A stretch of 58,512 nucleotides of DNA from Xanthobacteraceae bacterium (GCA_030037065.1 JASHRW010000099.1:1-58512); one strand, 5' to 3'; positions 1 to 58,512 are shown, counted from the first letter of the stretch. The notes: generated by a model from the sequence alone, not told the origin. Translations and numbers: made by a program.

Positions 1-1
1 C

Positions 2-1765
2 CTCACCGCCATCTTCTGCTCCGGCCTGGAAGAGATGCAGGCGACGCCGACGCCGGTGTTGAGCCGCATCATCGCCCGGCTGCGTCCGGCGCGCGGCCCG
101 CGCAAGCTCACCGAGACCGACGATTTCGTCATCGACAACAACCGCATCAACATCGCCGGTCCCGACGTGTTCAAGCGCGATCCGGTCAACCTGATCCGAT
201 TGTTTCATCTGGCGCAGAAGTACAATCTGGAATTCCGGCCGGAGGCGATGCGCACGGTGACGCGCTCGCTCAAGCTGATCGACAAGGATTTGCGCGAGGA
301 CGCCGAAGCCAACCGGCTATTTCTGGAGATCCTGACGTCGAACAACGACGCCGAAACCGTGCTGCGGCGCATGAACGAGGCCGGCGTGCTCGGCGCCTTC
401 GTACCCGATTTCGGCCGCGTCGTCGCGATGATGCAGTTCAACATGTACCACCATTACACGGTGGACGAGCATCTGATCCGCTGCATCGGCGAACTTGGCC
501 AGATCGAGCGCGGCGAGAACCCGGCCGTGGCGCTGGCGAGCGAGCTGATGCGCACGATCCAGCCGCAGCACCGCACGTTGCTTTGCGTTGCGCTGTTCCT
601 GCACGACATCGCCAAGGGACGGGTCGAGGACCATTCCACCGCCGGCGCGCGTATCGCCCGCCGCTTGTGTCCGCGGCTCGGCTTCAACGCCGCCGACACC
701 GAACTCGTCGCCTGGCTGGTCGAAGTGCACCTCGTCATGTCGATGCTGGCGCAATCGCGCGACCTGTCCGACCGTAAGACGATCGAGAATTTCGCCGCCG
801 TGGTGCAGTCGCTCGAGCGCATGAAGCTGCTCGCCATCCTCACCACCGCCGACATCCGTGCGGTCGGTCCCGGGGTGTGGAACGGCTGGAAGGCGCAACT
901 CATCCGCACGCTCTATTACGAGACCGAGCCGGTGCTTACCGGCGGCTTCTCCGAGGTCAACCGGGCGCAGCGCGTGGCCGTGGCGCAGGCCGAACTTCGT
1001 GCCGAGCTGGCCGACTGGCCGGAAGCCGAGCGCGAGGCCTATATCAGCCGCCACTATCCGGCTTATTGGCTCAAGGTCGATCTGCCACACAAGCTGGCGC
1101 ATGCCCGGTTCGTCCGCGCGGCGGAAGCGGAGGGCAAACGGTTGGCAACCAGCGTCGGCTTCGACGCCGGCCGCGGCGTCACCGAACTGACCGTACTCAC
1201 GCCCGACCATCCGTGGCTGCTGTCGGTCATCGCCGGCGCCTGCGCGCTGGCCGGCGGCAACATCGTCGACGCCCAGATCTTCACCACCACCGACGGCCTG
1301 GCGCTGGACACCATCTCGGTCTCGCGCGAATTCGAGCGCGACGAAGACGAAGCGCGGCGCGCCGCCCGCATCGGCGATTTGATCGAAAAAGCGTTGCGCG
1401 GCCAGATCAAATTGCCCGACGTGGTGCCCAACCGCGCGCCGCCGAAGGGTCGGCTCAAAGCGTTCGCCATCGAGCCGGAAGTGACCATCAACAATCAATG
1501 GTCGGCGCGCTATACCGTGGTCGAGGTGACCGGCCTCGACCGGCCCGGTCTGCTCTACGAACTGACCACGACGCTCTCCAAGTTCAATCTCAACATCGCC
1601 TCGGCGCATGTTGCCACCTTTGGCGAGCGCGTCGTCGACGTGTTCTACGTCACCGACCTGACCGGCGCGCAGATCACGGCGCCAACCCGCCAGGCCGCGA
1701 TCAAGCGCCCGCTACTGGCGCTGTTCGCGCCGCCGGCTGTGGAGGCGAAGGCCGCGGCGGAGTAG
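2..1765 (+). CDS. glnD: [Protein-PII] uridylyltransferase/uridylyl-removing enzyme GlnD, C-terminal part (5' end outside window)
   Basis: The frame is open from nt 2, so the gene is truncated by the window edge. HD-domain motifs HHYTVDEHL and LFLHDIAKG are present. Two C-terminal ACT-like repeats are visible (VTELTVLTPDHPWLLS.. and YTVVEVTGLDRPGLLYELT..). Confidence 0.9.
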   Translation, partial: LTAIFCSGLEEMQATPTPVLSRIIARLRPARGPRKLTETDDFVIDNNRINIAGPDVFKRDPVNLIRLFHLAQKYNLEFRPEAMRTVTRSLKLIDKDLREDAEANRLFLEILTSNNDAETVLRRMNEAGVLGAFVPDFGRVVAMMQFNMYHHYTVDEHLIRCIGELGQIERGENPAVALASELMRTIQPQHRTLLCVALFLHDIAKGRVEDHSTAGARIARRLCPRLGFNAADTELVAWLVEVHLVMSMLAQSRDLSDRKTIENFAAVVQSLERMKLLAILTTADIRAVGPGVWNGWKAQLIRTLYYETEPVLTGGFSEVNRAQRVAVAQAELRAELADWPEAEREAYISRHYPAYWLKVDLPHKLAHARFVRAAEAEGKRLATSVGFDAGRGVTELTVLTPDHPWLLSVIAGACALAGGNIVDAQIFTTTDGLALDTISVSREFERDEDEARRAARIGDLIEKALRGQIKLPDVVPNRAPPKGRLKAFAIEPEVTINNQWSARYTVVEVTGLDRPGLLYELTTTLSKFNLNIASAHVATFGERVVDVFYVTDLTGAQITAPTRQAAIKRPLLALFAPPAVEAKAAAE

Positions 1766-1809
1766 CGCGGCGGAGTAATACTAGCGGCAGCAAATACTGA
1801 CTCATCGCC

Positions 1810-1891
1810 GTCATCGTCCGCGAAGGCGGACGATCCAGTAATCGCCGTCGCGCTGGTGTTTACTGGATGCCCTGCCTTCGCAGGGTATGAC
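1810..1891. repeat. REP-like nested palindromic element (two hairpins flanking a central inverted repeat)
   Basis: Hairpin 1 is ATCGTCCGC-gaag-GCGGACGAT (1813-1834). The central inverted repeat is ATCCAGTAA (1833-1841) / TTACTGGAT (1860-1868). Hairpin 2 is ATGCCCTGC-cttc-GCAGGGTAT (1867-1888). The outer termini are GTCAT...ATGAC. It lies between the convergent glnD and TetR genes. Confidence 0.75.
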
Positions 1892-2018
1892 CAAATCAAA
1901 AATTGTCGCCGTTGTGGGTAATACGCGAGTCGCCGGAGCAGATAACGCCGCTCGACCAAAACATCGCCTGCATTCAACCGAGGCCGCGCAAAACTTCGGG
2001 AACCATGTGCGCAGGCGT

Positions 2019-2747
2019 TCACTTGACGCTGCTATCCTGGCACGCGGCCAAAAAGAACGCGACGCTGCGAGCCACATGAGGCCTAATCTCGGCCTGCAGC
2101 GAGTCAAGCTTCTCTCCGAACAGTGCCCGCAGCATCAGCGGGAAGACGACCAAATTAATGAAGAATCGGCTCGTCGTCGCGAGCCGCTCCGGCGCGAATG
2201 ACGGCAACGATGCAAGCGTATCCGATTGGGTTGCCTCGCTTAAGATCCGGGCAACCGCTTCCTCGCCGCGCTGCCTCGCCATGCGGTGGACATTGCTGGC
2301 CAGATCCGGAAACCGACGTGCTTCGGAAATGCTCACCCGCATCAAATCGATGGTAGGGCCGCCCAAAGCCCAATGCAGGATTGCGGCGCCCATATCGGCC
2401 AAGCAGTCGTCTATTGTTGCTCCGGTCGGAACATTGCTTTCGAACCGTTCAATCGCGGCGGTAACGTTGCGCAGCACAACGGCGGCGAACAATTCCCCCT
2501 TGCTGGAAAACCGCGCGTAGATCGTCGGTTTGCCGGCACGGGCACGGCTGGCGATCTCGTCGATACTGGCGCCGGCCAACCCACGTTCGAGAAAAACAGC
2601 CCGGGCGGCATCCAGAATGCGCTCATCCACCTCGCCAGCGCGCGCGCGAGGCGGCCTTCCGCTGCGCACAGCGGGTCGCTTCTGAGTAGGGCTTTGGGCG
2701 GTTTGCAGCCGGATCATCGCTAGCCTCACGGTCTCGTGAACGCCCAC
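2019..2747 (-). CDS. TetR/AcrR family transcriptional regulator
   Basis: The N-terminal HTH reads RILDAARAVFLERGLAGASIDEIASRARAGKPTIYARFSSKGELF. It is divergent from the EmrAB-like pump genes. The start is ambiguous (GTG 2747 or ATG 2717). Confidence 0.85.
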   Translation of the reverse strand: MGVHETVRLAMIRLQTAQSPTQKRPAVRSGRPPRARAGEVDERILDAARAVFLERGLAGASIDEIASRARAGKPTIYARFSSKGELFAAVVLRNVTAAIERFESNVPTGATIDDCLADMGAAILHWALGGPTIDLMRVSISEARRFPDLASNVHRMARQRGEEAVARILSEATQSDTLASLPSFAPERLATTSRFFINLVVFPLMLRALFGEKLDSLQAEIRPHVARSVAFFLAACQDSSVK

Positions 2748-2792
2748 CTTATCACCCTGATAAATAGCATGTTCTAGAGCAAAAGTAAATAA

Positions 2793-2807
2793 ACGGAACG
2801 GTTCCGT
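2793..2807. promoter_or_regulatory. Perfect 15-bp palindrome, candidate TetR operator
   Basis: The sequence is ACGGAAC-G-GTTCCGT. It sits in the AT-richer divergent region between the TetR gene and the pump operon. Confidence 0.5.
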
Positions 2808-2846
2808 ATAAATACGTTGACAGCATTTTAGCGACCGGCTAGATAA

Positions 2847-2867
2847 GAAACGAAACGGTATCGTTTC
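2847..2867. promoter_or_regulatory. Second inverted repeat in the TetR/pump control region
   Basis: The sequence is GAAACGA-aacggta-TCGTTTC, with an inner AAACG/CGTTT pair. It lies 40 bp from the first palindrome. Confidence 0.4.
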
Positions 2868-3065
2868 TTTCGTTTAGCGATCAGATGCGTCAGAGATCGC
2901 TGGCGGCCGAATCCAGAGGAACCTCACGATGTCGCGGAACGAAAAAGCCCAAGGTCATGCAAAGAGCGCTGCCGCCGGCGCGGGCTGGGGCTCCTCTGTT
3001 GGATGGCGTTTTCGGCTGCGCCGGACCTGTACGCGCTCAACAATCTCATTCAGTGGAGGTGAGCC

Positions 3066-4217
3066 GTGTTTTTAGATGCAGAGAAGCACGCGGGCGATCA
3101 ACAGGGCGCGCAAGCACTGCTGGAGCGCGCCGATTCGCCATCGTCCACATTTTCACCTTCGCTGGACATTGATCGTCAGCCCGACACCGGGGAGAATTCC
3201 GCCCGCGCACGAGGACCGGCACCGCAAGAGCATCCCTCTGATAAATACCCGGTCATCGAGTCCCCGCCGCTTCAGGACGATCGGCCTAACCAGGACGCAG
3301 AGAACGGAGATGAGCCGCGGCCGGGGCTGTTGAGACGGCATCCGTTCGCAGTTGCGCTCGGTCTGCTTCTGTTCATTTCCGTGGCGGCGGCAGGCTATCT
3401 ATACTGGGACAACAGCGGTCACTTCGAAGCAACCGACGATTCCTTCATCGCGGCGCGCCAGTTTGCCATTGCCCCGCAGGTGTCCGGCTATATCACCGCC
3501 GTATCGGTGACCGACAACCAGCATGTCGCCGCCGGTGGGGTGATCGCGCGGATCGACGATCGCAGTTATCGCATCGCGCTCGACCAGGCCAAGGCGCAAT
3601 TGGCACACGACCAATCGCTGCTCGTGCAGGCACAGAGGAATCTCGACCGCTATCAGTATCTCGCCAGGACAAGTTCGATCGCCCAGCAACAGGTTGACGA
3701 TCAGACCTATCTGGTAGCGCAGGACAAGGCCACGGTCGCGCTCGATCAGGCGAAAGTGGATGCGGCTCAGCTCAATCTCTCCTACACCACGGTGACTGCG
3801 GTCCAGGCGGGGCGCGTGGTCAGCCTGAGCGGCGCCGTCGGCCAATTCGTCCAGGCCGGCACGGCGTTGACGATGTTTGTGCCGGACGAAATCTGGGTCA
3901 CGGCGAATTTCAAGGAGACACAGCTCGACGCAATGCGGCCCGGACAACCGGTGACATTGACAATCGACGCCTATCCGCACCGCCCCATCCGCGGCCACGT
4001 CGCCAGTGTCCAATCAGGGTCGGGGCCGGCCTTTTCGCTGCTGCCGCCGGAGAACGCGACCGGCAACTGGGTCAAGATCGTGCAGCGCGTGCCGGTCAAG
4101 ATTGTCATGGATGATCCGCCCGCCGATGTTGCGCTCGGACCCGGCATGTCGGTCGAGACGAGCGTGCGGGTCAATCCGACTTCGTCCCTGTACGAGCGAT
4201 TGAGGGCTTGGCTATGA
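3066..4217 (+). CDS. HlyD/EmrA-family membrane fusion (periplasmic adaptor) protein
   Basis: A GTG start follows GGAGG (3055-3059). One TM segment is present (FAVALGLLLFISVAAAGYLYW). The lipoyl/barrel region VSGYITAVSVTDNQHVAAGGVIARIDD ... LNLSYTTVTAVQAGRVVSL is typical of EmrA. About 100 aa of polar N-terminal extension precede the TM. Confidence 0.8.
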   Translation: MFLDAEKHAGDQQGAQALLERADSPSSTFSPSLDIDRQPDTGENSARARGPAPQEHPSDKYPVIESPPLQDDRPNQDAENGDEPRPGLLRRHPFAVALGLLLFISVAAAGYLYWDNSGHFEATDDSFIAARQFAIAPQVSGYITAVSVTDNQHVAAGGVIARIDDRSYRIALDQAKAQLAHDQSLLVQAQRNLDRYQYLARTSSIAQQQVDDQTYLVAQDKATVALDQAKVDAAQLNLSYTTVTAVQAGRVVSLSGAVGQFVQAGTALTMFVPDEIWVTANFKETQLDAMRPGQPVTLTIDAYPHRPIRGHVASVQSGSGPAFSLLPPENATGNWVKIVQRVPVKIVMDDPPADVALGPGMSVETSVRVNPTSSLYERLRAWL

Positions 4218-5821
4218 GCGCCGCCGCGATCAGAGCGCTGCCAAGCGCCGCGGCAAGCAGTGCCACCGTCAATCCCTGGCTGATCGCCGTGTTGGTCGCG
4301 TTCGCTTCCTTCATGGAGACCCTCGACACAACCATCGCTAATGTGGCGTTGCCTTATATCGCCGGGGGCTTAGGAGTGAGCGAGGACGAAGCGTCCTGGG
4401 TCATCACCACCTATCTGGTCGCCAACGCAGTCAGTTTGACGGCGAGCAGCTACCTCGCACAGCGACTCGGTCGCAAGTCGTTCTTTCTGACTTGCTTGGC
4501 GCTGTTTACTGCAAGCTCTGTGCTCTGCGGTTTCGCACCGAACCTGCAGGCGCTTTTGTTGTTCCGCGTCCTGCAAGGCCTCGCCGGCGGCGGCATGGTC
4601 CCGGCCTCGCAATCGATTTTGGCGGATTCGTTTCCGCCGGAAAAGCGCGGCCAGGCGTTTGCGCTGTTCGGCATCGCCGTTGTCGTGGCGCCGGTTGTCG
4701 GCCCGACGCTCGGCGGCTGGCTGTCGGATAATTGGTCCTGGCAATGGTGCTTTGAGATCAACGGCCCGATCGGCCTCCTTGCGCTGGCGCTTCTCGCCGT
4801 CACGCTCCGCGATTCGCAGGCCGCGGCGGCGGAGCGCAAGCGGCTTGCGCGACAAGGCAGTGCATTCGACTTGATCGGTTTTGCGCTGGTGGCCACCTTT
4901 CTCGGCGCACTTGAGATTGCGCTCGACCGCGGGCTCGAAGACGATTGGTTCGGCTCGAACTTTATCGTCGGAGTCGTGTCCGTGTGCGTGCTCGCCTTCG
5001 TGCTCATGATTCCGTGGGAGCTGAGCCGCAGAAACCCCGCAATCGACGTCCGGATCGTGGCGACGCGCCAGTTCGGCATCTGCTTCCTGGTGATGCTGGC
5101 AACCGGCGCCATCCTGCTCTCAACCACCCAGTACCTGCCGCAGCTTGTGCAGGCGGAATACGGCTACACAGCAACATGGGCCGGTCTCGTGCTCTCTCCT
5201 GGCGGCGTGGTGACTGCGATCATGATGCCTGTCGCCGGACGGCTATCCGGCAAAGTGCAGCCTCGCATTCTCATTGCCATCGGCGCCACAATGTGCGCGC
5301 TGGCGATGTTCGACATGACCAGGATTACTGGCGAGGTAGACTTCTGGTTCTTTGTGTCTTCCCGCATGCTGCTGAGCGTCGGCCTGCCGTTCGTCTTCAT
5401 CCCGATCCTCACGGCGTCCTTTGATGGAATACCGCACGACAAGACCGACATGGCCTCGGCCTTGATCAACATGGCGCGCAACACCGGCGGCTCGATCGGG
5501 ATATCGCTTGCCAACAACGTTCTGGCACACCGGGAGCAGTTCCATCAGAGCCGGCTCGTTGAACTCGTCAATCCCTCCACACCTCAATATCAGGACGCCT
5601 TGAAGCACGTGACTGACTATTTCGCGGCGCTGGGCGGCTCGCTGGCGCACGCACAGCAACAGGCTTTTACCTGGATCGGCCAGCAGGTGCAGACGCAGGC
5701 GGCCCTTCTCGCTTACATCGACGTGTTCTGGGCGCTGATGCTGATTTCCGCCGCCGCGGTGCCACTGGCACTGACCTTGCGCAAGGTGAAACTCGGAGGT
5801 CCGGCTCCGGTGACGCACTGA
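4214..5821 (+). CDS. DHA2 (EmrB/QacA) family MFS drug-efflux transporter
   Basis: The ATG overlaps the adaptor stop (ATGA at 4214-4217). The signature LDTTIANVALPYIAGGLGVSEDEASWVITTYLVANAV is present. The protein has many TM segments and is about 535 aa. Confidence 0.85.
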   Translation: MSAAAIRALPSAAASSATVNPWLIAVLVAFASFMETLDTTIANVALPYIAGGLGVSEDEASWVITTYLVANAVSLTASSYLAQRLGRKSFFLTCLALFTASSVLCGFAPNLQALLLFRVLQGLAGGGMVPASQSILADSFPPEKRGQAFALFGIAVVVAPVVGPTLGGWLSDNWSWQWCFEINGPIGLLALALLAVTLRDSQAAAAERKRLARQGSAFDLIGFALVATFLGALEIALDRGLEDDWFGSNFIVGVVSVCVLAFVLMIPWELSRRNPAIDVRIVATRQFGICFLVMLATGAILLSTTQYLPQLVQAEYGYTATWAGLVLSPGGVVTAIMMPVAGRLSGKVQPRILIAIGATMCALAMFDMTRITGEVDFWFFVSSRMLLSVGLPFVFIPILTASFDGIPHDKTDMASALINMARNTGGSIGISLANNVLAHREQFHQSRLVELVNPSTPQYQDALKHVTDYFAALGGSLAHAQQQAFTWIGQQVQTQAALLAYIDVFWALMLISAAAVPLALTLRKVKLGGPAPVTH

Positions 5822-5903
5822 GAGGTCAGGATCAGTAACCCACCTTTAAACCGCGCCCTCTACCGTCGCGCGGCGCTTTCTTTGATGCGCCTGGGGACGG
5901 GAT

Positions 5904-8006
5904 ATGGCGTGGCCACGGCGAAGCCGAAAGCGCGCGCTCACGCACGCAAGCCTCGACCTGCGGCTGCGCCCGCAGGACCGCGCCGGCGGCCCGTTTTCCC
6001 GGCCCTCCAACCAGCGGCGGCGCGCCGACCGGGCGCCGCGTACTCCGCGCGGGAGCGGCCGCGGTCGGAAAGGCCGCGCCGGCATCGGCCGGCTGATCTA
6101 TTGGGGCGCCGTGCTGGCGCTATGGGCCGCGATCGCGGTGATCGGCATCGTGGTCTGGGTCGGCGCGCATTTGCCGCCGATTCAGTCGCTGGAAATTCCG
6201 AAACGGCCGCCTTCGGTTCTGATCCTCGGCGACAACGGTGCGACGCTCGCCACGCGCGGCGACATGGGTGGCGCCGCGGTGCCGCTGCGCGAGTTGCCGG
6301 CCTACGTGCCGAACGCCTTCGTCGCCATCGAGGACCGCCGCTTCTATTCGCATTATGCCGTCGATCCGTGGGGCATCATGCGTGCGGCCATCGCCGACGT
6401 GCTGCATCGCGGCGCCGCACAGGGCGGCTCGACTATCACCCAACAGCTCGCCAAGAATCTGTTCCTGACACAGGAGCGCACGCTCACCCGCAAGCTGCAG
6501 GAAGTGATGCTGGCGTTCTGGCTCGAACACAAATTCACCAAGAGGCAGGTTCTCGAGCTTTATCTCAATCGCGTTTATTTCGGTGCCGGCGCCTACGGCG
6601 TCGAGGCGGCGGCACAGCGCTACTTCGGCAAATCGGCGCGGCAATTGACGTTGCCCGAAGCCGCCATGCTCGCCGGCTTGGTGCAGTCGCCGTCGCGTCT
6701 TGCGCCCACGCGCAACCCGGACGGTGCCGAGGCTCGCGCGCGACTGGTCATTGCCGCCATGGCCGAGCAGAAAATGATCTCTCCCGATCAGGCGCGGCTC
6801 GCGCTCGCCCATCCGGCGCGGGCGAAAGAGCCGAGCGGCGCCGGCTCGGTCAATTATGTGGCCGACTGGGTGATGGACGCGGTCAACGATCTCGTCGGCA
6901 ACTTCGATCGGGATATCGTGGTCGAGACCACGATCGATCCGACGCTGCAGAATGCCGCCGAGCGCGCGCTGGTGGACACGCTCAATCAGCGCGGCGCCAA
7001 ATTCGGCGTCGGCGAGGGCGCCTTGGTCGCGATGACGCCCGACGGCACGGTTCGCGCGCTGGTCGGCGGCAGGAACTACGCGGACAGCCAATTCAATCGC
7101 GCCATCGCGGCGAAGCGGCAGCCCGGTTCGGCATTCAAGCCGTTCGTCTATCTCACCGCGCTCGAGCACGGTCTCACCCCCGACACCGTCCGCGAGGATG
7201 CGCCGATCTCAGTCAACGGCTGGAAGCCGGAAGATTTCGAACACCGTTATTACGGGCCGGTGACCCTGACCCAGGCGCTCGCCGATTCGATCAACACCGT
7301 GGCGGTGCGCCTTTGCTTGGAGGTCGGTCCGTCAGCCGTCATTCGCACCGCCTATCGCATGGGCATCACCTCGCAACTCGAACCCAACGCCTCGATCGCG
7401 CTTGGCACCTCCGTGGTGTCGCCGTTCGAACTGGTGTCCGCTTATGCGCCGTTTGCCAATGGCGGGTTCGCCGCCTCGCCGCACGTCATCGAGCGCATCC
7501 GCACCACCGAGGGCAAGATTCTCTACACCCGTCCGCCGCAGGCGCTCGGCCGCGTCGTCGACGCGCGTTATGTGGCGATGATGAATGCGATGATGCGCGA
7601 GACTCTGGTTTCCGGCACCGCGCGCGCCGCAAATCTTCCCGGCTGGCCGGCGGCCGGCAAGACCGGCACCAGCCAGGATTACCGCGACGCCTGGTTCATC
7701 GGCTACACGTCGCGGCTGGTCACCGGCGTGTGGCTCGGCAACGACGACGATGCGCCGACCAAACGAGCCACCGGCGGCGGGCTGCCGGTCGATATCTGGA
7801 GCGCCTTCATGCGCGCCGCGCTGCGCGGCGTGCCGCCGACGCCGCTGCCCGGCCTTGCCGGCGGCGGCTGGTATGCTGCTGCGACGCCGCTCACGCCCAG
7901 CGAGCCCTATCCCGCGACGGCGCAGCGCAATGCGCCGGCGCCGCAAGCCGGTCGGGGCGGCGGGCTCGACGTCTGGCTGCTCGATAAGCTGTTCGGCCGG
8001 CGTTGA
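5904..8006 (+). CDS. Class A penicillin-binding protein (glycosyltransferase + transpeptidase, PBP1A type)
   Basis: Glycosyltransferase (GT51) motifs are AIEDRRFYSH, GGSTITQQLAKN and RKLQEVMLAFWLE. Transpeptidase motifs are SAFKPF (SxxK), SIN (SxN) and KTGTS (KTG). An Arg-rich cytoplasmic tail precedes the single TM. Confidence 0.9.
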   Translation: MAWPRRSRKRALTHASLDLRLRPQDRAGGPFSRPSNQRRRADRAPRTPRGSGRGRKGRAGIGRLIYWGAVLALWAAIAVIGIVVWVGAHLPPIQSLEIPKRPPSVLILGDNGATLATRGDMGGAAVPLRELPAYVPNAFVAIEDRRFYSHYAVDPWGIMRAAIADVLHRGAAQGGSTITQQLAKNLFLTQERTLTRKLQEVMLAFWLEHKFTKRQVLELYLNRVYFGAGAYGVEAAAQRYFGKSARQLTLPEAAMLAGLVQSPSRLAPTRNPDGAEARARLVIAAMAEQKMISPDQARLALAHPARAKEPSGAGSVNYVADWVMDAVNDLVGNFDRDIVVETTIDPTLQNAAERALVDTLNQRGAKFGVGEGALVAMTPDGTVRALVGGRNYADSQFNRAIAAKRQPGSAFKPFVYLTALEHGLTPDTVREDAPISVNGWKPEDFEHRYYGPVTLTQALADSINTVAVRLCLEVGPSAVIRTAYRMGITSQLEPNASIALGTSVVSPFELVSAYAPFANGGFAASPHVIERIRTTEGKILYTRPPQALGRVVDARYVAMMNAMMRETLVSGTARAANLPGWPAAGKTGTSQDYRDAWFIGYTSRLVTGVWLGNDDDAPTKRATGGGLPVDIWSAFMRAALRGVPPTPLPGLAGGGWYAAATPLTPSEPYPATAQRNAPAPQAGRGGGLDVWLLDKLFGRR

Positions 8007-8089
8007 GCGGCAATCGCGAGCGGTGGCGGCATTACTACGCCAATCGCAGGCGAGTAGAGCGTCGCCAGGAATGCGCGCAAGGGCGTCAC

Positions 8090-9088
8090 CTATTTGATCG
8101 ACAGCCCTAGCGCCTTGACCATCTTGCCCCATTTATCCACTTCGGAATTGAACATGGCGTCGGCTTGTGCCTGCGATCCGACGATCGGTTCGAAGCCGAA
8201 ATCGATCAGTCGCTTCTGCACGGCAGGGGTCTGGATGATGTCGTCGATGGTTTTGTTCAGCGTTGCGAGAATTTCTGGATCAGTCTTGGCCGGAGCGAAG
8301 AAGCCCACCCAGGACGCCGCCGTGAAGCCTGGAAAGCCCTGCTCCGCATAGGTCGGCACATTCGGCGTCACAGCGGCGCGCTTGTCTGCCGCGATGCCGA
8401 GGCCCTTTAGCTTGCCGCTGGCGATCTGCGCGGCAGCGGGGCCGCCAAGCGTAGTTGCCAGGAGATCGATCTGATTGCCGATGGTGGCAGTGATCGCCGG
8501 CGCGCCGCCCTGGAAGGGAATGTGCTGCGCCGGAACCTTGGCCAAGAATTTGAAGAAATAGGCCGCCTCGATATGTGATCCGGTGCCGACGCCGGCCGAG
8601 CCGAAATTGATGGTCTTGCCCTTCATCTCCTTGATGAACTCGACCAGATTGTTGGCGGGATTGCTCGGGCTCGTGGCCAAAGCTTCCGGGCTCGACGCGG
8701 CGATGGCGACGGCGGTGAGATCGGTCCGCGAAAACGGATTGTGCTCGTGCAGCGTCTCGTTGATGGCAAGCGCCGTCGTCGTGGCCAGAAGCGTGTAGCC
8801 GTCGGGGTTCGCGCGCGCGACGACACCGGCGGCGATATCGCCGCCGGCACCGCTGCGATTTTCCACGACTACGGTTTGGTGCAGACGCTCGCTTAAGCCT
8901 TGCCCGATGAGCCGCGCCAGCGTGTCGGCAATGCCTCCGGGCGCAAAGCCGACGATCAGCGTGATCTTGTTGGCCGGGTAATTCTCCGCTTCGGCCCGGC
9001 CTGCTGCGACAACGAGCAACGCCGCGGCTGCTGCCGCAACGACATGGCGGATCATCATTTGGCGGACAATGGCATGGCGTCGCAGCAT
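8090..9088 (-). CDS. Bug-family (TctC-like) tripartite tricarboxylate transporter substrate-binding protein
   Basis: A signal peptide is followed by YPANKITLIVGFAPGGIADTLARL, the family signature. No tctA or tctB is nearby. The start is possibly 9058. Confidence 0.85.
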   Translation of the reverse strand: MLRRHAIVRQMMIRHVVAAAAAALLVVAAGRAEAENYPANKITLIVGFAPGGIADTLARLIGQGLSERLHQTVVVENRSGAGGDIAAGVVARANPDGYTLLATTTALAINETLHEHNPFSRTDLTAVAIAASSPEALATSPSNPANNLVEFIKEMKGKTINFGSAGVGTGSHIEAAYFFKFLAKVPAQHIPFQGGAPAITATIGNQIDLLATTLGGPAAAQIASGKLKGLGIAADKRAAVTPNVPTYAEQGFPGFTAASWVGFFAPAKTDPEILATLNKTIDDIIQTPAVQKRLIDFGFEPIVGSQAQADAMFNSEVDKWGKMVKALGLSIK

Positions 9089-9212
9089 GCGCGTTTCCTC
9101 GGATCGGGTTGTTATCCTGTCATCGATTGGCTGGCGGAGGGCAATATTTCAGCCCGTAGGGTCGCTGACAAGCATTCAGGAATGGCGCGTTGCCGCAGAC
9201 CTGCGCCGAAAT

Positions 9213-11402
9213 CTAGGGCTGCGCGCTGAAAGATTGCGCTGCGGATTGCCGGCGCAAATCGTGGTTCTTCACCGGCAACGAGCGGATGCGTTTGCCGGTG
9301 GCGGCGAAAATCGCGTTGCAAAGGGCCGGTGCCAGCGGCGGCACCGGCGGCTCGCCGACCCCGCCCCAAAAGTCGCCGCTCGGCACGATCATCGTCTCTA
9401 CCCTTGGCACGTCGTTGATGCGCAGCATCTGATAGGTGTCGAAGTTCGATTGCTCGGCGCCGCCGTCCTTGATGGTGATCTCGCCATAGAGCGCCGCCGT
9501 CAGCGCGTAAACGATCGCACCCTCGGTCTGCATTTCGATCGAGAGCGGATTGACGACGTGACCGCAGTCGAGGGCAGACACTACGCGATGCACGCGCACA
9601 CGGCCGTCTTCAACCGAGACTTCGACCACTTGCGCGCAATAAGAGCCGCAGGCCTCGTTCAGCGCGATTCCGCGAAAAACGCCAGCGGGAGGCGGGCTGC
9701 CCCATCCCGCTTTCTCGGCCGCGGCGTCGAGCACGGCAAGATTCTTTGGACTCTTGCGCAGCAGGAGCCGCCGGTAATGGTAAGGATCGATGCCGGCAGC
9801 GTTCGCCATCTCATCGACGAAGCCTTCCTTATAAAAGGCATTTTGCGTGTAATTGATCGCGCGCCAGACACCGAGCGGAACGGGCGTCCGCCGCACGACG
9901 TAATCGACCAGATAGTTCGGCACGTCGTACGGCATCTCCTCGGCGAGACCGCTCACAAAAGTATTGTCGATGAAACCCGAACTGAACCCGCGCAGAAGCT
10001 CGGCGACGAATGACGGTCCCGCCAGTCTGATCGACCACGCGATCGGCATACCGCCGGCGTCCAGTCCGGCGGCGAGGCGCGCCATACCGAACGGCCGATA
10101 GAGGTCGTGCTGAATGTCTTCCTCGCGCGTCCATACCAGCTTGACGGGCTGCTCCACCTCCTTGGCAATGAGCACCGCCTGCCGAACATATTCCTGTATC
10201 GTGCCGCGCCGGCCGAAGCCGCCACCAAGCAGTGTGCGATGGACCACGACGTTGTTGTCGGGGACTCCGGCGGCGAGCGCGGCGGTGGCGAGCGCGGTCG
10301 ACGCATCTTGCGTGGGGACCCAGATTTCGACGCCATCGGGACGCACATGCGCGGTGCAGGTCTGCGGCTCCATGGTCGCATGGGCGAGGAAGGGGACCGT
10401 GTAGTCTGCTTCTATCCGTTGCGCGGCGCGCGCAAAGCCGGCGGAAACGTCGCCGTCGGCACGACCGATCTGGGCCGGCGACGCGTCAAGGCCGGTGCGC
10501 ACAAGATCGTGGATGGCGGAGGTGGAGAGACTACCGTGATCGGCGTCGTTCCACGTGACGCGGAGCGCCTGCACCGCGCTCTTCGCTCGCCACCAGGAAT
10601 CGGCGATGATGGCGACCGCGTCCGGCATTCGAACAATGCGGCGCACGCCTTTCATTCCATGGATTGAGCTCTCGTCGACTGATTTCAGCGTTCCGCCAAA
10701 TACCGGGCATTGCATGATGGCGGCGTAGAGCATGCCGGGCAGCCGCACATCGATGGCGTAGATCGGCTGGCCGGTGATCTTGTCGAACACGTCGAGACGC
10801 TTCCGTGGCTTGCCGGCAAGTGTCCAATCGGCAACGGGCTTAAGTTTGACGCCAGTAGGAGGCTCGATCCTGGCCGCGTCGTCGGCGACCGCCCCAAAGC
10901 TCATCGTGCGGCCGCTCGCGGTGTCCGTGATCGTGCTGTTTTGCGCGCTGCATTGTGATGCTGGCACATTCCAGCGCGCCGCCGCGGCGGCGATGAGCAT
11001 TTCCCGTGCGGTGGCGCCGGCACGGCGCAAATAATCCTGAGATGATGCAATCGAGCGGCTCGCGCCGGTCGACAAGTCGCCCCAGATGCGACCACGGCGC
11101 AAATTCTCCGTTGGCGAGACGAACTCCGTGCGCACCTTGCCCCAGTCGCACTGCAATTCCTCCGCAACCAGCAGGGCGAGACCGGTCAGGGCGCCTTGGC
11201 CCATCTCGGCGCGCGCTATGCGGATCGTTACGAAATCATCGGGGGCGATCACCACCCAGCAGTTGATCTCGGACGCTCCGGCGGTAGCGGCCCGCGCCGA
11301 TTCCGCGCCGGTCGGCATGGCAAAACCCAGCGCAAGGCCGCAGCCCGCACCGGCGGTACCGATTAGAAATGCACGGCGATCAACTTCGCCGGCAGCTCTC
11401 AT
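9213..11402 (-). CDS. IorB-type xanthine-dehydrogenase-family molybdopterin-binding subunit with Tat signal
   Basis: A twin-arginine leader (DRRAFLIGTAGAGCGLAL) is present. The protein is 729 aa and its layout is typical of isoquinoline oxidoreductase beta / membrane-bound aldehyde dehydrogenase large subunits. A GGGGGAG ribosome-binding site lies upstream. There is no adjacent 2Fe-2S gene. Confidence 0.8.
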   Translation of the reverse strand: MRAAGEVDRRAFLIGTAGAGCGLALGFAMPTGAESARAATAGASEINCWVVIAPDDFVTIRIARAEMGQGALTGLALLVAEELQCDWGKVRTEFVSPTENLRRGRIWGDLSTGASRSIASSQDYLRRAGATAREMLIAAAAARWNVPASQCSAQNSTITDTASGRTMSFGAVADDAARIEPPTGVKLKPVADWTLAGKPRKRLDVFDKITGQPIYAIDVRLPGMLYAAIMQCPVFGGTLKSVDESSIHGMKGVRRIVRMPDAVAIIADSWWRAKSAVQALRVTWNDADHGSLSTSAIHDLVRTGLDASPAQIGRADGDVSAGFARAAQRIEADYTVPFLAHATMEPQTCTAHVRPDGVEIWVPTQDASTALATAALAAGVPDNNVVVHRTLLGGGFGRRGTIQEYVRQAVLIAKEVEQPVKLVWTREEDIQHDLYRPFGMARLAAGLDAGGMPIAWSIRLAGPSFVAELLRGFSSGFIDNTFVSGLAEEMPYDVPNYLVDYVVRRTPVPLGVWRAINYTQNAFYKEGFVDEMANAAGIDPYHYRRLLLRKSPKNLAVLDAAAEKAGWGSPPPAGVFRGIALNEACGSYCAQVVEVSVEDGRVRVHRVVSALDCGHVVNPLSIEMQTEGAIVYALTAALYGEITIKDGGAEQSNFDTYQMLRINDVPRVETMIVPSGDFWGGVGEPPVPPLAPALCNAIFAATGKRIRSLPVKNHDLRRQSAAQSFSAQP

Positions 11403-11448
11403 TCGCTCCCCCGTATAGGAGTTCCCCGGATACGATTTCCTCCCCCCT

Positions 11449-11482
11449 CTGCAACAATGCCAAGTTTTGGCATCGGTTGCAG
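11449..11482. other. Strong hairpin / inverted repeat in a 286-bp divergent intergenic region
   Basis: The sequence is CTGCAACAATGCCAA-gtt-TTGGCATCGGTTGCAG, a stem with a small bulge. It lies between the divergent IorB-like and Bug genes, so it is not a terminator position. It is a possible operator. Confidence 0.4.
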
Positions 11483-11688
11483 GGAAAAATCACTCTCATC
11501 CCCGCTCTAACCTGGATGTCGCGGTCCGCAATGACTCCGCGGCATAGAGCCACCCGCCGGTCATGATAGGCTATCGCCGCTTCTCTGCGGATTCACAAGT
11601 CGGGGAGCCGCCAAGGACCTAAGAAATGACCCGACAACACGTTCCGCGGGCGTGACCGGAGAGAGCGGGGGATCGGAGAACAGCAGCC

Positions 11689-12666
11689 ATGAAGGTATTG
11701 GGCAAACTCGCAGTTGCCGCTCTGTTGGCAATCGCCTCTACCCTTGGTGTGCGGGCGCAGGCCTATCCGTCGCGGCCGATTTCGATCGTCGTGCCGTATC
11801 CGGCGGGAGGCGTTACCGACACGCTTGTTCGCCTGCTCGCCGAGCGAATGAAAAATTCACTCGGCCAGCCGGTCCTGACCGAGAATATGGGTGGCGCCTC
11901 GGGGACAGTCGGCGCGGCGCACGTCGCTCGAGCGGCGCCCGATGGCTATACGCTGTTGCTCGGCAATTCCGAGGCGTTCGTGCTGACGCCCGCCACGATG
12001 AAGCTGCCTTACAATCCGTCGACCGACTTCGCGCCGATCGCGCTATTGCCGAGCTATCCGTTCATCCTGGTGAGCACCAACGACGTGCCGGCGAAGACGC
12101 TTAAGGAGCTGATCGCCTGGATGCAGACAAATCCGGACAAAGTTCTGCAGGGGACCGTTGGCTCGGGCACCATGCAACAGCTCTGCGGTCTCTCGATCCA
12201 GCATACGGTTGGAGCCAAGTGGCAGCTTATTCCCTATCGCGGCGGAACGCCGGCGATGCAGGACATGCTCGCCGGACAGATCAATTTCATGTGCACCGCG
12301 AGCGGCAGCTTCCTGCCGCTGGTGCGCAGCGGGCAGATTCGCGTTTACGCGGTCACCGCAAAGAACCGCATGGAAGCAGCGCCGGGGATTCCGACCGTGG
12401 ACGAAGCCGGACTGCCCGGCCTCTACGTGTCGATATGGAACGCGCTGTGGGTGCCGGCAGGCACGCCGAAGGACATCATCGCCAAGCTCAATGCCGCCGC
12501 CAACGCGGCCATGGCCGATCCGACCTTCCACAAACGGATCGTGGACATGGGACTGGATATGCCGGCGAGCGACCAGCGCACTCCGGACGCGCTCGACGAC
12601 TTGCGCAAAGCCGATATCGCCAAATGGTGGCCGATCATCAAGGCTGCGGGACTGAAGGCGGAGTAA
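11689..12666 (+). CDS. Bug-family (TctC-like) substrate-binding protein
   Basis: A signal peptide is followed by YPSRPISIVVPYPAGGVTDTLVRL. This is the second orphan Bug gene in the window. Confidence 0.85.
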   Translation: MKVLGKLAVAALLAIASTLGVRAQAYPSRPISIVVPYPAGGVTDTLVRLLAERMKNSLGQPVLTENMGGASGTVGAAHVARAAPDGYTLLLGNSEAFVLTPATMKLPYNPSTDFAPIALLPSYPFILVSTNDVPAKTLKELIAWMQTNPDKVLQGTVGSGTMQQLCGLSIQHTVGAKWQLIPYRGGTPAMQDMLAGQINFMCTASGSFLPLVRSGQIRVYAVTAKNRMEAAPGIPTVDEAGLPGLYVSIWNALWVPAGTPKDIIAKLNAAANAAMADPTFHKRIVDMGLDMPASDQRTPDALDDLRKADIAKWWPIIKAAGLKAE

Positions 12667-12857
12667 TCAAGAAAAGACGCGCGCATCTCTGTTCGTATTG
12701 CCCGCGTCGGCCCGCCTTGCGGAGTACGGCTGGAGACTCTATTCACGATGGCGGGAACGCGTGGCGATCGCCGACCGGTTCGGTCTGCCGCCGCGCGCAC
12801 GATCGGGGAAAATCGGAAGCCGGTTTTTTGCCGGTTCATGCGCGCTTGAAAGAAATA

Positions 12858-13988
12858 ATGGAGAGCCAAATGGCCAAGAACGCGGTCGTTTCCGAGGACC
12901 TTGCCAGCAAGTTCAAGACCGAAAAGGAAACCCCATACACGCGTTGGGTCAAATCCGAAGGGCTCGACATCCTGCCATCCATTTACGTGCGTAATCTTCG
13001 GACCGTCGAACTGAAGCCCTGGGCGCGCCGCGGCGGCAACGCCGTGTTTCTTAACCACGATGCCTCGCGCACGTCGAACGATTGCCACGTCATGGAAATC
13101 CCGCCGGGAAAGAGTCTGAGCCCGCACCGGCAGCTCTACGAGGAGATGATTCTCGTGCTTTCCGGCCGCGGCTCGACCACGGTGTGTAACGACGCCGGCG
13201 CCCGGATCAGCTTCGAGTGGAATGAAGGCGCGCTGTTCGCCATTCCGCTCAATTGCCATCACCAGCATTTCAACGGCTCGGGCCGCGAGCCGGTGCGCTA
13301 TGTCGCGGTGACCAACGCGCCGCCGGTGATCAATCTGTACGAGGACGTCGATTTCGTCTTCAACACCAAATACGACTTCAAGGACCGCTTTTCCGGCGAG
13401 CCGGATTATTTCAGCTCAAAGGGCGAGCAAAAGGGCTTTCTGCTGACTACCAATTTCGTCCCCGATGCGGTCAACATTCCGCTGGTGACCGCGGCGGAGC
13501 GCGGCGCCGGCGGCGGCCACATTCGCTTCAACCTAGCCAAAGGCTCGATGAACAGCCATATCTCGCAATTCCCGATCGGCACCTACAAGAAGGCGCACGC
13601 GCACGGTCCCGGTGCCCACGTCATCGTACTCTCGGGCGAAGGCTTTTCGCTGATGTGGCCGGAAGGCGAGGAGCCGCAGCGCTTCGAATGGGAGGTCGGT
13701 ACCCTGATCGTGCCGCCCAACATGTGGTTTCACCAGCACTTCAATTCCGGCGCGACGCCGGCGCGCTATCTCGCTTTCAAGCACGAGGGCGTCGCCATCC
13801 GTAATGCGCAAGGTGTTCCCAAGGCCTGGATCAGCCGTCGCGTCGGCGGCGATCAGCTCGATTATATCGACGAAAAGCCGGAGATTCGCCGGCTGTTCGC
13901 GACCGAGCTTGCCAGGCGTGGCGTCGCGCCGCGCATGGATGCGGCCTACGCCAAGGAAATGGAGCAACTTGGGCTTAAGACGGCATAG
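12858..13988 (+). CDS. Bicupin (two-cupin-domain) protein, possible ring-cleaving or isomerising metalloenzyme
   Basis: I chose the internal ATG of ORF 12219..13988 (MESQMAKN..). The upstream part of that ORF overlaps the Bug gene. The duplicated cupin motif-2 reads PLNCHHQHFN and PPNMWFHQHFN. The C-terminal cupin motif-1 reads GTYKKAHAHGPGAH. Confidence 0.7.
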   Translation: MESQMAKNAVVSEDLASKFKTEKETPYTRWVKSEGLDILPSIYVRNLRTVELKPWARRGGNAVFLNHDASRTSNDCHVMEIPPGKSLSPHRQLYEEMILVLSGRGSTTVCNDAGARISFEWNEGALFAIPLNCHHQHFNGSGREPVRYVAVTNAPPVINLYEDVDFVFNTKYDFKDRFSGEPDYFSSKGEQKGFLLTTNFVPDAVNIPLVTAAERGAGGGHIRFNLAKGSMNSHISQFPIGTYKKAHAHGPGAHVIVLSGEGFSLMWPEGEEPQRFEWEVGTLIVPPNMWFHQHFNSGATPARYLAFKHEGVAIRNAQGVPKAWISRRVGGDQLDYIDEKPEIRRLFATELARRGVAPRMDAAYAKEMEQLGLKTA

Positions 13989-14006
13989 CGCGCCGTTGTA
14001 CATCGG

Positions 14007-14048
14007 CCGGACGCCATTTAGTTTGTGCCTTCGCTAAGTTGCGTCCGG
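14007..14048 (+). promoter_or_regulatory. Intercistronic hairpin ending 4 nt before the coxM-like start codon
   Basis: The arms are CCGGACGCCATTTAG (14007-14021) and CTAAGTTGCGTCCGG (14034-14048). They match at 13 of 15 positions. Confidence 0.45.
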
Positions 14049-14052
14049 GACA

Positions 14053-14922
14053 ATGAAACCAGCGACTTTCGACTATCACGCACCGCGACAGCTCAAGGAA
14101 GCCATCGAGCTCCTGGCGAAGCTGCCCAATGCCAAAATCTTGGCCGGCGGGCAATCGCTCGTGCCGATGATGAATTTTCGTTACGTGATCGTCGATCACC
14201 TGATCGATCTCGGCGGCCTCGATGAACTGCGCGGCATCACGCTCGGCAATGGACTCCTGCGCATCGGGGCCATGACCCGCCAGCGCGATCTCGAAGTGTC
14301 CCCCGAAATCGCCAAACATTGCCCGTTAATGTCGGAGGCTTTACGCCACGTCGGTCATCGACAGACCCGCAACCGCGGCACGATCGGAGGCAGTTTGGCG
14401 CACGCCGATCCGGCCGCGGAACTGCCGGCCGTGTGCGCGGCCTACGATGCGACCGTCCACGCCGTGAGCGTGCGCGGCATCCGCCAGATTCCATTCCGCG
14501 AATTTGCCGCGGGCTTCATGGCAACCGCGCTAAAGTCCGATGAAATGATCGCGGCGGTCGATGTGCCGATCTGGCGGCTCGGCCATGGTCATGGATTCCA
14601 TGAATTCGCCCGCCGCCAGGGCGACTTCGCCATCACCGGCGCTGCCGCGCTGCTCGATGTCGGCGTCGATAATGTGGTGCGGCGGGCGACGCTGACGCTG
14701 TTCGGTGTGACCGCTTCGCCGCTACGGGTCGAGGCGGCGGAATCGCGGCTCGTCGGGCAACCGCTCGATGCCGGCGCCATCCGCGCCGCGGCGGCGGCGG
14801 CATGGCTGATCGAGCCGATTTCGGATATCCATGCCGGCGGCGAGTACCGGCGTCACCTCGCGCAAGTTCTAAGTTCCCGCGCGCTCAATGACGCGGCGCG
14901 CCGGGCCGGCGTGACGGCCTGA
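14053..14922 (+). CDS. FAD-binding medium subunit of a xanthine dehydrogenase/CoxM-family molybdenum hydroxylase
   Basis: The start reads MKPATFDYHAPRQLKEAIELL..AKILAGGQSLVPMMNFR, and NRGTIGGSLAHADPAAELP is present. The protein is 289 aa, with no extra Fe-S insertion. Confidence 0.85.
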   Translation: MKPATFDYHAPRQLKEAIELLAKLPNAKILAGGQSLVPMMNFRYVIVDHLIDLGGLDELRGITLGNGLLRIGAMTRQRDLEVSPEIAKHCPLMSEALRHVGHRQTRNRGTIGGSLAHADPAAELPAVCAAYDATVHAVSVRGIRQIPFREFAAGFMATALKSDEMIAAVDVPIWRLGHGHGFHEFARRQGDFAITGAAALLDVGVDNVVRRATLTLFGVTASPLRVEAAESRLVGQPLDAGAIRAAAAAAWLIEPISDIHAGGEYRRHLAQVLSSRALNDAARRAGVTA

Positions 14923-14930
14923 GAGTCCAC

Positions 14931-15428
14931 ATGAGCAAACAGGGCACGCTCATAACGGTGAACGGCAAATCGTACGGCCGCGTCGTCGATGCGCGGCTTA
15001 CTCTTGCCGATTTCCTGCGCCATGAAATCAATCTCACCGGCACGCATCTCGGTTGCGAGCATGGCGTATGCGGCGCCTGCACGGTACTTGTCGATGGCCG
15101 CTCCGTCCGCTCATGCCTGATGTTCGCAGTGCAGGCCAACGGCTGCGAAGTGACCACGGTCGAGGGCCTTGCGCCCGACGGCAAGCTCTCGGTCCTGCAG
15201 CAGGCCTTTATCGACAATCACGGCCTGCAATGCGGATTTTGTACGCCGGGAATGTTGATCACGCTGACCGAATTGTTGCGCGAAAAACCGCAACCGAGCG
15301 AGCAGGACGTGCGCGAGGCGATTACCGGCAATCTGTGCCGGTGCACCGGCTACGCCGGCATCGTCAAGGCCGCGCTCGATGCGGCGCAGCGCCTGCGCAA
15401 CGGCGCCGGGAAAGCAGGGGCTCGTTGA
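14931..15428 (+). CDS. (2Fe-2S)-binding small subunit (CoxS-like)
   Basis: The two cluster motifs are CEHGVCGACTV and CGFCTPGMLI...CRCTGY. It starts 8 nt after the medium subunit. Confidence 0.9.
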   Translation: MSKQGTLITVNGKSYGRVVDARLTLADFLRHEINLTGTHLGCEHGVCGACTVLVDGRSVRSCLMFAVQANGCEVTTVEGLAPDGKLSVLQQAFIDNHGLQCGFCTPGMLITLTELLREKPQPSEQDVREAITGNLCRCTGYAGIVKAALDAAQRLRNGAGKAGAR

Positions 15429-17779
15429 TGGGCGTGAAACATTTCGGCGCCCGCGTCACGCGGCTCGAAGATCCGGCCTTGCTGGCCGGCCGCGGCCGTT
15501 TTGTCGACGACGTGAAGCTGCACGGCGTGTTGCACGCCTGTTTTGTACGTTCGCCTCACGCCCACGCCAAGCTTCGCGGCTGCGATTCGCGCGCAGCCTT
15601 GGTCATCCCCGGTGTTCATGCGGTGCTGACGGCGGAAGATTTGCCAGAATTGATGCGCGACCAGCCGTTGCCGCTCTTATTGCCAAATCCATCGCTTACG
15701 GCGGCTCGCACCCAACACGCGCTCGCACGTGACGAAGTGACTTATGTGGGGCAAGCGGTCGCAGTGGTGATCGCCGATACGCGTTACATTGCCGAAGATG
15801 CGGCGGCGGCATTGATCGTCCAATACGACGTGCTGCAGGCGACGTCCGACTGCCGCGCCGCCGCCGAGCATGGCGCCCCGCGCGCGCACAGCGATCTTGA
15901 TTCGAACGTCGCCTCCACGTTTCGCCTGGCCTACGGCGATACCGATTCCGCTTTTGCCGACGCCACGCACGTCTTCACCGAGGCTTTCTGGCAACACCGC
16001 GGCGGCGGTATGGCGATCGAGACGCGCGCGGTGCTTGCTCACCACGATCCGGTTTCCGATCTGCTGACCGTCTGGTCGGGAACGCAAACGCCGCATATTG
16101 GCCGGCGCGTGCTTGCCGATCTGCTCGGCCGCGATCTGCAATCGATTCGCATGATCGCCCCCGATGTCGGCGGCGGCTTTGGGCCGAAGGCGATTTTCTA
16201 TCCGGAGGAGGCGGTGATCCCGGCGGCGGCGCTGAAGCTCGGCCGGCCGGTGAAATGGATCGAGGATCGGCGCGAACATTTCCTCTGTGCGACGCAGGAG
16301 CGCGACCAACACTGGGAAGTCGCGATCGCCGTCGATGCGGAGGGAAAAATCCTCGGTCTGCGCGGCCGCATGCTGCACGATACCGGCGCCTTCGTGCCGT
16401 GGGGCATCGTCATGCCCTATATCGCGGCCTCGACCGTGCCGGGCCCCTACGTCGTTCCGGCCTATCAGTTCGATACCGTTGTTGTACTGACCAATAAGGT
16501 GCCGACGACGCCGGTGCGCGGCGCCGGCCGGCCGCAAGCGGTGTTCGCGATGGAACGGCTGATGGATCGCGTCGCCCGCGAATTGAATATCGATCGCGCC
16601 GAGGTGCGCCGCCGCAATTTCATCCAGCCCGATCAGATGCCTTACAAGGTCGGGCTGACATTCCGCGATGGCAAGCCGCTCATCTACGACAGCGGGGATT
16701 ACCCGGGCGTGCAGGAAAAGGCGCTGGGCCTTGCCGAATACGAAGATTTCCGCGAGCGGCAGAAAGCCGCGATCGAGCAGGGCCGTTTCATCGGCATCGG
16801 CCTCGCCAACTACGTCGAAGGCACGGGCTTGGGTCCATTCGAGGGCGTCACAGTGCGCATGCTGCCGAGCGGCAAGGTAGCGGTCGCGACCGGCGCCACC
16901 AACCAGGGCCAGGGCACGCGCACGACGTTGTCGCAGATCATTGCCGAACAGGTCGGCTGCCGCCTCGAAGACATTGTCATGACGCTCGGCGACACGGCCG
17001 CGATTTCCCAAGGGGTTGGATCTTTCGCCAGCCGCCAAGCGGTCAATGCCGGCTCATCCGCGCTCATTGCCGGTCAGTCGGTGCGCAAGCAGCTCATCGC
17101 GCTCGCCGCGCGTACGCTTGGCGTCAACGAAATCGACATTGAACTTGAAGACGGCATGGCAATGTCGCGGCGCGGAAACAAACCATCGGTCTCGTTCGGC
17201 GATCTGGCGCGGCTCGCGCAGGGAATTCCCGGCGTTTCGCTGCCGGCCGGCCAGGCGGCGGGGATCGAGCACACTGCCTATTACACGCCCTCGCAAGCGG
17301 CCTATTGCTCCGGCACGCACGTGGCCGAAGTGCAGGTCGACGCGATGACCGGCGGCGTCAAGGTACTGCGCTACACTGTCGCTCACGATGCCGGCCGCGT
17401 GATCAATCCGCTCATCGTCGACGGCCAGGTGCAGGGCGGCGTGGCGCACGGCATCGGCAATGCGCTGCTCGAATGGATGCGATACGACGCCAACGCGCAG
17501 CCGCTCACCACCTCGTTCGCCGATTACATGCTGCCGATGGCGACCGACGTGCCGACCTGCGCCATTGCCCATGTCGAGACCGTCAATCCGCTCAATCCAC
17601 TCGGCGTCAAGGGCGCCGGCGAGGGGGGAACCATCCCGGCACCGGCCGCGATCGTGGCGGCGATCGAAGATGCGCTCTCGCCGTTCGGCGTGCATTTTGC
17701 CGAAACGCCGCTCACTCCCGAACGCATCGTCGCCGCGATGCGCGCCGCCGGCGCTTACGAGAGATTATTTCCAGCATGA
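15428..17779 (+). CDS. Molybdopterin-binding large subunit (CoxL-like, not a form I CO dehydrogenase)
   Basis: I chose the internal ATG (MGVKHFGARVTRLEDPALLAGRGRFVDD); it overlaps the small-subunit stop by 1 nt. The active-site loop region reads PVRGAGRPQ rather than VAYRCSFR. Confidence 0.85.
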   Translation: MGVKHFGARVTRLEDPALLAGRGRFVDDVKLHGVLHACFVRSPHAHAKLRGCDSRAALVIPGVHAVLTAEDLPELMRDQPLPLLLPNPSLTAARTQHALARDEVTYVGQAVAVVIADTRYIAEDAAAALIVQYDVLQATSDCRAAAEHGAPRAHSDLDSNVASTFRLAYGDTDSAFADATHVFTEAFWQHRGGGMAIETRAVLAHHDPVSDLLTVWSGTQTPHIGRRVLADLLGRDLQSIRMIAPDVGGGFGPKAIFYPEEAVIPAAALKLGRPVKWIEDRREHFLCATQERDQHWEVAIAVDAEGKILGLRGRMLHDTGAFVPWGIVMPYIAASTVPGPYVVPAYQFDTVVVLTNKVPTTPVRGAGRPQAVFAMERLMDRVARELNIDRAEVRRRNFIQPDQMPYKVGLTFRDGKPLIYDSGDYPGVQEKALGLAEYEDFRERQKAAIEQGRFIGIGLANYVEGTGLGPFEGVTVRMLPSGKVAVATGATNQGQGTRTTLSQIIAEQVGCRLEDIVMTLGDTAAISQGVGSFASRQAVNAGSSALIAGQSVRKQLIALAARTLGVNEIDIELEDGMAMSRRGNKPSVSFGDLARLAQGIPGVSLPAGQAAGIEHTAYYTPSQAAYCSGTHVAEVQVDAMTGGVKVLRYTVAHDAGRVINPLIVDGQVQGGVAHGIGNALLEWMRYDANAQPLTTSFADYMLPMATDVPTCAIAHVETVNPLNPLGVKGAGEGGTIPAPAAIVAAIEDALSPFGVHFAETPLTPERIVAAMRAAGAYERLFPA

Positions 17780-18333
17780 ACGACACGCAGGCACAGACCG
17801 AGACCACGCCGTTCTGGCGCTTCTCGCTGCAATTTTACCGGCTTTCCGGCGTGTCCGACGCCTGCATCGCGCTACAGGACGATTGCGGCGTCGACGTCAA
17901 TCTTTTGCTGTTTCTGTTCTGGTTGGCGTCGGAGGGTCGAGCGCTCGCCGTCGAAGAGGTCAAAAAACTCGACAACAACGTGTGCACCTGGCGCGAACTG
18001 ACGATCGTTCCGATCCGCGACACCCGGCGCAAGCTCAAGGGCGCCCGTACCCTGGTCGACGCAGGAAGGCAGGAGGCTTTTCGCAATAAGGTGAAGGCCG
18101 TCGAGCTTGAGGCCGAGCGATTGCAGCAGGAGGCGCTGTACGCATTGACCCAGTCGGGGCCGCCGGGCAAGCCGGCCGACCCAAGCGCGGCGGCGCGCGA
18201 CAACGTTGCGGCTTACGAACGCGCCCTAGGCGCGACCTTCGCGAAGGGCGCGGCCGGTCTTCTTTTCCGCGCGTTCGATTCAATTCCACATCGTGGCCGC
18301 GCTGCGGCTGCTGCTGTTGCAGGGCAAGGGTAG
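17776..18333 (+). CDS. DUF2390 / TIGR02444-like protein of unknown function
   Basis: The ATG overlaps the large-subunit stop (ATGA). FWRFSLQFYRLSGVSDACIALQDDCGVDVNLLLFLFWLA matches my recollection of the DUF2390 N-terminal signature. It is about 185 aa. Confidence 0.6.
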   Translation: MNDTQAQTETTPFWRFSLQFYRLSGVSDACIALQDDCGVDVNLLLFLFWLASEGRALAVEEVKKLDNNVCTWRELTIVPIRDTRRKLKGARTLVDAGRQEAFRNKVKAVELEAERLQQEALYALTQSGPPGKPADPSAAARDNVAAYERALGATFAKGAAGLLFRAFDSIPHRGRAAAAAVAGQG

Positions 18334-18341
18334 GGACGCTC

Positions 18342-18950
18342 ATGGCCAAACATGCAGCGCGGCTGATCGTCGGCATATCCGGTGCTTCCGGCACGATCTA
18401 TGGCGTGCGGCTTCTGGAAATGCTGCGCGCCGCCGAAATCGAAACCCATCTGGTCATGAGCAAGTCGGCGGAGATGACGCTTGTCTACGAGACCGATCTC
18501 AAGCCCAAGGACGTGCGCGCGCTCGCCTCGGTCCACTATCCGATTTCCGACATCGGGGCCGCGATTTCGTCCGGCTCGTTTCCGACGATGGGTATGGTGG
18601 TCGCGCCCTGCTCGATCCGCACCATGAGCGAAATCGCCTCGGGGGTGACCGCCTCGCTGCTGTCGCGCGCGGCCGACGTGGTGCTCAAGGAGAAACGCCG
18701 CCTGGTGCTCGCCTTGCGCGAGACGCCGCTGCACGTCGGGCACCTGCGCAGCATGCTCACCTTGGCCGAGATCGGCGCCGTGGTCGCCCCGATCGTGCCG
18801 GCGTTCTACAATCGTCCGAAGACGGTCGACGACATCGTCAATCATACCTGCGGGCGGCTGCTCGACCTGTTCGGCATCGACACCGGCGTGGTCAAACGCT
18901 GGAAGGGCGGGAGGCCGGACGACGGACGACAGACGACAGACGACAGATGA
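18342..18950 (+). CDS. ubiX: UbiX-family flavin prenyltransferase (prFMN synthase)
   Basis: The motifs RLIVGISGASGTIYGVRLLEML and MVVAPCSIRTMSEIASGV are present. It is the only UbiX in the window. Confidence 0.9.
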   Translation: MAKHAARLIVGISGASGTIYGVRLLEMLRAAEIETHLVMSKSAEMTLVYETDLKPKDVRALASVHYPISDIGAAISSGSFPTMGMVVAPCSIRTMSEIASGVTASLLSRAADVVLKEKRRLVLALRETPLHVGHLRSMLTLAEIGAVVAPIVPAFYNRPKTVDDIVNHTCGRLLDLFGIDTGVVKRWKGGRPDDGRQTTDDR

Positions 18951-18954
18951 CAGG
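18927..18954 (+). repeat. Heptanucleotide tandem repeat (CGACAGA x3 plus a degenerate unit) spanning the ubiX stop codon
   Basis: The sequence is cgacaga cgacaga cgacaga tgacagg. It encodes the non-conserved UbiX tail ..DDGRQTTDDR*. Confidence 0.7.
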
Positions 18955-19005
18955 GTAAAATCTAGGGCAGTGGCCTTGCCGCTCTATAATCATCCGTCGT
19001 CTGTC
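18935..19005. repeat. Imperfect inverted repeat flanking a 39-bp AT-richer core between ubiX and the next gene
   Basis: The arms are GACAGACGACAGATGA (18935-18950) and TCATCCGTCGTCTGTC (18990-19005), matching at 15 of 16 positions. Further GC-rich matching lies outside the arms. The core contains TATAAT (18985-18990). Confidence 0.6.
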
Positions 19006-19042
19006 CTCCGCCCTCCGTCCTTCATTCTAAAGGAACCCCACC

Positions 19043-19429
19043 ATGGACCAGAAACGCTACGAGATCGGACTTGCCAAGCGCAAACAGGTGCTTGGCGAAG
19101 CCTATGTGGATCGCGCGCTTAACAATGTTGATGACTTCAACCGCGACTTTCAGCGTATCCTCACCGAATATTGCTGGGGCGAGACCTGGGGCGACGAGAC
19201 GCTTAAGCCGCGCGAGCGTTCCATTCTCAACCTCGGCATGATCGCGGCGCTCGGCAAGATGGAAGAGTTCGCCACCCACGTGCGCGGCGCGCTCAACAAC
19301 GGGCTCACACCGAACGAGATCCGCGCTGCGCTCACTCAGGTCACGATCTATTGCGGCGCGCCGATCGGCGTCGATTGCTTTCGCGTAGCACGGCCGATCA
19401 TCGCCGAGCATGTGAAAAGCAAGAAATAG
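19043..19429 (+). CDS. Carboxymuconolactone decarboxylase family protein (PcaC-like, AhpD fold)
   Basis: EYCWGETWGDETLKPRERSILNLGMIAALGKMEEFATHVRGALNNGLTPNEIRAALTQVTIYCGAP resembles gamma-CMD proteins. It is 128 aa. Confidence 0.8.
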   Translation: MDQKRYEIGLAKRKQVLGEAYVDRALNNVDDFNRDFQRILTEYCWGETWGDETLKPRERSILNLGMIAALGKMEEFATHVRGALNNGLTPNEIRAALTQVTIYCGAPIGVDCFRVARPIIAEHVKSKK

Positions 19430-19435
19430 TCGGGC

Positions 19436-21094
19436 ATGCTCGACCAGCCGGACAAAGAACGCGGCAGCGGCCAAAAGGCGGGCCCGCCGCTCGACTTCCA
19501 GGAGCATCTGCACCGGCTCGAAGCCGAGGGACTGCTCACGCGAGTCGAGCGGCCGATCAACAAGGAAACCGAGCTGCATCCGCTGGTGCGCTGGCAGTTT
19601 CAGGGCGGGCTTGCCGAGGACGAGCGGCGCGCCTTCTTGTTCACCAACGTTGTCGATGCCGCAGGACGCCGCTATGACATCCCGGTCGCTATCGGCGCGT
19701 TGGCGGCGTCGGCGCGCATCTATGCGGTCGGCATGGGGCGTCCTGTCGACGAGATCGGCGACGCCTGGATGCACGCGATCGCCAACCCGATTCCACCCGT
19801 CGAAGTGACAGCAGCGCCCTGCCAGCAGGTCGTCATTACCGGGGAGGCGCTGCGGGCGCGAAACGGCGGGCTGAAGACGCTGCCAGTGCCGATTTCGACG
19901 CCCGGTTATGACGCGGCGCCGTATCTCACTGCGACGCTGTGCATCACCGAGGATCCGGAAACCGGCATCCGCAACATGGGCACATACCGCGCCGCGCTGA
20001 AGGCCACCGACCGGCTCGGCGTCCGCATGTCGGCGCGGCCCGGCGGCGCCGGCGGTTATCTGCACTGGCAGAAATACCGCAAGTCGAAAAAGCCGATGCC
20101 GGCCGCCATCGTGATCGGCTGTGCGCCGGTGGTGATGTTCACCGGGCCGCAAAAATTGCCGATCGATTGCGACGAGATGGCGGTCGCCGGCGGACTTGCC
20201 GGCGCGCCGATCCGCGTGGCCAAGGCCGCGACCGTGAATCTGCATGTGCCGGCCGACGCCGAGATCGTGGTCGAGGGTGTGATCGACCCCGAGCTTTTGG
20301 AGCCGGAAGGGCCGTTCGGCGAAAGCCACGGCCATGTCGCGCTCGAAGGCTTCAACATGTCGATGCAGGTCACCGCGATCACGCGCAAGCGGTCGCCGGT
20401 CTGGGTCTCGATCTTAAGCGAAGTGACGCCCTCCGAATCGAGCGTGATGAAGCGCGTCGCCTACGAGCCGCGCTATCTCGCCTATTTGCGGGATTCGCTC
20501 TCCATCAAGGGTGTGCGCCGCGTGGTCATGCACGAAGCGCTGACCAATTTGCGCAAGGTGATGTTCGTACAATTTGCTGCCGGTACACCGCGCACCGAAA
20601 TCTGGCGCGCGCTGCACGGCGCATCGAGCTTGCAGGCCGATATCGGCAAATACGTTATCGCGGTGAGCGAGGACATCAATCCGGAGAATCCCGACGCGGT
20701 GTTCTGGTCGCTTGCCTATCGCGCCAATCCGATCGAGGACGTGCATATCTCGCCGTATCGTTCCGAGGGGCACGGACCGAAATCGGGCGGGCCGCACGAG
20801 GACTCGACCATGCTGATCGATGCCACGCAGAAGGAACCCGACCCGCCGATCTCGCTGCCCAAGCGCGAATTCATGGAACGGGCGCGGGCAATCTGGGACG
20901 AGCTTGGCCTGCCGAAGCTTACGCCGCGCGAGCCGTGGCATGGCTATTCGCTCGGCGACTGGGATTCGGTCTGGGACACCTATGCGGAGCGCGCGGTGCG
21001 CGGGCAATGGGAAGAGTCCGGCAAGGAAACCTTCGCACGCCGTCGCGGCGGGCTCATCCCGGAGACGCCGGTGAAGAGTGTGAAGGAAGAATAG
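19436..21094 (+). CDS. UbiD-family (prFMN-dependent) decarboxylase, paralog 1
   Basis: It is 552 aa. UbiD core features include NMGTYR and the catalytic-Glu region EPEGPFGESHGHV. It starts 6 nt after the CMD-like gene. Confidence 0.85.
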   Translation: MLDQPDKERGSGQKAGPPLDFQEHLHRLEAEGLLTRVERPINKETELHPLVRWQFQGGLAEDERRAFLFTNVVDAAGRRYDIPVAIGALAASARIYAVGMGRPVDEIGDAWMHAIANPIPPVEVTAAPCQQVVITGEALRARNGGLKTLPVPISTPGYDAAPYLTATLCITEDPETGIRNMGTYRAALKATDRLGVRMSARPGGAGGYLHWQKYRKSKKPMPAAIVIGCAPVVMFTGPQKLPIDCDEMAVAGGLAGAPIRVAKAATVNLHVPADAEIVVEGVIDPELLEPEGPFGESHGHVALEGFNMSMQVTAITRKRSPVWVSILSEVTPSESSVMKRVAYEPRYLAYLRDSLSIKGVRRVVMHEALTNLRKVMFVQFAAGTPRTEIWRALHGASSLQADIGKYVIAVSEDINPENPDAVFWSLAYRANPIEDVHISPYRSEGHGPKSGGPHEDSTMLIDATQKEPDPPISLPKREFMERARAIWDELGLPKLTPREPWHGYSLGDWDSVWDTYAERAVRGQWEESGKETFARRRGGLIPETPVKSVKEE

Positions 21095-21105
21095 GTCACA
21101 GCGCC

Positions 21106-21561
21106 ATGCTCGTCTTTTTGCTCGCACTGCACCTGCTCGCCGCCATCTTCTGGGTCGGCGGCATGGCGTTCGCCTACTGGATGCTGCGCCCGGCCGCGGG
21201 CCCGCTCGATCCGCCCATGCGGCTGCCGTTGTGGCGGCGAGTGTTCGCTAGATTCTTGCCCTGGGTGGGCGTCGCCATCGTGGTGCTGCTCGGCTCGGGC
21301 TATGCCATGCTGGCCAAATATTTCGGCGGCTTCGCCGCCGCGCCAACTTACGTCAACGTCATGCAGGGCTTGGGCTGGCTCATGGTGCTGCTCTATCTGC
21401 ACCTTATCTTCGCGCCATGGAAACGCCTCCGTGCCGCGCTCGATCAGAATGCACTGCTCGACGCGTCCAAGGCGCTGAACCAGATCCGCATGCTCGTGGC
21501 GATCAATCTCGCGCTCGGCATCATTGTCGTCATTGTTGGTGGTACCGGGAGATATTGGTAG
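21106..21561 (+). CDS. Small CopD-like integral membrane protein (4 predicted TM)
   Basis: I chose the internal ATG of ORF 19939..21561 (MLVFLLALHLLAAIFWVGGMAF..). The HLLAAxFWxGG motif is CopD-like. It is the last gene of the plus-strand operon. Confidence 0.55.
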   Translation: MLVFLLALHLLAAIFWVGGMAFAYWMLRPAAGPLDPPMRLPLWRRVFARFLPWVGVAIVVLLGSGYAMLAKYFGGFAAAPTYVNVMQGLGWLMVLLYLHLIFAPWKRLRAALDQNALLDASKALNQIRMLVAINLALGIIVVIVGGTGRYW

Positions 21562-21564
21562 CCG

Positions 21565-21669
21565 ACGTCATTCCGGATTGCCACGACAGCGGCAAATCCG
21601 GAATCCATATTCGCTGACCTGTGTTTATGGATTCCGGGCTCGCGGCTTTCAGCCGCGCCCCGGAATAAC
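21565..21669. repeat. REP-like nested palindromic element, same family as 36334-36465
   Basis: The blocks are CGTCATTCCGG ... CCGGAATCCATA ... TTATGGATTCCGG ... CCGGAATAAC. It fills the convergent gap between the CopD-like and ThDP-enzyme genes. Confidence 0.8.
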
Positions 21670-21670
21670 A

Positions 21671-23446
21671 TCACCGCGGCCGCACTACCGTATCGACCAA
21701 AGCCGGCTTGCCGACTTTGACCTGGGCGATGGCGCGGCGGAGCGCCGGCGCGATATCGGCTGGTTTTTCAATCGGGCCTTCGGCGTACCAACCCATGCCC
21801 TTGGCGATGGTGGCGAAGTCGGGCTCGGGACCGGCGATGTCTTGCGCGATATAGGCGCGCTCGACCGGCGTACCGCGGAAATTCGCCACGCGAATCTGGT
21901 GCTCCCAGTCGTTGTAATAGGCGCGGTTGTTGTACATGACGATCAGCATCGGGATGTTGTTCTTCGCCGCGCTCCACAGCGCGCCGGCGTCGAACAAAAG
22001 GTCGCCATCCGGCTGAATGTCGACGACAAGGCGCCGCGCGTCGCGGTGCGCCAGCGCCACGCCGAGCGAGGTGCCGATCTGCGTGCCGGTGCCGAGCGCC
22101 TGGCCGCAGTGGCGGTAAGACTTGTCGAAGTCCCACAGCTTGTAGCACCAGTCCTGCAGATTGGCGCCGGTCAGCACCCAGTCCTCGCTTCCGATCTCGT
22201 TCCAGATTTCGCTCGCCAACCGCGGCAGCGTGGTCGGCAGTCCGTCCCAATCCTTTTTCGCCTCCTCGGCCCATTTCGCAAACAGGGCGTCATGCTTTGA
22301 GGCGACAAGTTTGGTGCGTTCGGCGATTTTGTTCGCCAGTGCGGGATCCTTGCTGATGCGCTCGCGGCATAGGCGCGTCAGTTCGGGAATGGCGGTCAGC
22401 GTGTCGCCAAGGACGCGCAGTGCGCAGGCCGGCATGCGCGCATAGTCCATCGACCATTTGCTTAAATTGATCTCGCCAAAGCCGATCTCGATCATCTCGC
22501 AGTGCGGCGGGTAATGCGGCACCACCTGACGCTTGGTGCGGTCGTTGAAATGCGTCGACTTCTCCCAATCGCGGGTGTCCAGCGTCAGGATCAGATCGGC
22601 GTCGCGAAAGATTTCCTTCTCGCACGACAGATTAAGCTTGTGGCGGTTCGGAAAGTTGAGCCGCGCATGCACGTCGAAGACGGCGGCGCCGACCGTTTCG
22701 GCGAGCGCCACCAGATTGTCGAAGCCGCCTTCGCTGCGCGCCACATACTCGGCCATCAGCACCGGGTATTTCGCCGCCAGCAGGCGATCGGCGACCTCGG
22801 CGAGCGCGATCGGGTCGGCTGCCATCGGTACCGGCACCTTGTTGTCGGTTGGTTTGGGCAGCGCCACGCTGCGGGTGAGCGGCTGCTCCTGCAGCCAGGC
22901 GTCGTAGCACATGTAGATCGGGCCCTGCGGCTCGGTCATCATCGCCGCGTAGGCGCGCGCGAAGGAATCGGGCACGCCCTCGATGCTCGCGGGCTGATAA
23001 TCCCATTTGACGTAATGACGGAGCTGCTCGCCGTTGACGTTCGCGGTGTGAATCCAATCGATGAACGGCCGGCGGCGGCTTTCGTCCATCGGGCCGGTGG
23101 CGCCGATCACGAAGATCGGGCAGCGGTCGATATAGGCGTAGTAGATGCCCATGGTGGCGTGCAGCATGCCGACCACGTCGTGCACGATCGCCACCATCGG
23201 CCGGCCGGTCGCCTTGGCGTAGCCGTGGGCGATCTGCACGGCGATCTTCTCGTGCTGGCAGAGCAGGAGCGGCGGCTGATTGCCGCCGTAATTGACCAGC
23301 GAGTCATGCAGTCCGCGGTAGCTCGCACCGGGATTGAGCGCGATATAGGGAAAGCCGTAGTGCTTGATGAGATCGACGATGATGTCGGATTGCCAGGCTT
23401 TTTTGGCGTAGCTTGCTTGCGCCTCCGGGTTGGTGACGTCATTCAT
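21671..23446 (-). CDS. Thiamine-diphosphate-dependent enzyme (acetolactate synthase/benzoylformate decarboxylase superfamily)
   Basis: It is 591 aa. The N-terminal pyrimidine-binding domain reads ..ALNPGASYRGLHDSL...CQHEKIAVQIAHGYAKATG. The C-terminal ThDP motif reads PDGDLLFDAGALWSAAKNNIPMLIVMYNNRAY. Confidence 0.8.
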   Translation of the reverse strand: MNDVTNPEAQASYAKKAWQSDIIVDLIKHYGFPYIALNPGASYRGLHDSLVNYGGNQPPLLLCQHEKIAVQIAHGYAKATGRPMVAIVHDVVGMLHATMGIYYAYIDRCPIFVIGATGPMDESRRRPFIDWIHTANVNGEQLRHYVKWDYQPASIEGVPDSFARAYAAMMTEPQGPIYMCYDAWLQEQPLTRSVALPKPTDNKVPVPMAADPIALAEVADRLLAAKYPVLMAEYVARSEGGFDNLVALAETVGAAVFDVHARLNFPNRHKLNLSCEKEIFRDADLILTLDTRDWEKSTHFNDRTKRQVVPHYPPHCEMIEIGFGEINLSKWSMDYARMPACALRVLGDTLTAIPELTRLCRERISKDPALANKIAERTKLVASKHDALFAKWAEEAKKDWDGLPTTLPRLASEIWNEIGSEDWVLTGANLQDWCYKLWDFDKSYRHCGQALGTGTQIGTSLGVALAHRDARRLVVDIQPDGDLLFDAGALWSAAKNNIPMLIVMYNNRAYYNDWEHQIRVANFRGTPVERAYIAQDIAGPEPDFATIAKGMGWYAEGPIEKPADIAPALRRAIAQVKVGKPALVDTVVRPR

Positions 23447-23518
23447 AGAGGTCTATTCCTGTTTTATGGTGCGGCACGATAGGGCGCTGTGTCCGGAGCG
23501 GCAACGTCGCGCTGGGCG

Positions 23519-23971
23519 TCAGGCCGCGCCGGCCGCGCGATGGATCGCTGCGCGGATGCGTTGATATGTGCCGCAGCGGCAAATATTGGTGATCGCTGCG
23601 TCGATGTCGGCATCGGTCGGCTTGGGCTTTTGTTTCAACAGCGCGACCACCGCCATGATCATTCCGCTCTGGCAATAGCCGCATTGCGGCACGTCGAGAT
23701 CGAGCCAGGCTTGCTGCACCGGGTGCAGCTTGCCGTCCTGTGCCAGCGCCTCGATGGTGGTAATCGGCCGGACGCCGACTTCACCGATCGGCACTTGGCA
23801 CGATCGTGTGGCGATGCCGGCAAGGTGAACGGTGCAGCAGCCGCATTGGGCGATGCCGCAGCCGTATTTCGTGCCAGTGAGCCCGATCGCGTCGCGCAGC
23901 ACCCAGAGCAAAGGCGTATCGGGCTCGACATCGACCTCATAGGCTCTGCCGTTGACGGACAGCGTGATCAT
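23519..23971 (-). CDS. IorA-type (2Fe-2S)-binding small subunit
   Basis: The motifs are [29 protein letters not shown] and [13 protein letters not shown]...[10 protein letters not shown]. It is 150 aa. No Mo subunit is adjacent; it lies 73 nt upstream of the ThDP enzyme gene. Confidence 0.85.
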
Positions 23972-24295
23972 GCGCGTCCTCTTGCTCGGCGCGCGAGCAC
24001 CCGGACTGATTGCGGCCTTGGCACCGGTCTAAAAAGCAGCGTCGACCGAGGCAAGATAGCTTGGGCAATCGACATGCCGAATCGAGACTTTTTCAGATTT
24101 TCCCATGGCTGACATAGTGTCGTCTACGGTCGGTCAAAATGCCACGTACCCCCTTCCGGTCCCTTTTCACGGGCGTCAAACCGGGGCATCCTAGGCTGGA
24201 AACCTCTGCGTCAGGGGCGGGGCCGGCACCATGTCCGGCCGCCGAGGATGACGACGGAGGCGTCCGAATCGACAACTCACCTCCAGGAGGAAACT

Positions 24296-25564
24296 ATGAG
24301 CGATCGCATAACCCGCCGCGGCGTTAACGCCGGCATTGGCGCAGCCCTGATTTCACCGGCATTGGTTTCAGCCCCAGCCTTTGCGGCCAGTGGCGAGCCC
24401 ATCAAAATCGGCTTTTCCATGGCGCAGACCGGCGCGCTCGCTGGCGCGGGTCAGCAAGCGCTGCTCGGCATGAAAATCTGGGAGGAAGACACCAACGCCA
24501 AGGGCGGCCTGCTCGGCAGGCCGGTCAAGCTCATCTATTATGACGACCAAACCAATCCGTCGCTCATTCCCGGCATCTACACCAAGCTCATGGATGTCGA
24601 TAAATGCGACCTCGTCGTCGGACCCTACGGCACCAACCTGGTGGCGCCGACCATTCCGACGGTCATGCAGAAGGGCAAGGTTCTCATCGGGCTGTTTGCG
24701 CTCGACGCCAACGGCACGTTCCACTACAACAAATACTTCTCGATGCTGCCATCAGGGCCAACACCAAAGCAGTCGTTCACCGAAGGATTCTTTCAGGTCG
24801 CGGTGGCGCAAAAGCCGAAGCCGCAAACCGTGGCGATCGCTGCCGAGGACGCCGAGTTCTCGCGCAACTCCGCCGACGGCGCTCGCGACAACGCGAAAAA
24901 GTACGGTCTGAAGATCGTCTACGACAAATTGTATCCGCCCTCGACGACCGACTTCTCCCCGATCGTCCGCGCCATTCAGGCCGCCAACGCCGATCTCGTC
25001 ATCATTTGCTCCTACCCGAACAGCTCGGTCGGCATGCTGCAGTCCGCGCACGAGTTGGGTCTGAAGCCGAAGATGATGGGCGGCGGCATGGTCGGACTGC
25101 AGTACACGGCCATCAAGAGTAAGCTGAAAACCGAGCTCAACGGCATCGTCAACTACGAAACCTGGGTGCCGTCGGCAAAACTGCTGGCGCCGGCCGCCGA
25201 CTTCTTCAAGAAATACCAGGCGCGCGCGAAAGGCATCGATCCGCTCGGCTATTACCTCGGCGGCTGGGGTTACGCATACCTGCAAGTTCTGGCCGACGGG
25301 GTGACGGGGTCGAAGAGCCTCAACGACAACAAGATCGCCGACTATCTGCGCGCTCACACGTTCAGCACCATCATGGCCTCGGGCATCAAGTTTGGCAAAA
25401 ACGGCGAGTGGACCAAGTCAGGAATGCTGCAGGTGCAGTATCACGGCATCACCGATGCGGCGAACCTCGATACTTGGCGCGGCATGAGCTACCAGACGGT
25501 GCTTATGCCGCCGGACGAGAAGACCGGCAGCGTCATCTATCCATATGACAAGGCGCTGGGCTAA
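24296..25564 (+). CDS. ABC-transporter substrate-binding protein, LivK/branched-chain-amino-acid-binding fold, copy 1
   Basis: An AGGAGG ribosome-binding site precedes the start. The RR-containing leader reads MSDRITRRGVNAGIGAALISPALVSAPAFA. GEPIKIGFSMAQTGALAGAG...GRPVKLIYYDDQTNP follows. Confidence 0.8.
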   Translation: MSDRITRRGVNAGIGAALISPALVSAPAFAASGEPIKIGFSMAQTGALAGAGQQALLGMKIWEEDTNAKGGLLGRPVKLIYYDDQTNPSLIPGIYTKLMDVDKCDLVVGPYGTNLVAPTIPTVMQKGKVLIGLFALDANGTFHYNKYFSMLPSGPTPKQSFTEGFFQVAVAQKPKPQTVAIAAEDAEFSRNSADGARDNAKKYGLKIVYDKLYPPSTTDFSPIVRAIQAANADLVIICSYPNSSVGMLQSAHELGLKPKMMGGGMVGLQYTAIKSKLKTELNGIVNYETWVPSAKLLAPAADFFKKYQARAKGIDPLGYYLGGWGYAYLQVLADGVTGSKSLNDNKIADYLRAHTFSTIMASGIKFGKNGEWTKSGMLQVQYHGITDAANLDTWRGMSYQTVLMPPDEKTGSVIYPYDKALG

Positions 25565-25611
25565 GCATGCATCCATCCCGCGCAGCGTTGCGCGAGGACA
25601 TCTGGAACGGA

Positions 25612-25640
25612 CCGGGCCTGACCCTCACTGTCAGGCCCGG
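25612..25640 (+). other. Perfect 11-bp stem hairpin between the tandem binding-protein genes
   Basis: The sequence is CCGGGCCTGAC-cctcact-GTCAGGCCCGG. No U-tract follows, so it is more likely an mRNA stabiliser or processing site than a classic terminator. Confidence 0.5.
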
Positions 25641-25700
25641 CATATTGCGGCGAACTAAGCCGTACGGAATGGGAAAAGGCCCGCATTTTTGGAGGACTCC

Positions 25701-26981
25701 ATGAGTAATCGCATAACACGCCGCGGGGTTAATGCCGGGATTGGCGCGGCCTTGATTTCACCGGCATTGGCTTCAGCCTCTGCCTTTGCGGCAAGCGGCG
25801 AGCCGATCAAAATCGGATTTTCGATGGCGCAGACCGGCTCGCTCGCCGGCGCCGGCCAGCAGGCGCTGCTCGGCGCCAAGATCTGGGAGGAGGATACCAA
25901 CGCCAAGGGCGGCCTACTCGGCCGGCCGGTCAAGCTGATCTATTACGACGACCAGACCAATCCGTCGCTCATCCCCGGCATCTACACCAAGCTCATGGAT
26001 GTCGACAAAGTCGACCTGGTCATCGGCCCGTATGGGACCAACTTGGTGGCGCCGGCCATTCCCGTGGTCATGCAAAAGGGCAAGGTCTTCATCGGTCTGT
26101 TTGCGCTCGATGCCAACGCGCAATTCCACTATTCGAAATATTTTGTAATGCTTCCGACCAGCGGCCCGCATCCGCGGGAAATCCTGACTGAAGGCTTGTT
26201 CCAGGTCGCGGCAGCGCAGAACCCGAAGCCGAAAACGATCGCGATCGCGGCCGAGGACGCCGAGTTCTCGCACAACGCCGCGGACGGCGCGCGAGCCAAT
26301 GCAAAGCAGTATGGCTTCAAGATCATTTACGACAAAAACTATCCGCCGAGCACGACCGACTTTTCTCCGGTCATCCGTGCGATCCAGGCGGGGAATCCGG
26401 ATATCGTGGTCATCTGCTCATATCCGAACACTTCGGTCGGCATGCTGCAATCCGCAACCGAACTCGGCCTCAAACCGAAGATCATGGGTGGCGGCATGGT
26501 GGGACTGCAATACACCGCCATCAAGAGCAAGCTCAAATCCAAGCTCAATGGCATCGTCAATTACGAGAACTGGGTTCCGTCGCCAAAATTGATGAAGCCG
26601 GCCGCCGCGTTCTTCAAGAAATACCAGGCGCGCGCGCCGGGGATCGGCATCGATCCGCTTGGCTATTACCTCGGCGGCTGGGGCTATGCCTATTTGCAGG
26701 TGCTGGCGCAGGCGGTCGAAGGAACCAAGAGCCTCAATGACGACAAGCTCGCCAACTACCTGCACGCCAATGCGTTCAATAGCATCATGATCGATGGCGT
26801 CAGGTTCACCAAGTACGGCGAATGGGTCAAGCCCCGCCAGCTGCAGGTGCAGTACCATGGCATTACCGATGCGGCGAATCTCGAAACTTGGCGCGGCATG
26901 AGTTATGAGACCGTAGTCACACCGCCGGATTATGCAACCGGCAACGTGATCTATCCGTACGCCAACGCGCTGAAGGCGTAA
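25701..26981 (+). CDS. ABC-transporter substrate-binding protein, LivK fold, copy 2 (tandem paralog)
   Basis: A GGAGG ribosome-binding site precedes the start. The N-terminal third is nearly identical to copy 1 by eye (MSNRITRRGVNAGIGAALISPALASASAFAASGEPIKIGFSMAQTGSLAGAG..). Confidence 0.8.
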   Translation: MSNRITRRGVNAGIGAALISPALASASAFAASGEPIKIGFSMAQTGSLAGAGQQALLGAKIWEEDTNAKGGLLGRPVKLIYYDDQTNPSLIPGIYTKLMDVDKVDLVIGPYGTNLVAPAIPVVMQKGKVFIGLFALDANAQFHYSKYFVMLPTSGPHPREILTEGLFQVAAAQNPKPKTIAIAAEDAEFSHNAADGARANAKQYGFKIIYDKNYPPSTTDFSPVIRAIQAGNPDIVVICSYPNTSVGMLQSATELGLKPKIMGGGMVGLQYTAIKSKLKSKLNGIVNYENWVPSPKLMKPAAAFFKKYQARAPGIGIDPLGYYLGGWGYAYLQVLAQAVEGTKSLNDDKLANYLHANAFNSIMIDGVRFTKYGEWVKPRQLQVQYHGITDAANLETWRGMSYETVVTPPDYATGNVIYPYANALKA

Positions 26982-26992
26982 GGGTGAACATT

Positions 26993-27023
26993 CTCCCCCG
27001 CTTCGCTGCGCTTCGCGGGGGAG
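26993..27023 (+). promoter_or_regulatory. Hairpin whose 3' arm contains the Shine-Dalgarno of the MetE-like gene
   Basis: The sequence is CTCCCCCGC-ttcgctgcgcttc-GCGGGGGAG. GGAGG at 27020-27024 lies 4 nt upstream of ATG 27028. Confidence 0.5.
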
Positions 27024-27027
27024 GATA

Positions 27028-28056
27028 ATGATGCTGCTTCCCACTTCGCTGGTCGGCTCCTACCCGCAGCCGGGTTGGCTGATCGACCGCGCCAAGCTGT
27101 CGAAGCAGGTGCCGCGTGTCCCCGCCGGCGAGCTCTGGCTTGTCCCGCCGGAGGACCTCGAAGCGGCGCAGGACGACGCCACCATCCTTGCCGTCCGCGA
27201 TCAGGAGCGCGCCGGACTCGATATCATTACGGACGGCGAACAGCGGCGCGAAAGCTATTCCAACCGGTTTGCCACCGCGCTCGACGGCGTCGACGTGGAG
27301 AATCCCGGCACCGCCATCAATCGCAGCGGCAGGCCGATTCCAGTGCCGCGCGTGGTCGGGCCGATCCAGCGAAGAAACCCGGTGGAAGTTCGCGATCTCA
27401 AAGTGCTGCGCGCCAACACCGACCGCGCGGTCAAGGCGACGGTGCCGGGTCCGTTCACCATGAGCAAGCAGGCGCAGGACGACCACTACAAAGACGAGGA
27501 AGCACTGGCGCTCGCCTATGCGGATGCGGTGAACGCCGAGATCAAGGACCTGTTTGCCGCCGGCGCCGACGTGGTGCAGATCGACGAGCCGTGGATGCAG
27601 CAGCATCCGGACAAGGCCCGGCAATATGGGCTCAAGGCGCTCGACCGCGCGCTCGAAGGGGTGCGCGGAACGGTCGCGGTTCACTTGTGCTTCGGCTATG
27701 CGGCCGTGGTGCACGACAAGCCTTCGGGTTATTCATTCCTGCCGGAACTGGAAGGTTCGAAGGCCCAGCAAATCTCCATCGAGGCGGCGCAGCCCCGGCT
27801 CGATCTTGCGGTCCTGCGCGACCTGCCGTCGAAGACCATCATTCTGGGCGTCATCGATTTGTCCGATATGAACGTTGAGACGCCGCAAACGGTCGCCGCA
27901 CGCATCCGAAGGGGGCTTGCCCATGTGCCCGCAAACCGGGTGGCGGTGGCGCCGGATTGCGGCATGAAATACCTACCGCGCGCGGTTGCTTTTGCTAAGA
28001 TGAAAGCCATGGTCGAAGGCACCGCGCTGGTGCGGCGCGAGCTTGCGGGCAAATGA
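27028..28056 (+). CDS. Stand-alone MetE-like (cobalamin-independent methionine synthase catalytic domain) Zn-methyltransferase family protein
   Basis: The start reads LPTSLVGSYPQPGWL. Zn-ligand positions are conserved (VHLCFGY, ISIEAA, APDCGMK). It is 342 aa, so it has only the C-terminal MetE-type domain. Confidence 0.75.
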   Translation: MMLLPTSLVGSYPQPGWLIDRAKLSKQVPRVPAGELWLVPPEDLEAAQDDATILAVRDQERAGLDIITDGEQRRESYSNRFATALDGVDVENPGTAINRSGRPIPVPRVVGPIQRRNPVEVRDLKVLRANTDRAVKATVPGPFTMSKQAQDDHYKDEEALALAYADAVNAEIKDLFAAGADVVQIDEPWMQQHPDKARQYGLKALDRALEGVRGTVAVHLCFGYAAVVHDKPSGYSFLPELEGSKAQQISIEAAQPRLDLAVLRDLPSKTIILGVIDLSDMNVETPQTVAARIRRGLAHVPANRVAVAPDCGMKYLPRAVAFAKMKAMVEGTALVRRELAGK

Positions 28057-28218
28057 GATTCTAGGCTTCGAAAATGCCGGGCGATAGCAAATCGCCGTCT
28101 GGCGAGGTCATGAATGAGCCGTTCTTGGTCGTGAACTACGACTTCGTGTTGGACCGGAAGGTGCAGGCCGCAGCTGCATGACACACCCGCTGCCGGCGGG
28201 CATTGATCGGACAACGAG

Positions 28219-28246
28219 GACCGCCCGCGGGCGGTTTTTCTGTTGT
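28219..28246 (+). terminator. Rho-independent terminator
   Basis: The sequence is GACCGCC-cgcg-GGCGGT followed by TTTTCTGTTG. It lies about 165 nt after the MetE-like stop and about 55 nt before the next start. Confidence 0.7.
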
Positions 28247-28298
28247 GCATGGTCGGCGCGTGATTGCCCCTCGATCGCTCCGTAAGACAGGCGGGCGC

Positions 28299-29291
28299 AT
28301 GAAGATCGCAATACCCGACGACTACCAGGACATGGTGGATCAGCTTCAATGCTTCTCCATGATCCGCCACCACGATGTCGTCCGTTACCGCGAACCCGCC
28401 CGCGATCTCGATCAGCTTGTCGAGCGGTTGCGCGACGCTGACATCGTCGTATCCATTCGCGAGCGCGTGCATTTTTCCCGCGCGCTGTTCGAACGTTTGC
28501 CTAATTGCAGGCTCATTGCGCTGGTCGGCCGCAATTCGCAAAGGATCGACTTCGCCGCCGCCACCGAGCTGGGCATTCCGGTCGCGACCGGCGTGAGCAA
28601 TTCTCCGGTGGCGCCGGCCGAGCTCACGCTGGCGCTGATCGTTGCCTCACGGCGAAACGTCGCGCTCGAAGCAGAGCGTACGAAGCGCGGCGATTGGCCG
28701 TGCACGTTATCGCACCGAATTCGCGGATCGACGCTCGGCATCTATGGCTTGGGCACCATCGGCTCGCTGGTCGCCGAAGGCGGCAAGGGTCTGGGCATGA
28801 AGGTGTTGGCCTTCGGGCAGAGCCAATCGCGGGAGAAGGCCGCGGCTGCGGGCTACGAGTTCGTCGGGTCGAAAGCCGAGCTGTTCGAGCGCGCCGACGT
28901 GCTCTCGGTCAGTATCCGGTTGCAACGCGAGACCAGGGGACTCATCGGGCCGGACGATTTTGCGCGCATGAAGTCGACCGCTTTGTTCGTCAACGTGGCG
29001 CGCGCCGAACTGGTGCAGCCCGGCGCTTTGCTCGAAGCGCTGCGCAAGGGCCGCCCCGGCTATGCGGCGGTCGATGTCTATGAGGAAGAGCCGCTTATGG
29101 GTGGCCAGCATCCGTTCCTGAAAATGCCGAACGTGCTGTGCACGCCGCATCTCGGCTGGGCCGAATGGGACAATTTCGAACTGTACTTTCGCGAATGTTT
29201 CGAGCAGATCCAGAAGTTCGAGAACGGCGAGCCGCTGCGGCTCGCCAACCCCGCGGTCACGCCGCGCTTTCCACCGCGGGCTGCGGTTTGA
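28299..29291 (+). CDS. D-isomer-specific 2-hydroxyacid dehydrogenase family, NAD-binding
   Basis: I chose the internal ATG (MKIAIPDDYQD..). The motifs are GIYGLGTIGSLVA (GxGxxG), NVARAELV and CTPHLGW. Confidence 0.8.
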   Translation: MKIAIPDDYQDMVDQLQCFSMIRHHDVVRYREPARDLDQLVERLRDADIVVSIRERVHFSRALFERLPNCRLIALVGRNSQRIDFAAATELGIPVATGVSNSPVAPAELTLALIVASRRNVALEAERTKRGDWPCTLSHRIRGSTLGIYGLGTIGSLVAEGGKGLGMKVLAFGQSQSREKAAAAGYEFVGSKAELFERADVLSVSIRLQRETRGLIGPDDFARMKSTALFVNVARAELVQPGALLEALRKGRPGYAAVDVYEEEPLMGGQHPFLKMPNVLCTPHLGWAEWDNFELYFRECFEQIQKFENGEPLRLANPAVTPRFPPRAAV

Positions 29292-29316
29292 TGCTCGGCC
29301 CGCGCAAGCAGCGCGG

Positions 29317-30138
29317 TCACACGAACGCCCGCTGTTTCCACGGGATCAGCACACGCTCTGCCCAGTTCACGCCGCGATTAAGTAGCACCGCAAGCGCGGC
29401 GATGACGATCAGCGGCGCAAAATATTTGGCGAGCGACAGCGTCTCGCCGTAGAACTGGAACATATAGCCGATACCGGTAGCGACGATCAGCAATTGGCCG
29501 ACGATGATGCCGACCAGCGCGCGGCCGACCGCGATGCGCAGTCCAGCGAAGATGTAGGGCAGCGCCGAGGGCAGCACGACGAGGCGGAGGATTTCGCGTT
29601 TCGTGCCGCCGAGCGAGCGCGCCACCTCGACCAGAAAACTGTCCGCTTCCTTGGCACCGGCCTCGACGGTGAGCAGTTGCGGGAACACCGCCGAGACGAA
29701 GACGAAGATGACCAGCGTCAAATTGCCGACGCCGAACCAGGCGATGAACAGCGGCAACCAAGCAATGTTGGGGATCGACCAGAACACGAAGATATAGGGA
29801 TCGAGCACCCGGGCCGCGGGACGGAAAATGCCGAGCACGAGCCCGACCGAGGTGCCAACAATGAAGGCGATGACGAGCCCCACGGCGAACGGCCAGACCG
29901 TCTGGCCGGTAGCGCGGATCAGCTCTCCCGATGCGGTGAGCTGGACGAAGGCGACAAGGACTTTCGCCGGCGCCGGCAGGATGATCGGCGGCACGTTCAT
30001 GCTCACCAATTGCCAGACCGCCAGAAATACCACGATCGAAACGGCGCCAACGAGATACTGGTTGCCGCCGATGACGGCGACGGCGGACTTGCCGTTCTTC
30101 GGCGGCGTTCCCGGGAGCATATTGCTGATTTCGGTCAT
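29317..30138 (-). CDS. ABC transporter permease (NitT/TauT / SsuC-like family)
   Basis: Six TM segments are predicted. The EAA-type loop reads VEVARSLGGTKREILRLVVLPSALPYIFAGLR. It overlaps the ATPase stop by 4 nt. Confidence 0.8.
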   Translation of the reverse strand: MTEISNMLPGTPPKNGKSAVAVIGGNQYLVGAVSIVVFLAVWQLVSMNVPPIILPAPAKVLVAFVQLTASGELIRATGQTVWPFAVGLVIAFIVGTSVGLVLGIFRPAARVLDPYIFVFWSIPNIAWLPLFIAWFGVGNLTLVIFVFVSAVFPQLLTVEAGAKEADSFLVEVARSLGGTKREILRLVVLPSALPYIFAGLRIAVGRALVGIIVGQLLIVATGIGYMFQFYGETLSLAKYFAPLIVIAALAVLLNRGVNWAERVLIPWKQRAFV

Positions 30139-30908
30139 AGCTCCTCCTTGATGCTTTGCCAGGCGATGCTGCGCAGGCGGGCGAATTCCGGCTCGGCGCG
30201 CGCATCGTAGCGGTAACGCGGCTGCGGCAACTTCACCTCCAGCACCTGTTTGATCCGGCCCGGCCGGCGGCTCATGATGACGACGAGATCGGATAGATAG
30301 ATCGCTTCATCGAGGTCGTGGGTGATGAACAGCACGGTGCTGTTGACGCGGCCCCATAGCGACAGCAGTTCGTCTTGCAGCACGGCGCGGGTCTGCGCAT
30401 CGAGCGCGCCGAACGGTTCGTCCATCAGCAGGATTTCCGGCTGGCGCACCAGCGCACGGGCCAGCCCCACCCGTTGTTGCATGCCGCCCGAGAGTTGGTG
30501 CGGATAGTAGTGTTCGAAGCCTTTGAGTCCGACCAACTCGAGCGTCGAGTTGACCAGACCAAGCTCCTTGTCGGCAAGCTTGTGTCGATGTGCCTGCAAT
30601 TGAATACCGAGCGTTACGTTACCGGCGACGGTCTTCCACGGCATCAGGCCGATACCTTGGAACACCATCGACATTTTCGGGCTCGGGCCGGTCAGCCGCG
30701 CCCCGTCGAGCCGGATCTCGCCAACGTCGGTCGGTACCAAACCGGCCGCCATGCGCAGCAATGTGGTCTTGCCGCAGCCGCTTGGGCCAACCACGGTGAC
30801 GAAGCGTCCGCCGCCGATTTTCAAGCTGAAATCGGCAAGCGCCAGAAGATTTTCGCCCGTTGGGCTGCGATAGCTCTTGCGGACGCTGACGATGTCAAGT
30901 TCGGGCAT
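30135..30908 (-). CDS. ABC transporter ATP-binding protein (NitT/TauT family)
   Basis: Walker A is GPSGCGKTT, the signature is [15 protein letters not shown], and Walker B is [11 protein letters not shown]. Confidence 0.9.
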
Positions 30909-30963
30909 GAAAAGCGGACTCGAAACAAATCTTTGCCGCGAATGCCCGGCGGGCCGCGCGAGC

Positions 30964-32091
30964 CTATTTCGCGGCCGCGGACTTGCTGCCGTACCAGTCC
31001 GGAACGTCCGGCAGATCGGTACCGGATTTGACGACGCCCATCTTGTCGAGAGCCGCCTTCAGCGGTCCGGTATCGTACATATCGGCGGGCTTGGAAAGAT
31101 ACTGGTTGCTGCCCTCGCCGCGCAGCTTGAAGAACAGATCCATGATTTTCTGTGTCGCCGCGTAGTTGATGCCGCCGTTGATGGAGAAATAGCCGCCGTC
31201 GCGGAATTCCTGCCACGCCTGATGCAATTGTTGGTCGTTCAATCCGGCGGCCTGATAGATCTTGCCTGCCGCAGCAACCCACGAATCGGCATTGTTTTGC
31301 CATTGCCGGTTGGCATCGAGCATCATCTCGACATAGCGCGTCGCGACGTCTTGATGACTCTTAAGCCAGTCGGTGCTCGCCACCACCACAAGCCGCGGCA
31401 CCGGCGGCGTATATTTCGAGGTGTGCTGGACCAGAACGTGCACCTGCTTGGTGAAGCCCTTGGCCTCGGCGAGCATCACGCCGAGATGCGACAGGCTCGC
31501 AAGCTGCGTGCGGCCGGTATCCAGCGCCTCGAGGCGTGGCGCGTCGGCGCCCGATATCGCCGTCCATCGGAACGCATCGGATTTGAAACCCATGCCCTCG
31601 ACGGTCATCTGCGCATTAAAACGCTGGGCGCCGCCGAGGCTCGCCACGCCCCAGCTTTGGCCCAAGGCGTCCTTGAGCGTCTTATATTTGTTGAGGCCCA
31701 ACACCTCTTCGTCGCCGTAAGGCGTCATAACCATCAAAATCTTGATTTTCGCGCCGGAATAGATGCCCCCCATCGCCGAGATGATGTCGCTCGTGGCGAC
31801 CTCGGTATTGCCGGTCACTACCGCCTGTACGCGCGCCGGTCCGCCGCCGCCGAGCTTCGGCCCGGGCTCGTAGGTCAGTCCATATTTGGAGAACAGGCCC
31901 ATCGCGTTGGCCATGTCGTTGAACGACAGCGACGGATCCGGGGTCGGCTCCAGTTCGGTAGCCTTCAAGGCGGTTGCTTTGCCCGCCGGCTGCGCGTGGG
32001 CGGCGGTCGGCGCTCCGGCCGCAAGCGCGGCGGCCGCCGTTACAAAGAGCAGAGCTACGGTCCGGCGCAGCAGTGCGGTAGTTCCAAGCAT
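30964..32091 (-). CDS. ABC transporter periplasmic substrate-binding protein (NMT1/SsuA-like assignment from context)
   Basis: I chose the internal ATG with a GGGAGGG ribosome-binding site. The signal peptide is MLGTTALLRRTVALLFVTAAAALAAGAPTAAHA. It is the first gene of the transporter triad. The family call is weak. Confidence 0.6.
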   Translation of the reverse strand: MLGTTALLRRTVALLFVTAAAALAAGAPTAAHAQPAGKATALKATELEPTPDPSLSFNDMANAMGLFSKYGLTYEPGPKLGGGGPARVQAVVTGNTEVATSDIISAMGGIYSGAKIKILMVMTPYGDEEVLGLNKYKTLKDALGQSWGVASLGGAQRFNAQMTVEGMGFKSDAFRWTAISGADAPRLEALDTGRTQLASLSHLGVMLAEAKGFTKQVHVLVQHTSKYTPPVPRLVVVASTDWLKSHQDVATRYVEMMLDANRQWQNNADSWVAAAGKIYQAAGLNDQQLHQAWQEFRDGGYFSINGGINYAATQKIMDLFFKLRGEGSNQYLSKPADMYDTGPLKAALDKMGVVKSGTDLPDVPDWYGSKSAAAK

Positions 32092-32222
32092 GTTACCCTC
32101 CCGAATTCGCGTGTCCTGCGGGTGTCCTATCAGGCAACCCGTGCCGGCCATGTCTGGCGCAGCCAATCGAGCGTTTCGGCCGCTTTTTTACCCTCGGAGA
32201 ATGGGCGGGGCCATGCGGCAGG

Positions 32223-33164
32223 TCAACCCATGCGGCCGGGGTGACCGCCCTGAGTGTCGCGCTCCAATGCGCCGCGATCCCATTTGGCCAGGTCGGCCGC
32301 CGCCTCATAGGTCTCCTGTAGGAAGCCAAGCAGCAGGTTATCGGGATCACGCGCTTCCCGCACGGCGTCGTATGGCAGGATGAACTGCCCGACATCCTTG
32401 TTGTACGCGGCTTCGGACATGCTCAGACGTGCGGCGCCATACTGGTCCGGCTCGGGATACGCATAGACGTAATAGGCGGCGCTGCCGAAGCCGCCATTGC
32501 CCGGCCAGAAACCGCAACTCGAACATTCATGCGAATAGGCCTCCGCCATCACCCAGTCGGCAACGTAAGGCGTATGCCCCTTCGGCGGTGGCGCGGTGCG
32601 GCCGGAGAACCGCGTCACCGCCAGATCGAAACTGCCCCAGAAAAAATGCACCGGGCTGACTTTGCCGATGAACCGGCTGCGAAATTTAGTCATCACCCGC
32701 GCCGATTGAACCAGCGCTTGGTGGAAGCGCGTAACGTATTCGCGGTCGTATTGCGCGTGCGAGCGGTCCTCTTCGAACGCGACGCAGTTCTCGATCTCGC
32801 ACGGCGTGGTCGAGACGTGCGTTTCTATACCGAGGCGCTGCATGCGCTGCATGAACGCCGCATAGAAATCGGCGACAGTCATCGGCTTGAGCGGCAGACT
32901 CTCGCGCCGGCCGTCGCTGGTCGAGATGACAAGCCGATGATCGAGGAAATCGAACGCGATGTCGAACGCGCGGCCGCGATAGGGGATCGTCCGCTTGGCC
33001 ATGCCGCGGGCGGTGACGTGAAACGTCACGTTCCACCAATGATTGACGAGCGGCGTCAGGGCGAGGACGACCTTGCCGGCAATCTGCGTCCACAATTGCA
33101 GCGTCTCGCAGGTTTCGCTCCATGCGGTGTAAGGCAGCTCAGGCCATTGCGGGTTTGAGGTCAT
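32223..33164 (-). CDS. DUF5996 family protein (function unknown)
   Basis: WPELPYTAWSETCETLQLWTQIAGKV, SPVHFFWGSFDLAVTRFSGR and CGFWPG match my recollection of DUF5996. It starts 34 nt downstream of UbiD paralog 2 on the same strand. Confidence 0.65.
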   Translation of the reverse strand: MTSNPQWPELPYTAWSETCETLQLWTQIAGKVVLALTPLVNHWWNVTFHVTARGMAKRTIPYRGRAFDIAFDFLDHRLVISTSDGRRESLPLKPMTVADFYAAFMQRMQRLGIETHVSTTPCEIENCVAFEEDRSHAQYDREYVTRFHQALVQSARVMTKFRSRFIGKVSPVHFFWGSFDLAVTRFSGRTAPPPKGHTPYVADWVMAEAYSHECSSCGFWPGNGGFGSAAYYVYAYPEPDQYGAARLSMSEAAYNKDVGQFILPYDAVREARDPDNLLLGFLQETYEAAADLAKWDRGALERDTQGGHPGRMG

Positions 33165-33198
33165 GTATCGGCCCTCGCGCTCCCTCTCTCGGTGTCCA

Positions 33199-34728
33199 CT
33201 ACGATTTCATCAAATACCCAAATCTCTGCAGCGCTTCGCGCCGCTCGTCTGCGCTCGGCATGTTCACGGCGGGGAACTTGTCGCGCCAATGGTAAGGGCG
33301 GCAAGCATCGATCACGGCGCGGCTGTTGGTGTAGTCGCCGATCGCCTTGCGCTCCGGCTCAATGCGCGGATCGAGTGGCGTCGACCAGGCATCACGGATG
33401 ATGTCGATCGATGTGGCCGGATCGGAGCGCGTGATCAGCGCCCAGATCACCTCGTCGAGGTTCGACACGTCGATGTCGTCGTCGACCACGATGACGTAGC
33501 GCCCGCAATAGGCGCCGACGTGACACTGCGCGGCGATATGGCCGGCCTGCTTGGCATGACCGGGATAGCGCTGCTTGACCGCAACGGCGAGGAACAGCCG
33601 CGCGTTGCCGACCTCGTGCGCCCAGGCCGCTGTGACGCCGGGCACGCCGGCCTTCTCGATGTTCGCTCGCAGCAGCGCGGAACGCACGATGGCGCGGTAG
33701 CGGCAGATTTCATCGGGGGGCCGTTGCGGCACGCAGCCGAGCAGGATCGGCTCGTTGCGATAGTAGACCGCCTTGACGTCGATGACGGGCTCGGGCCGTT
33801 CGTCGGATGCGTAATAGCCGGTCCATTCGCCGAACGGTCCCTCCTCGCGCACGTTGCCGGGCTCGACAAAGCCCTCAATGACGATTTCGGCGTTAGCGGG
33901 TATCGGCAGCCCGGTGACCGGGCCCTTGATCACCTCGACCGGCTGACCGCGCATGCCGCCGATAATGTCGAGTTCGCACACGCCCTGCGGCACCTCGCTC
34001 GATCCCATCAGAAAGCTCATCGGGTCGCCGCCGCAGACAATCACGACCGGCATGCGCTCGCCGCGTGCCGCGTATTTGTCACGCATCACCCGTCCGTGTT
34101 TGCCGGGCGAGATATAGAAGCCGAGTGTCTTTCCGTCATGGATCATGACGCGGTAGGTGCCGCAATTGATCCAGCCGTCATCGGGATCGCGCATGATGTT
34201 GTAGCAGCCGGTGCCGATGTAACGGCCGCCGTCCTGCGGGTGCCATTGCGGCGCCGGAAATTTGGTCACGTCGATTGAGTCGACCGCCATGACGTTCTGC
34301 ATCACCGGGCCAGTCTCGACGTATTTCGGCGGGATGCGCTTGAGCATGGCGGCGTGATTGACGCGGAAACTTTCGCTCAGCTCCAGCTTCGAGAGTTCGG
34401 TAGAAAATCCGAGCGTCATGGCTTTGCGCTTGCCGGCGAAGAAGTTGACCAGCAAGCGGCTGCCCGGCAGCGTGTCCGGGATGTCGGTGAATACGAAGCA
34501 CGGTGCATCGTCGGCATGCGCCGACATTTCGACGACCATGCCGATGTCGCGCTGATACGACAGCCCGCCGACCTCGCGCACCTCGCCGAGCTTTTTGGCC
34601 TCTTCGAGCCATTGACGCAGATCGCGATACGGCAGAACTGGCGCGGTGTTCGAACCGGCAAGGCCTTGGATGCTGCTGCCGCCCAGCGGAGTCGCCATCG
34701 GATCGGGCATGAAATTCTGCTCGGCCAT
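33199..34728 (-). CDS. UbiD-family decarboxylase, paralog 2 (most canonical)
   Basis: It is 509 aa. The catalytic region reads REEGPFGEWTGYYAS. CGTYRVMIHD is also present. Confidence 0.85.
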   Translation of the reverse strand: MAEQNFMPDPMATPLGGSSIQGLAGSNTAPVLPYRDLRQWLEEAKKLGEVREVGGLSYQRDIGMVVEMSAHADDAPCFVFTDIPDTLPGSRLLVNFFAGKRKAMTLGFSTELSKLELSESFRVNHAAMLKRIPPKYVETGPVMQNVMAVDSIDVTKFPAPQWHPQDGGRYIGTGCYNIMRDPDDGWINCGTYRVMIHDGKTLGFYISPGKHGRVMRDKYAARGERMPVVIVCGGDPMSFLMGSSEVPQGVCELDIIGGMRGQPVEVIKGPVTGLPIPANAEIVIEGFVEPGNVREEGPFGEWTGYYASDERPEPVIDVKAVYYRNEPILLGCVPQRPPDEICRYRAIVRSALLRANIEKAGVPGVTAAWAHEVGNARLFLAVAVKQRYPGHAKQAGHIAAQCHVGAYCGRYVIVVDDDIDVSNLDEVIWALITRSDPATSIDIIRDAWSTPLDPRIEPERKAIGDYTNSRAVIDACRPYHWRDKFPAVNMPSADERREALQRFGYLMKS

Positions 34729-34739
34729 GCATCACCTTG

Positions 34740-34756
34740 TTTTGCCTTTGGGCAAA
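34740..34756. promoter_or_regulatory. Palindrome in the 68-bp divergent UbiD-2 / CoA-ligase control region
   Basis: The sequence is TTTTGCC-TTT-GGCAAAA. It is followed by an AT-rich stretch (gcttatattgct). Confidence 0.45.
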
Positions 34757-34796
34757 ATGCTTATATTGCTAAGGAATTGTCGTAGGCGATCCTATC

Positions 34797-36332
34797 ATGC
34801 AGGCGGAAGCCGGCTCAAACCTGTTGCAGAATTGGATCGCGCGGGCGGCCGCGCGCGCGCCGGCAAAGCCGTGGGTCGTCTCCGTCGACGATGGGCGCAT
34901 CGTCACCTACGGCGAATTGCGCGAAGCTGCCGGCTGTTTCGCCGCATTCCTGCGCGGGCGCGGCATCGGCCGCAACGACCGTGTCGCGCTGCTCGCCAAC
35001 AACGCGATCGAGCAACTGCTTTGCTTTCTTGGCGTGATGGCCGCGGGCGCCACGATCTGCACCATTCACGTCGAGATGAACCGCAACCAGCTCGGCAACA
35101 TTTTCGGACGGCTCAAGCCGCGCCTCATTCTCTATCAGGACGGCCTCGGGCTCGACGGTCTGCTCGCCAGCGCCAATGCGCCGCGCCTGCGCATCGGAAG
35201 GTGGGGCAAAGCGGAATCCGACACGCTATTCGCCGAGATTGCAAAATATGCGCCGACCGCGCCTGAGATGACGGCGCAGCCTGACGACGATGCGGTCATC
35301 CTGTTCACGTCCGGCACCAGCGCCAAACCCAAGGGCGTGATTCTGAGTTTCCGCGAATACCTTTTGAACATCGATCCGCTGTCCGAAGGCTTCGGCATCA
35401 CTGCGGACGACCGGGTGTACGATTTCCGTCCATTCAGCTGGAATTCGGCGCAGACTTTGGGCGGGCTTGCCGTCGTCAACCGCGGCGCAACGCTTGTACT
35501 TGCAGAAAAATTCTCAGCGCGCCGATTTTTCGCGCATCTGCGCGAGCACGGCGTGACGGTCGCCACCGGCAATCCGACGACGATCAATATTCTGCTCAAC
35601 AGCGAGCAAACCGCGCACCGCGACGATTTGCCGAAACTACGCTTCGTCACCTCGAGCTCGGCGCCGCTGCTGCTCGAGGAGTGGAAGCGCTTCGAGCAGA
35701 AATTCGGCATTCCGGTCGCGCAAGGCTGCGGCGCCAGCGAGGTGAGCTGGATCGCCGCCATTCCCGGCGAACGGCGCCGCCTCGGCAAGGTCGGACGGCC
35801 GTTCGCCTATCACGATCTCGCCATCGTCGATGCGGAAGGCCGGCGCCTGCCTGCCGGTGAAATCGGCTACGTCGAGCTTGGCGGGCTTGGCGACCATCCT
35901 TACCGTTATCTCGGCGAGGACGCCGAGGTGAAAATCCATTGCCGCGGCCGCTTCCGCACCGGCGATCTGGGTAGCCTCGACGCCGACGGATTTTTGACGC
36001 TCACCGGCCGCGAGAAGGAACTGATCATCCGCGGCGGTGCGAAAATCTCGCCGGTCGAGATCGACTCATTCTTGATGCAACACGCCGACGTGATCGAGGC
36101 CGCCACCGTGGGCGTTCCAGACAAAATTTATGGCGAAGAGGTGGTGAGCTACGTGGTGACACGGCCGGGCGCGGCAGCGGATGCCGACGCGCTCTTGCGC
36201 TACTGCGCGTCTCTGCCGGCCTTCAAGGCGCCGAAGCGAATCCTGCTCGCCGACGCGTTGCCGAAGACCGAACGCGGCAAGCTGGACCGCAAGGCGCTGG
36301 CCGAGAGGTGGAAGGAGGACACCCGCCACTAG
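34797..36332 (+). CDS. Class I adenylate-forming enzyme (acyl/aryl-CoA ligase)
   Basis: The AMP-binding motifs are FTSGTSAKPKGV, RFRTGDLG and GREKELIIRGGAKISP. It is 511 aa. Confidence 0.85.
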   Translation: MQAEAGSNLLQNWIARAAARAPAKPWVVSVDDGRIVTYGELREAAGCFAAFLRGRGIGRNDRVALLANNAIEQLLCFLGVMAAGATICTIHVEMNRNQLGNIFGRLKPRLILYQDGLGLDGLLASANAPRLRIGRWGKAESDTLFAEIAKYAPTAPEMTAQPDDDAVILFTSGTSAKPKGVILSFREYLLNIDPLSEGFGITADDRVYDFRPFSWNSAQTLGGLAVVNRGATLVLAEKFSARRFFAHLREHGVTVATGNPTTINILLNSEQTAHRDDLPKLRFVTSSSAPLLLEEWKRFEQKFGIPVAQGCGASEVSWIAAIPGERRRLGKVGRPFAYHDLAIVDAEGRRLPAGEIGYVELGGLGDHPYRYLGEDAEVKIHCRGRFRTGDLGSLDADGFLTLTGREKELIIRGGAKISPVEIDSFLMQHADVIEAATVGVPDKIYGEEVVSYVVTRPGAAADADALLRYCASLPAFKAPKRILLADALPKTERGKLDRKALAERWKEDTRH

Positions 36333-36333
36333 C

Positions 36334-36465
36334 GCGTCATTCCGGGGTGCGAGCAACGCGAGCGAACCCGGAATCCATAACTACGAAGCTCGAAGTCCAG
36401 CACGAATTTATCCAGACTCGTGATTATGGATTCCGGCTCTCGCTTTCGCTCGGCCGGAATGACGC
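36334..36465. repeat. REP-like nested palindromic element (about 130 bp)
   Basis: The outer termini are GCGTCATTCCGG...CCGGAATGACGC. The left hairpin is TTCCGGG..CCCGGAA. The central inverted repeat is GGAATCCATAA..TTATGGATTCC. The right hairpin is TTCCGGC..GCCGGAA. It fills the whole convergent gap between the ligase and UbiD-3. Confidence 0.85.
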
Positions 36466-36466
36466 A

Positions 36467-38065
36467 CTACCGTCCGCTCTTCGCCAGCGAGTGCACCCAG
36501 CCGGCCATGCGCTTCTTGGCGTTGGCGATGTCCTCTTTGGAGAACCAATCTTCCGGCTTGACCTTGTCGACCGGATAGACCGGGCGGAGGAAATCGCTCT
36601 CGTAGCCGAACGGCACCGTGGCATCGATGCCCATGCCGCCTTCGAAGCGCGTGTTCGACGCCGTCCATTGCTGCGCGCCCGCGGTCATACGTTCAGCCGG
36701 CATAAAGGTCTGGCCGCGGCCGCCCGGGATCGGATTGAGGATATCGGTCTGCGGATTGACCCGCGTGGTCAGGCACCACATGACGTCGTCCATCGAGTAG
36801 GGATCGACGTCCTCGCTGACCGCGATGGCAAGCCGCATGCCCTGCGAGCACGACAGGATGGCGGAGAGGAAATTGCGCTGCCAGCCTTCGTCGATCTGGT
36901 GGCGCTTCTTCACCTGGATGACGCAACCGCCCCAATCGGTCATGCAGTACGGGATCACGACGTTCTGCACGATGCCGGGCTGCAGCCGGTTGCACAGCTC
37001 GTAGATTGCCGCCTCGCGCACACTGGTGTCGATGTTATGATCGTCCAGCATATGGACGCCGAGCGCAAAGATGATCGGCTTCGACTCCGGCTTGCGCATG
37101 GTGATGGCGGTGACGTGGAAGGTCGGCGCTTTGTAGGACTTGCCCATGTAGCCGGCCCATTCGGGATGGAAATGGTAGCGGCCCTGCACGCCGGCATCCT
37201 CGGCTTCCTTGGTCTCGAAGCGACGGTCGCGCGGGTTGACGTAGCCTTCGAGCACGAGTTCGCAGTCGGCGAGCGCCATGGCGTCGACCGTGCGCGCCTT
37301 GACCAGACGAATGGGCGCACCCTGCACCGCCGACGCGATGCCGATTTCGTCGCAGCCCATCGGCAGCACGGCGTAATCGAAGCCGGCGCCGGCAAGCAGC
37401 GTGCAGGCCGGCGGCACGCCGAAGCACATCGTGATCGGCACCGGCTCGTTCTCCTTGTAGTATTTGTTGACTACCTGCCACATGTGCGAGCCGGGCGAGA
37501 TCTGAAACGTGCCGACATTGCCCCAGCGGAAATTCATCCGGTTGTAGCCGAGGTCGGAACCGCCCTCGAATTGCGCGCCGGTGACGCAGCGGATGCCGGA
37601 GCCGACGGTCAACTCGGGTTCGTAAGTGGTGTGGCGGATCGGCACCAGCCATTTGTTGACGTCGGCGGGCTTTTCGATGACGAATTCCTGGCACGGCGCC
37701 TCGCTCTGTGCGATCTCGGCAGGTTTGATGGGATGGGACAGCGCGTGCGCCAGCTTCTTCACGCGCTCGGCGTCATCCTTCCAGCCGAACATCTTGTTGA
37801 TGATCGCCATGTCGCCGAACAAATTGGTGATGACGCGATGGTTGGGCTTGCCTTTGACGGTGTTGAACAGAACCGGGCAGCCGCCGTCCATGTGCTTCTG
37901 CAGGCCGGTGACCTGCAGATCGGGATCGACCTCTTTGTCGGTTTCGATCAGTTCGCCGTTGGCGCGCAGCCATTGCAATGTGCTGCGCAGGTCGAAAGCT
38001 TGGTTCGGCGTGGCGGTCGATGGCTGTTCCTTGCGCAGCGGCTGTTGCATTGGCGGCGTTCCCAT
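36467..38065 (-). CDS. UbiD-family decarboxylase, paralog 3 (divergent)
   Basis: It is about 532 aa from ATG 38065 (alternative start 38050). It has UbiD-like length and blocks, but the catalytic region reads RYHFHPEWAGYMGKS. It is divergent from the MarR gene. Confidence 0.75.
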   Translation of the reverse strand: MGTPPMQQPLRKEQPSTATPNQAFDLRSTLQWLRANGELIETDKEVDPDLQVTGLQKHMDGGCPVLFNTVKGKPNHRVITNLFGDMAIINKMFGWKDDAERVKKLAHALSHPIKPAEIAQSEAPCQEFVIEKPADVNKWLVPIRHTTYEPELTVGSGIRCVTGAQFEGGSDLGYNRMNFRWGNVGTFQISPGSHMWQVVNKYYKENEPVPITMCFGVPPACTLLAGAGFDYAVLPMGCDEIGIASAVQGAPIRLVKARTVDAMALADCELVLEGYVNPRDRRFETKEAEDAGVQGRYHFHPEWAGYMGKSYKAPTFHVTAITMRKPESKPIIFALGVHMLDDHNIDTSVREAAIYELCNRLQPGIVQNVVIPYCMTDWGGCVIQVKKRHQIDEGWQRNFLSAILSCSQGMRLAIAVSEDVDPYSMDDVMWCLTTRVNPQTDILNPIPGGRGQTFMPAERMTAGAQQWTASNTRFEGGMGIDATVPFGYESDFLRPVYPVDKVKPEDWFSKEDIANAKKRMAGWVHSLAKSGR

Positions 38066-38091
38066 TGCATAGATTTCTAAGTAATTCCTGC

Positions 38092-38595
38092 ATGGGAAAC
38101 CGTGGACTGTCAACGCCGATGCCGCCGCCGTCAGCGAAAGCAAAGTCCGTGCGCGTGCTGGAGTTCCCGCCGCGGCTGTCCTCCGGCTATCTGGTGCGCG
38201 ATGCGCATCGCGCCTTTCAGCGTCTCCTGGAGCGGCGCATAACGCCTTATGGAGTCACCCGGGGCCAATGGTATTTTCTGCGCGTTTTGTGGACCCATGA
38301 CGGTCTGTCGCAGCGCGAACTGTCGGCGCGCGTCGGCATGATGGAGCCGACCACGGTGATTGCTCTGCGCAGCATGGAGAGGTCCGGATTGATCCACCGC
38401 CTACGCAGCGACGACGACCGGCGCAAGGTGCGCGTGCTGCTCACCGCCAAGGCCAAACGGCTACGCAATGAGTTGCTCGCCGTGGCGCGAACCATCACTG
38501 AAGAGGCGGAAGCGGGTATCGACATGCGCGACCTCGCTTCTTTCCGCCGCGTCATCGCGCGTATGACGGCCAATCTCGACCTTATCGAACGCTAG
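38092..38595 (+). CDS. MarR family transcriptional regulator
   Basis: I chose the internal ATG (MGNRGLS..). The winged-helix region reads GVTRGQWYFLRVLWTHDGLSQRELSARVGMMEPTTVIALRSMERSGLIHR. Confidence 0.85.
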   Translation: MGNRGLSTPMPPPSAKAKSVRVLEFPPRLSSGYLVRDAHRAFQRLLERRITPYGVTRGQWYFLRVLWTHDGLSQRELSARVGMMEPTTVIALRSMERSGLIHRLRSDDDRRKVRVLLTAKAKRLRNELLAVARTITEEAEAGIDMRDLASFRRVIARMTANLDLIER

Positions 38596-38639
38596 GACTC
38601 AGAGTCACTGAACGACGATACGCGCAGGATCATCGATTC

Positions 38640-38658
38640 CCTCTCCCTGCGGGAGAGG
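38640..38658. repeat. Short GC hairpin (REP-like unit)
   Basis: The sequence is CCTCTCCC-tgc-GGGAGAGG. It is flanked by the CTAGGAC (38592-38598) / GTCCTAG (38683-38689) inverted pair. Confidence 0.5.
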
Positions 38659-38712
38659 TGAAGCACGAAACAACGATCGTGGGTCCTAGGCAACAGAACC
38701 AAGGAGGCGAGC

Positions 38713-39510
38713 GTGACAAATCCGAGTTCGGCGAACCCGGTGTTGCTGGAGATCGATGATCGCAAGGTCGCGCGCCTCGTGCTCAATCGCCCTGAGGTCA
38801 ACAATGCCTACGATGGCGATCTCATCCAAGCGATGCTGACGGCGTTCGAGGCGCTGGAGAAAGCGTCGGGAATCCGCGCGGTTGTCATCAGCGGCAACGG
38901 ACGGCATTTTCAAGCCGGCGCCGACCTCAAGTGGCTCGATACGCTGCGGGCGGCTTCGGCGGAGGAAAACATTCGCGCCTCGCGAGCGACCGCCGAGGCG
39001 GTGCGACGCCTCAACTCGACACCGGTGCCGACGGTAGCATTGGTGCAGGGCGCATGCTTCGGCGGTGGCATCGGCATTGTCGCGGCGTGCGACATCGTCA
39101 TCGCCGCCGACGACGCGATATTTTCGATCGCCGAAGTGCGCTGGGGCCTGACGGCGGCCATCATCATCCCACAGCTCAACGACGCCATCGGCGTGCGGCA
39201 AGTGCGGCGTTATGCGCTGACCGGAGAGCGGTTCGATGCGCAGGAAGCCCGCCGCATCGGTCTCGTCCATGCGATCGTACCAGCGAGCGAACTCAAGGCG
39301 GCCGGCGCGCGCATGGTCGATCAATTGCTGCAAAACGGACCGGACGCAATTTCACAGACCAAGGCGCTCGCCCTCGAATCGTCGTGGAGCATGATCGACG
39401 AAGCGACATTCGAGCGTCTCGTCGAGATGCACGCGAAAAAACGGCAGTCCGGGGAGGCGGCCGAAGGGCTTTTGTCGTTCGTGGAGAAGCGCGCTGCAAA
39501 ATGGCGTTGA
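38713..39510 (+). CDS. Enoyl-CoA hydratase/isomerase (crotonase) family protein
   Basis: A GTG start follows AAGGAGG. The motifs are FQAGADLKW and GACFGGGIGIVAACDIVIAADDAIFSIAEVRWGL. Confidence 0.85.
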   Translation: MTNPSSANPVLLEIDDRKVARLVLNRPEVNNAYDGDLIQAMLTAFEALEKASGIRAVVISGNGRHFQAGADLKWLDTLRAASAEENIRASRATAEAVRRLNSTPVPTVALVQGACFGGGIGIVAACDIVIAADDAIFSIAEVRWGLTAAIIIPQLNDAIGVRQVRRYALTGERFDAQEARRIGLVHAIVPASELKAAGARMVDQLLQNGPDAISQTKALALESSWSMIDEATFERLVEMHAKKRQSGEAAEGLLSFVEKRAAKWR

Positions 39511-39526
39511 CGCCGCGGCAATCGCC

Positions 39527-40351
39527 TCATAGTCCGAGATAAGTTGCGAATTGTTTGACCGGACGGTCAAGCCCGACCGTCTGGAAGGCCGCTGCAAACG
39601 CGCCGCGAACCGGCGCAGGAATGAATGCGAATGCGGGCGCCCGGCCGGCCTTGCGCGCTGCCGCCAACCGTGCCGACCCATCGTAGCTGACGCGATGCAG
39701 AGTCAGCGTTCGCTGCGCCAGATCGAAAACCATGTAGCTCGCGCGGCGATCGAAGCTGCGGGGCTGTCCCACCGTACCGGGATTGATCAGATAATACCCA
39801 TCGTCGTGCAGGCGAACATGCTCCTCCTGCAGCGACGTGACGCGGCCGTTGCGAAACTCGAAAATGCCGACGCGGTGGGTGTGGCCGAAGGCGCAGATGC
39901 GCGCGCCCGAAGGATCGGCGGCCAGCGCGTGCAAACTCTGCAGCCGGCGTTGGTCGTTGTCGAGCCGCACTGTTGCGCAATCGCTCTGCGCGTGCAGCGC
40001 GCCGTGCACGGCCAGAAGCTTATGATGAATATTGGCTCTAAGCGGCAGGCTGGCGAGAAAGCGAAGCTCTTCTCGCGTCAGCCGCTCCCGGGCCCAGGCG
40101 ACGGCGCGGGCGGCGTCGCTGCTGAGGGTCCTGGTGGTGATCCGGCCGCACACCGCCAAATCGTGATCGCCGGCGACGCACAACGCGTCGACGCGGCGGA
40201 TCAGCGCGATGCATTCGGCCGGCGCGGCGCTGTAGCCGACGATGTCGCCGAGGCACACGATGCGGTCGACGGAGCGGCTCTCGATATTGGCGAGCGTCGC
40301 CTGCAGCGCTTGCAGATTGGCGTGGATATCAGAAATCAGCGCCAGCTTCAC
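39527..40351 (-). CDS. Metallophosphoesterase family protein
   Basis: The motifs are LISDIHAN, CLGDIVGY, GDHD and GHTH. The start overlaps the stop of the upstream GNAT-like gene (ATGA). Confidence 0.8.
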   Translation of the reverse strand: MKLALISDIHANLQALQATLANIESRSVDRIVCLGDIVGYSAAPAECIALIRRVDALCVAGDHDLAVCGRITTRTLSSDAARAVAWARERLTREELRFLASLPLRANIHHKLLAVHGALHAQSDCATVRLDNDQRRLQSLHALAADPSGARICAFGHTHRVGIFEFRNGRVTSLQEEHVRLHDDGYYLINPGTVGQPRSFDRRASYMVFDLAQRTLTLHRVSYDGSARLAAARKAGRAPAFAFIPAPVRGAFAAAFQTVGLDRPVKQFATYLGL

Positions 40352-41793
40352 GGCGGCGGCTCGGATTGAAACAACGCGCCGCCAGGATCAGTTCTGCCCG
40401 GGTTCCGCCGCAACAACGTTCCGAGACGCGAACGCAACCGGCAAACTGTGCGCCAGGCCCAGGGCGTCTGTTTGATGAATCGCTTCACGGGACGGCGCAT
40501 GGTCGATTGGCAATAGGGCAGGCAGCCCCGCCAAGTGGCAACCGCGGCGTAATCGGCCAGGCTGACTTGCGTGTCCGACCATTCGCGCTTGTAGGGTTCG
40601 TCGCCGATGGTGAAATCGAACTGCTTCAGTCCGCAGCCGATCGCATAGGCGAGAAGCTCGCGAAGGTGGAGCGCGCCAGGCCCGTAATGGGCAAGCGCGC
40701 CGTCGGCGTAGCTCGCCAACACGTGGTAGTAGGTGCCGCCGAACACGACGCCGAGATTCGCTGCAGCGCAGGTCGGCCCCACCTGGATGCGGCTTACGTG
40801 CACCAGATGGCGGGTCGTCGGGTTCGTGGCGATATCGAGAAAAAATTCACGCCATCCCGGTCGGGCGAACATATCGGCGATGCCTCGATGCGCAAGCAGC
40901 CGGCGCTTTTGCTCCATCAGGATTGTGAAGGTCCGCTGTGCATCGTCCGTGCCGATGCTGGTCAGGAAACTGACCTCGCCGAATTGCGACATGTGCTTGC
41001 GCTTGGCGCGGTCACGCCGGCGCGTCGCGGACGAACGCTTGGTGTAATAAAACTGCTTCCAGTCAGCGTCCAATTGCGCGAAGTGGGCACCGCTCGGGTT
41101 GAGCGCGTGAGGCAGGTGAAAGAAGGGATTGACTTGACCGGCAATGATTTGCGGCATTTTTTCAAGTTCGATCCAGTCGTAGCGCAGCTTCGATTCGCGC
41201 TGCATGCGCGCGCACAATCCCTCCCAGGCCGTGCGGAAGCACTCGGGGCTGACGCGTTGGGCGAAATCGCGGGCGAGGAGTGGTGCGTTGTAGTCGTTGA
41301 CATCCTGGCCGAGCCAGCACAGGCGTCGCGTTGCGCATTTTGATTCGATACAAAGCGGCAACATGAATGCCGTGTCGCCGTTGGCAAACGAAGCGACGGC
41401 GATGACCGGGATCGATCCGTCAGGCTGTCCGATGTGGCGCTGCCAGGCGACAAGCCAATCGAAGGTTTGAAACGGCGTGCAGTCGGCGACGCGTTCGAAG
41501 GTTCGCCATTGCGCTTCCGCTGCGGCAAAGCCGTCATAGAGCGAGAAAGTCAGATTGACCGGCGCGTCGCTTGCCGCATCGGCGCGGCGTACAGCCGCGC
41601 TTACCTTGGCATCGAACGCCAAGGCGGGGCTCCGCAATGCCGGTGATGGTGTGGCGCTCGTCACGCAAACCGCTGAAAATTGTGATCCAATCCAGCGTGA
41701 TAATCGAGAATAGCTAAGGGAGCATCGCCGGGCAGGCGGCGGTTTGGCGTTAAGGTAAAGCGAGCCTGAATGGAACGAGTCGATTTTTCGCAA
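40348..41793 (-). CDS. CelD/BioF2-like GNAT-fold acetyltransferase domain protein
   Basis: LYDGFAAAEAQWRTFERVADCTPFQTFDWLVAWQRHIG is typical of this family. The true start is probably downstream of 41793 (for example GTG about 41664), because the first 40-odd residues look non-coding. Confidence 0.6.
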   Translation of the reverse strand: MRKIDSFHSGSLYLNAKPPPARRCSLSYSRLSRWIGSQFSAVCVTSATPSPALRSPALAFDAKVSAAVRRADAASDAPVNLTFSLYDGFAAAEAQWRTFERVADCTPFQTFDWLVAWQRHIGQPDGSIPVIAVASFANGDTAFMLPLCIESKCATRRLCWLGQDVNDYNAPLLARDFAQRVSPECFRTAWEGLCARMQRESKLRYDWIELEKMPQIIAGQVNPFFHLPHALNPSGAHFAQLDADWKQFYYTKRSSATRRRDRAKRKHMSQFGEVSFLTSIGTDDAQRTFTILMEQKRRLLAHRGIADMFARPGWREFFLDIATNPTTRHLVHVSRIQVGPTCAAANLGVVFGGTYYHVLASYADGALAHYGPGALHLRELLAYAIGCGLKQFDFTIGDEPYKREWSDTQVSLADYAAVATWRGCLPYCQSTMRRPVKRFIKQTPWAWRTVCRLRSRLGTLLRRNPGRTDPGGALFQSEPPP

Positions 41794-41876
41794 ACGTTAG
41801 AGTCGGCGTCGGAGCGATTCAACAAGCGCTGCCCCGGCGCCGCCGGTGCCGTAGCGAATTTCCAGCAGTGGAATTC

Positions 41877-41953
41877 TGGTACAGCTGGGTGGATTCGAAC
41901 CACCGACCTCCTGATCCACAGTCAGGCGCTCTAACCAACTGAGCTACAGCTGC
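41877..41953 (-). tRNA. tRNA-His (anticodon GTG), 77 nt with encoded CCA
   Basis: I folded the cloverleaf by hand. The acceptor is GCAGCTG/CAGCTGT, the D arm is GCTC-AGTTGGTTA-GAGC, and the T arm is GGTGG-TTCGAAT-CCACC. The anticodon arm is CCTGA-CTGTGGA-TCAGG, giving anticodon GUG. It ends with discriminator A and CCA. The nucleotide at -1 is T. Confidence 0.95.
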
Positions 41954-42011
41954 ACGGGCGGCGGGCGCCTAGCGAGGCGAAACCTATGGGCAAGGCTCAG
42001 TTTTGGCAAGG

Positions 42012-42050
42012 CGAAAGCAAAAGCCCAGGCCGAACCCGGGCTTTTGTCTA
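42012..42050 (-). terminator. Rho-independent terminator of the phasin gene (bidirectional shape)
   Basis: On the minus strand the sequence is GCCCGGG-uucgg-CCUGGGC followed by UUUUGCUUUCG. An A-tract on the other side gives it a bidirectional shape. Confidence 0.7.
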
Positions 42051-42090
42051 AGCGATCGATCGATTGCTGCTACGCGCGGGACGATGAACG

Positions 42091-42594
42091 TCAGGCGACC
42101 TTGCTGAAGGCCTTGTTCACGCCGTTCTTGATCGGCTCGGCGGTCTCGGTGGCAACCTTCTGAGCCAGCGCATTGAGTTCCTTGCTCTGCTTGGTCAGTG
42201 CCTCAAACTGCTTGCGCACATGCGCGCTCGAAAGTTCGACGACTTCCGAGAGCGTTTTCGCCGTGATCAGCTCGCCGGCGAAGTCGAAGGCAGCGTTGGT
42301 ATTAATTCGCGCCGCCTCGATCATCTTTAGTCCGTAATCGGAGGCGCCCTTTGTAGCGGTCGAGTAGGTGGTTTCCAGTACGTCGGTTGCCTCTTCGGCC
42401 GCTGCCTTCATCTTCTCGTACGTGTCCTTGGCCTGGGCGACGCCCCGCTCGGCGAATTCGCGGAAGGCGGCAGGCATTTCGACGTTCGGAATTTCAAACT
42501 TCGGCATTTCGAATTTCGGCATCTCGAAGGGGTTCGTTGCCGGCTTGCTGGTTTTGGCTTTCGGGGGAGTTGCAGTTGAGGTGGTTTCCGCCAT
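42091..42594 (-). CDS. Phasin family protein (PHB granule-associated)
   Basis: I chose the internal ATG (MAETTSTATPPKAK..). FREFAERGVAQAKDTYEKMKAAAEEATDVLETTY...INTNAAFDFAGELITAKTLSEVVELSSAHVRKQFEAL is a typical alpha-proteobacterial phasin sequence. Confidence 0.85.
   Translation of the reverse strand: MAETTSTATPPKAKTSKPATNPFEMPKFEMPKFEIPNVEMPAAFREFAERGVAQAKDTYEKMKAAAEEATDVLETTYSTATKGASDYGLKMIEAARINTNAAFDFAGELITAKTLSEVVELSSAHVRKQFEALTKQSKELNALAQKVATETAEPIKNGVNKAFSKVA
42469..42528 (-). repeat. Four tandem 15-bp units inside the phasin gene encoding pentapeptide repeats
   Basis: The plus-strand units are ggcaggcatttcgac / gttcggaatttcaaa / cttcggcatttcgaa / tttcggcatctcgaa. They encode FEMPK FEMPK FEIPN VEMPA. 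Confidence 0.8.
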
Positions 42595-42750
42595 GATACG
42601 TGTCCTTAAGATTCGTCCTTGCTCTTGGGCTGTCTCGCGTTGAGAATTTCTTGGCCTCGCCGCCCGCTGCGCAAGGCCTCCGGTCCATTGCAAAACCCGA
42701 CGGCCGACAGGCCCGAGGTTTTCTGTGCAACCATATAACACTGGCTTTGG

Positions 42751-42779
42751 TGCGTTGCAATAGAATTTATTGCATCGCA
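42751..42779. promoter_or_regulatory. Near-perfect 12-bp inverted repeat upstream of the phasin gene
   Basis: The sequence is TGCGTTGCAATA-gaatt-TATTGCATCGCA, matching at 11 of 12 positions. It sits in the most AT-rich stretch of the window, about 160 nt upstream of the phasin start. Confidence 0.45.
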
Positions 42780-43163
42780 CAATAAATATTAAATTATTGA
42801 TAGAAATAGGTTTTTCACCTCAATTCGGCGATGGGCATCAAGCCTTCGGAGAGGTAGCCTCGACCACCTGCCATTTTGGCGGCGCTTTCGCCGCGCGCGC
42901 GAACCTGCGCCGAAGCGTCTGCATCTGCCGCCCCAAGTACTCCGTCAGCAAACCCATGAATTTAGCCGCATCGTTGGCGCACGAGATGGGCATATCCGTG
43001 GAAGTCAAACGGTACGCGAGCCAAAGCCGGGATTGTGGGAGTGGCACTTTGCGGGCTCCGATTAAGGTTATCTCGGCTTGCCCAGCCTGCAGGAGGCTCC
43101 CCGCCATGGACGCCGTACAGCGCTCGCATTATTAAGAATCGCTTAAGCAACGGGTTCCGTCGC

Positions 43164-45938
43164 ATGTCGAGTGTCGAGTCCGAGCTCGTCCCATTGCAAT
43201 TTCCGCGAATTGCGGCTTTGGCGACGAGCGCAGCGCCGGCTTGGCTTTGGAGCTCCGACGTCTCGCGTATCCTATGGGCGAATGCGGTAGGGGCGGCGAT
43301 TTTTGGTGCCGCAGATACGGCCGATATTGGCAAACGCCGATTCAAAGTCAGCGATCCTGCGTTTGGCCAGATCGCGCGTCTGGCAGCCACATTGCCGTCG
43401 GCAGGGCAGGAGCGACTGGAGCGATTGCGTGGCTTTGGTGCGAGCTTCGGCAGCGCGCTCACATGTTCCTGCGCGCGGCTTGTTCTGCCCGATTGCACGG
43501 CCGCACTCCTCGTCGCCGCAAACGAGCCAGCGGGACCGCCGCTGCCGCTTGCCGAGCGTGTCCGCCGCCTTTTTCCCGATGGCCCGGCAGCGCTAGCAGC
43601 GTTCGCGCCTGACGGCGCGCTCCTGTACGCCAATTCCGTGGCGCAGTCGCAGCTCGCTGGCGCAATCAGTCTTTCCGCGCTCGGCATTGAAGCGCTGGCT
43701 GCGAAAGCACTCGAAATCGGCCACGCCGGCGGAGCATTGCGCCTCGGTCGAACTGATTTCGACGTCACGCTGTCGCGGCTGGGTGAAAACGAGACGCGGG
43801 TGCTCGTGCTCAAATGGTCGGGACCGCGACCGAGCGAAGCGCCGGCAAGCGAAAGTACCGCGGCGATCATTAAATCTCCGACGGCATCTGAAATTTCGAT
43901 CACTACACCTATCGGAACCGAAGTGACGCCTTTAGGTCTCTCTATTTCGCAGAATACCGAGGCTTCGGAAGAGCGCCGCCATCCCCTGCGCTTCGTCTGG
44001 CAAATGGATGCCGACGGACGTTTCGTGGTCGGCTCGGACGAGTTCGTTGAATTGGTCGGCCCGCGCACCATTGCGGCCTGCGGCCGGGCGTGGAGCGAGA
44101 TCGCGGCCGAGCTGAAGCTTGATCCCGGCAACGAAGTCGCGCGCGCGATCGCCACCCGCGACACGTGGAGCGGCATTCCGATTTCATGGCCGGTCGACGA
44201 CACAGGCGAGCGGTTGCCGGTCGAACTGTCTGCGCTTCCGGTGTTCGACCGCGATCGTGCCTTCCGCGGCTATCGCGGCTTCGGCGTTTGCCGCGACATC
44301 GATCGTCTCAATCAGGTGACGCGTGCACGCCGGGCGCGCCCTATCGGCTTCATGCCGGGATTGGCGCAGCCAAGCTCGAATGGCGGAGATGACGCACCGG
44401 CGCTGCAGGGCGCCGCGGCCGCGGCGGTGCCAGTCGCGATGCCGCAGCCCGCCGCGGAGAGCGAACTGGGCGAGGCCGCGCTGGCGGCCCACAGCGGTGA
44501 CGCGGCAGACGGCGATGCTTCCGCGGCCGATAACGTCGTGCCGTTTCGGGCAGGTACGGCGGTGGAAACCAAGGCGCCGAGCCTCAGTCCAGTGGAGCGC
44601 AACGCGTTTCGCGAGCTGGCTCACGAGCTAAATGTGCGGTTGCATGGATCCGAACAAGAACCGAATAGGGTGAACGAGGAGCAAGAAGCGGCGGCCGCGC
44701 CGACCGCATCCACAGCAATCGCGGCAGCGACGGCGCAGGTTGCGGCGGACGTTCCGCCGATTGCGCTGGCGATTGCGGCGGATGGACAGAACTTGGTGCC
44801 GGCCCGGCAGCCGCCGGCCGACCATGTGCTTCTTGACCGCGTTCCGGCCGGCGTCCTGATCTACCGCAACGGGTCGCCTCTCTACGCCAACCGCCGCTTT
44901 CTCGAATTCAGCGGTTATGACGATATCGAAGCACTAGCCGCGGGGGGCGGCCTGAGCGCATTGTTCGCCGAGCCCGGGACCGACGCGCTTGCCGATAACG
45001 GCGGTGCACAAAAGCTTTCGATCGTGACGCGGCGCGGCAGCACATTTCCGGTCGAGGGCCGGCTATTCGCGGTCCCGTGGAATGGAGCTTCGGCGCTGGC
45101 GCTCATTTTGACCGATGGCCAAAGCGAGGAGCGGCAGCGGACGACACAAACGGCGCTTGATGCCGCGCAGAACGAAATCCGCGATCTCAAGGGGAACCTC
45201 GATCGCGCTGCCCGGCGCGAGGCACAAAAAGCAACAGCGGCGAAAGCCGAGTTCCTCGCCAAGGTGAGCCACGAGATTCGAACGCCGCTGAACTCGATGA
45301 TCGGGTTCGCCGAGGTGATCATGGCCGAGCGCTTCGGGCCGATCGGCAATGATCGCTACCGCGAATATCTGAAAGACATTCACGCAGCCGGAACTCACAT
45401 CGTCTCGATGCTTAACGATCTGCTCGATCTCTCGAAGATCGAAACCGGACAGCTTGAGCTGACTTTCGCAGACGTCGATCTCAACGATCTCACCCAACAA
45501 TGCGTCGCGGTCATGCAACCGCACGCGAACCGCGCCCGCATTATCATCCGTACCGCGCTCGCTCCGGGTTTGCGCCACGTCGTCGTCGACGAACGGTCGC
45601 TGCGGCAGATCGTGATCAATCTGCTCGCCAACGCGATCAAGTTCACCGGACCGGGCGGCCAAGTGATCGTGTCGACTGCGACCGCCGACAGCGGCGAAGC
45701 CGTGTTGCGTGTGCGCGATACCGGTGTGGGCATGCGGGAAACGGACATTCAGGCGGCGCTGGAACCGTTTCAACAGACTGCGTCGACGAACTGGGGCGCC
45801 GGCGGCATTGGTCTCGGGCTACCGCTGACCAAGGCGCTCGCCGAGGCGAACCGCGCCAATTTCAGCATCAAGAGCGCGCCAAATTCAGGCACTCTCATCG
45901 AGATCGCTTTTCCCACGGGTCAGGCAGCCGCGCGCTAA
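43164..45938 (+). CDS. Soluble PAS-domain sensor histidine kinase (no receiver domain)
   Basis: I chose the internal ATG (MSSVESELVPLQF..). The H-box is AEFLAKVSHEIRTPLNSMIGFAEVI, the N-box is NLLANAIKFT, G1 is RDTGVGM and G2 is GGIGLGLPL. There is no obvious TM segment. An Ala/Pro-rich linker occupies the middle. Confidence 0.85.
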   Translation: MSSVESELVPLQFPRIAALATSAAPAWLWSSDVSRILWANAVGAAIFGAADTADIGKRRFKVSDPAFGQIARLAATLPSAGQERLERLRGFGASFGSALTCSCARLVLPDCTAALLVAANEPAGPPLPLAERVRRLFPDGPAALAAFAPDGALLYANSVAQSQLAGAISLSALGIEALAAKALEIGHAGGALRLGRTDFDVTLSRLGENETRVLVLKWSGPRPSEAPASESTAAIIKSPTASEISITTPIGTEVTPLGLSISQNTEASEERRHPLRFVWQMDADGRFVVGSDEFVELVGPRTIAACGRAWSEIAAELKLDPGNEVARAIATRDTWSGIPISWPVDDTGERLPVELSALPVFDRDRAFRGYRGFGVCRDIDRLNQVTRARRARPIGFMPGLAQPSSNGGDDAPALQGAAAAAVPVAMPQPAAESELGEAALAAHSGDAADGDASAADNVVPFRAGTAVETKAPSLSPVERNAFRELAHELNVRLHGSEQEPNRVNEEQEAAAAPTASTAIAAATAQVAADVPPIALAIAADGQNLVPARQPPADHVLLDRVPAGVLIYRNGSPLYANRRFLEFSGYDDIEALAAGGGLSALFAEPGTDALADNGGAQKLSIVTRRGSTFPVEGRLFAVPWNGASALALILTDGQSEERQRTTQTALDAAQNEIRDLKGNLDRAARREAQKATAAKAEFLAKVSHEIRTPLNSMIGFAEVIMAERFGPIGNDRYREYLKDIHAAGTHIVSMLNDLLDLSKIETGQLELTFADVDLNDLTQQCVAVMQPHANRARIIIRTALAPGLRHVVVDERSLRQIVINLLANAIKFTGPGGQVIVSTATADSGEAVLRVRDTGVGMRETDIQAALEPFQQTASTNWGAGGIGLGLPLTKALAEANRANFSIKSAPNSGTLIEIAFPTGQAAAR

Positions 45939-46043
45939 CGGGCCCAGGGGTGGCCACGAATCCGACACAGAGGCCGAGCATGTTTGAAGCTCACCTGCCA
46001 TCCGTTATAGTCAATTGGCACCACAACACCGGAAGCGCGTCCT

Positions 46044-47996
46044 GTGACCGCGGCTAAGGGCTTGAAGCGCCTTGCGATTGCCGTTGCGGCCGTGGCCGCG
46101 GCGACGTTCGTCACGCTGATCGGGCTGTCGTTTCTCATTCCAGCGTCCAGCGTGCGAGATGCGGTCAGGAAGGAGATTCAAGCCGTCACCGGCCTCGACC
46201 CGACGCTGTCCGGTGGCGTGTCGGTTTCGCTCTTCCCGCATGCTTCGGTGAGTTTTCACGATGTGCTGCTCGGCGAGAATGGAGGTGCCCGGCCGGCCGT
46301 CACGGCCGATGAATTGACGGCGCGGCTCCGCTATTTTCCCCTGCTCGCCGGGCGGATCGAAATCGCCGACGTGACCTTGGTGCGGCCGACCATCAACGTC
46401 AGCTTTTCGGCGGACGGCCAGTCGAATTGGTCTGGGCTTGCCGCTTCGCTCGCCCACGCCGTCGAGCCCCACCCCGGCCGCACCGCGTCGTTCTCGGAGA
46501 TCGGAATTCATGACGGCACCATCATGGTGCACGACGCGCAGAAACGCCTCGCCGAGCGCCTCGATAATGTGGATTTCCAGCTCGCCTGGCCGTCGATCTC
46601 GCGTAGCTTCGCTGCCAACGGCCAGTTTGTCTGGCGTGAGCAAACGGTTGATGCCAGCCTCACGCTGAGCGATTTCCTCGCGGCGCTCACCGGCCAGACG
46701 ACGGGCGTCAAATTGCGGCTTACGTCTACGCCGCTCAATCTCGCCTTCGACGGTACGGCGAGTAATCGGCCGGCGCTTAAGATGGACGGAACGCTCGACG
46801 TCGATTCGCCTTCGTTGCGTGACGCACTGTATTGGACCGGGTGGAGCCGCTTGCCGTTTGGGGGCTTCGAGCGTTTCGCTTTGCGAGCGCAAAGCACCGT
46901 CGGCAAAGGCGTGATCTCGCTAAGCGACGTCAATGTCGAGCTCGACGGCAACAAAGCGGAAGGTGTACTCACGCTGGCAACCGACGGTCGTGGCGCCGTC
47001 CGAGGAACCCTCGCAGCCGACTCGCTCAATCTCACCCCGTATGTCGCCGGAATCCGCCTGATGGCGGCGAATGAGCGCAGCTGGGATCGGCTGCCGATTG
47101 CGCTCGACGGACTGACCGACTTCGATCTCGATCTGCGTCTGTCTGCCGCGAGCATCAAGATCGCCGACGCCCAACTGGGACGCACGGCAGTTGCAGCCAA
47201 TATGCGCGACGGCAAACTCGACGTGACCATTGGAGAGTCGCAGACTTTCGGTGGCGTCATTACCGGCGCGTTCAATGTCGGCACTGCCGATAACGGCATC
47301 GCAGTGGGTTCGCACTTGCGCTTCGATGATGTTGATCTTAGCGGTTGCCTGGGCCAGATCTTCGGCGTGCATAAGCTCGAGGGGCGTGGCACGCTGGCCC
47401 TCGACGTCGGCGGATCGGGCGACTCCGTATGGGCCTTGACCCACACGCTCAGCGGAACGGCGAGTCTCAATGCGCACGACGGCGTGCTCGTCGGCATCAA
47501 TGTCGAGCAATTACTGCGGCGGCTGGACAAGCGACCGCTTTCCGGCAATGGCGACTTCCGCAGCGGGCGTACGCCATTCGACAAGCTCGTGCTGAACGTC
47601 AAGATCGACCAAGGCATGGCCGCGGTCGATGATCTACGGATCGACAGCCCCGCGGTGCAGCTGACGCTTGCCGGCCAGGCCTCGGTGCCGGCGCGCGACC
47701 TCGATCTCAAGGGCATGGCGACGTTGGCCGCGAACGCGAGCGACAGCGAGTTCGATTTGCCGTTCATCGTTCAGGGCCCGTGGGAAAATCCGATCATATT
47801 GCCTGACGCTTCGAGCCTGATCCGCCGCTCGTCAGCGGCAGCGCCGTTGCTCGAAGCGGTCAAGCGACATTCGGCGGGCGATGCCGTGCGCGCAGTGATC
47901 GATCAGTTGTTCGCCGCTCCGCCGGCTTCCTCACCTTCGCCAGCTCCCATCGCGACGTCTCCCGCTGCGGCAACAGCCGCATCGAGCTCTCACTAG
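46044..47996 (+). CDS. AsmA family outer-membrane biogenesis protein
   Basis: It has a GTG start and an N-terminal anchor (LAIAVAAVAAATFVTLIGLSFLI). A long beta-rich body and an AsmA-like C-terminal block (..LDLKGMATL..FDLPFIVQGPWENPI) follow. Confidence 0.75.
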   Translation: MTAAKGLKRLAIAVAAVAAATFVTLIGLSFLIPASSVRDAVRKEIQAVTGLDPTLSGGVSVSLFPHASVSFHDVLLGENGGARPAVTADELTARLRYFPLLAGRIEIADVTLVRPTINVSFSADGQSNWSGLAASLAHAVEPHPGRTASFSEIGIHDGTIMVHDAQKRLAERLDNVDFQLAWPSISRSFAANGQFVWREQTVDASLTLSDFLAALTGQTTGVKLRLTSTPLNLAFDGTASNRPALKMDGTLDVDSPSLRDALYWTGWSRLPFGGFERFALRAQSTVGKGVISLSDVNVELDGNKAEGVLTLATDGRGAVRGTLAADSLNLTPYVAGIRLMAANERSWDRLPIALDGLTDFDLDLRLSAASIKIADAQLGRTAVAANMRDGKLDVTIGESQTFGGVITGAFNVGTADNGIAVGSHLRFDDVDLSGCLGQIFGVHKLEGRGTLALDVGGSGDSVWALTHTLSGTASLNAHDGVLVGINVEQLLRRLDKRPLSGNGDFRSGRTPFDKLVLNVKIDQGMAAVDDLRIDSPAVQLTLAGQASVPARDLDLKGMATLAANASDSEFDLPFIVQGPWENPIILPDASSLIRRSSAAAPLLEAVKRHSAGDAVRAVIDQLFAAPPASSPSPAPIATSPAAATAASSSH

Positions 47997-48033
47997 CCGG
48001 ACGATTGTTTGAACGACGCGCACCGCGATGTCG

Positions 48034-48834
48034 TCACGGCCGCGCCGGCGTTCCCCTTGCGCCGGTGAGCTTGGCCAATAGCGAGGCGATCAGAACCGTC
48101 ATACCAACGATGCCGACGAAAATACTGCACACGGCATTGATCTCCGGCTTCACCCCGAGGCGCACCGCGGAATAGATGCGGATCGGCAACGTGGTCGCGC
48201 CCGGCCCGGTGGTGAAGCTCGCGACGACAAGGTCGTCGAGCGACAGGGCGAAAGCGAGCATCCAAGCGGCGACAATGGCCGGCAGGATCAGCGGCAGGGT
48301 TATGCTCAGAAACGTCCGCAGCGGCGGGGCGCCAAGATCCATCGCCGCCTCTTCGAGACTTATGTCGAAATCGACAAGCCGCGACTGCACAATCACGGTA
48401 ACGAAGCACATCGCCATGGTGGTGTGAGCGATAACGACGGTCCAAAAGCCGCGATCGACCTCAACGGCCACGAACAGGAGTAGCAACGAAAGCCCGGTGA
48501 TCACCTCCGGCATGACCAAAGGCGCATAGATCATCGAGGCGAACAGGAGCCGGCCGCGGAAGCGGCCGAAGCGGACCAGCGCCACGGCCGCAAGTGTGCC
48601 CAACACCGTCGCCGCGCTTGCCGAGACAAGCGCGACCCGCAGGCTGGTAAACGCCGCTTGAAGGATTTCGTTGTCGCCGGCAAGTTCGGCATACCACCGC
48701 GTCGACCAGCCGCCCCATACCGCCACCAGCCGCGAGACATTGAACGAATAGATCACCAGTATGACGATCGGCAGGTAGAGAAAGGCGATGCCGAGCACGA
48801 TGGCGAAGATGTTGAATATACTGACCTTGCGCAT
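48034..48834 (-). CDS. ABC transporter permease (PotC/PotI-like)
   Basis: I chose the internal ATG (MRKVSIFNIFAIVLGIAFLYLPIV..). The EAA loop reads EEAAMDLGAPPLRTFLSITLPL. Confidence 0.85.
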   Translation of the reverse strand: MRKVSIFNIFAIVLGIAFLYLPIVILVIYSFNVSRLVAVWGGWSTRWYAELAGDNEILQAAFTSLRVALVSASAATVLGTLAAVALVRFGRFRGRLLFASMIYAPLVMPEVITGLSLLLLFVAVEVDRGFWTVVIAHTTMAMCFVTVIVQSRLVDFDISLEEAAMDLGAPPLRTFLSITLPLILPAIVAAWMLAFALSLDDLVVASFTTGPGATTLPIRIYSAVRLGVKPEINAVCSIFVGIVGMTVLIASLLAKLTGARGTPARP

Positions 48835-48836
48835 CG

Positions 48837-49745
48837 TCAGCTCCGTTCGCCGCCGCGCATGGCCTGATGCTGGAAGACGACGATCGGTGTGACCAGCAGG
48901 CAGACCAATACGATGGCGACTGCCGATGCCGTCGGCCAATCCTTGTTGCCGAAGAATTCCATCCAGATCGTCTGCCCGATCATTGGCGCACGCGAACCGC
49001 CCAGCAAGTCCGGAATGACAAACTCGCCGACGATCGGAATGAAGCACAGTAGCACGCCGGCCAGCACGCCCGGCGACGACAGCGGCAGAGTGACGAGCCA
49101 AAATGTTTTCCAACGCGGGCAGCCGAGATCGGCGGCCGCTTCGAGCAGGGACTCGTCCAGCTTCTCCAGCACCGCATAGAGCGGCAGCACCATGAACGGA
49201 AGGTAGGAATAGACGATGCCGATATAGATCGCCGTGTCGGTGGCGAGCCATACCGGCGGCTCACGCACAATGTGCAGCGTCATGAGCAATTCATTGAGCG
49301 GTCCGTCGCGCTGCAGGATGTTCATCCAGGCGTAAATGCGGATGAGAAACGATGTCCAGAACGGCAGCATGACGAGCACGACCAGAACGGCCTGCAGCCG
49401 GCGCGGCGTGCGCGCCATGCCGTAAGCGATCGGATAGCCGATGACCAGCAGCATCAGGGTCGAGAAGGCGGCGATTTCTAGGCTCTTCACGTATGACAAC
49501 AGATAAAGCGGATCGGAACCGAGCAGACGGTAATTGTCGAACGACAGACCGGTGAAAAATCTTTCGATGCCTTGCCAACCGGCGGTCAGATCAAGCACCG
49601 GCCTATAGGGCGGCAGCGCGATCGCGCCCTGCGAAAAGCTGATCTTGAGCACAATGAGGAACGGGACAAGAAAGAAGGCGACGAGCCAGGCATAGGGAAG
49701 CGAGATAGCGAACCGCTGCCAGAGCGACCTTGGTTGTTTTTTCAT
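48837..49745 (-). CDS. ABC transporter permease (PotB/PotH-like)
   Basis: The EAA loop reads LEAAADLGCPRWKTFWLVTLPL. Six TM segments are predicted. Confidence 0.85.
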   Translation of the reverse strand: MKKQPRSLWQRFAISLPYAWLVAFFLVPFLIVLKISFSQGAIALPPYRPVLDLTAGWQGIERFFTGLSFDNYRLLGSDPLYLLSYVKSLEIAAFSTLMLLVIGYPIAYGMARTPRRLQAVLVVLVMLPFWTSFLIRIYAWMNILQRDGPLNELLMTLHIVREPPVWLATDTAIYIGIVYSYLPFMVLPLYAVLEKLDESLLEAAADLGCPRWKTFWLVTLPLSSPGVLAGVLLCFIPIVGEFVIPDLLGGSRAPMIGQTIWMEFFGNKDWPTASAVAIVLVCLLVTPIVVFQHQAMRGGERS

Positions 49746-49784
49746 AATCTTCGCATCCGCGTCGTTTCGCTCTTGCCGGATCGC

Positions 49785-50924
49785 TTAGCGCATGAGCACT
49801 ATCGGGGCCTCGGGCGAAAAGCTGAGCCACACGTTATCCGCTGGCTGAGGCGAATCTCCGCCGTTGCCGTCTGTATTGGCGACTGCCGCCTTGACCCGCG
49901 AACCGTCGGCAATGCGCACCTGATAAATCGACACATCGCCCAAGTAGCCGATTTCGACGATCGTCCCGGCGAGACAGTTTTCCAGGTTAGGTGGCTTATC
50001 GTGCGAAAGGCGAATGCGTTCCGGCCGCACCGCGACCCAGACCGGCGTGCGTGGCTCGGCCCCAATCGGTGCTGCAATGCGCAGCCGACCGGCCGCAGTG
50101 CCTTCGACACTTAGCCTGTCGTCTCCGACGCGACCTTCAAACAGATTGATGTCGCCAACGAAGTCCGCGACCCAACGCGAACCTGGCCGCTCGTAGATTT
50201 CGTCGGGTGCGGCGACCTGCATCAGCCGGCCACGATCCATCACGCCGATGCGGTCGGCGACGATCATCGCCTCACTCTGATCGTGGGTCACGATGACGAA
50301 GGTCAATCCGAGTTGGCGCTGCAACTCCATCAGCTCGAAGCGGGTCAAGTCGCGCAGCTTCTTGTCGAGCGCCGCGAGTGGTTCATCCAGCAACAGCACG
50401 CGTGGACGCTTGACCAGGCACCGCGCCAGTGCCACGCGTTGCCGCTGGCCGCCGGAAAGCTCGTTCGGCTTGCGGGTGCCGAGGCTTTCCAGCTTCACCA
50501 GCGCCAGCATGTCGGCGACACGGCCGGCAATTTCCCCTCTCGGCAGGCCCTCTTGCTTCAATCCAAATGCCACGTTGGCCTCGACGGTCAGGTGCGGGAA
50601 CAGCGCGTAGCTCTGGAACATCATGTTGACCGGTCGCCGATAGGGCGGCACCGGAGCGAGGTCGACTCCGTCCAGAACGATCCGGCCGGCATTTGGCCGT
50701 TCGAATCCAGCGATCAGCCGCAACAATGTGGTCTTACCGCAGCCCGACGGACCAAGTAGGGCGAAGAATTCGCCCGCGTGAATGTCGAGCGAGAGCCGAT
50801 CGACCGCCATGAAGCTGCCGAAGCGCTTGCTTAAACCTTCAATGCGTAGCAGCGGGCGCGGATTTCCGTCGACCGAGGCCGGACTCGACTTTGTCGGCCT
50901 ATCCTTCGCTCCGGTGATCTGCAT
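49785..50924 (-). CDS. ABC transporter ATP-binding protein (PotA/PotG-like, with C-terminal TOBE-type domain)
   Basis: The motifs are [24 protein letters not shown] and [11 protein letters not shown]. Confidence 0.9.
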
Positions 50925-51052
50925 CGATACTCCCGCTGCCCAACAGCGGCATTTTGCAGCCGCATGCCATGGCGCGACTCCTAGCGCATAACAGGATCAA
51001 GTGGGAATCGAAGCGACCGGAACGGGGCGATTGCGGCAAGACTTGGCGGTCG

Positions 51053-51583
51053 TCAGTGTTCGAGGGGGTCTTCCAGGGGTACGCCCATGACGCCGTCGTC
51101 CGAATCTGTCAGCAGCTTGCGCGGCTCGGGGCCGTAATAATCGCCAAGCTGCACCACTGGGCGTGGCTGCATCATGATCGAGACCAGACGGTCGTAGATC
51201 GTTTTCGCGGAGACCGGCTTGGTCAGATATTCGTTGACGCCGAGCCGCACAGCCTCGACCACGCGCCACCGTTCGCAATGCCCCGTAAGCATGATGATCG
51301 GGATATCCGGCATCGGAAACACGCCTGGCGAACGCACGATGCGAACCAGTTCGGGACCGCTCAACAGCGGCATTTCCCAATCTAGGATCACCACATCCGG
51401 CGCCACCGTGCGAATGGCATCAAGCGCCGCGATGCCGTCAGCCGCTTCGTAGATGTCCTTGACGCCGCAATTGACTAAAAGATTGCGGACCATCTTGCGC
51501 ATGTACTGGTTATCGTCGACGACCAGCACCCAGAGCGACTGGATGAGATCCTCGATTTCCTTTTTCGATGGTTTGACAGTCAT
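51053..51583 (-). CDS. Single-domain response regulator (receiver only) with conserved C-terminal tail
   Basis: The receiver motifs are VLVVDDNQYMR, VVILDWEMPLLSG (phospho-Asp), MLTGH and YLTKP. The tail reads QPRPVVQLGDYYGPEPR. Confidence 0.85.
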   Translation of the reverse strand: MTVKPSKKEIEDLIQSLWVLVVDDNQYMRKMVRNLLVNCGVKDIYEAADGIAALDAIRTVAPDVVILDWEMPLLSGPELVRIVRSPGVFPMPDIPIIMLTGHCERWRVVEAVRLGVNEYLTKPVSAKTIYDRLVSIMMQPRPVVQLGDYYGPEPRKLLTDSDDGVMGVPLEDPLEH

Positions 51584-51791
51584 GACGCGGCGAAATGATT
51601 CCGAAGCAAGGGCGGCGGACGGTCTCTACTTGCATCAAATCATGTGCGTCTTGCAGCTTGGTAAAAGAGTTGCGTGCGAAATGTGCAAACGCGGCTTCTG
51701 CTTAGCAGGAGGTTCTATCGCGTGGTGACCGTTCCGTTAATACAGTCGGGCGCGCCGCAATTGCGGGCAAATAACGAACGATGTCTGCACC

Positions 51792-52313
51792 TTAATTGAG
51801 AAGAACGATCTGGCTCAGCCCTGGATCGGACTCAGGCTTGTAACTGGAAATATTGCGCGGCTCGGGGACATAATGATTGCCCTTCTTCACCATCCGCCGC
51901 GGCTTTGACAGGATCGATACGATGCGCGCCAGAAGCGCCTTCGAGGAAACCGGTTTGAGCAGAAATTCGTTGACACCGAGGTTAACCGCCTCGAGGACGC
52001 GCGAGCGCTCGGCGTAGGCGGTGAGCATGATGATAGGCACATTGGGAAGAGGAAAGCAGCCGGGCGCGCGCACCCGGCGTACGAACTCGGCTCCGTTGAG
52101 GTTGGGCATTTCCCAATCGAGAATGACGATGTCCGGCTCAAGCCGGCAGATCGCATGCAGCCCCCAGTCGCCGTCATTGGCTTCGTGAATGGCTTTGACG
52201 CCGATGGCCTGGAGCAGCGACTTGGTGACCTTGCGCATCGTGTGCTCATCGTCGACGATAAGCACTTTCAACGCGGCAAGCTGCGCTTGTATCTGGCTGG
52301 CTATCTGATCCAT
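51792..52313 (-). CDS. Single-domain response regulator, paralog of 51053-51583
   Basis: The receiver motifs are VLIVDDEHTMR, IVILDWEMPNLNG, MLTAY and FLLKP. The tail reads KPRRMVKKGNHYVPEPR. Confidence 0.85.
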   Translation of the reverse strand: MDQIASQIQAQLAALKVLIVDDEHTMRKVTKSLLQAIGVKAIHEANDGDWGLHAICRLEPDIVILDWEMPNLNGAEFVRRVRAPGCFPLPNVPIIMLTAYAERSRVLEAVNLGVNEFLLKPVSSKALLARIVSILSKPRRMVKKGNHYVPEPRNISSYKPESDPGLSQIVLLN

Positions 52314-52433
52314 GGCGTTGTCGTCGCGTCGGCGAAAAAGACAAATTCGCTCAAATCATGACACCACGGACGCATAAAATTGCTGTGAAACCGATCGATA
52401 AAATTTGAAGCATTTTCCTTGCGTCCGACTGGA

Positions 52434-53918
52434 TCACCCTCTCGATCGCGCCATGAAGTTTTCCAGTGTGCTGTGTTGCGGCGGCGAAAACCACAAACCC
52501 AGTTTAGAGCGGCGCCACAGCACATCATCGGCGGTCTGCGCCCACTCTTTCTCCATCAGGTAGCGCACTTCGGCGGCGGTGAGGTTGGCGCCGAAGCGCT
52601 GACCGAGGTCATCGAGTCGGGCGGCATCCTGAAGCACGTTCTCGACGCGCGTGCCGTAAGCGCCAACGAGCCGCCGCGCATGCGCGTCGGTGAGGAACGG
52701 CCACCGCGCCAGTGTGCGCCGGATCAGCGCCTCAATACCATCATACGGGAAGTCGCCGCCGGGCAGTGGACTTGTTGCGCTCCAACGCCGCGAGGGCGGG
52801 AAAAAATGGGCTAGGCGGTCGACGACCTCTTCGGCGAGCCGCCGGTAGGTGGTAATCTTGCCGCCATAGACGGTAAGCAGCGGCGCCTCGCCGGATCGCT
52901 CGTCGAGAATAAGCGCGTATTCGCGTCCGATGTCTTGCGGCTTGCCGGCGCCGTCATCGTAGAGCGAACGCACGCCGGCATAGGCCCACACGGCGTCGGC
53001 GGCGCCGATCGAGGTGCGAAAATACTCATTCACCACTCCGCACAGATAATCGATCTCCTCAGCCGTGGGCGTCACGGCAGCTGGACTGCCGGAGAAGCTC
53101 CGGTCGGTGGTGCCGATGAGGGTGAAGTCGCGCTCGAAGGGGATGGCGAAGACGACGCGACGGTCGGCGGCTTGCAAAATATAGGCGCGGTCGTGATCGT
53201 AAAGTCTGCGCACCACGATATGGCTGCCTTGGTCGAGCCGCAGATGCGGCTGCGCCGGCCGCCGCAGGACGGATTCAGCGACGGTTTCGACCCAGGCGCC
53301 AGCCGCGTTGACCAGCACCCGCGCCGTTACGACGTCGCGCTTGCCGCGCGCATTGACGATAAGCTGCCAGATGTCGCCGCGCTCGGCGCGAGCGCAGCGC
53401 GTGCGCGTGCGGATCACCGCGCCGCGTTCGGCGGCATCCACCGCATTGAGCACGACGAGGCGGGCGTCGTCGGCGAAGCAATCGGAATATTCGTAGGCTT
53501 GTTGGAAAATGTCGCGCAGCGGATGGCCCGCCTCGTCATTCGACAGATCGAGTTCGCGGGTTCCCGGCAGAATTCTGCGCCGGCCCATCCAGTCGTAGAG
53601 CAGGAGACCGAGCCGCAGCAACAGAGCCGAGCGGCGCGCCGGATTGACCGGCAGCACGAAACGCAGCGGCCGAATGAGATGCGGCGCCGCGCGCAACAAC
53701 GTCTCGCGCTCGGCGAGCGCCGCTCGCACCAGGTGAAACTCGCGATGCTCGAGATAGCGCAGCCCGCCATGAATGAGCTTGGAGGAAGCCGACGAGGTGC
53801 CCGATGCAAGATCGTTTTGCTCGAACAGCACGACCCGCAGGCCGCGTCCGGCGGCGTCGCGCGCGATGCCGGTCCCATTGATGCCGCCGCCGATTACGGC
53901 CAGATCGAAGTCTGCCAC
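52434..53918 (-). CDS. glpD: FAD-dependent glycerol-3-phosphate dehydrogenase
   Basis: I chose GTG at 53918, preceded by AGGAG. DLAVIGGGINGTGIARDAAGRGLRVVLFEQNDLASGTSSASSKLIHGGLRYLE is present. Confidence 0.85.
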   Translation of the reverse strand: MADFDLAVIGGGINGTGIARDAAGRGLRVVLFEQNDLASGTSSASSKLIHGGLRYLEHREFHLVRAALAERETLLRAAPHLIRPLRFVLPVNPARRSALLLRLGLLLYDWMGRRRILPGTRELDLSNDEAGHPLRDIFQQAYEYSDCFADDARLVVLNAVDAAERGAVIRTRTRCARAERGDIWQLIVNARGKRDVVTARVLVNAAGAWVETVAESVLRRPAQPHLRLDQGSHIVVRRLYDHDRAYILQAADRRVVFAIPFERDFTLIGTTDRSFSGSPAAVTPTAEEIDYLCGVVNEYFRTSIGAADAVWAYAGVRSLYDDGAGKPQDIGREYALILDERSGEAPLLTVYGGKITTYRRLAEEVVDRLAHFFPPSRRWSATSPLPGGDFPYDGIEALIRRTLARWPFLTDAHARRLVGAYGTRVENVLQDAARLDDLGQRFGANLTAAEVRYLMEKEWAQTADDVLWRRSKLGLWFSPPQHSTLENFMARSRG

Positions 53919-54043
53919 TGATTCTCCTTTCAGGCGCAGAATATCGAATATTGTCTTTGCGCGCTCCCACCGCTGTCGTCGTCCGCCGTCGCGGTTCGTG
54001 ACAACATGCAGAAGATCGGCAATGATGCATGGAGGTGGTAGCA

Positions 54044-54739
54044 ATGGACTTCCGCGAGCAGCACGTCGTGGTCACTGGCGGTGCCGGAGCGCTTGGCGGC
54101 GCCGTTGTGGCGGCTTTGATCGCGGCAGGCGCGGTCTGTCACGTGCCGTGCTTTGACGAAGCCGAGGCACAACGTTTTCGGCTGCGCGGCCACAAGCAGG
54201 TCATACTCAGCATCAGCGGCAATCTTGCCGACGAAGCGGCGATCGCCAGGCTTTACGGCGGCATCGCGCCGCTGTGGGCGTCGATCCACATCGCCGGCGG
54301 CTTTGCCGCTGGGCCGCTGCGCGAGATCAGCATGGCGACGCTGCGGCAGCAGATCGACATGAATTTTGTTAGCTGCGCGCTGTGTTGTCGTGCTGCTGTG
54401 AACGCAATGGCAGGAGCCGGCGGCCGCATCGTCAACGTCGCCGCCCGCGCCGGGCTGGAATGGCGCAGTGGCGCGGGCATGGTCGCCTACACGGCAAGCA
54501 AGGCCGCGGTGGCGTCGCTCACCGTCGCCCTGGCCGAGGAAGTCGCCAAAGACGGCATCCTGGTCAATGCAGTCGCTCCGTCGATCATGGACACGCCGGC
54601 CAACCGCCAAGCCATGCCGAAGGCCGACTTCTCGCTGTGGCCGAAGGTGGAGGAGGTCGCCGCGACGATCGTGTTTCTCGCCTCGTCCGACAATCGAGTC
54701 ACCCGCGGTGCCGTGGTGCCGGTTTACGGAAAATCCTAA
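54044..54739 (+). CDS. SDR family oxidoreductase
   Basis: The motifs are VVVTGGAGALGGAVV (TGxxxGxG) and YTASKAAV (YxxxK). Confidence 0.85.
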   Translation: MDFREQHVVVTGGAGALGGAVVAALIAAGAVCHVPCFDEAEAQRFRLRGHKQVILSISGNLADEAAIARLYGGIAPLWASIHIAGGFAAGPLREISMATLRQQIDMNFVSCALCCRAAVNAMAGAGGRIVNVAARAGLEWRSGAGMVAYTASKAAVASLTVALAEEVAKDGILVNAVAPSIMDTPANRQAMPKADFSLWPKVEEVAATIVFLASSDNRVTRGAVVPVYGKS

Positions 54740-55191
54740 TATCCCAGCCACAATCCGGGCGTTGCCAGTTCCAGCAAGTGGCCGTCCGGGTCACGGAAGT
54801 AAATACTCGTCCCGCCGCGCGGCCATCGGGTGCGGCCTTCGATGATGATACCAGCATCGGCCAATTGCGTCTCCCAGGCGGCAAGGTCATCGGCGGCAAC
54901 AGAGAACGCAATGTGGACTGGGCCGCGCCCGTCATGCGGCGGAATCGTGCCGCCGGGCAGCGTCACGGTCACAAGCGAATGGCCGCTCAGGAACAGCAAC
55001 AGCACGCCGCGCGTGCCGACGTCATAAGCGCATAACCGCTGATCGCGATAGATGCTGTTGAGCCCAAGCACCTGTTCGTAGAACGGACAGGCGCGCTCGA
55101 ACGCGTCCACGTAGAGCACTGTCTCGAGTACGCCAAGGAGGTTGGGCATGGGCCACCAATCCGTCATGGCCGGGCTCGTCTGGCGGTCCAC
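54736..55191 (-). CDS. VOC (glyoxalase/bleomycin-resistance/dioxygenase) family protein
   Basis: LETVLYVDAFERACPFYEQVLGL ... HIAFSV ... IYFRDPDGHLLEL is present. The likely true start is ATG 55149. Confidence 0.75.
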   Translation of the reverse strand: MDRQTSPAMTDWWPMPNLLGVLETVLYVDAFERACPFYEQVLGLNSIYRDQRLCAYDVGTRGVLLLFLSGHSLVTVTLPGGTIPPHDGRGPVHIAFSVAADDLAAWETQLADAGIIIEGRTRWPRGGTSIYFRDPDGHLLELATPGLWLGY

Positions 55192-55251
55192 GTCTCTGCA
55201 AATCTCGCTAAAGCTAAGACGTGGATGCCCGCAACATGTGGGGGCATGACG

Positions 55252-56607
55252 TCAACCCGAGACCGGCACGATCTCGCGCACGGGCGAACGGACCAGTCGG
55301 CTCACGCTGTTTGCAGCGACGACGACGTGCTGCTGCGCATAGGCCTCGTGATTGCGTTCGATATAATCGAGGTCGTAGAGGTAATTGACCATCAGGCCGT
55401 GCGATTGGGCGAGTGCCCGCTCCGATGTGTCGCCGAGCCAATCAAGCCGTTCGAGCCGTGCGCCGTTGCCGAGGTGAAAACGGGCGACAGCATCGACCGG
55501 CAGGCCGCGACCGTTGCGTGCGCGCATGTAATACCAAGCGGCGGAGCGGAGCAGCGGTTCGCGCACGCTTTCGGCGATCTCCGGCGTTCGCCACCAATCC
55601 GGATTGTCCAGCGCGGCGAGCGCCGCGCGATCCTCATCGTCGAGTGCCAACGAGGCCTCTTGCGTGCGTTCGCGCTTGAGCCATTGGGCAAAATGCGGCG
55701 CCGGAGACAGTGTGACGAAGCTCGACACGCGCGGTACCTCGCGCGAAACCTCCTCGACCACTTGCTTGATCAGGAAGTGGCCGAAGCTGACGCCGTTAAG
55801 CCCGCGTTGGCAGTTGGTGATCGAGTAGAACGTCGCTGTCGTGGCGCGCTCCGGGTCGACGTGATCGCGCTTGTCGGCAAGAATCGGCGCAATCGCTCCC
55901 GGCACCTCGCGCGTCAGCGCGACTTCGACGAAAATCAGCGGATCATCGACTAAAGCTGGGTGGAAAAACGCGTAGCAGCGGCGGTCGGGCGGGTCGATGC
56001 GACGGCGCAGATCGTCCCAGTCGCGAATCTGATGCACCGCTTCGTAATGGATGATCTTGTCAAGGATCGCCGCCGAAGTCGACCAGTCGATGCGGCGCAG
56101 CACCAGAAAGCCGCGATTGAACCAGGACGAGAACAAGTGAACGAAGTCGCTGTCGATCGCGGCGAGATCGTCGCGGTGATCCATTGCGGCGAGCAATTGC
56201 TCGCGCATGCGCACCAGTGCGGCGGTGCCGCCGGGCGCGAGGTTGAGCCGGCGAAACAGTTCAAGCCGCCGCGGCTCGCTCGCCGCATTCAGCTCGGTCG
56301 CAGTTTCGGCGGTCGGCGACGCCCGCCACGCTGCGATCGCGGCGTCGATGCGGGTGCGATCATGGCCGAATGTGGTTTCGAGCGCCTCGAAGAAGGCGAT
56401 GCGCGGTCCGATCGTCAACGCGGCGTAGCGGGTGAGAATATCGCGTGCCAACGCCACTCCGGACGCCTCGCCGCGGCCCGACAGCAGCGCCTCGCATAAT
56501 TCGATGAGGCCGGCCGAGCGCTCGCGCGCCGGCTCGCGGCGCTGAATCAGGGAGCGGCCGCGGTCGGCGATGCTTTGCAGCATTTCGCTGAAAAAGCTCG
56601 AATTCAC
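55252..56607 (-). CDS. Malonyl-CoA decarboxylase
   Basis: FYSITNCQRGLNGVSFGHFLIKQV and the overall length of about 450 aa are characteristic of the MCD family. Confidence 0.85.
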   Translation of the reverse strand: MNSSFFSEMLQSIADRGRSLIQRREPARERSAGLIELCEALLSGRGEASGVALARDILTRYAALTIGPRIAFFEALETTFGHDRTRIDAAIAAWRASPTAETATELNAASEPRRLELFRRLNLAPGGTAALVRMREQLLAAMDHRDDLAAIDSDFVHLFSSWFNRGFLVLRRIDWSTSAAILDKIIHYEAVHQIRDWDDLRRRIDPPDRRCYAFFHPALVDDPLIFVEVALTREVPGAIAPILADKRDHVDPERATTATFYSITNCQRGLNGVSFGHFLIKQVVEEVSREVPRVSSFVTLSPAPHFAQWLKRERTQEASLALDDEDRAALAALDNPDWWRTPEIAESVREPLLRSAAWYYMRARNGRGLPVDAVARFHLGNGARLERLDWLGDTSERALAQSHGLMVNYLYDLDYIERNHEAYAQQHVVVAANSVSRLVRSPVREIVPVSG

Positions 56608-56809
56608 GGCTCATCACCCATCCGCTTGGCAGGCCTGTAGCTAGTGATGACCTCGCGCGATAGCAAGCCAAACCGGGTGCCAACCCTACTTTGCCGCCAC
56701 AGCAGCGTCAGCGCGCATAGTGGACAAAGCTCTACGCCTGGGCCAGTTAGGCCGGTGTGCGGTTTTGGTTATTTCATTTTGCATTGCCGCAATGCACGAG
56801 GGCTTACGC

Positions 56810-57982
56810 ATGCCGGGTCCGCTAGCTGGTTTACGTGTACTGGAGCTTGCCCGCATTCTGGCCGGGCCGTGGGCGGGGCAAATTCTTGCCGATCTCGGCG
56901 CTGACGTGATCAAGGTGGAACGCAAGAGCACCGGCGACGACACCCGCGCCTGGGGCCCGCCGTTCGTACCGGCCGCCGATGGCGGTCATTTGGCGTCGGC
57001 CTATTTTCATTGCACCAACCGTGGCAAGCGCTCGATTGAGCTTGATTTCGAGGCTGCCGAGGGCCAGCGCATCGTCAAGAAGCTTGCCTCCCGCTCCGAC
57101 GTACTGATCGAGAATTTCAAGGTCGGTGGCCTGAAAAAGTTCGGCCTCGACTACGCAAGTCTCGCACCGCTCTTTCCACGGCTGATCTATTGCTCGGTGA
57201 CCGGCTTCGGCCAGACCGGCCCTTATGCATCGCGGGCAGGTTACGATCTTATGGCCCAAGGCATGGGCGGCATCATGGCCATGACCGGCACCGCCGACGG
57301 ACCGCCGCTGCGCGTCGGCGTTCCGATCGCCGATATCTTCTCCGGCGTCTATTCCACGGTCGGGATTCTGGCGGCCTTGGCGCGGCGGGAAAAGACCGGC
57401 CGCGGCGGCTATGTCGACGCCGCTCTGGTCGATTCCACGGTCGGCACGCTGGCGTTCCAGGCGCTGAATTATCTGGTTTCCGGCGAGGTGCCCAAGCGGA
57501 TCGGCAACGCGCACCCGAATCTCGTCCCCTATCAGGAATTCCCGGTCGCCGACGGCCGTGTCATCATCGCTACGGGCAACGACGCGCAGTTCATCAAATT
57601 GTGCGGCCTTCTCGGGGCGCCCGAATTGGCCAAGGTGCCGGAATACAAGGACAACAAGGGACGGCTTGCACATCGCGCCGAACTGGTCGGCAAGCTTTGC
57701 GCGCTGACCTCGAAATTCAAGCGCGCGGAGCTTCTGGAAAAACTCGAAGCCGCCACCATTCCGGCTGGGCCGATCAACGATCTCGACCAGGTTTTCTCGG
57801 ATCCGCAGGTGATTCACCGCGGCATGAAGCTCGACCTGAAAAACCCCGCGGCCAAGGGCGGAACAAGTCCCGGCATCCGCACGCCGATCGTGCTCGACGG
57901 CGCGCCCATGGCTTCCGACCGCCCGGCGCCCCGTCTCGGCGAGCATACGGCAGAGATTTTACGGGAGATCGGCGAGGGCTGA
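56810..57982 (+). CDS. CaiB/BaiF family (class III) CoA-transferase
   Basis: I chose the internal ATG (MPGPLAGLRVLELARILAGPWAGQILADLGADVIKVE). It is about 390 aa. Confidence 0.85.
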   Translation: MPGPLAGLRVLELARILAGPWAGQILADLGADVIKVERKSTGDDTRAWGPPFVPAADGGHLASAYFHCTNRGKRSIELDFEAAEGQRIVKKLASRSDVLIENFKVGGLKKFGLDYASLAPLFPRLIYCSVTGFGQTGPYASRAGYDLMAQGMGGIMAMTGTADGPPLRVGVPIADIFSGVYSTVGILAALARREKTGRGGYVDAALVDSTVGTLAFQALNYLVSGEVPKRIGNAHPNLVPYQEFPVADGRVIIATGNDAQFIKLCGLLGAPELAKVPEYKDNKGRLAHRAELVGKLCALTSKFKRAELLEKLEAATIPAGPINDLDQVFSDPQVIHRGMKLDLKNPAAKGGTSPGIRTPIVLDGAPMASDRPAPRLGEHTAEILREIGEG

Positions 57983-58263
57983 CGCCGCTTGCACTGCCAT
58001 GACGGAGACACTGCCGAACGCGCCCTATCCGATGAAGGGCGTCAGCCCGTTCCTGCATATCGACGAGGACGCCCGCCCGCCGGCAATCTTTGCCACGCGC
58101 AACACGCTGCATTTCGCCGCCGGGCGGCAGCCGCGCTGTTGCCGGTTATTCAACCGCCTTGATTCAAGGACGAGCGGATGCATGGTCATAACCTCTCGGA
58201 TACGGCCGTAGGCGCGTCGTCGTCCGTCCGTTAAGCTTGCGCAACCCGCAGGTGGAGCGCGCA

Positions 58264-58512
58264 TTGCCTACGATCGCCTATTTCCTCGGAATTGCGGTAC
58301 GGATGTTCTTCAATGATCACGATCCGCAGCATTTTCACGTTCGCTACCAAGATTTCGTGCCCGCGTTCGGATTGCGGACGGTGGAATCATCGATGGGCGG
58401 CTACCACCGACGGTCGCGCGCGTGCCAAAGGAGTAGACCATCTTGCGGCGCGACGCGCTGATACGTAACTGGAACGCAGCGCGCACCGACGGCATGCTCG
58501 AACGTATCCCAG
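58264..58512 (+). pseudogene. Decayed DUF4160-family gene (one frameshift plus one in-frame TAG), running off the window
   Basis: Frame A reads (M)PTIAYFLGIAVRMFFNDHDPQHFHVRYQDF up to about 58357. The family-like continuation ARVRIADGGIIDGRLPPTVARVPKE is in another frame from 58359. It hits TAG at 58434-58436, where the family has Trp, then continues TILRRDALIRNWNAARTDGMLERIP. Confidence 0.65.

Follow-up and report, generated by a model that had tools for sequence, protein, structure and literature searches.

Two probable neighbouring aromatic-acid breakdown modules, one of them a likely variant of the phthalate-to-benzoyl-CoA route, in a soil alphaproteobacterial chromosome stretch

Related genes occur in the phthalate locus on a plasmid of Aromatoleum aromaticum EbN1. 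There, a gene for a UbiD-family decarboxylase adjoins a three-part ABC importer, and these are flanked by two copies of UbiX plus decarboxylase and by CoA transferases. Solved structures are available for the phthaloyl-CoA decarboxylase of T. chlorobenzoica (Pcd; 8pmk/8oz5) and for PhdA (7pda), a phenazine-1-carboxylate decarboxylase.

We analyzed a 58.5-kb stretch of Xanthobacteraceae DNA (the window). A preliminary description had reported three UbiD genes, a single UbiX and a set of neighbouring enzyme classes. All of these are present (Pfam/NCBIfam, tblastn; Table 1), the motifs that it quoted around the catalytic Glu were confirmed in the sequence, and its reading of the region as one of aromatic-acid catabolism held. 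It had missed the DUF2390, CopD-like and DUF5996 proteins, an orphan 2Fe-2S subunit and an IorB-like Mo subunit. We found neither a fourth UbiD nor a second UbiX in the window by tblastn, and no downstream genes for benzoyl-CoA (box or bad/bcr). Each pair of UbiDs is 23-27% identical; as described before, they are not recent duplicates, and their divergence marks them as ancient paralogues. Below, module U denotes the UbiD-1 gene cluster and module P the UbiD-2 and UbiD-3 gene cluster.

Table 1. Positions of features in the window.
Feature	Position	Strand	Basis or remark
IorB-like Mo subunit	9213-11402	-	slightly beyond the 11689-39510 range
TctC binding protein (tripartite tricarboxylate transporter)	11689-12666	+	Pfam TctC, 217 bits; first gene upstream of UbiD-1 operon
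Bicupin, metal-binding type	12858-13988	+	Pfam Cupin_2/Cupin_1
Three-subunit Mo hydroxylase	14053-17779	+	Pfam and NCBIfam
Mo hydroxylase, FAD subunit	14053-14922	+	
Mo hydroxylase, 2Fe-2S subunit	14931-15428	+	
Mo hydroxylase, Mo subunit	15428-17779	+	
DUF2390/TIGR02444 protein	17776-18333	+	Pfam 109 bits, NCBIfam 106 bits
UbiX flavin prenyltransferase	18342-18950	+	sole copy in window; NCBIfam NF004685, 255 bits, above cut-off
PcaC-like CMD-family protein	19043-19429	+	Pfam CMD; stop 6 nt before UbiD-1 start codon
UbiD-1	19436-21094	+	Pfam UbiD_N/UbiD/UbiD_C; NCBIfam
CopD-like small membrane protein	21106-21561	+	Pfam CopD, 34.5 bits; closes UbiD-1 operon
ThDP-dependent enzyme (PRK08327/benzoylformate decarboxylase-like)	21671-23446	-	Pfam TPP_enzyme_N/M/C
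Orphan 2Fe-2S small subunit, IorAB-type Mo enzyme	23519-23971	-	Pfam Fer2_2/Fer2
LivJ-type periplasmic binding protein	24248-25564	+	Pfam Peripla_BP_6, 189 bits
LivJ-type periplasmic binding protein	25689-26981	+	Pfam Peripla_BP_6, 192 bits
MetE-C-terminal-like protein (Meth_synt_2/URO-D fold)	27028-28056	+	Pfam 127 bits
D-2-hydroxyacid dehydrogenase family protein	28203-29291	+	Pfam 2-Hacid_dh_C, 164 bits
ABC importer, three genes	29317-32166	-	Pfam BPD_transp_1, ABC_tran; NCBIfam taurine/nitrate/sulfonate type
ABC permease	29317-30138	-	
ABC ATPase	30135-30908	-	
Probable periplasmic binding protein	30964-32166	-	likely start near 32091
DUF5996 protein	32223-33164	-	Pfam DUF5996, 443 bits
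UbiD-2	33199-34728	-	Pfam/NCBIfam; PhdA/HudA-like decarboxylase, PDB match
Operator-like site A (CTTAGCAATATAAGCATT)	34756-34773	-	68-bp UbiD-2/ligase intergenic region
AMP-forming CoA ligase, dicarboxylate type	34797-36332	+	Pfam AMP-binding
UbiD-3	36467-38065	-	Pfam/NCBIfam; second Met at 38050 may be true start
Operator-like site B (CTTAGAAATCTATGCAAT)	38064-38081	-	between UbiD-3 (predicted phthaloyl-CoA decarboxylase) and MarR genes
MarR-family regulator	~38092-38595	+	Pfam MarR; divergent from UbiD-3
Crotonase-family protein	38713-39510	+	Pfam ECH_1, 172 bits

We found that UbiD-3 matches Pcd over its full length (508 residues, 73% identity, 910 bits) and is 72% identical to both EbN1 copies. 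UbiD-3 and phthaloyl-CoA decarboxylase have the motif HFHPEWAGYMGK in common, which replaces EGPFGE. Judged by these similarities, UbiD-3 is an orthologue of phthaloyl-CoA decarboxylase. Together with prFMN it would strip the free ortho-carboxyl group, yielding benzoyl-CoA or a substituted form of it. The neighbouring CoA ligase would form the thioester at the expense of ATP; among solved proteins it comes closest to oxalyl-CoA and malonyl-CoA synthetases (218-169 bits), enzymes with dicarboxylate substrates, and its orthologues adjoining UbiD-2 are 66-85% identical to it.

We found an operator-like motif of 18-23 bp at exactly two sites in the window, both in divergent promoter regions (chance expectation, 0.17 matches at ≤3 mismatches). 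Across the 89 related loci scanned first (1.59 Mb), the motif occurred only immediately 5' of ligase orthologues and between decarboxylase and MarR genes. In 80 metagenome contigs it lay either by the decarboxylase and MarR genes or 5' of UbiD-2 close to the ligase. Site B recurs in L058, L066, L082 and L085, as it does in many loci from metagenomes. Positions were mapped in these 89 loci and 80 contigs; a scan of 2.56 Mb of related loci for motif classes returned only these two, whose core is conserved and whose flanks have diverged. MarR orthologues (57-85%) occupy the equivalent position. The position of the motif suggests that UbiD-3 and the ligase belong to a MarR-type regulon. MarR would bind the motif and, through this common operator, may keep both divergent promoter pairs repressed as long as the acid and its CoA ester are absent.

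UbiD-2 resembles PhdA (38% identity, 342 bits) and HudA (30%, 208 bits). In ~80 soil contigs, UbiD-2 consistently accompanies the phthaloyl-CoA decarboxylase orthologue, whether the pair comes with a ligase or with CoA transferases. A decarboxylase orthologue (≥70% identity) was present in 22 of the 25 contigs that reach 7 kb or more upstream of UbiD-2, and a CoA ligase in 41 of the 56 that reach 2 kb or more. At least 10 contigs had two tandem family III CoA transferase genes in the ligase's stead (identity checked by Pfam in L168 and L124). The EbN1 gene next to the importer is a UbiD-2 orthologue (64%), and its neighbours include an ATPase (45%) and a permease (30%) like those of the window. 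All three importer genes are also conserved after UbiD-2 in L091, L092, L098 and L119. The probable binding protein has 400 residues, a signal peptide and a faint NMT1-like match alone. The operon that runs divergently from the ligase consistently includes the DUF5996 gene, which lies 3' of UbiD-2 or of a VanA-type oxygenase in related loci; no PDB relative of the DUF5996 protein was found. UbiD-2 would be transcribed with the DUF5996 and importer genes from the divergent promoter that it has in common with the ligase, and the importer may bring in an aromatic di- or polycarboxylate. UbiD-2 is probably a free-acid decarboxylase that funnels a substituted or more carboxylated aromatic acid into the phthaloyl-CoA route. 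We know of no biochemical precedent for this role.

These results run counter to the earlier statement that the region matches neither a phthalate nor a furoate template: UbiD-3 is close to phthaloyl-CoA decarboxylase and lies beside a CoA ligase and MarR, with one operator-like motif common to both promoter regions, and the UbiD-2 family also occurs in phthalate-type clusters. The preliminary description had considered that all three paralogues might fall into known clades with characterised synteny. With UbiD-3 an apparent orthologue and UbiD-2 a member of phthalate clusters, this proved true of the first and half true of the second. UbiD-1 and UbiD-2 do, as it stated, lack an assigned substrate.

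Our results might also indicate that UbiD-3 and the ligase act on natural substituted benzene dicarboxylates rather than on anthropogenic o-phthalate. These might be hydroxy-, methoxy- or carboxy-phthalates that arise when lignin or PAHs are broken down, with UbiD-2 or a VanA-type oxygenase, plus the MetE-like protein, trimming the substituents. We regard this as possible but doubtful; it would refine the phthalate-type reading and need not exclude it. The module abounds in contigs from peat, forest and grassland soils, and in 7 loci or more a VanA-type Rieske oxygenase takes the place of UbiD-2 at this promoter. In L082 and L173 an intradiol dioxygenase gene comes after the MetE-like gene (orthologues 80-90% in related loci). 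At 73% identity, UbiD-3 orthologues form a clade apart from the Thauera and Aromatoleum enzymes, which are 95% identical to each other; UbiD-3 could prefer substituted phthaloyl-CoA. However, high specificity for o-phthalate is reported for the characterised phthaloyl-CoA decarboxylase and CoA transferases (PMC13040137; bioRxiv 10.1101/2022.07.29.502009), and in L085 an esterase gene adjoins the decarboxylase gene, which would fit phthalate esters.

Module U centers on UbiD-1, which has an orphan position by sequence, in a UbiD clade without a close characterised relative. It retains the NxGxYR and EGPFGE motifs and has a C-terminal extension of ~70 residues; its best solved relative is HmfF (141 bits), and it is 30% identical to PhdA. 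Relatives of >80% identity number in the hundreds in soil Xanthobacteraceae. Gaps between genes are 0-92 nt from the FAD subunit through the CopD-like gene, and the module is kept in >40 Xanthobacteraceae genomes. Upstream of UbiD-1, bicupin orthologues (82-94%) occur in 43 loci and TctC orthologues (76-86%) hold the equivalent position in L015-L017, L020, L045 and L060. The bicupin has no sequence relative in the PDB, and its AF2 model (pLDDT 64) matches generic bicupins alone (TM about 0.45). The CMD protein is 81-96% conserved in 62 loci and scores 136 bits against NCBIfam decarb_PcaC, below the 156-bit cut-off. The DUF2390 gene (56 loci) is always immediately 5' of UbiX in related loci. 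The Mo hydroxylase is found in about half of UbiD-1 loci and is missing from about half of the Xanthobacteraceae versions; the closest solved structures to its Mo subunit are quinoline 2-oxidoreductase (465 bits), CoxL and 6-hydroxypseudooxynicotine dehydrogenase (455 bits). The CopD-like protein occurs in 12 loci and is annotated as a gene in L001, L089 and L173. ThDP enzyme orthologues (83-93%) occur in 37 loci; the NCBIfam score is 226 bits, under the cut-off, and the top PDB match is benzoylformate decarboxylase (95 bits). In L033 and L089 the orphan 2Fe-2S subunit is followed by an IorB-like Mo subunit. In Neorhizobium (Rhizobiaceae), UbiD-1, UbiX with adjoining DUF2390, Mo hydroxylase, ThDP enzyme (37% identity) and TctC recur in changed order. 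Unlike the Xanthobacteraceae window, that version has no bicupin or CMD protein.

The Mo subunit is thus nearest to hydroxylases of N-heterocycles, and module U probably acts on a carboxylate that is N-heteroaromatic or comparably poor in electrons. This substrate might be taken up via TctC, hydroxylated by the Mo enzyme, decarboxylated by UbiD-1 with prFMN and opened by the bicupin, with the CMD and ThDP enzymes processing downstream products; this order of steps is guesswork. Two LivJ-type binding proteins and the MetE-like gene, conserved together beside either module, lie between modules U and P, as does the D-2-hydroxyacid dehydrogenase (orthologues, 74-91%, in L002, L057, L090-L093, L097 and L109).

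We think it probable that the region is mosaic, with two or more catabolic modules under separate regulation, module U being a conserved, independent operon acting on a different acid from that of module P. It is unlikely that the three UbiDs instead successively decarboxylate one polycarboxylated aromatic, with the Mo hydroxylase, bicupin and ThDP enzymes finishing the pathway and one UbiX serving all. Benzene polycarboxylic acids of charcoal or humic matter would be example substrates for such a pathway. The two modules stand side by side in at least 12 related loci and in L173, and this adjacency would also fit a functional link between them. TctC 'tricarboxylate' binding proteins lie at the region's flanks. 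No UbiX was found within 9 kb in module P loci of the window's type, and in loci of the other type UbiX immediately follows UbiD-2 in 34/37; the lone UbiX, encoded in module U, is likely the source of prFMN for all three decarboxylases of the genome. Against a single pathway, the scans of the window and of the first 89 loci placed the operator-like motif at the ligase and decarboxylase/MarR promoters, with no site near the UbiD-1 operon, and a VanA-type oxygenase can occupy the UbiD-2 position. The modules also occur apart: P without U in L082, L085, L086 and EbN1, and U without P within 10 kb in L015-L020 and L089, as well as in Neorhizobium.

The description of the region as an accessory island found no support, and recent acquisition by insertion at tRNA-His is very improbable. 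A tRNA-His gene does lie 84 nt past the block's last gene (41877-41953), and gene content is mosaic among relatives. However, searches for an integrase, a transposase and repeats found none, and G+C runs at 0.60-0.65 throughout the region and shows no step at either edge, GC3 likewise matching the flanks. The GNAT and metallophosphoesterase genes that lie between tRNA-His and MarR border the module in L082, L098 and L100-L106 too, and synteny is kept in the nearest relatives and across dozens of species-level genomes. The crotonase is not a conserved member of either module: none of ~170 related loci contains an orthologue, and MarR there directly abuts the metallophosphoesterase gene. A pathway for furoate or 2,5-furandicarboxylate like hmf (Mo furoyl-CoA dehydrogenase, furoyl-CoA ligase, crotonase-type hydrolase, HmfF/HmfG-like UbiD/UbiX) is largely refuted and the resemblance coincidental, since, although the enzyme classes match and HmfF is the top solved match of UbiD-1, that match is weak, the ligase lies 14 kb off in a separate transcription unit of the decarboxylase/MarR regulon, the crotonase is unconserved, and the Mo subunit is closest to quinoline and nicotine-pathway hydroxylases.

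This stretch of a soil alphaproteobacterial chromosome thus probably carries two separate aromatic-acid breakdown modules as neighbours. Module P is recognisable as a form of the established phthalate-to-benzoyl-CoA pathway that includes one further decarboxylase for which this pathway does not account. Module U is a widespread, so far uncharacterised decarboxylase/molybdenum-hydroxylase cluster.

We found that Pfam and NCBIfam scans of the window recovered every item of the gene list in the preliminary description, together with genes that it lacked (see table). All three UbiD genes match the UbiD superfamily models PF01977 and PF20696, and they align in the N-x4-R region (RNMGTYR / INCGTYR / LGYNRMNFR) and the catalytic-Glu region (EGPFGE / EGPFGE / HPEW). 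Their pairwise identity is 23-27%, in agreement with the earlier statement that they are not recent duplicates. No further UbiD or UbiX was found in the window by tblastn.

Coordinates of features in the window and in related loci
Feature	Locus	Coordinates (strand)	Basis or remark
UbiD-1	window	19436-21094(+)	Pfam/NCBIfam
UbiD-2	window	33199-34728(-)	Pfam/NCBIfam
UbiD-3	window	36467-38065(-)	Pfam/NCBIfam
UbiX	window	18342-18950	Pfam/NCBIfam
Three-subunit Mo hydroxylase	window	14053-17779	Pfam/NCBIfam
Bicupin, PcaC-like CMD protein, ThDP enzyme	window		Pfam/NCBIfam
AMP-forming ligase, MarR, MetE-like protein, 2-hydroxyacid dehydrogenase, binding proteins, ABC importer	window		Pfam/NCBIfam
Crotonase	window	38713-39510	Pfam/NCBIfam
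DUF2390/TIGR02444	window	17776-18333	absent from preliminary description
CopD-like membrane protein	window	21106-21561	absent from preliminary description
Orphan 2Fe-2S small subunit	window	23519-23971(-)	absent from preliminary description
DUF5996	window	32223-33164	absent from preliminary description
400-residue protein	window	30964-32166	signal peptide, faint NMT1-like match; probably the ABC importer's binding protein
Operator pattern, UbiD-2/ligase	window	34756-34773
Operator pattern, decarboxylase/MarR	window	38064-38081
IorB-like Mo subunit	window	9213-11402(-)
tRNA-His	window	41877-41953(-)
Malonyl-CoA decarboxylase	window	55252-56607(-)
Family III CoA transferase	window	56720-57982(+)	sole CoA_transf_3 gene
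UbiD WP_011255029	L170, NC_006824.1 (EbN1)	16901-18415
VanA-type oxygenase	L004	19340-20389
Intradiol dioxygenase	L082	13835-14719
Intradiol dioxygenase	L173	18623-19525
Multi-UbiD neighbourhood	L172, NZ_CP012748.1	1528000-1563000

We placed the UbiDs by their scores against all solved structures and against NCBIfam models. The best solved relative of UbiD-3 was Pcd, the phthaloyl-CoA decarboxylase of Thauera chlorobenzoica (910 bits, 73% over the full length; next best 152 bits), with 508 of 509 residues aligned at 73% identity (8pmk/8oz5). The canonical E-G-P-F-G-E is replaced in UbiD-3 by Pcd's own active-site stretch (RYHFHPEWAGYMGKSYKAPTFHVTAITMR versus RFHFHPEWAGYMGKAYKAPTFHVTAITMR), and the motif HFHPEWAGYMGK is common to UbiD-3 and phthaloyl-CoA decarboxylase. 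Judged by this likeness, UbiD-3 (hereafter, with its orthologues, the decarboxylase) would very probably be a phthaloyl-CoA-type decarboxylase working downstream of the adjacent ligase. The nearest solved relatives of that ligase are oxalyl- and malonyl-CoA synthetases, which activate dicarboxylates. It is not of the PaaK type, unlike isophthalate ligase, which is PaaK-like (PMC9516798).

Comparison of the 68-bp UbiD-2/ligase and the decarboxylase/MarR intergenic regions with their counterparts in related loci revealed a common element. The pattern CTTAGMAWTMTAWGYAWT has exactly two matches in the 58.5-kb window, one per intergenic region; the chance expectation, with up to 3 mismatches allowed, is approximately 0.17. 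Because the pattern was derived from these two sites, this count is circular by itself, and related DNA provides the independent test. Throughout the first 89 loci (1.59 Mb), all matches were just upstream of the ligase orthologue or between the decarboxylase and MarR orthologues. In 80 metagenome contigs, matches were either close to the ligase, upstream of UbiD-2, or close to the decarboxylase and MarR genes. No motif class other than these two occurred in the full 2.56 Mb, with conserved cores and diverged flanks, in 63 distinct variants (a count of variants; positions were mapped in the 89 loci and 80 contigs). There was no copy near the UbiD-1 operon. We consider it probable that the decarboxylase, the ligase and the UbiD-2 operon are co-regulated through a common operator. 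The position of the sites also makes MarR the favoured regulator, with somewhat less assurance.

We compared this region (decarboxylase, ligase, UbiD-2, MarR and ABC importer; module P) with the denitrifier o-phthalate cluster, which consists of the phtSa/phtSb CoA transferase, the phtDa decarboxylase and the phtDb UbiX in Azoarcus sp. PA01, T. chlorobenzoica and Aromatoleum aromaticum EbN1. Identity between UbiD-3 and the characterised decarboxylases is 72-73%, the window also contains a UbiX, and CoA activation would likewise be followed by prFMN-dependent decarboxylation. Related soil contigs contain the full set of decarboxylase, two CoA transferases and UbiX, and the EbN1 locus includes an orthologue of UbiD-2 and, like the window, an ABC importer in three parts. 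In contrast to the denitrifier clusters, the window has an AMP-forming ligase for activation instead of a succinyl-CoA transferase, places its UbiX in a different operon at a distance of 17 kb, includes a second UbiD and DUF5996 in its proposed regulon, and comes from a soil Xanthobacteraceae-type alphaproteobacterium. The putative regulator is MarR rather than the IclR of EbN1, and the flanking transposases of published pht clusters (PMC8269228) are missing from the window.

The window has no adjacent pair of family III CoA transferase genes beside the decarboxylase, as found in related contigs. Its sole CoA_transf_3 gene is probably unrelated to module P because it lies 18 kb from the decarboxylase gene and is without the operator motif. 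A malonyl-CoA decarboxylase gene adjoins it, and its enzyme family is the one that activates phthalate in denitrifiers. Nor does a UbiX adjoin the decarboxylase in the window, where the only one is in the UbiD-1 operon; loci of the other type and EbN1 have one. [quoted passage not shown] What is new in module P over the known phthaloyl-CoA route is the host group, the ligase form, the defined operator and the conserved extra UbiD.

That extra UbiD, UbiD-2, recurred with the decarboxylase. A metagenome scan with UbiD-2 gave 80 contigs (73-93% identity) in two layouts. Type A, that of the window (UbiD-2 86-93%), has the decarboxylase, then the ligase on the minus strand divergent from UbiD-2, DUF5996 and (binding protein, ATPase, permease), followed further on by the 2-hydroxyacid dehydrogenase, the MetE-like gene and a binding protein, with no UbiX within 9 kb. 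Type B (73-78%) has, after a minus-strand MarR gene in some cases, the decarboxylase, either a minus-strand ligase or two tandem family III CoA transferases, UbiD-2, and directly after it UbiX (immediately 3' of UbiD-2 in 34 of 37 type B contigs). A decarboxylase orthologue (at least 70% identity) was present in 22 of the 25 contigs with at least 7 kb upstream, and the ligase in 41/56 with at least 2 kb upstream. CoA transferases took the place of the ligase in at least 10 contigs, and the tandem genes were confirmed with Pfam in two of them (L168 and L124). In its transferase form, type B corresponds to the canonical phtSaSb/phtDa/phtDb set with UbiD-2 added. Phthalate is activated by a transferase in denitrifiers and by a ligase in sulfate reducers (PMC13040137), and the swap in UbiD-2 loci mirrors this difference. 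The five closest type A contigs (L090, L091, L093, L095 and L097) have the operator ~520 nt upstream of UbiD-2, compared to 27 nt in the window, so the UbiD-2/ligase intergenic region is ~0.5 kb longer there.

The gene order on plasmid 2 of EbN1 is UbiX, decarboxylase, [ABC binding protein, ATPase, permease], UbiD (WP_011255029), porin, DMT transporter, UbiX, decarboxylase (WP_011255033), CoA transferase, CoA transferase. EbN1 is a characterised phthalate degrader. Its third UbiD, WP_011255029, is 64% identical to UbiD-2 of the window; for the ATPase and the permease, identities to the window's proteins are 45% and 30%. Our literature search, which did not extend to the original EbN1 and Thauera cluster papers, found no described role for WP_011255029 or UbiD-2, and we do not claim that there is none. 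UbiD-2 is a conserved component of these clusters, even in the model strain EbN1, and may have been overlooked. In at least 7 Xanthobacteraceae loci, the slot opposite the ligase is filled by a VanA-type Rieske oxygenase, with Rieske and VanA_C domains, which is preceded by the same operator motif and followed by DUF5996 (L004, with the same position in L003, L006, L009, L012, L014 and L043). Alternation of this oxygenase with UbiD-2 fits the position of a funnelling enzyme. DUF5996 itself had no PDB relative, and its single-sequence AF2 model had a pLDDT of 41.

The best solved relative of UbiD-2 was 7PDA (342 bits, 38%), which is PhdA, a phenazine-1-carboxylate decarboxylase (PMC10850782), and the next was HudA (208 bits, 30%). 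Although PhdA/PhdB of Mycobacterium fortuitum and HudA/PA0254 (a pyrrole-2-carboxylate decarboxylase) are the closest solved enzymes, these identities are low, and UbiD-2 lies in a phthaloyl-CoA cluster rather than among genes of phenazine or pyrrole metabolism. UbiD-2, like UbiD-1, retains the canonical NxGxYR and EGPFGE motifs, which suggests that it may be a free-acid (hetero)aromatic decarboxylase. That it feeds the phthaloyl-CoA route in this capacity is a tentative reading, to which we give somewhat less than an even chance. Benzene tricarboxylate is an improbable substrate, and we found nothing in the literature on benzene tricarboxylate decarboxylases. Just as improbable is the fuller proposal that UbiD-2 is a new prFMN enzyme, an obligate partner of the decarboxylase across Alpha- and Betaproteobacteria, that converts benzene tricarboxylates or other substituted phthalates to phthalate and, with UbiD-1 and one common UbiX, strips carboxyl groups stepwise from benzene polycarboxylic acids. 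We rejected UbiD-2 as an isophthaloyl-CoA decarboxylase, an enzyme that groups with VdcC-type phenolic acid decarboxylases (PMC8269228): UbiD-2 scored 228 bits with the NCBIfam VdcC model (cut-off 650; the isophthaloyl-CoA enzyme was compared by description) and 134 bits with the phenolic acid decarboxylase in the PDB versus 342 with PhdA, and the ligase has no PaaK likeness. The chances are about even that the one UbiX of the window serves all three UbiDs, a reading supported by the contrast between type B loci, which mostly have a UbiX after UbiD-2, and type A loci, which have none within 9 kb. There may be a separate housekeeping UbiX elsewhere in the genome.

UbiD-1 had HmfF as its best solved relative (141 bits), was 30% identical to PhdA, and reached none of the NCBIfam equivalogs. 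It is not the housekeeping ubiquinone UbiD (PRK10922, 116 bits versus a cut-off of 788). Of the three UbiDs, then, UbiD-3 nests in a clade of known specificity, UbiD-2 is a distant sister of known heteroaromatic-acid decarboxylases, and UbiD-1 is an orphan. The earlier suggestion of one or more uncharacterised pathways falls for the half of the region that encodes the phthaloyl-CoA route and stands for the UbiD/Mo-hydroxylase cluster, which is abundant and uncharacterised; the region is not a wholly unknown pathway.

We found hundreds of relatives of UbiD-1 with >80% identity, nearly all in metagenome-assembled genomes of soil Xanthobacteraceae. The recurrent neighbours in 80 genome loci were a bicupin, an optional FAD/FeS/Mo hydroxylase, DUF2390, UbiX, CMD, UbiD-1 and an optional CopD-like gene, with the ThDP enzyme and 2Fe-2S subunit on the opposite strand, then two LivJ-type binding proteins and the MetE-like gene. 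The Mo hydroxylase was missing from about half of these loci, and there the bicupin abuts DUF2390. DUF2390 and UbiX are always adjacent in these clusters, and a function of DUF2390 connected with prFMN is conceivable. One 445-residue protein (P0244) has cupin and DUF2390 domains together, either a natural fusion or a read-through call where the two genes abut. The bicupin had no sequence relative in the PDB, and its AF2 model (shallow alignment, pLDDT 64) resembled only generic bicupins such as oxalate decarboxylase and vicilins (TM ~0.45).

Distant UbiD-1 homologues were also beside Mo hydroxylases. A homologue in L068 (72%) is divergent from a Mo-subunit gene 72% identical to that of the window, and the Mo hydroxylase found 2 kb away in Acidobacteriota loci is an unrelated one. 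Homologues with 65-67% identity are on chromids of cultured Rhizobiaceae (Sinorhizobium fredii NGR234 and other strains, one S. meliloti, and Neorhizobium petrolearium). The Neorhizobium neighbours include Mo hydroxylases, UbiX (53%), TIGR02444/DUF2390 (42%), a ThDP enzyme (37%) and TctC; no bicupin or CMD was in this cluster, the one Rhizobiaceae record inspected. The Mo subunit of the window is nearest to quinoline 2-oxidoreductase and 6-hydroxypseudooxynicotine dehydrogenase. From gene content, the Neorhizobium neighbours and this likeness we propose a scheme for the UbiD-1 operon region (module U) in which an N-heteroaromatic or similarly electron-poor acid would be taken up, hydroxylated, decarboxylated and ring-opened. 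An N-heteroaromatic carboxylate as the actual substrate is nevertheless on the unlikely side. Module U is likely to be independent of module P. UbiD-2 was not seen in the 80 UbiD-1 loci, in part owing to the 10-kb flank compared with the 12.1 kb between UbiD-1 and UbiD-2. We found nothing in the literature on UbiD in Bradyrhizobium aromatic catabolism. A promoter and terminator scan of 11300-29400 gave no more than chance, and Rfam found tRNA only, with no Moco or TPP riboswitch.

Two known systems were compared with module U. The Cupriavidus sp. LA-1 lumazine/pterin cluster I has a Mo lumazine dehydrogenase, an isomerase, the xanthine-8-carboxylate decarboxylase XCDC and UbiX (PMC12391406). 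It is a precedent for a Mo hydroxylase with an orphan-clade UbiD/UbiX in N-heterocycle breakdown, the logic proposed here. However, module U lacks amidohydrolase-type isomerase subunits, pterin deaminase and purine permeases, and we rejected a cluster of the lumazine type on this gene content, not on XCDC sequence. The preliminary description had likened the set of Mo hydroxylase, ligase, crotonase and UbiD/UbiX to the hmf pathway of Cupriavidus basilensis (HmfF/HmfG with HmfABCDE, furfural/HMF degradation). The classes do co-occur, and HmfF is the top solved match of UbiD-1, but at only 141 bits (6h6x), and the ligase (in the putative MarR regulon) and crotonase belong to other units than UbiD-1. 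The crotonase had no counterpart in any related locus, which removes the last support for the hmf analogy.

Two further arrangements were observed around module U. The orphan 2Fe-2S small subunit gene lies directly before the ThDP gene, and a lone IorB-like Mo subunit gene without its own small subunit lies 12 kb off, across the UbiD-1 operon. Loci L033 and L089 have the small subunit and then the IorB-like gene directly (with cytochrome c in L089). With the pair split in the window and contiguous there, it looks as if insertion or rearrangement placed the plus-strand UbiD-1 operon inside a minus-strand IorAB/ThDP unit. Separately, L082 and L173 have a gene for an intradiol (catechol/hydroxyquinol-type) dioxygenase immediately after the MetE-like gene, and this gene is missing from the window. 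This adjoining gene hints that the MetE-like protein may make a catecholic product, for example by O-demethylation.

Composition, mobility genes and synteny argue against the earlier description of the region as an accessory island. G+C stays at 0.60-0.65 throughout the region without a step at the edges, GC3 matches the flanks, and the window contains no integrase or transposase. A tRNA-His gene is directly past the block. Between it and MarR are the GNAT and metallophosphoesterase genes, which border the module in unrelated contigs as well. In L173, the closest relative found (UbiD-1 92%), gene order matches that of the window from the IorB-like gene through the ABC permease at the contig end, and the overall layout is probably the same. 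Variable among relatives were the Mo hydroxylase, the CopD-like gene, the intradiol dioxygenase, the ABC importer, UbiD-2 versus the VanA-type oxygenase, and the crotonase. Its appearance is that of a flexible catabolic neighbourhood belonging to the lineage rather than that of a recent insertion. After the tRNA-His gene there is ~1.4 kb (~41950-43400) without an ORF of coding-like composition, and then a long PAS/histidine-kinase-like reading frame running to ~46 kb. In another soil bacterium, Paraburkholderia caribensis MBA4, ~20 kb of a megaplasmid (L172) contain genes like UbiD-2 (44%), UbiD-1 (54%) and the ligase, together with a Mo hydroxylase, ABC components and a single UbiX (67%); multi-UbiD, single-UbiX catabolic neighbourhoods therefore recur beyond Alphaproteobacteria.

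UbiD-1 and UbiD-2 represent two abundant clades that are testable targets for UbiD enzymology, with cultured, genetically tractable carriers in S. fredii NGR234 and N. petrolearium (UbiD-1 homologues) and EbN1 (UbiD-2). To our knowledge, descriptions of phthaloyl-CoA decarboxylation have so far been confined to Beta-, Gamma- and Deltaproteobacteria that are anaerobic or facultative, mostly with the genes in transposon-flanked clusters, and our literature search found no link of phthaloyl-CoA to Bradyrhizobium-type bacteria. Here a clear phthaloyl-CoA decarboxylase orthologue is a stable chromosomal gene in abundant soil Xanthobacteraceae, with an ATP-dependent ligase and a recognisable operator. 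The oxygen-independent phthalate route thereby gains a broader ecological range, and there is a hint that its substrates include natural ones. Benzene polycarboxylic acids are oxidation products of charcoal, humic matter and condensed lignin. If their stepwise stripping were true, phthaloyl-CoA decarboxylase would gain a natural, pre-plastic role.

Follow-up and report, generated by a model that had tools for sequence, protein, structure and literature searches.

Gene clusters that bring together a UbiD/UbiX decarboxylase system and a molybdenum hydroxylase have been described in Cupriavidus. The hmf cluster of Cupriavidus basilensis HMF14, for instance, encodes a UbiD/UbiX pair (HmfFG, FDCA decarboxylase) and a three-subunit hydroxylase of the xanthine dehydrogenase (XDH) family (HmfABC, furoyl-CoA dehydrogenase) for heteroaromatic acid catabolism; its canonical gene order is hmfABCDE, and a survey of hmf genes found one Rhodoplanes strain whose hmfA-like genes have a non-canonical neighbourhood (PMC8091172). 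The furan-specificity His of HmfF has been given as H297 (PMC7976604). Lumazine/pterin cluster I of Cupriavidus sp. LA-1 (LuDH, DHLI, UbiX, XCDC) also holds a Mo hydroxylase and UbiX in one cluster, and combines water-derived hydroxylation with removal of a ring carboxyl by a prFMN-dependent UbiD; variants of this cluster are reported in Rhizobiales, and DHLI is always accompanied by a GTPase (PMC12391406). Other UbiX-dependent UbiDs of aromatic acid catabolism are the VdcBCD/AroY-type hydroxyarylic acid decarboxylases. The dipicolinate pathway, by comparison, is reported to need no Moco genes and to begin with an O2-dependent monooxygenase (PMC11472048).

We analysed a stretch of 58,512 nucleotides from a Xanthobacteraceae bacterium (hereafter the window), in which the genes for both enzyme systems lie on one strand together with those for a bicupin, a DUF2390 protein and a PcaC-like protein of the CMD family. 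No characterised cluster of the same composition was found, in agreement with the first-pass annotation, which had not recognised the gene order from any such cluster. Our main reading, to which we assign a probability of roughly 0.55, is that the genes form a catabolic operon for a (hetero)aromatic carboxylic acid, vertically inherited and conserved among uncultured soil Xanthobacteraceae. The genes of the locus and its flanks are as follows.

9213..11402, minus strand: IorB-like molybdopterin subunit (MoCoBD_1/2)
11689..12666, plus strand: TctC/Bug-family periplasmic carboxylate receptor (Pfam TctC)
12870..13988 (first ATG 12858), plus strand: bicupin of an uncharacterised family (Pfam Cupin_2)
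14053..14922, plus strand: CoxM/XdhB-type FAD-binding medium subunit, M (Pfam FAD_binding_5 and CO_deh_flav_C)
14931..15428, plus strand: CoxS-type small subunit, S, with two [2Fe-2S] (Fer2 and Fer2_2)
15428..17779, plus strand: molybdopterin-binding large subunit, L (Ald_Xan_dh_C and MoCoBD_1/2)
17776..18333, plus strand: DUF2390/TIGR02444 protein (PF09523, TIGR02444)
18342..18950, plus strand: UbiX flavin prenyltransferase (NF004685, TIGR00421)
19043..19429, plus strand: PcaC-like CMD-family protein (Pfam CMD)
19436..21094, plus strand: UbiD-family prFMN-dependent decarboxylase, 552 aa (PF20695, PF01977, PF20696)
21106..21561, plus strand: CopD-like small membrane protein (Pfam CopD, weak, 34.5 bits)
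21671..23446, minus strand: TPP-dependent enzyme, distant benzoylformate decarboxylase relative (three TPP domains)
23519..23971, minus strand: orphan IorA-like 2Fe-2S protein (Fer2 and Fer2_2)

The tight packing of nine same-strand genes between 12858 and 21561, as first proposed, is borne out: all nine open reading frames are present on the plus strand, with successive gaps of 64, 8, -1, -4, 8, 92, 6 and 11 nt, that is, 6-92 nt plus two overlaps. The latter, TGATG at 15426-15430 (stop of S and start of L) and ATGA at 17776-17779 (stop of L and start of DUF2390), lie exactly at the positions claimed, and the enzyme classes proposed agree with both Pfam and NCBIfam for every gene. None of the operon proteins reaches an NCBIfam equivalog cut-off; UbiX and DUF2390 score above the cut-offs of NF004685/TIGR00421 and TIGR02444, respectively. 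The bicupin reading frame stands, but its start was placed at 12858, and ATG 12870 is most likely the correct one, because ATG 12858 falls within a conserved Shine-Dalgarno sequence (GGAGAG) and the majority of homologues start with MAK. Promoter and terminator scans gave results at or below shuffle expectation, and the operon contains no regulator gene. The earlier description of a "complete-looking" pathway is overstated, since the operon has no cycloisomerase, lactonase or hydrolase gene to follow ring cleavage.

In a comparison set of about 80 species-level genomes, the order bicupin-M-S-L-DUF2390-UbiX-CMD-UbiD was complete in 24 species-level Xanthobacteraceae genomes, and all nine genes were present again in one 7.2-Mb assembly. 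Because the order of these eight genes is kept in all 24 genomes, the arrangement is far beyond chance; the operon is genuine and conserved among uncultured soil bacteria. The nine genes do not, however, make up the conserved unit as originally delimited, since only 11 of 36 related loci have a CopD-like gene separating UbiD from the TPP gene, M-S-L is missing from an 18-genome clade, and conserved partners lie outside the coordinates. In 14 loci the UbiD-TPP gap is at most 164 bp, too small for a CopD-like gene, which is an optional passenger outside the conserved unit. M-S-L is cleanly absent, with the rest of the block kept, in 18 further genomes, and in the UbiD tree the M-S-L form is basal, while the M-S-L-less form comprises one derived clade and one isolated case. 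On this distribution the M-S-L Mo hydroxylase is ancestral and was cleanly lost in one derived clade (18 genomes). As that clade lost M-S-L and kept the rest, the Mo step is regarded as peripheral.

Such differences between loci could also suggest a mosaic of co-located but independent modules, in which DUF2390 and UbiX supply prFMN to three UbiDs, beside a mobile Mo cassette and a bicupin/TPP module. The latter two would each have their own substrate. The window does contain three UbiD genes, one of them orthologous to phthaloyl-CoA decarboxylase, and only a single UbiX was detected over the whole 58.5 kb. The clean absence of M-S-L in 18 genomes and the variable presence of CopD and TctC point the same way, as does Phyllobacterium, where a 65%-identical TPP orthologue adjoins a bicupin homologue together with an EutA-like gene and no UbiD. 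We nevertheless consider the mosaic unlikely, as gene order, very short gaps and the two overlaps are kept over 24 species, the median CMD-UbiD gap over 61 loci is about 12 nt (6 nt here), and two further lineages show an independent association of the UbiD clade with Mo hydroxylases.

UbiD orthologues occur in Rhizobiaceae (65-67% identity), Paraburkholderia (55%) and Acidobacteriota (72%). On Rhizobiaceae plasmids the gene is accompanied by two XDH-L genes, M, S, CoxG, UbiX, TIGR02444, TctC and a TPP enzyme, while the acidobacterial cluster consists of a permease, UbiD, CoxG, S, L and M; neither cluster has a bicupin or CMD gene. Since the UbiD orthologues adjoin non-orthologous Mo hydroxylases in these plasmids and in Acidobacteriota, the link between decarboxylase and hydroxylase is functional, and the coupling of UbiX/UbiD with the Mo hydroxylase that had been argued from this one locus is thereby strengthened. 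Across three lineages, this UbiD clade is repeatedly linked with XDH-family Mo hydroxylases, TctC receptors and a TPP enzyme. The operon probably serves the breakdown of a ring-shaped organic acid by a UbiX/UbiD decarboxylase system and a Mo hydroxylase.

The UbiD protein itself has N-terminal, Rift-related and C-terminal domains all above cut-off (PF20695, PF01977 and PF20696), and is a divergent member of its family, because it scores 202 against a TIGR00148 cut-off of 245. Its best solved relative is HmfF (141 bits), and alignment to HmfF 6h6x shows GIRNMGTYR and EGPFGE to be conserved. These correspond to the catalytic motifs RN.G..R and EGPFGE, which we take, by analogy with Fdc1, to form the R-E-E network of a catalytic Arg and two Glu. 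The clade is uncharacterised; VdcBCD/AroY-type enzymes differ from it in the NCBIfam VdcC score (157 vs cut-off 650) and in having a VdcD small subunit, which is lacking here. UbiX scores well above its cut-offs (NF004685, 254.8 vs 188; TIGR00421, 237.7 vs 108.9) and is predicted to make the prFMN for its cognate UbiD.

The HmfF relationship raises the question of a divergent HMF/FDCA/furoate pathway, with UbiD and UbiX as HmfF and HmfG and M-S-L as the furoyl-CoA dehydrogenase HmfABC. A CoA (AMP) ligase and an enoyl-CoA hydratase (ECH) gene are present in the window, 13-18 kb downstream, and would in that case be HmfD and HmfE; moreover, the Rhodoplanes strain with atypical hmfA-like genes is, we infer, a relative of this lineage. 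PtHmfF matches at only 141 bits, however, and in this UbiD Ser and Tyr take the places of the HmfF specificity residues H296 and R304, so that the FDCA-specificity residues are not conserved. The hydroxylase genes run M-S-L in contrast to the canonical hmfABC(DE), the ligase and ECH genes flank the phthaloyl-CoA decarboxylase orthologue instead, and the operon itself lacks CoA ligase, ECH and hydrolase genes. Bicupin, CMD and DUF2390 have no equivalent in the hmf cluster, and the neighbouring TPP enzyme is a further addition. We therefore find this pathway very improbable. The same holds for a variant of pterin/lumazine degradation, with the Mo enzyme acting as lumazine dehydrogenase and UbiD as xanthine-8-carboxylate decarboxylase. 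It shares the enzyme logic of Mo hydroxylase plus UbiX/UbiD (PMC12391406), but the Pfam-annotated genes of the whole 58.5-kb window include no DHLI amidohydrolase-2 pair, GTPase partner or pterin deaminase, and bicupin and CMD set the locus apart by gene content. The dipicolinate (dip) cluster was also set aside, as the logic of its O2-dependent monooxygenase DipD differs from that of the Mo hydroxylase.

Subunits for FAD, two [2Fe-2S] clusters and Moco are encoded together, with Pfam domains for all three. In translation, S has both cysteine motifs, and L has the VRGAGR loop (PVRGAGR) and the C-terminal GAGEGG Glu motif; M falls under all NCBIfam equivalog cut-offs, and L likewise reaches no NCBIfam equivalog. 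The active-site loop of form I CoxL (aerobic CO dehydrogenase) is AYxCSFR. With PVRGAGR in this position and scores under the models (TIGR02416, 496 vs 991; NF040766, 817 vs 950), L was rejected as a form I CoxL. The closest solved structures are quinoline 2-oxidoreductase (Qor), CoxL and 6-hydroxypseudooxynicotine dehydrogenase, with about equal scores. Qor and 6-hydroxypseudooxynicotine dehydrogenase share the L/M/S architecture and are the top solved matches (455-465 bits), but with CoxL equal the match is at generic family level, and Qor-type pathways are without UbiD/UbiX. The nearest plasmid homologue of L (52%) is found in a CoA-thioester cluster.

The bicupin family comprises about 370 clusters when grouped at 50% identity (E<=1e-30). 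The duplicated HQHFN motif reported earlier occurs in both domains and proves invariant in 24 close homologues (H135/H137/F138/N139 and H292-N296), and the C-terminal cupin has an HxH...H (3-His) metal motif. In common with gentisate and salicylate 1,2-dioxygenases it has a bicupin architecture, and its C-terminal motif aligns with that of gentisate 1,2-dioxygenase (GDO) 3bu7, the top match of a profile search of the PDB (E 5e-13). This match covers one domain only, however, and the family appears separate from those dioxygenases: neither a single-sequence PDB search nor NCBIfam gave a GDO match, and the moderately confident AF2 model (pLDDT 65) has generic bicupin similarity only. The bicupin therefore seems only remotely similar to gentisate dioxygenase. 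The CMD protein scores 136.3 against TIGR02425 (PcaC; cut-off 155.7); with this score and neither a cycloisomerase nor an enol-lactonase in the cluster, the protocatechuate branch was rejected.

Several flanking genes seem to belong to the system. TctC ends 191 nt upstream of 12858 (203 nt upstream of the likely bicupin start at 12870) and is also upstream in the closest relatives (loci L014-16, L019, L044 and L059); TctC genes flank the orthologous UbiD in other Alphaproteobacteria too, and TctC is likely an uptake component in the sublineage of the window. The TPP gene and the operon are convergent, and most related loci carry a copy of the TPP gene with 83-93% identity. Directly upstream of it lies the orphan IorA-like 2Fe-2S gene, a minus-strand homologue of which is found after the cluster in almost every related locus, M-S-L-less ones included. 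The IorB-like gene is divergent from TctC, has no adjacent small subunit and is 75-78% identical to copies at the same position in L014, L017, L018 and L056, while other loci have an IorA-IorB pair after the TPP gene; the IorB-like subunit may pair with the orphan 2Fe-2S protein.

The best family matches of the TPP enzyme, NF006203 and benzoylformate decarboxylase (BFDC), are well under cut-off. Its resemblance to BFDC and its conserved position nearby, in this locus as well as in the UbiD cluster of rhizobia, would fit the trimming of an aryl-glyoxylate, in which the TPP enzyme converts Ar-CO-COOH to Ar-CHO, the Mo enzyme oxidises this to Ar-COOH, UbiD removes the carboxyl and the bicupin cleaves the ring. 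M, S and L also score well against models of Mo-dependent glyceraldehyde dehydrogenase, and UbiD is combined with aldehyde dehydrogenases in other TIGR02444/UbiD loci. Yet the BFDC match is distant (143 bits vs cut-off 493), the convergent TPP gene is not co-transcribed, and TPP and UbiD are both kept in the M-S-L-less clade. By phmmer, moreover, L scores somewhat higher against heterocycle hydroxylases (465 bits) than against the archaeal aldehyde enzyme (377 bits), and the two L subunits in rhizobia suggest two ring hydroxylations. Aryl-glyoxylate trimming is accordingly rather improbable.

Under the main reading of an operon for a (hetero)aromatic acid, a TctC-dependent transporter would import the acid, the three-subunit Mo enzyme would put a water-derived hydroxyl on an electron-poor ring carbon, and UbiD would strip the ring carboxyl with prFMN from UbiX, these two reactions being conceivable in either order. 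DUF2390 might assist as an accessory factor, for instance in cofactor maturation or hand-over. The 3-His metal site of the bicupin could then cleave or rearrange the activated ring, and the PcaC-like protein and neighbouring TPP enzyme might process a carboxylated or 2-oxo-acid product. An N-heteroaromatic or a dicarboxylate is a plausible candidate substrate.

The operon also exposes a small protein of unknown function, DUF2390, that recurs beside UbiX/UbiD decarboxylase genes. It scores well above cut-off in both of its families (PF09523, 109 vs 25; TIGR02444, 106 vs 48.3), and every one of the 11 plasmid loci examined, which cover 9 locus types, has DUF2390/TIGR02444 no more than 8 kb from UbiX and UbiD, adjoining several different kinds of UbiD gene. 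We regard it as a candidate accessory factor of prFMN (UbiX/UbiD) decarboxylase systems. Its confident AF2 model (pLDDT 87) gave no fold match in the PDB; as modelled, the protein would be all-helical with a fold lacking a solved relative, and it may help to make, mature or deliver prFMN, or regulate the decarboxylase. It is possible, though we hold this tentatively, that catabolic UbiX-UbiD systems have in DUF2390 a third component not recognised before and that the UbiD clade with its Mo hydroxylases represents a new heteroaromatic-acid pathway. If so, this combination, found in three lineages, may define a new route for an abundant soil heteroaromatic acid. TIGR02444 is also present in sphingomonad VdcCD loci, and the UbiD of still other TIGR02444 loci stands together with aldehyde dehydrogenases.

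The first-pass annotation described nine same-strand open reading frames; all of them were recovered with their coordinates and both overlaps, and the nine family assignments were borne out by Pfam and NCBIfam.

Genes of the operon (coordinates, strand, product, distance to the next gene)
12858-13988, +, bicupin, 64 nt to M
14053-14922, +, FAD subunit of the CoxM/S/L-type Mo hydroxylase (M), 8 nt to S
14931-15428, +, 2Fe-2S subunit (S), -1 nt to L (TGATG, 15426-15430)
15428-17779, +, Mo subunit (L), -4 nt to DUF2390 (ATGA, 17776-17779)
17776-18333, +, DUF2390 (TIGR02444), 8 nt to UbiX
18342-18950, +, UbiX, 92 nt to CMD
19043-19429, +, PcaC-like carboxymuconolactone-decarboxylase-family protein (CMD), 6 nt to UbiD
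19436-21094, +, UbiD, 11 nt to CopD-like
21106-21561, +, CopD-like protein, last of the nine genes

The bicupin gene itself stands, but its start is most likely the second ATG (12870) and not the first (12858), because the first lies inside a GGAGAG Shine-Dalgarno sequence conserved across related loci. Homologues of this protein are mostly 372-376 aa long and start with MAK. GC content is even throughout the region. None of the operon's enzymes reached an NCBIfam equivalog cut-off, and the only models passed were the generic UbiX-family model and TIGR02444.

The best reading, with a probability of roughly 0.55, is a catabolic operon for a TctC-delivered (hetero)aromatic acid that combines Mo hydroxylase, UbiD, bicupin and CMD/TPP functions. 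From the observed gene content, synteny and cross-lineage associations we infer all of its chemical steps: the Mo enzyme would hydroxylate the acid brought in by TctC, UbiD would decarboxylate it using prenylated FMN (prFMN) from UbiX with the help of DUF2390, the bicupin would then cleave or rearrange the ring, and the CMD protein and a TPP-dependent enzyme would process the product. The TctC receptor gene (11689-12666), 191 nt 5' of the bicupin, is common only to the window's closest relatives. The convergent TPP-dependent enzyme (21671-23446, -) is found at 83-93% identity in most related loci, and an orphan IorA-like 2Fe-2S gene (23519-23971, -) comes after the cluster in nearly all of them. 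As the TPP enzyme is distantly benzoylformate-decarboxylase-like, aryl-glyoxylate side-chain trimming can also be envisaged, in which TPP-dependent cleavage would be followed by Mo-dependent aldehyde oxidation and then UbiD, but we find this order of events rather improbable. An IorB-like Mo subunit gene (9213-11402, -), with no small subunit beside it, is located on the opposite side of the operon from the orphan IorA-like gene, ~12 kb away; in other genomes IorA and IorB are contiguous past the TPP gene (related locus L081).

A UbiD scan of one genome per species gave 224 relatives, and the window proteins were mapped onto the loci of the best 80. All of these are MAGs, chiefly from Xanthobacteraceae; the few from Acidobacteriota show ~72% identity. 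Among these best 80 of 224, the neighbourhood search proposed in the first-pass annotation found bicupin-M-S-L-DUF2390-UbiX-CMD-UbiD in the same order in 24 species, while bicupin-DUF2390-UbiX-CMD-UbiD with M-S-L precisely missing occurs in 18. All nine genes and their neighbours are also present in one 7.2-Mb assembly. In the UbiD tree the M-S-L form is on basal branches and the M-S-L-less form makes up a single derived clade plus one isolated case, indicating that the M-S-L cassette is ancestral in this operon and was subsequently lost. The notion of a nine-gene unit holds for the order from bicupin to UbiD but not for the CopD-like gene: of 36 loci, only 11 have it between UbiD and the gene that follows, and 14 leave too small a gap for it. 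In Xanthobacteraceae that lack M-S-L, and likewise in Phyllobacterium, an EutA-like ATPase gene (ethanolamine ammonia-lyase reactivase family) adjoins bicupin homologues (related loci L052, 5348-7120, and L086, 11229-12734). It lies immediately 5' of the bicupin in at least one M-S-L-less locus (L052), and L025 has a same-sized gene at this position; no ethanolamine lyase was seen near these genes, and no EutA-like homologue in the window. A database protein, P0004, is an in-frame bicupin-DUF2390 read-through fusion with its end cut off; the fusion is either real and comes from a relative without M-S-L, or it arose as an artefact of sequencing.

The genes could instead be independent modules in a mosaic with one UbiX in common, and the UbiX at 18342-18950 is the sole one found in the window; we regard this as unlikely. 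For the catabolic operon speaks the pairing of UbiX/UbiD with a Mo hydroxylase, earlier proposed to be a functional unit, which recurs in Rhizobiaceae and Acidobacteriota, and on these comparative grounds the link between decarboxylase and hydroxylase is judged to be functional. Large plasmids of Sinorhizobium fredii (NGR234 among the strains), Neorhizobium, Phyllobacterium and Rhizobium jaguaris encode orthologues of the window UbiD with 65-67% identity. In the annotated record of Neorhizobium petrolearium, two XDH-family large subunits flank UbiD in a locus that further has M, S, CoxG, UbiX, TIGR02444, TctC and a TPP enzyme, and the NGR234 locus has the same layout. The order in Acidobacteriota is lactate-permease-like transporter, UbiD, an uncharacterised gene, CoxG, S, L and M. 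Mo subunits from both groups share just 28-37% identity with those of the window, which means that the same UbiD clade has recruited different Mo hydroxylases. Elsewhere in the Alphaproteobacteria, either TctC is the only partner gene after UbiD, or UbiD and a 72%-identical L subunit are transcribed divergently. Bicupin and CMD are absent from the non-Xanthobacteraceae clusters with this UbiD clade. At two alphaproteobacterial loci (L063 and L077) a second UbiD paralogue (54-60% identical) precedes UbiX and lies within a few kb of the orthologous UbiD; L077 possesses a DUF2390 gene as well. Among uncultured Xanthobacteraceae and Acidobacteriota of soil this uncharacterised UbiD clade is widespread, and culturable rhizobia have it too. 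The recurrence of Mo hydroxylases beside it points to an uncharacterised soil route for the breakdown of ring-shaped acids, which the cultured hosts (S. fredii NGR234, Neorhizobium petrolearium and N. galegae) open to direct testing.

The window UbiD conserves the RN.G..R and EGPFGE motifs, and among solved structures it is closest to the FDCA decarboxylase HmfF, with a score of only 141 bits. In the alignment, Tyr occupies the position of HmfF R304, which we take to be a ligand of the distal carboxylate. Ser is found at the position of H296/297, reported to set furan specificity in HmfF (PMC7976604). The hmf pathway (HMF/FDCA/furoate) shares UbiD/UbiX and a Mo hydroxylase with the operon; however, the UbiD is not orthologous, specificity residues and gene order differ, and the hmf CoA ligase and hydrolase are missing, making an hmf variant highly improbable. 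The same enzyme logic is seen in the lumazine/pterin pathway, which needs an amidohydrolase-2 isomerase pair, a GTPase and a deaminase (PMC12391406), but none of these is present in the window and a lumazine variant is equally far-fetched. An orthologue of the lumazine XCDC was sought among rhizobial plasmid UbiD matches, and the three loci examined there are all UbiTUV-UbiD-UbiX ubiquinone clusters. The dipicolinate (dip) pathway was rejected as Mo-independent. A CMD-family protein is also part of the protocatechuate branch, but the window CMD scores 136 against the PcaC model, under the 155.7 cut-off, and PcaB and PcaD are not present. Since these comparisons fail, the operon is classed as a variant of its own among putative peripheral aromatic-acid pathways built on UbiD/UbiX and a Mo hydroxylase.

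The L subunit has matches of similar strength to quinoline 2-oxidoreductase, a mycobacterial CoxL and 6-hydroxypseudooxynicotine dehydrogenase, and its loop reads VRGAGR, in contrast to CSFR in CO dehydrogenase. Its nearest plasmid homologue (Variovorax, 52%) lies within a CoA-transferase/thiolase cluster. The bicupin family comprises ~370 clusters at 50% identity. A PDB search with the single sequence retrieved no dioxygenase; the family profile matched one domain of gentisate 1,2-dioxygenase (3bu7, E 5e-13), with the HxH...H metal ligands aligned. The AF2 model (pLDDT 65) shows only generic similarity to bicupins, and oxalate decarboxylase was rejected as an identity because the fold likeness is generic (TM 0.45) and not accompanied by a sequence match. 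In Phyllobacterium, the neighbours of a 38%-identical bicupin homologue include the orthologue of the window TPP enzyme (65% identity), TctABC and genes for an EutA-like protein and an NAD(P) oxidoreductase, but no UbiD; hence bicupin and TPP enzyme are probably functionally linked.

Searching 72,556 plasmids for DUF2390 by tblastn gave matches in 64 records, all from Alphaproteobacteria, and one representative was opened for most organism groups. Every opened locus has UbiX and UbiD within 8 kb (in pNL1, UbiX is outside the stretch shown).

TIGR02444 (DUF2390) loci on plasmids
Paracoccus denitrificans PD1222: HutC-UbiD-UbiX-...-TIGR02444
Sinorhizobium meliloti: HutC-UbiD-UbiX, TIGR02444 ~4.5 kb off
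Brucella anthropi pOANT03: UbiD-UbiX-TIGR02444
Novosphingobium aromaticivorans pNL1: TIGR02444 with VdcC/VdcD
Sphingobium fuliginis: TIGR02444 with VdcC/VdcD and UbiX
Dinoroseobacter shibae: TIGR02444 overlaps UbiX, adjoins UbiD
Pseudohalocynthiibacter: TIGR02444 with UbiD and UbiX
Agrobacterium vitis: TIGR02444 with UbiD and UbiX
Neorhizobium and NGR234: TIGR02444 in the rhizobial UbiD-XDH cluster
Phyllobacterium: TIGR02444 next to UbiD, judged by coordinates

The UbiD kinds involved are VdcC-type, a ~440-aa UbiD 3' of HutC-type regulators, and the window's clade. Chance proximity is negligible because UbiD-like genes occur in only 422 of the 72,556 records. TIGR02444 is absent from the three ubiquinone-type loci. 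These alphaproteobacterial associations suggest an accessory role for DUF2390 in the prFMN system. UbiD enzymes are sought after as reversible (de)carboxylases to make or break aromatic acids, and many are hard to activate in foreign hosts because prFMN maturation fails. As a conserved partner seen only beside catabolic UbiX/UbiD, DUF2390 is a concrete and testable candidate for the missing helper. Its AF2 model is confidently all-helical (pLDDT 87, pTM 0.83) and matches no PDB fold (best E 2.3, TM <=0.26), nor did the sequence profile match the PDB; kinship to CMD/AhpD was rejected (hhalign probability 0.1). W14, Y21, D40 and the stretches P-x-R-x-x-R-x-x-x-K and K-x-x-E-x-x-x-E are invariant across the diverse family. 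Literature searches on DUF2390, TIGR02444 and the gene-family combination found nothing relevant in the library covered.

Promoter and terminator scans of the operon region gave no signal beyond shuffle expectation, and an Rfam search of the leader found no riboswitch or other RNA element. The palindrome TTCATGCGCGCTTGAA 5' of the bicupin was dismissed as a regulatory site, not being conserved in 43 related loci. A GC-rich hairpin without a T-run (GACGCGCGCA...TGCCCGCGTC, 12676-12708) lies 10 nt past the stop codon of TctC; it may set the transcription of TctC apart from that of the operon or attenuate it. The convergent CopD-like and TPP genes are separated by a 109-nt spacer with nested inverted repeats on ATTCCGGA/TCCGGAAT (21569-21666), which could act as a terminator in both directions or represent a REP-like element. 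Another motif, TTCGCTAAGATCG, is not in the window and is conserved ~40-55 nt 5' of the bicupin start in many related loci (L003, L005, L011, L012, L022, L025, L026, L028, L038, L052, L065 and L080), where it may serve as an operator or promoter element.

The window also encodes a close orthologue of phthaloyl-CoA decarboxylase (36467-38143, -; PDB 8pmk/8oz5, E 5e-273, 910 bits), which has no adjacent UbiX and adjoins an AMP-forming CoA ligase and an enoyl-CoA hydratase (34797-36332, +, and 38713-39510, +). A third UbiD-family gene (33199-34728, -; best PDB match 7pda, E 5e-101) begins a minus-strand run (33199-34728, 32223-33164, 29317-32166) that continues with a DUF5996 protein, a 400-aa ORF of no assigned family and ABC transporter genes.
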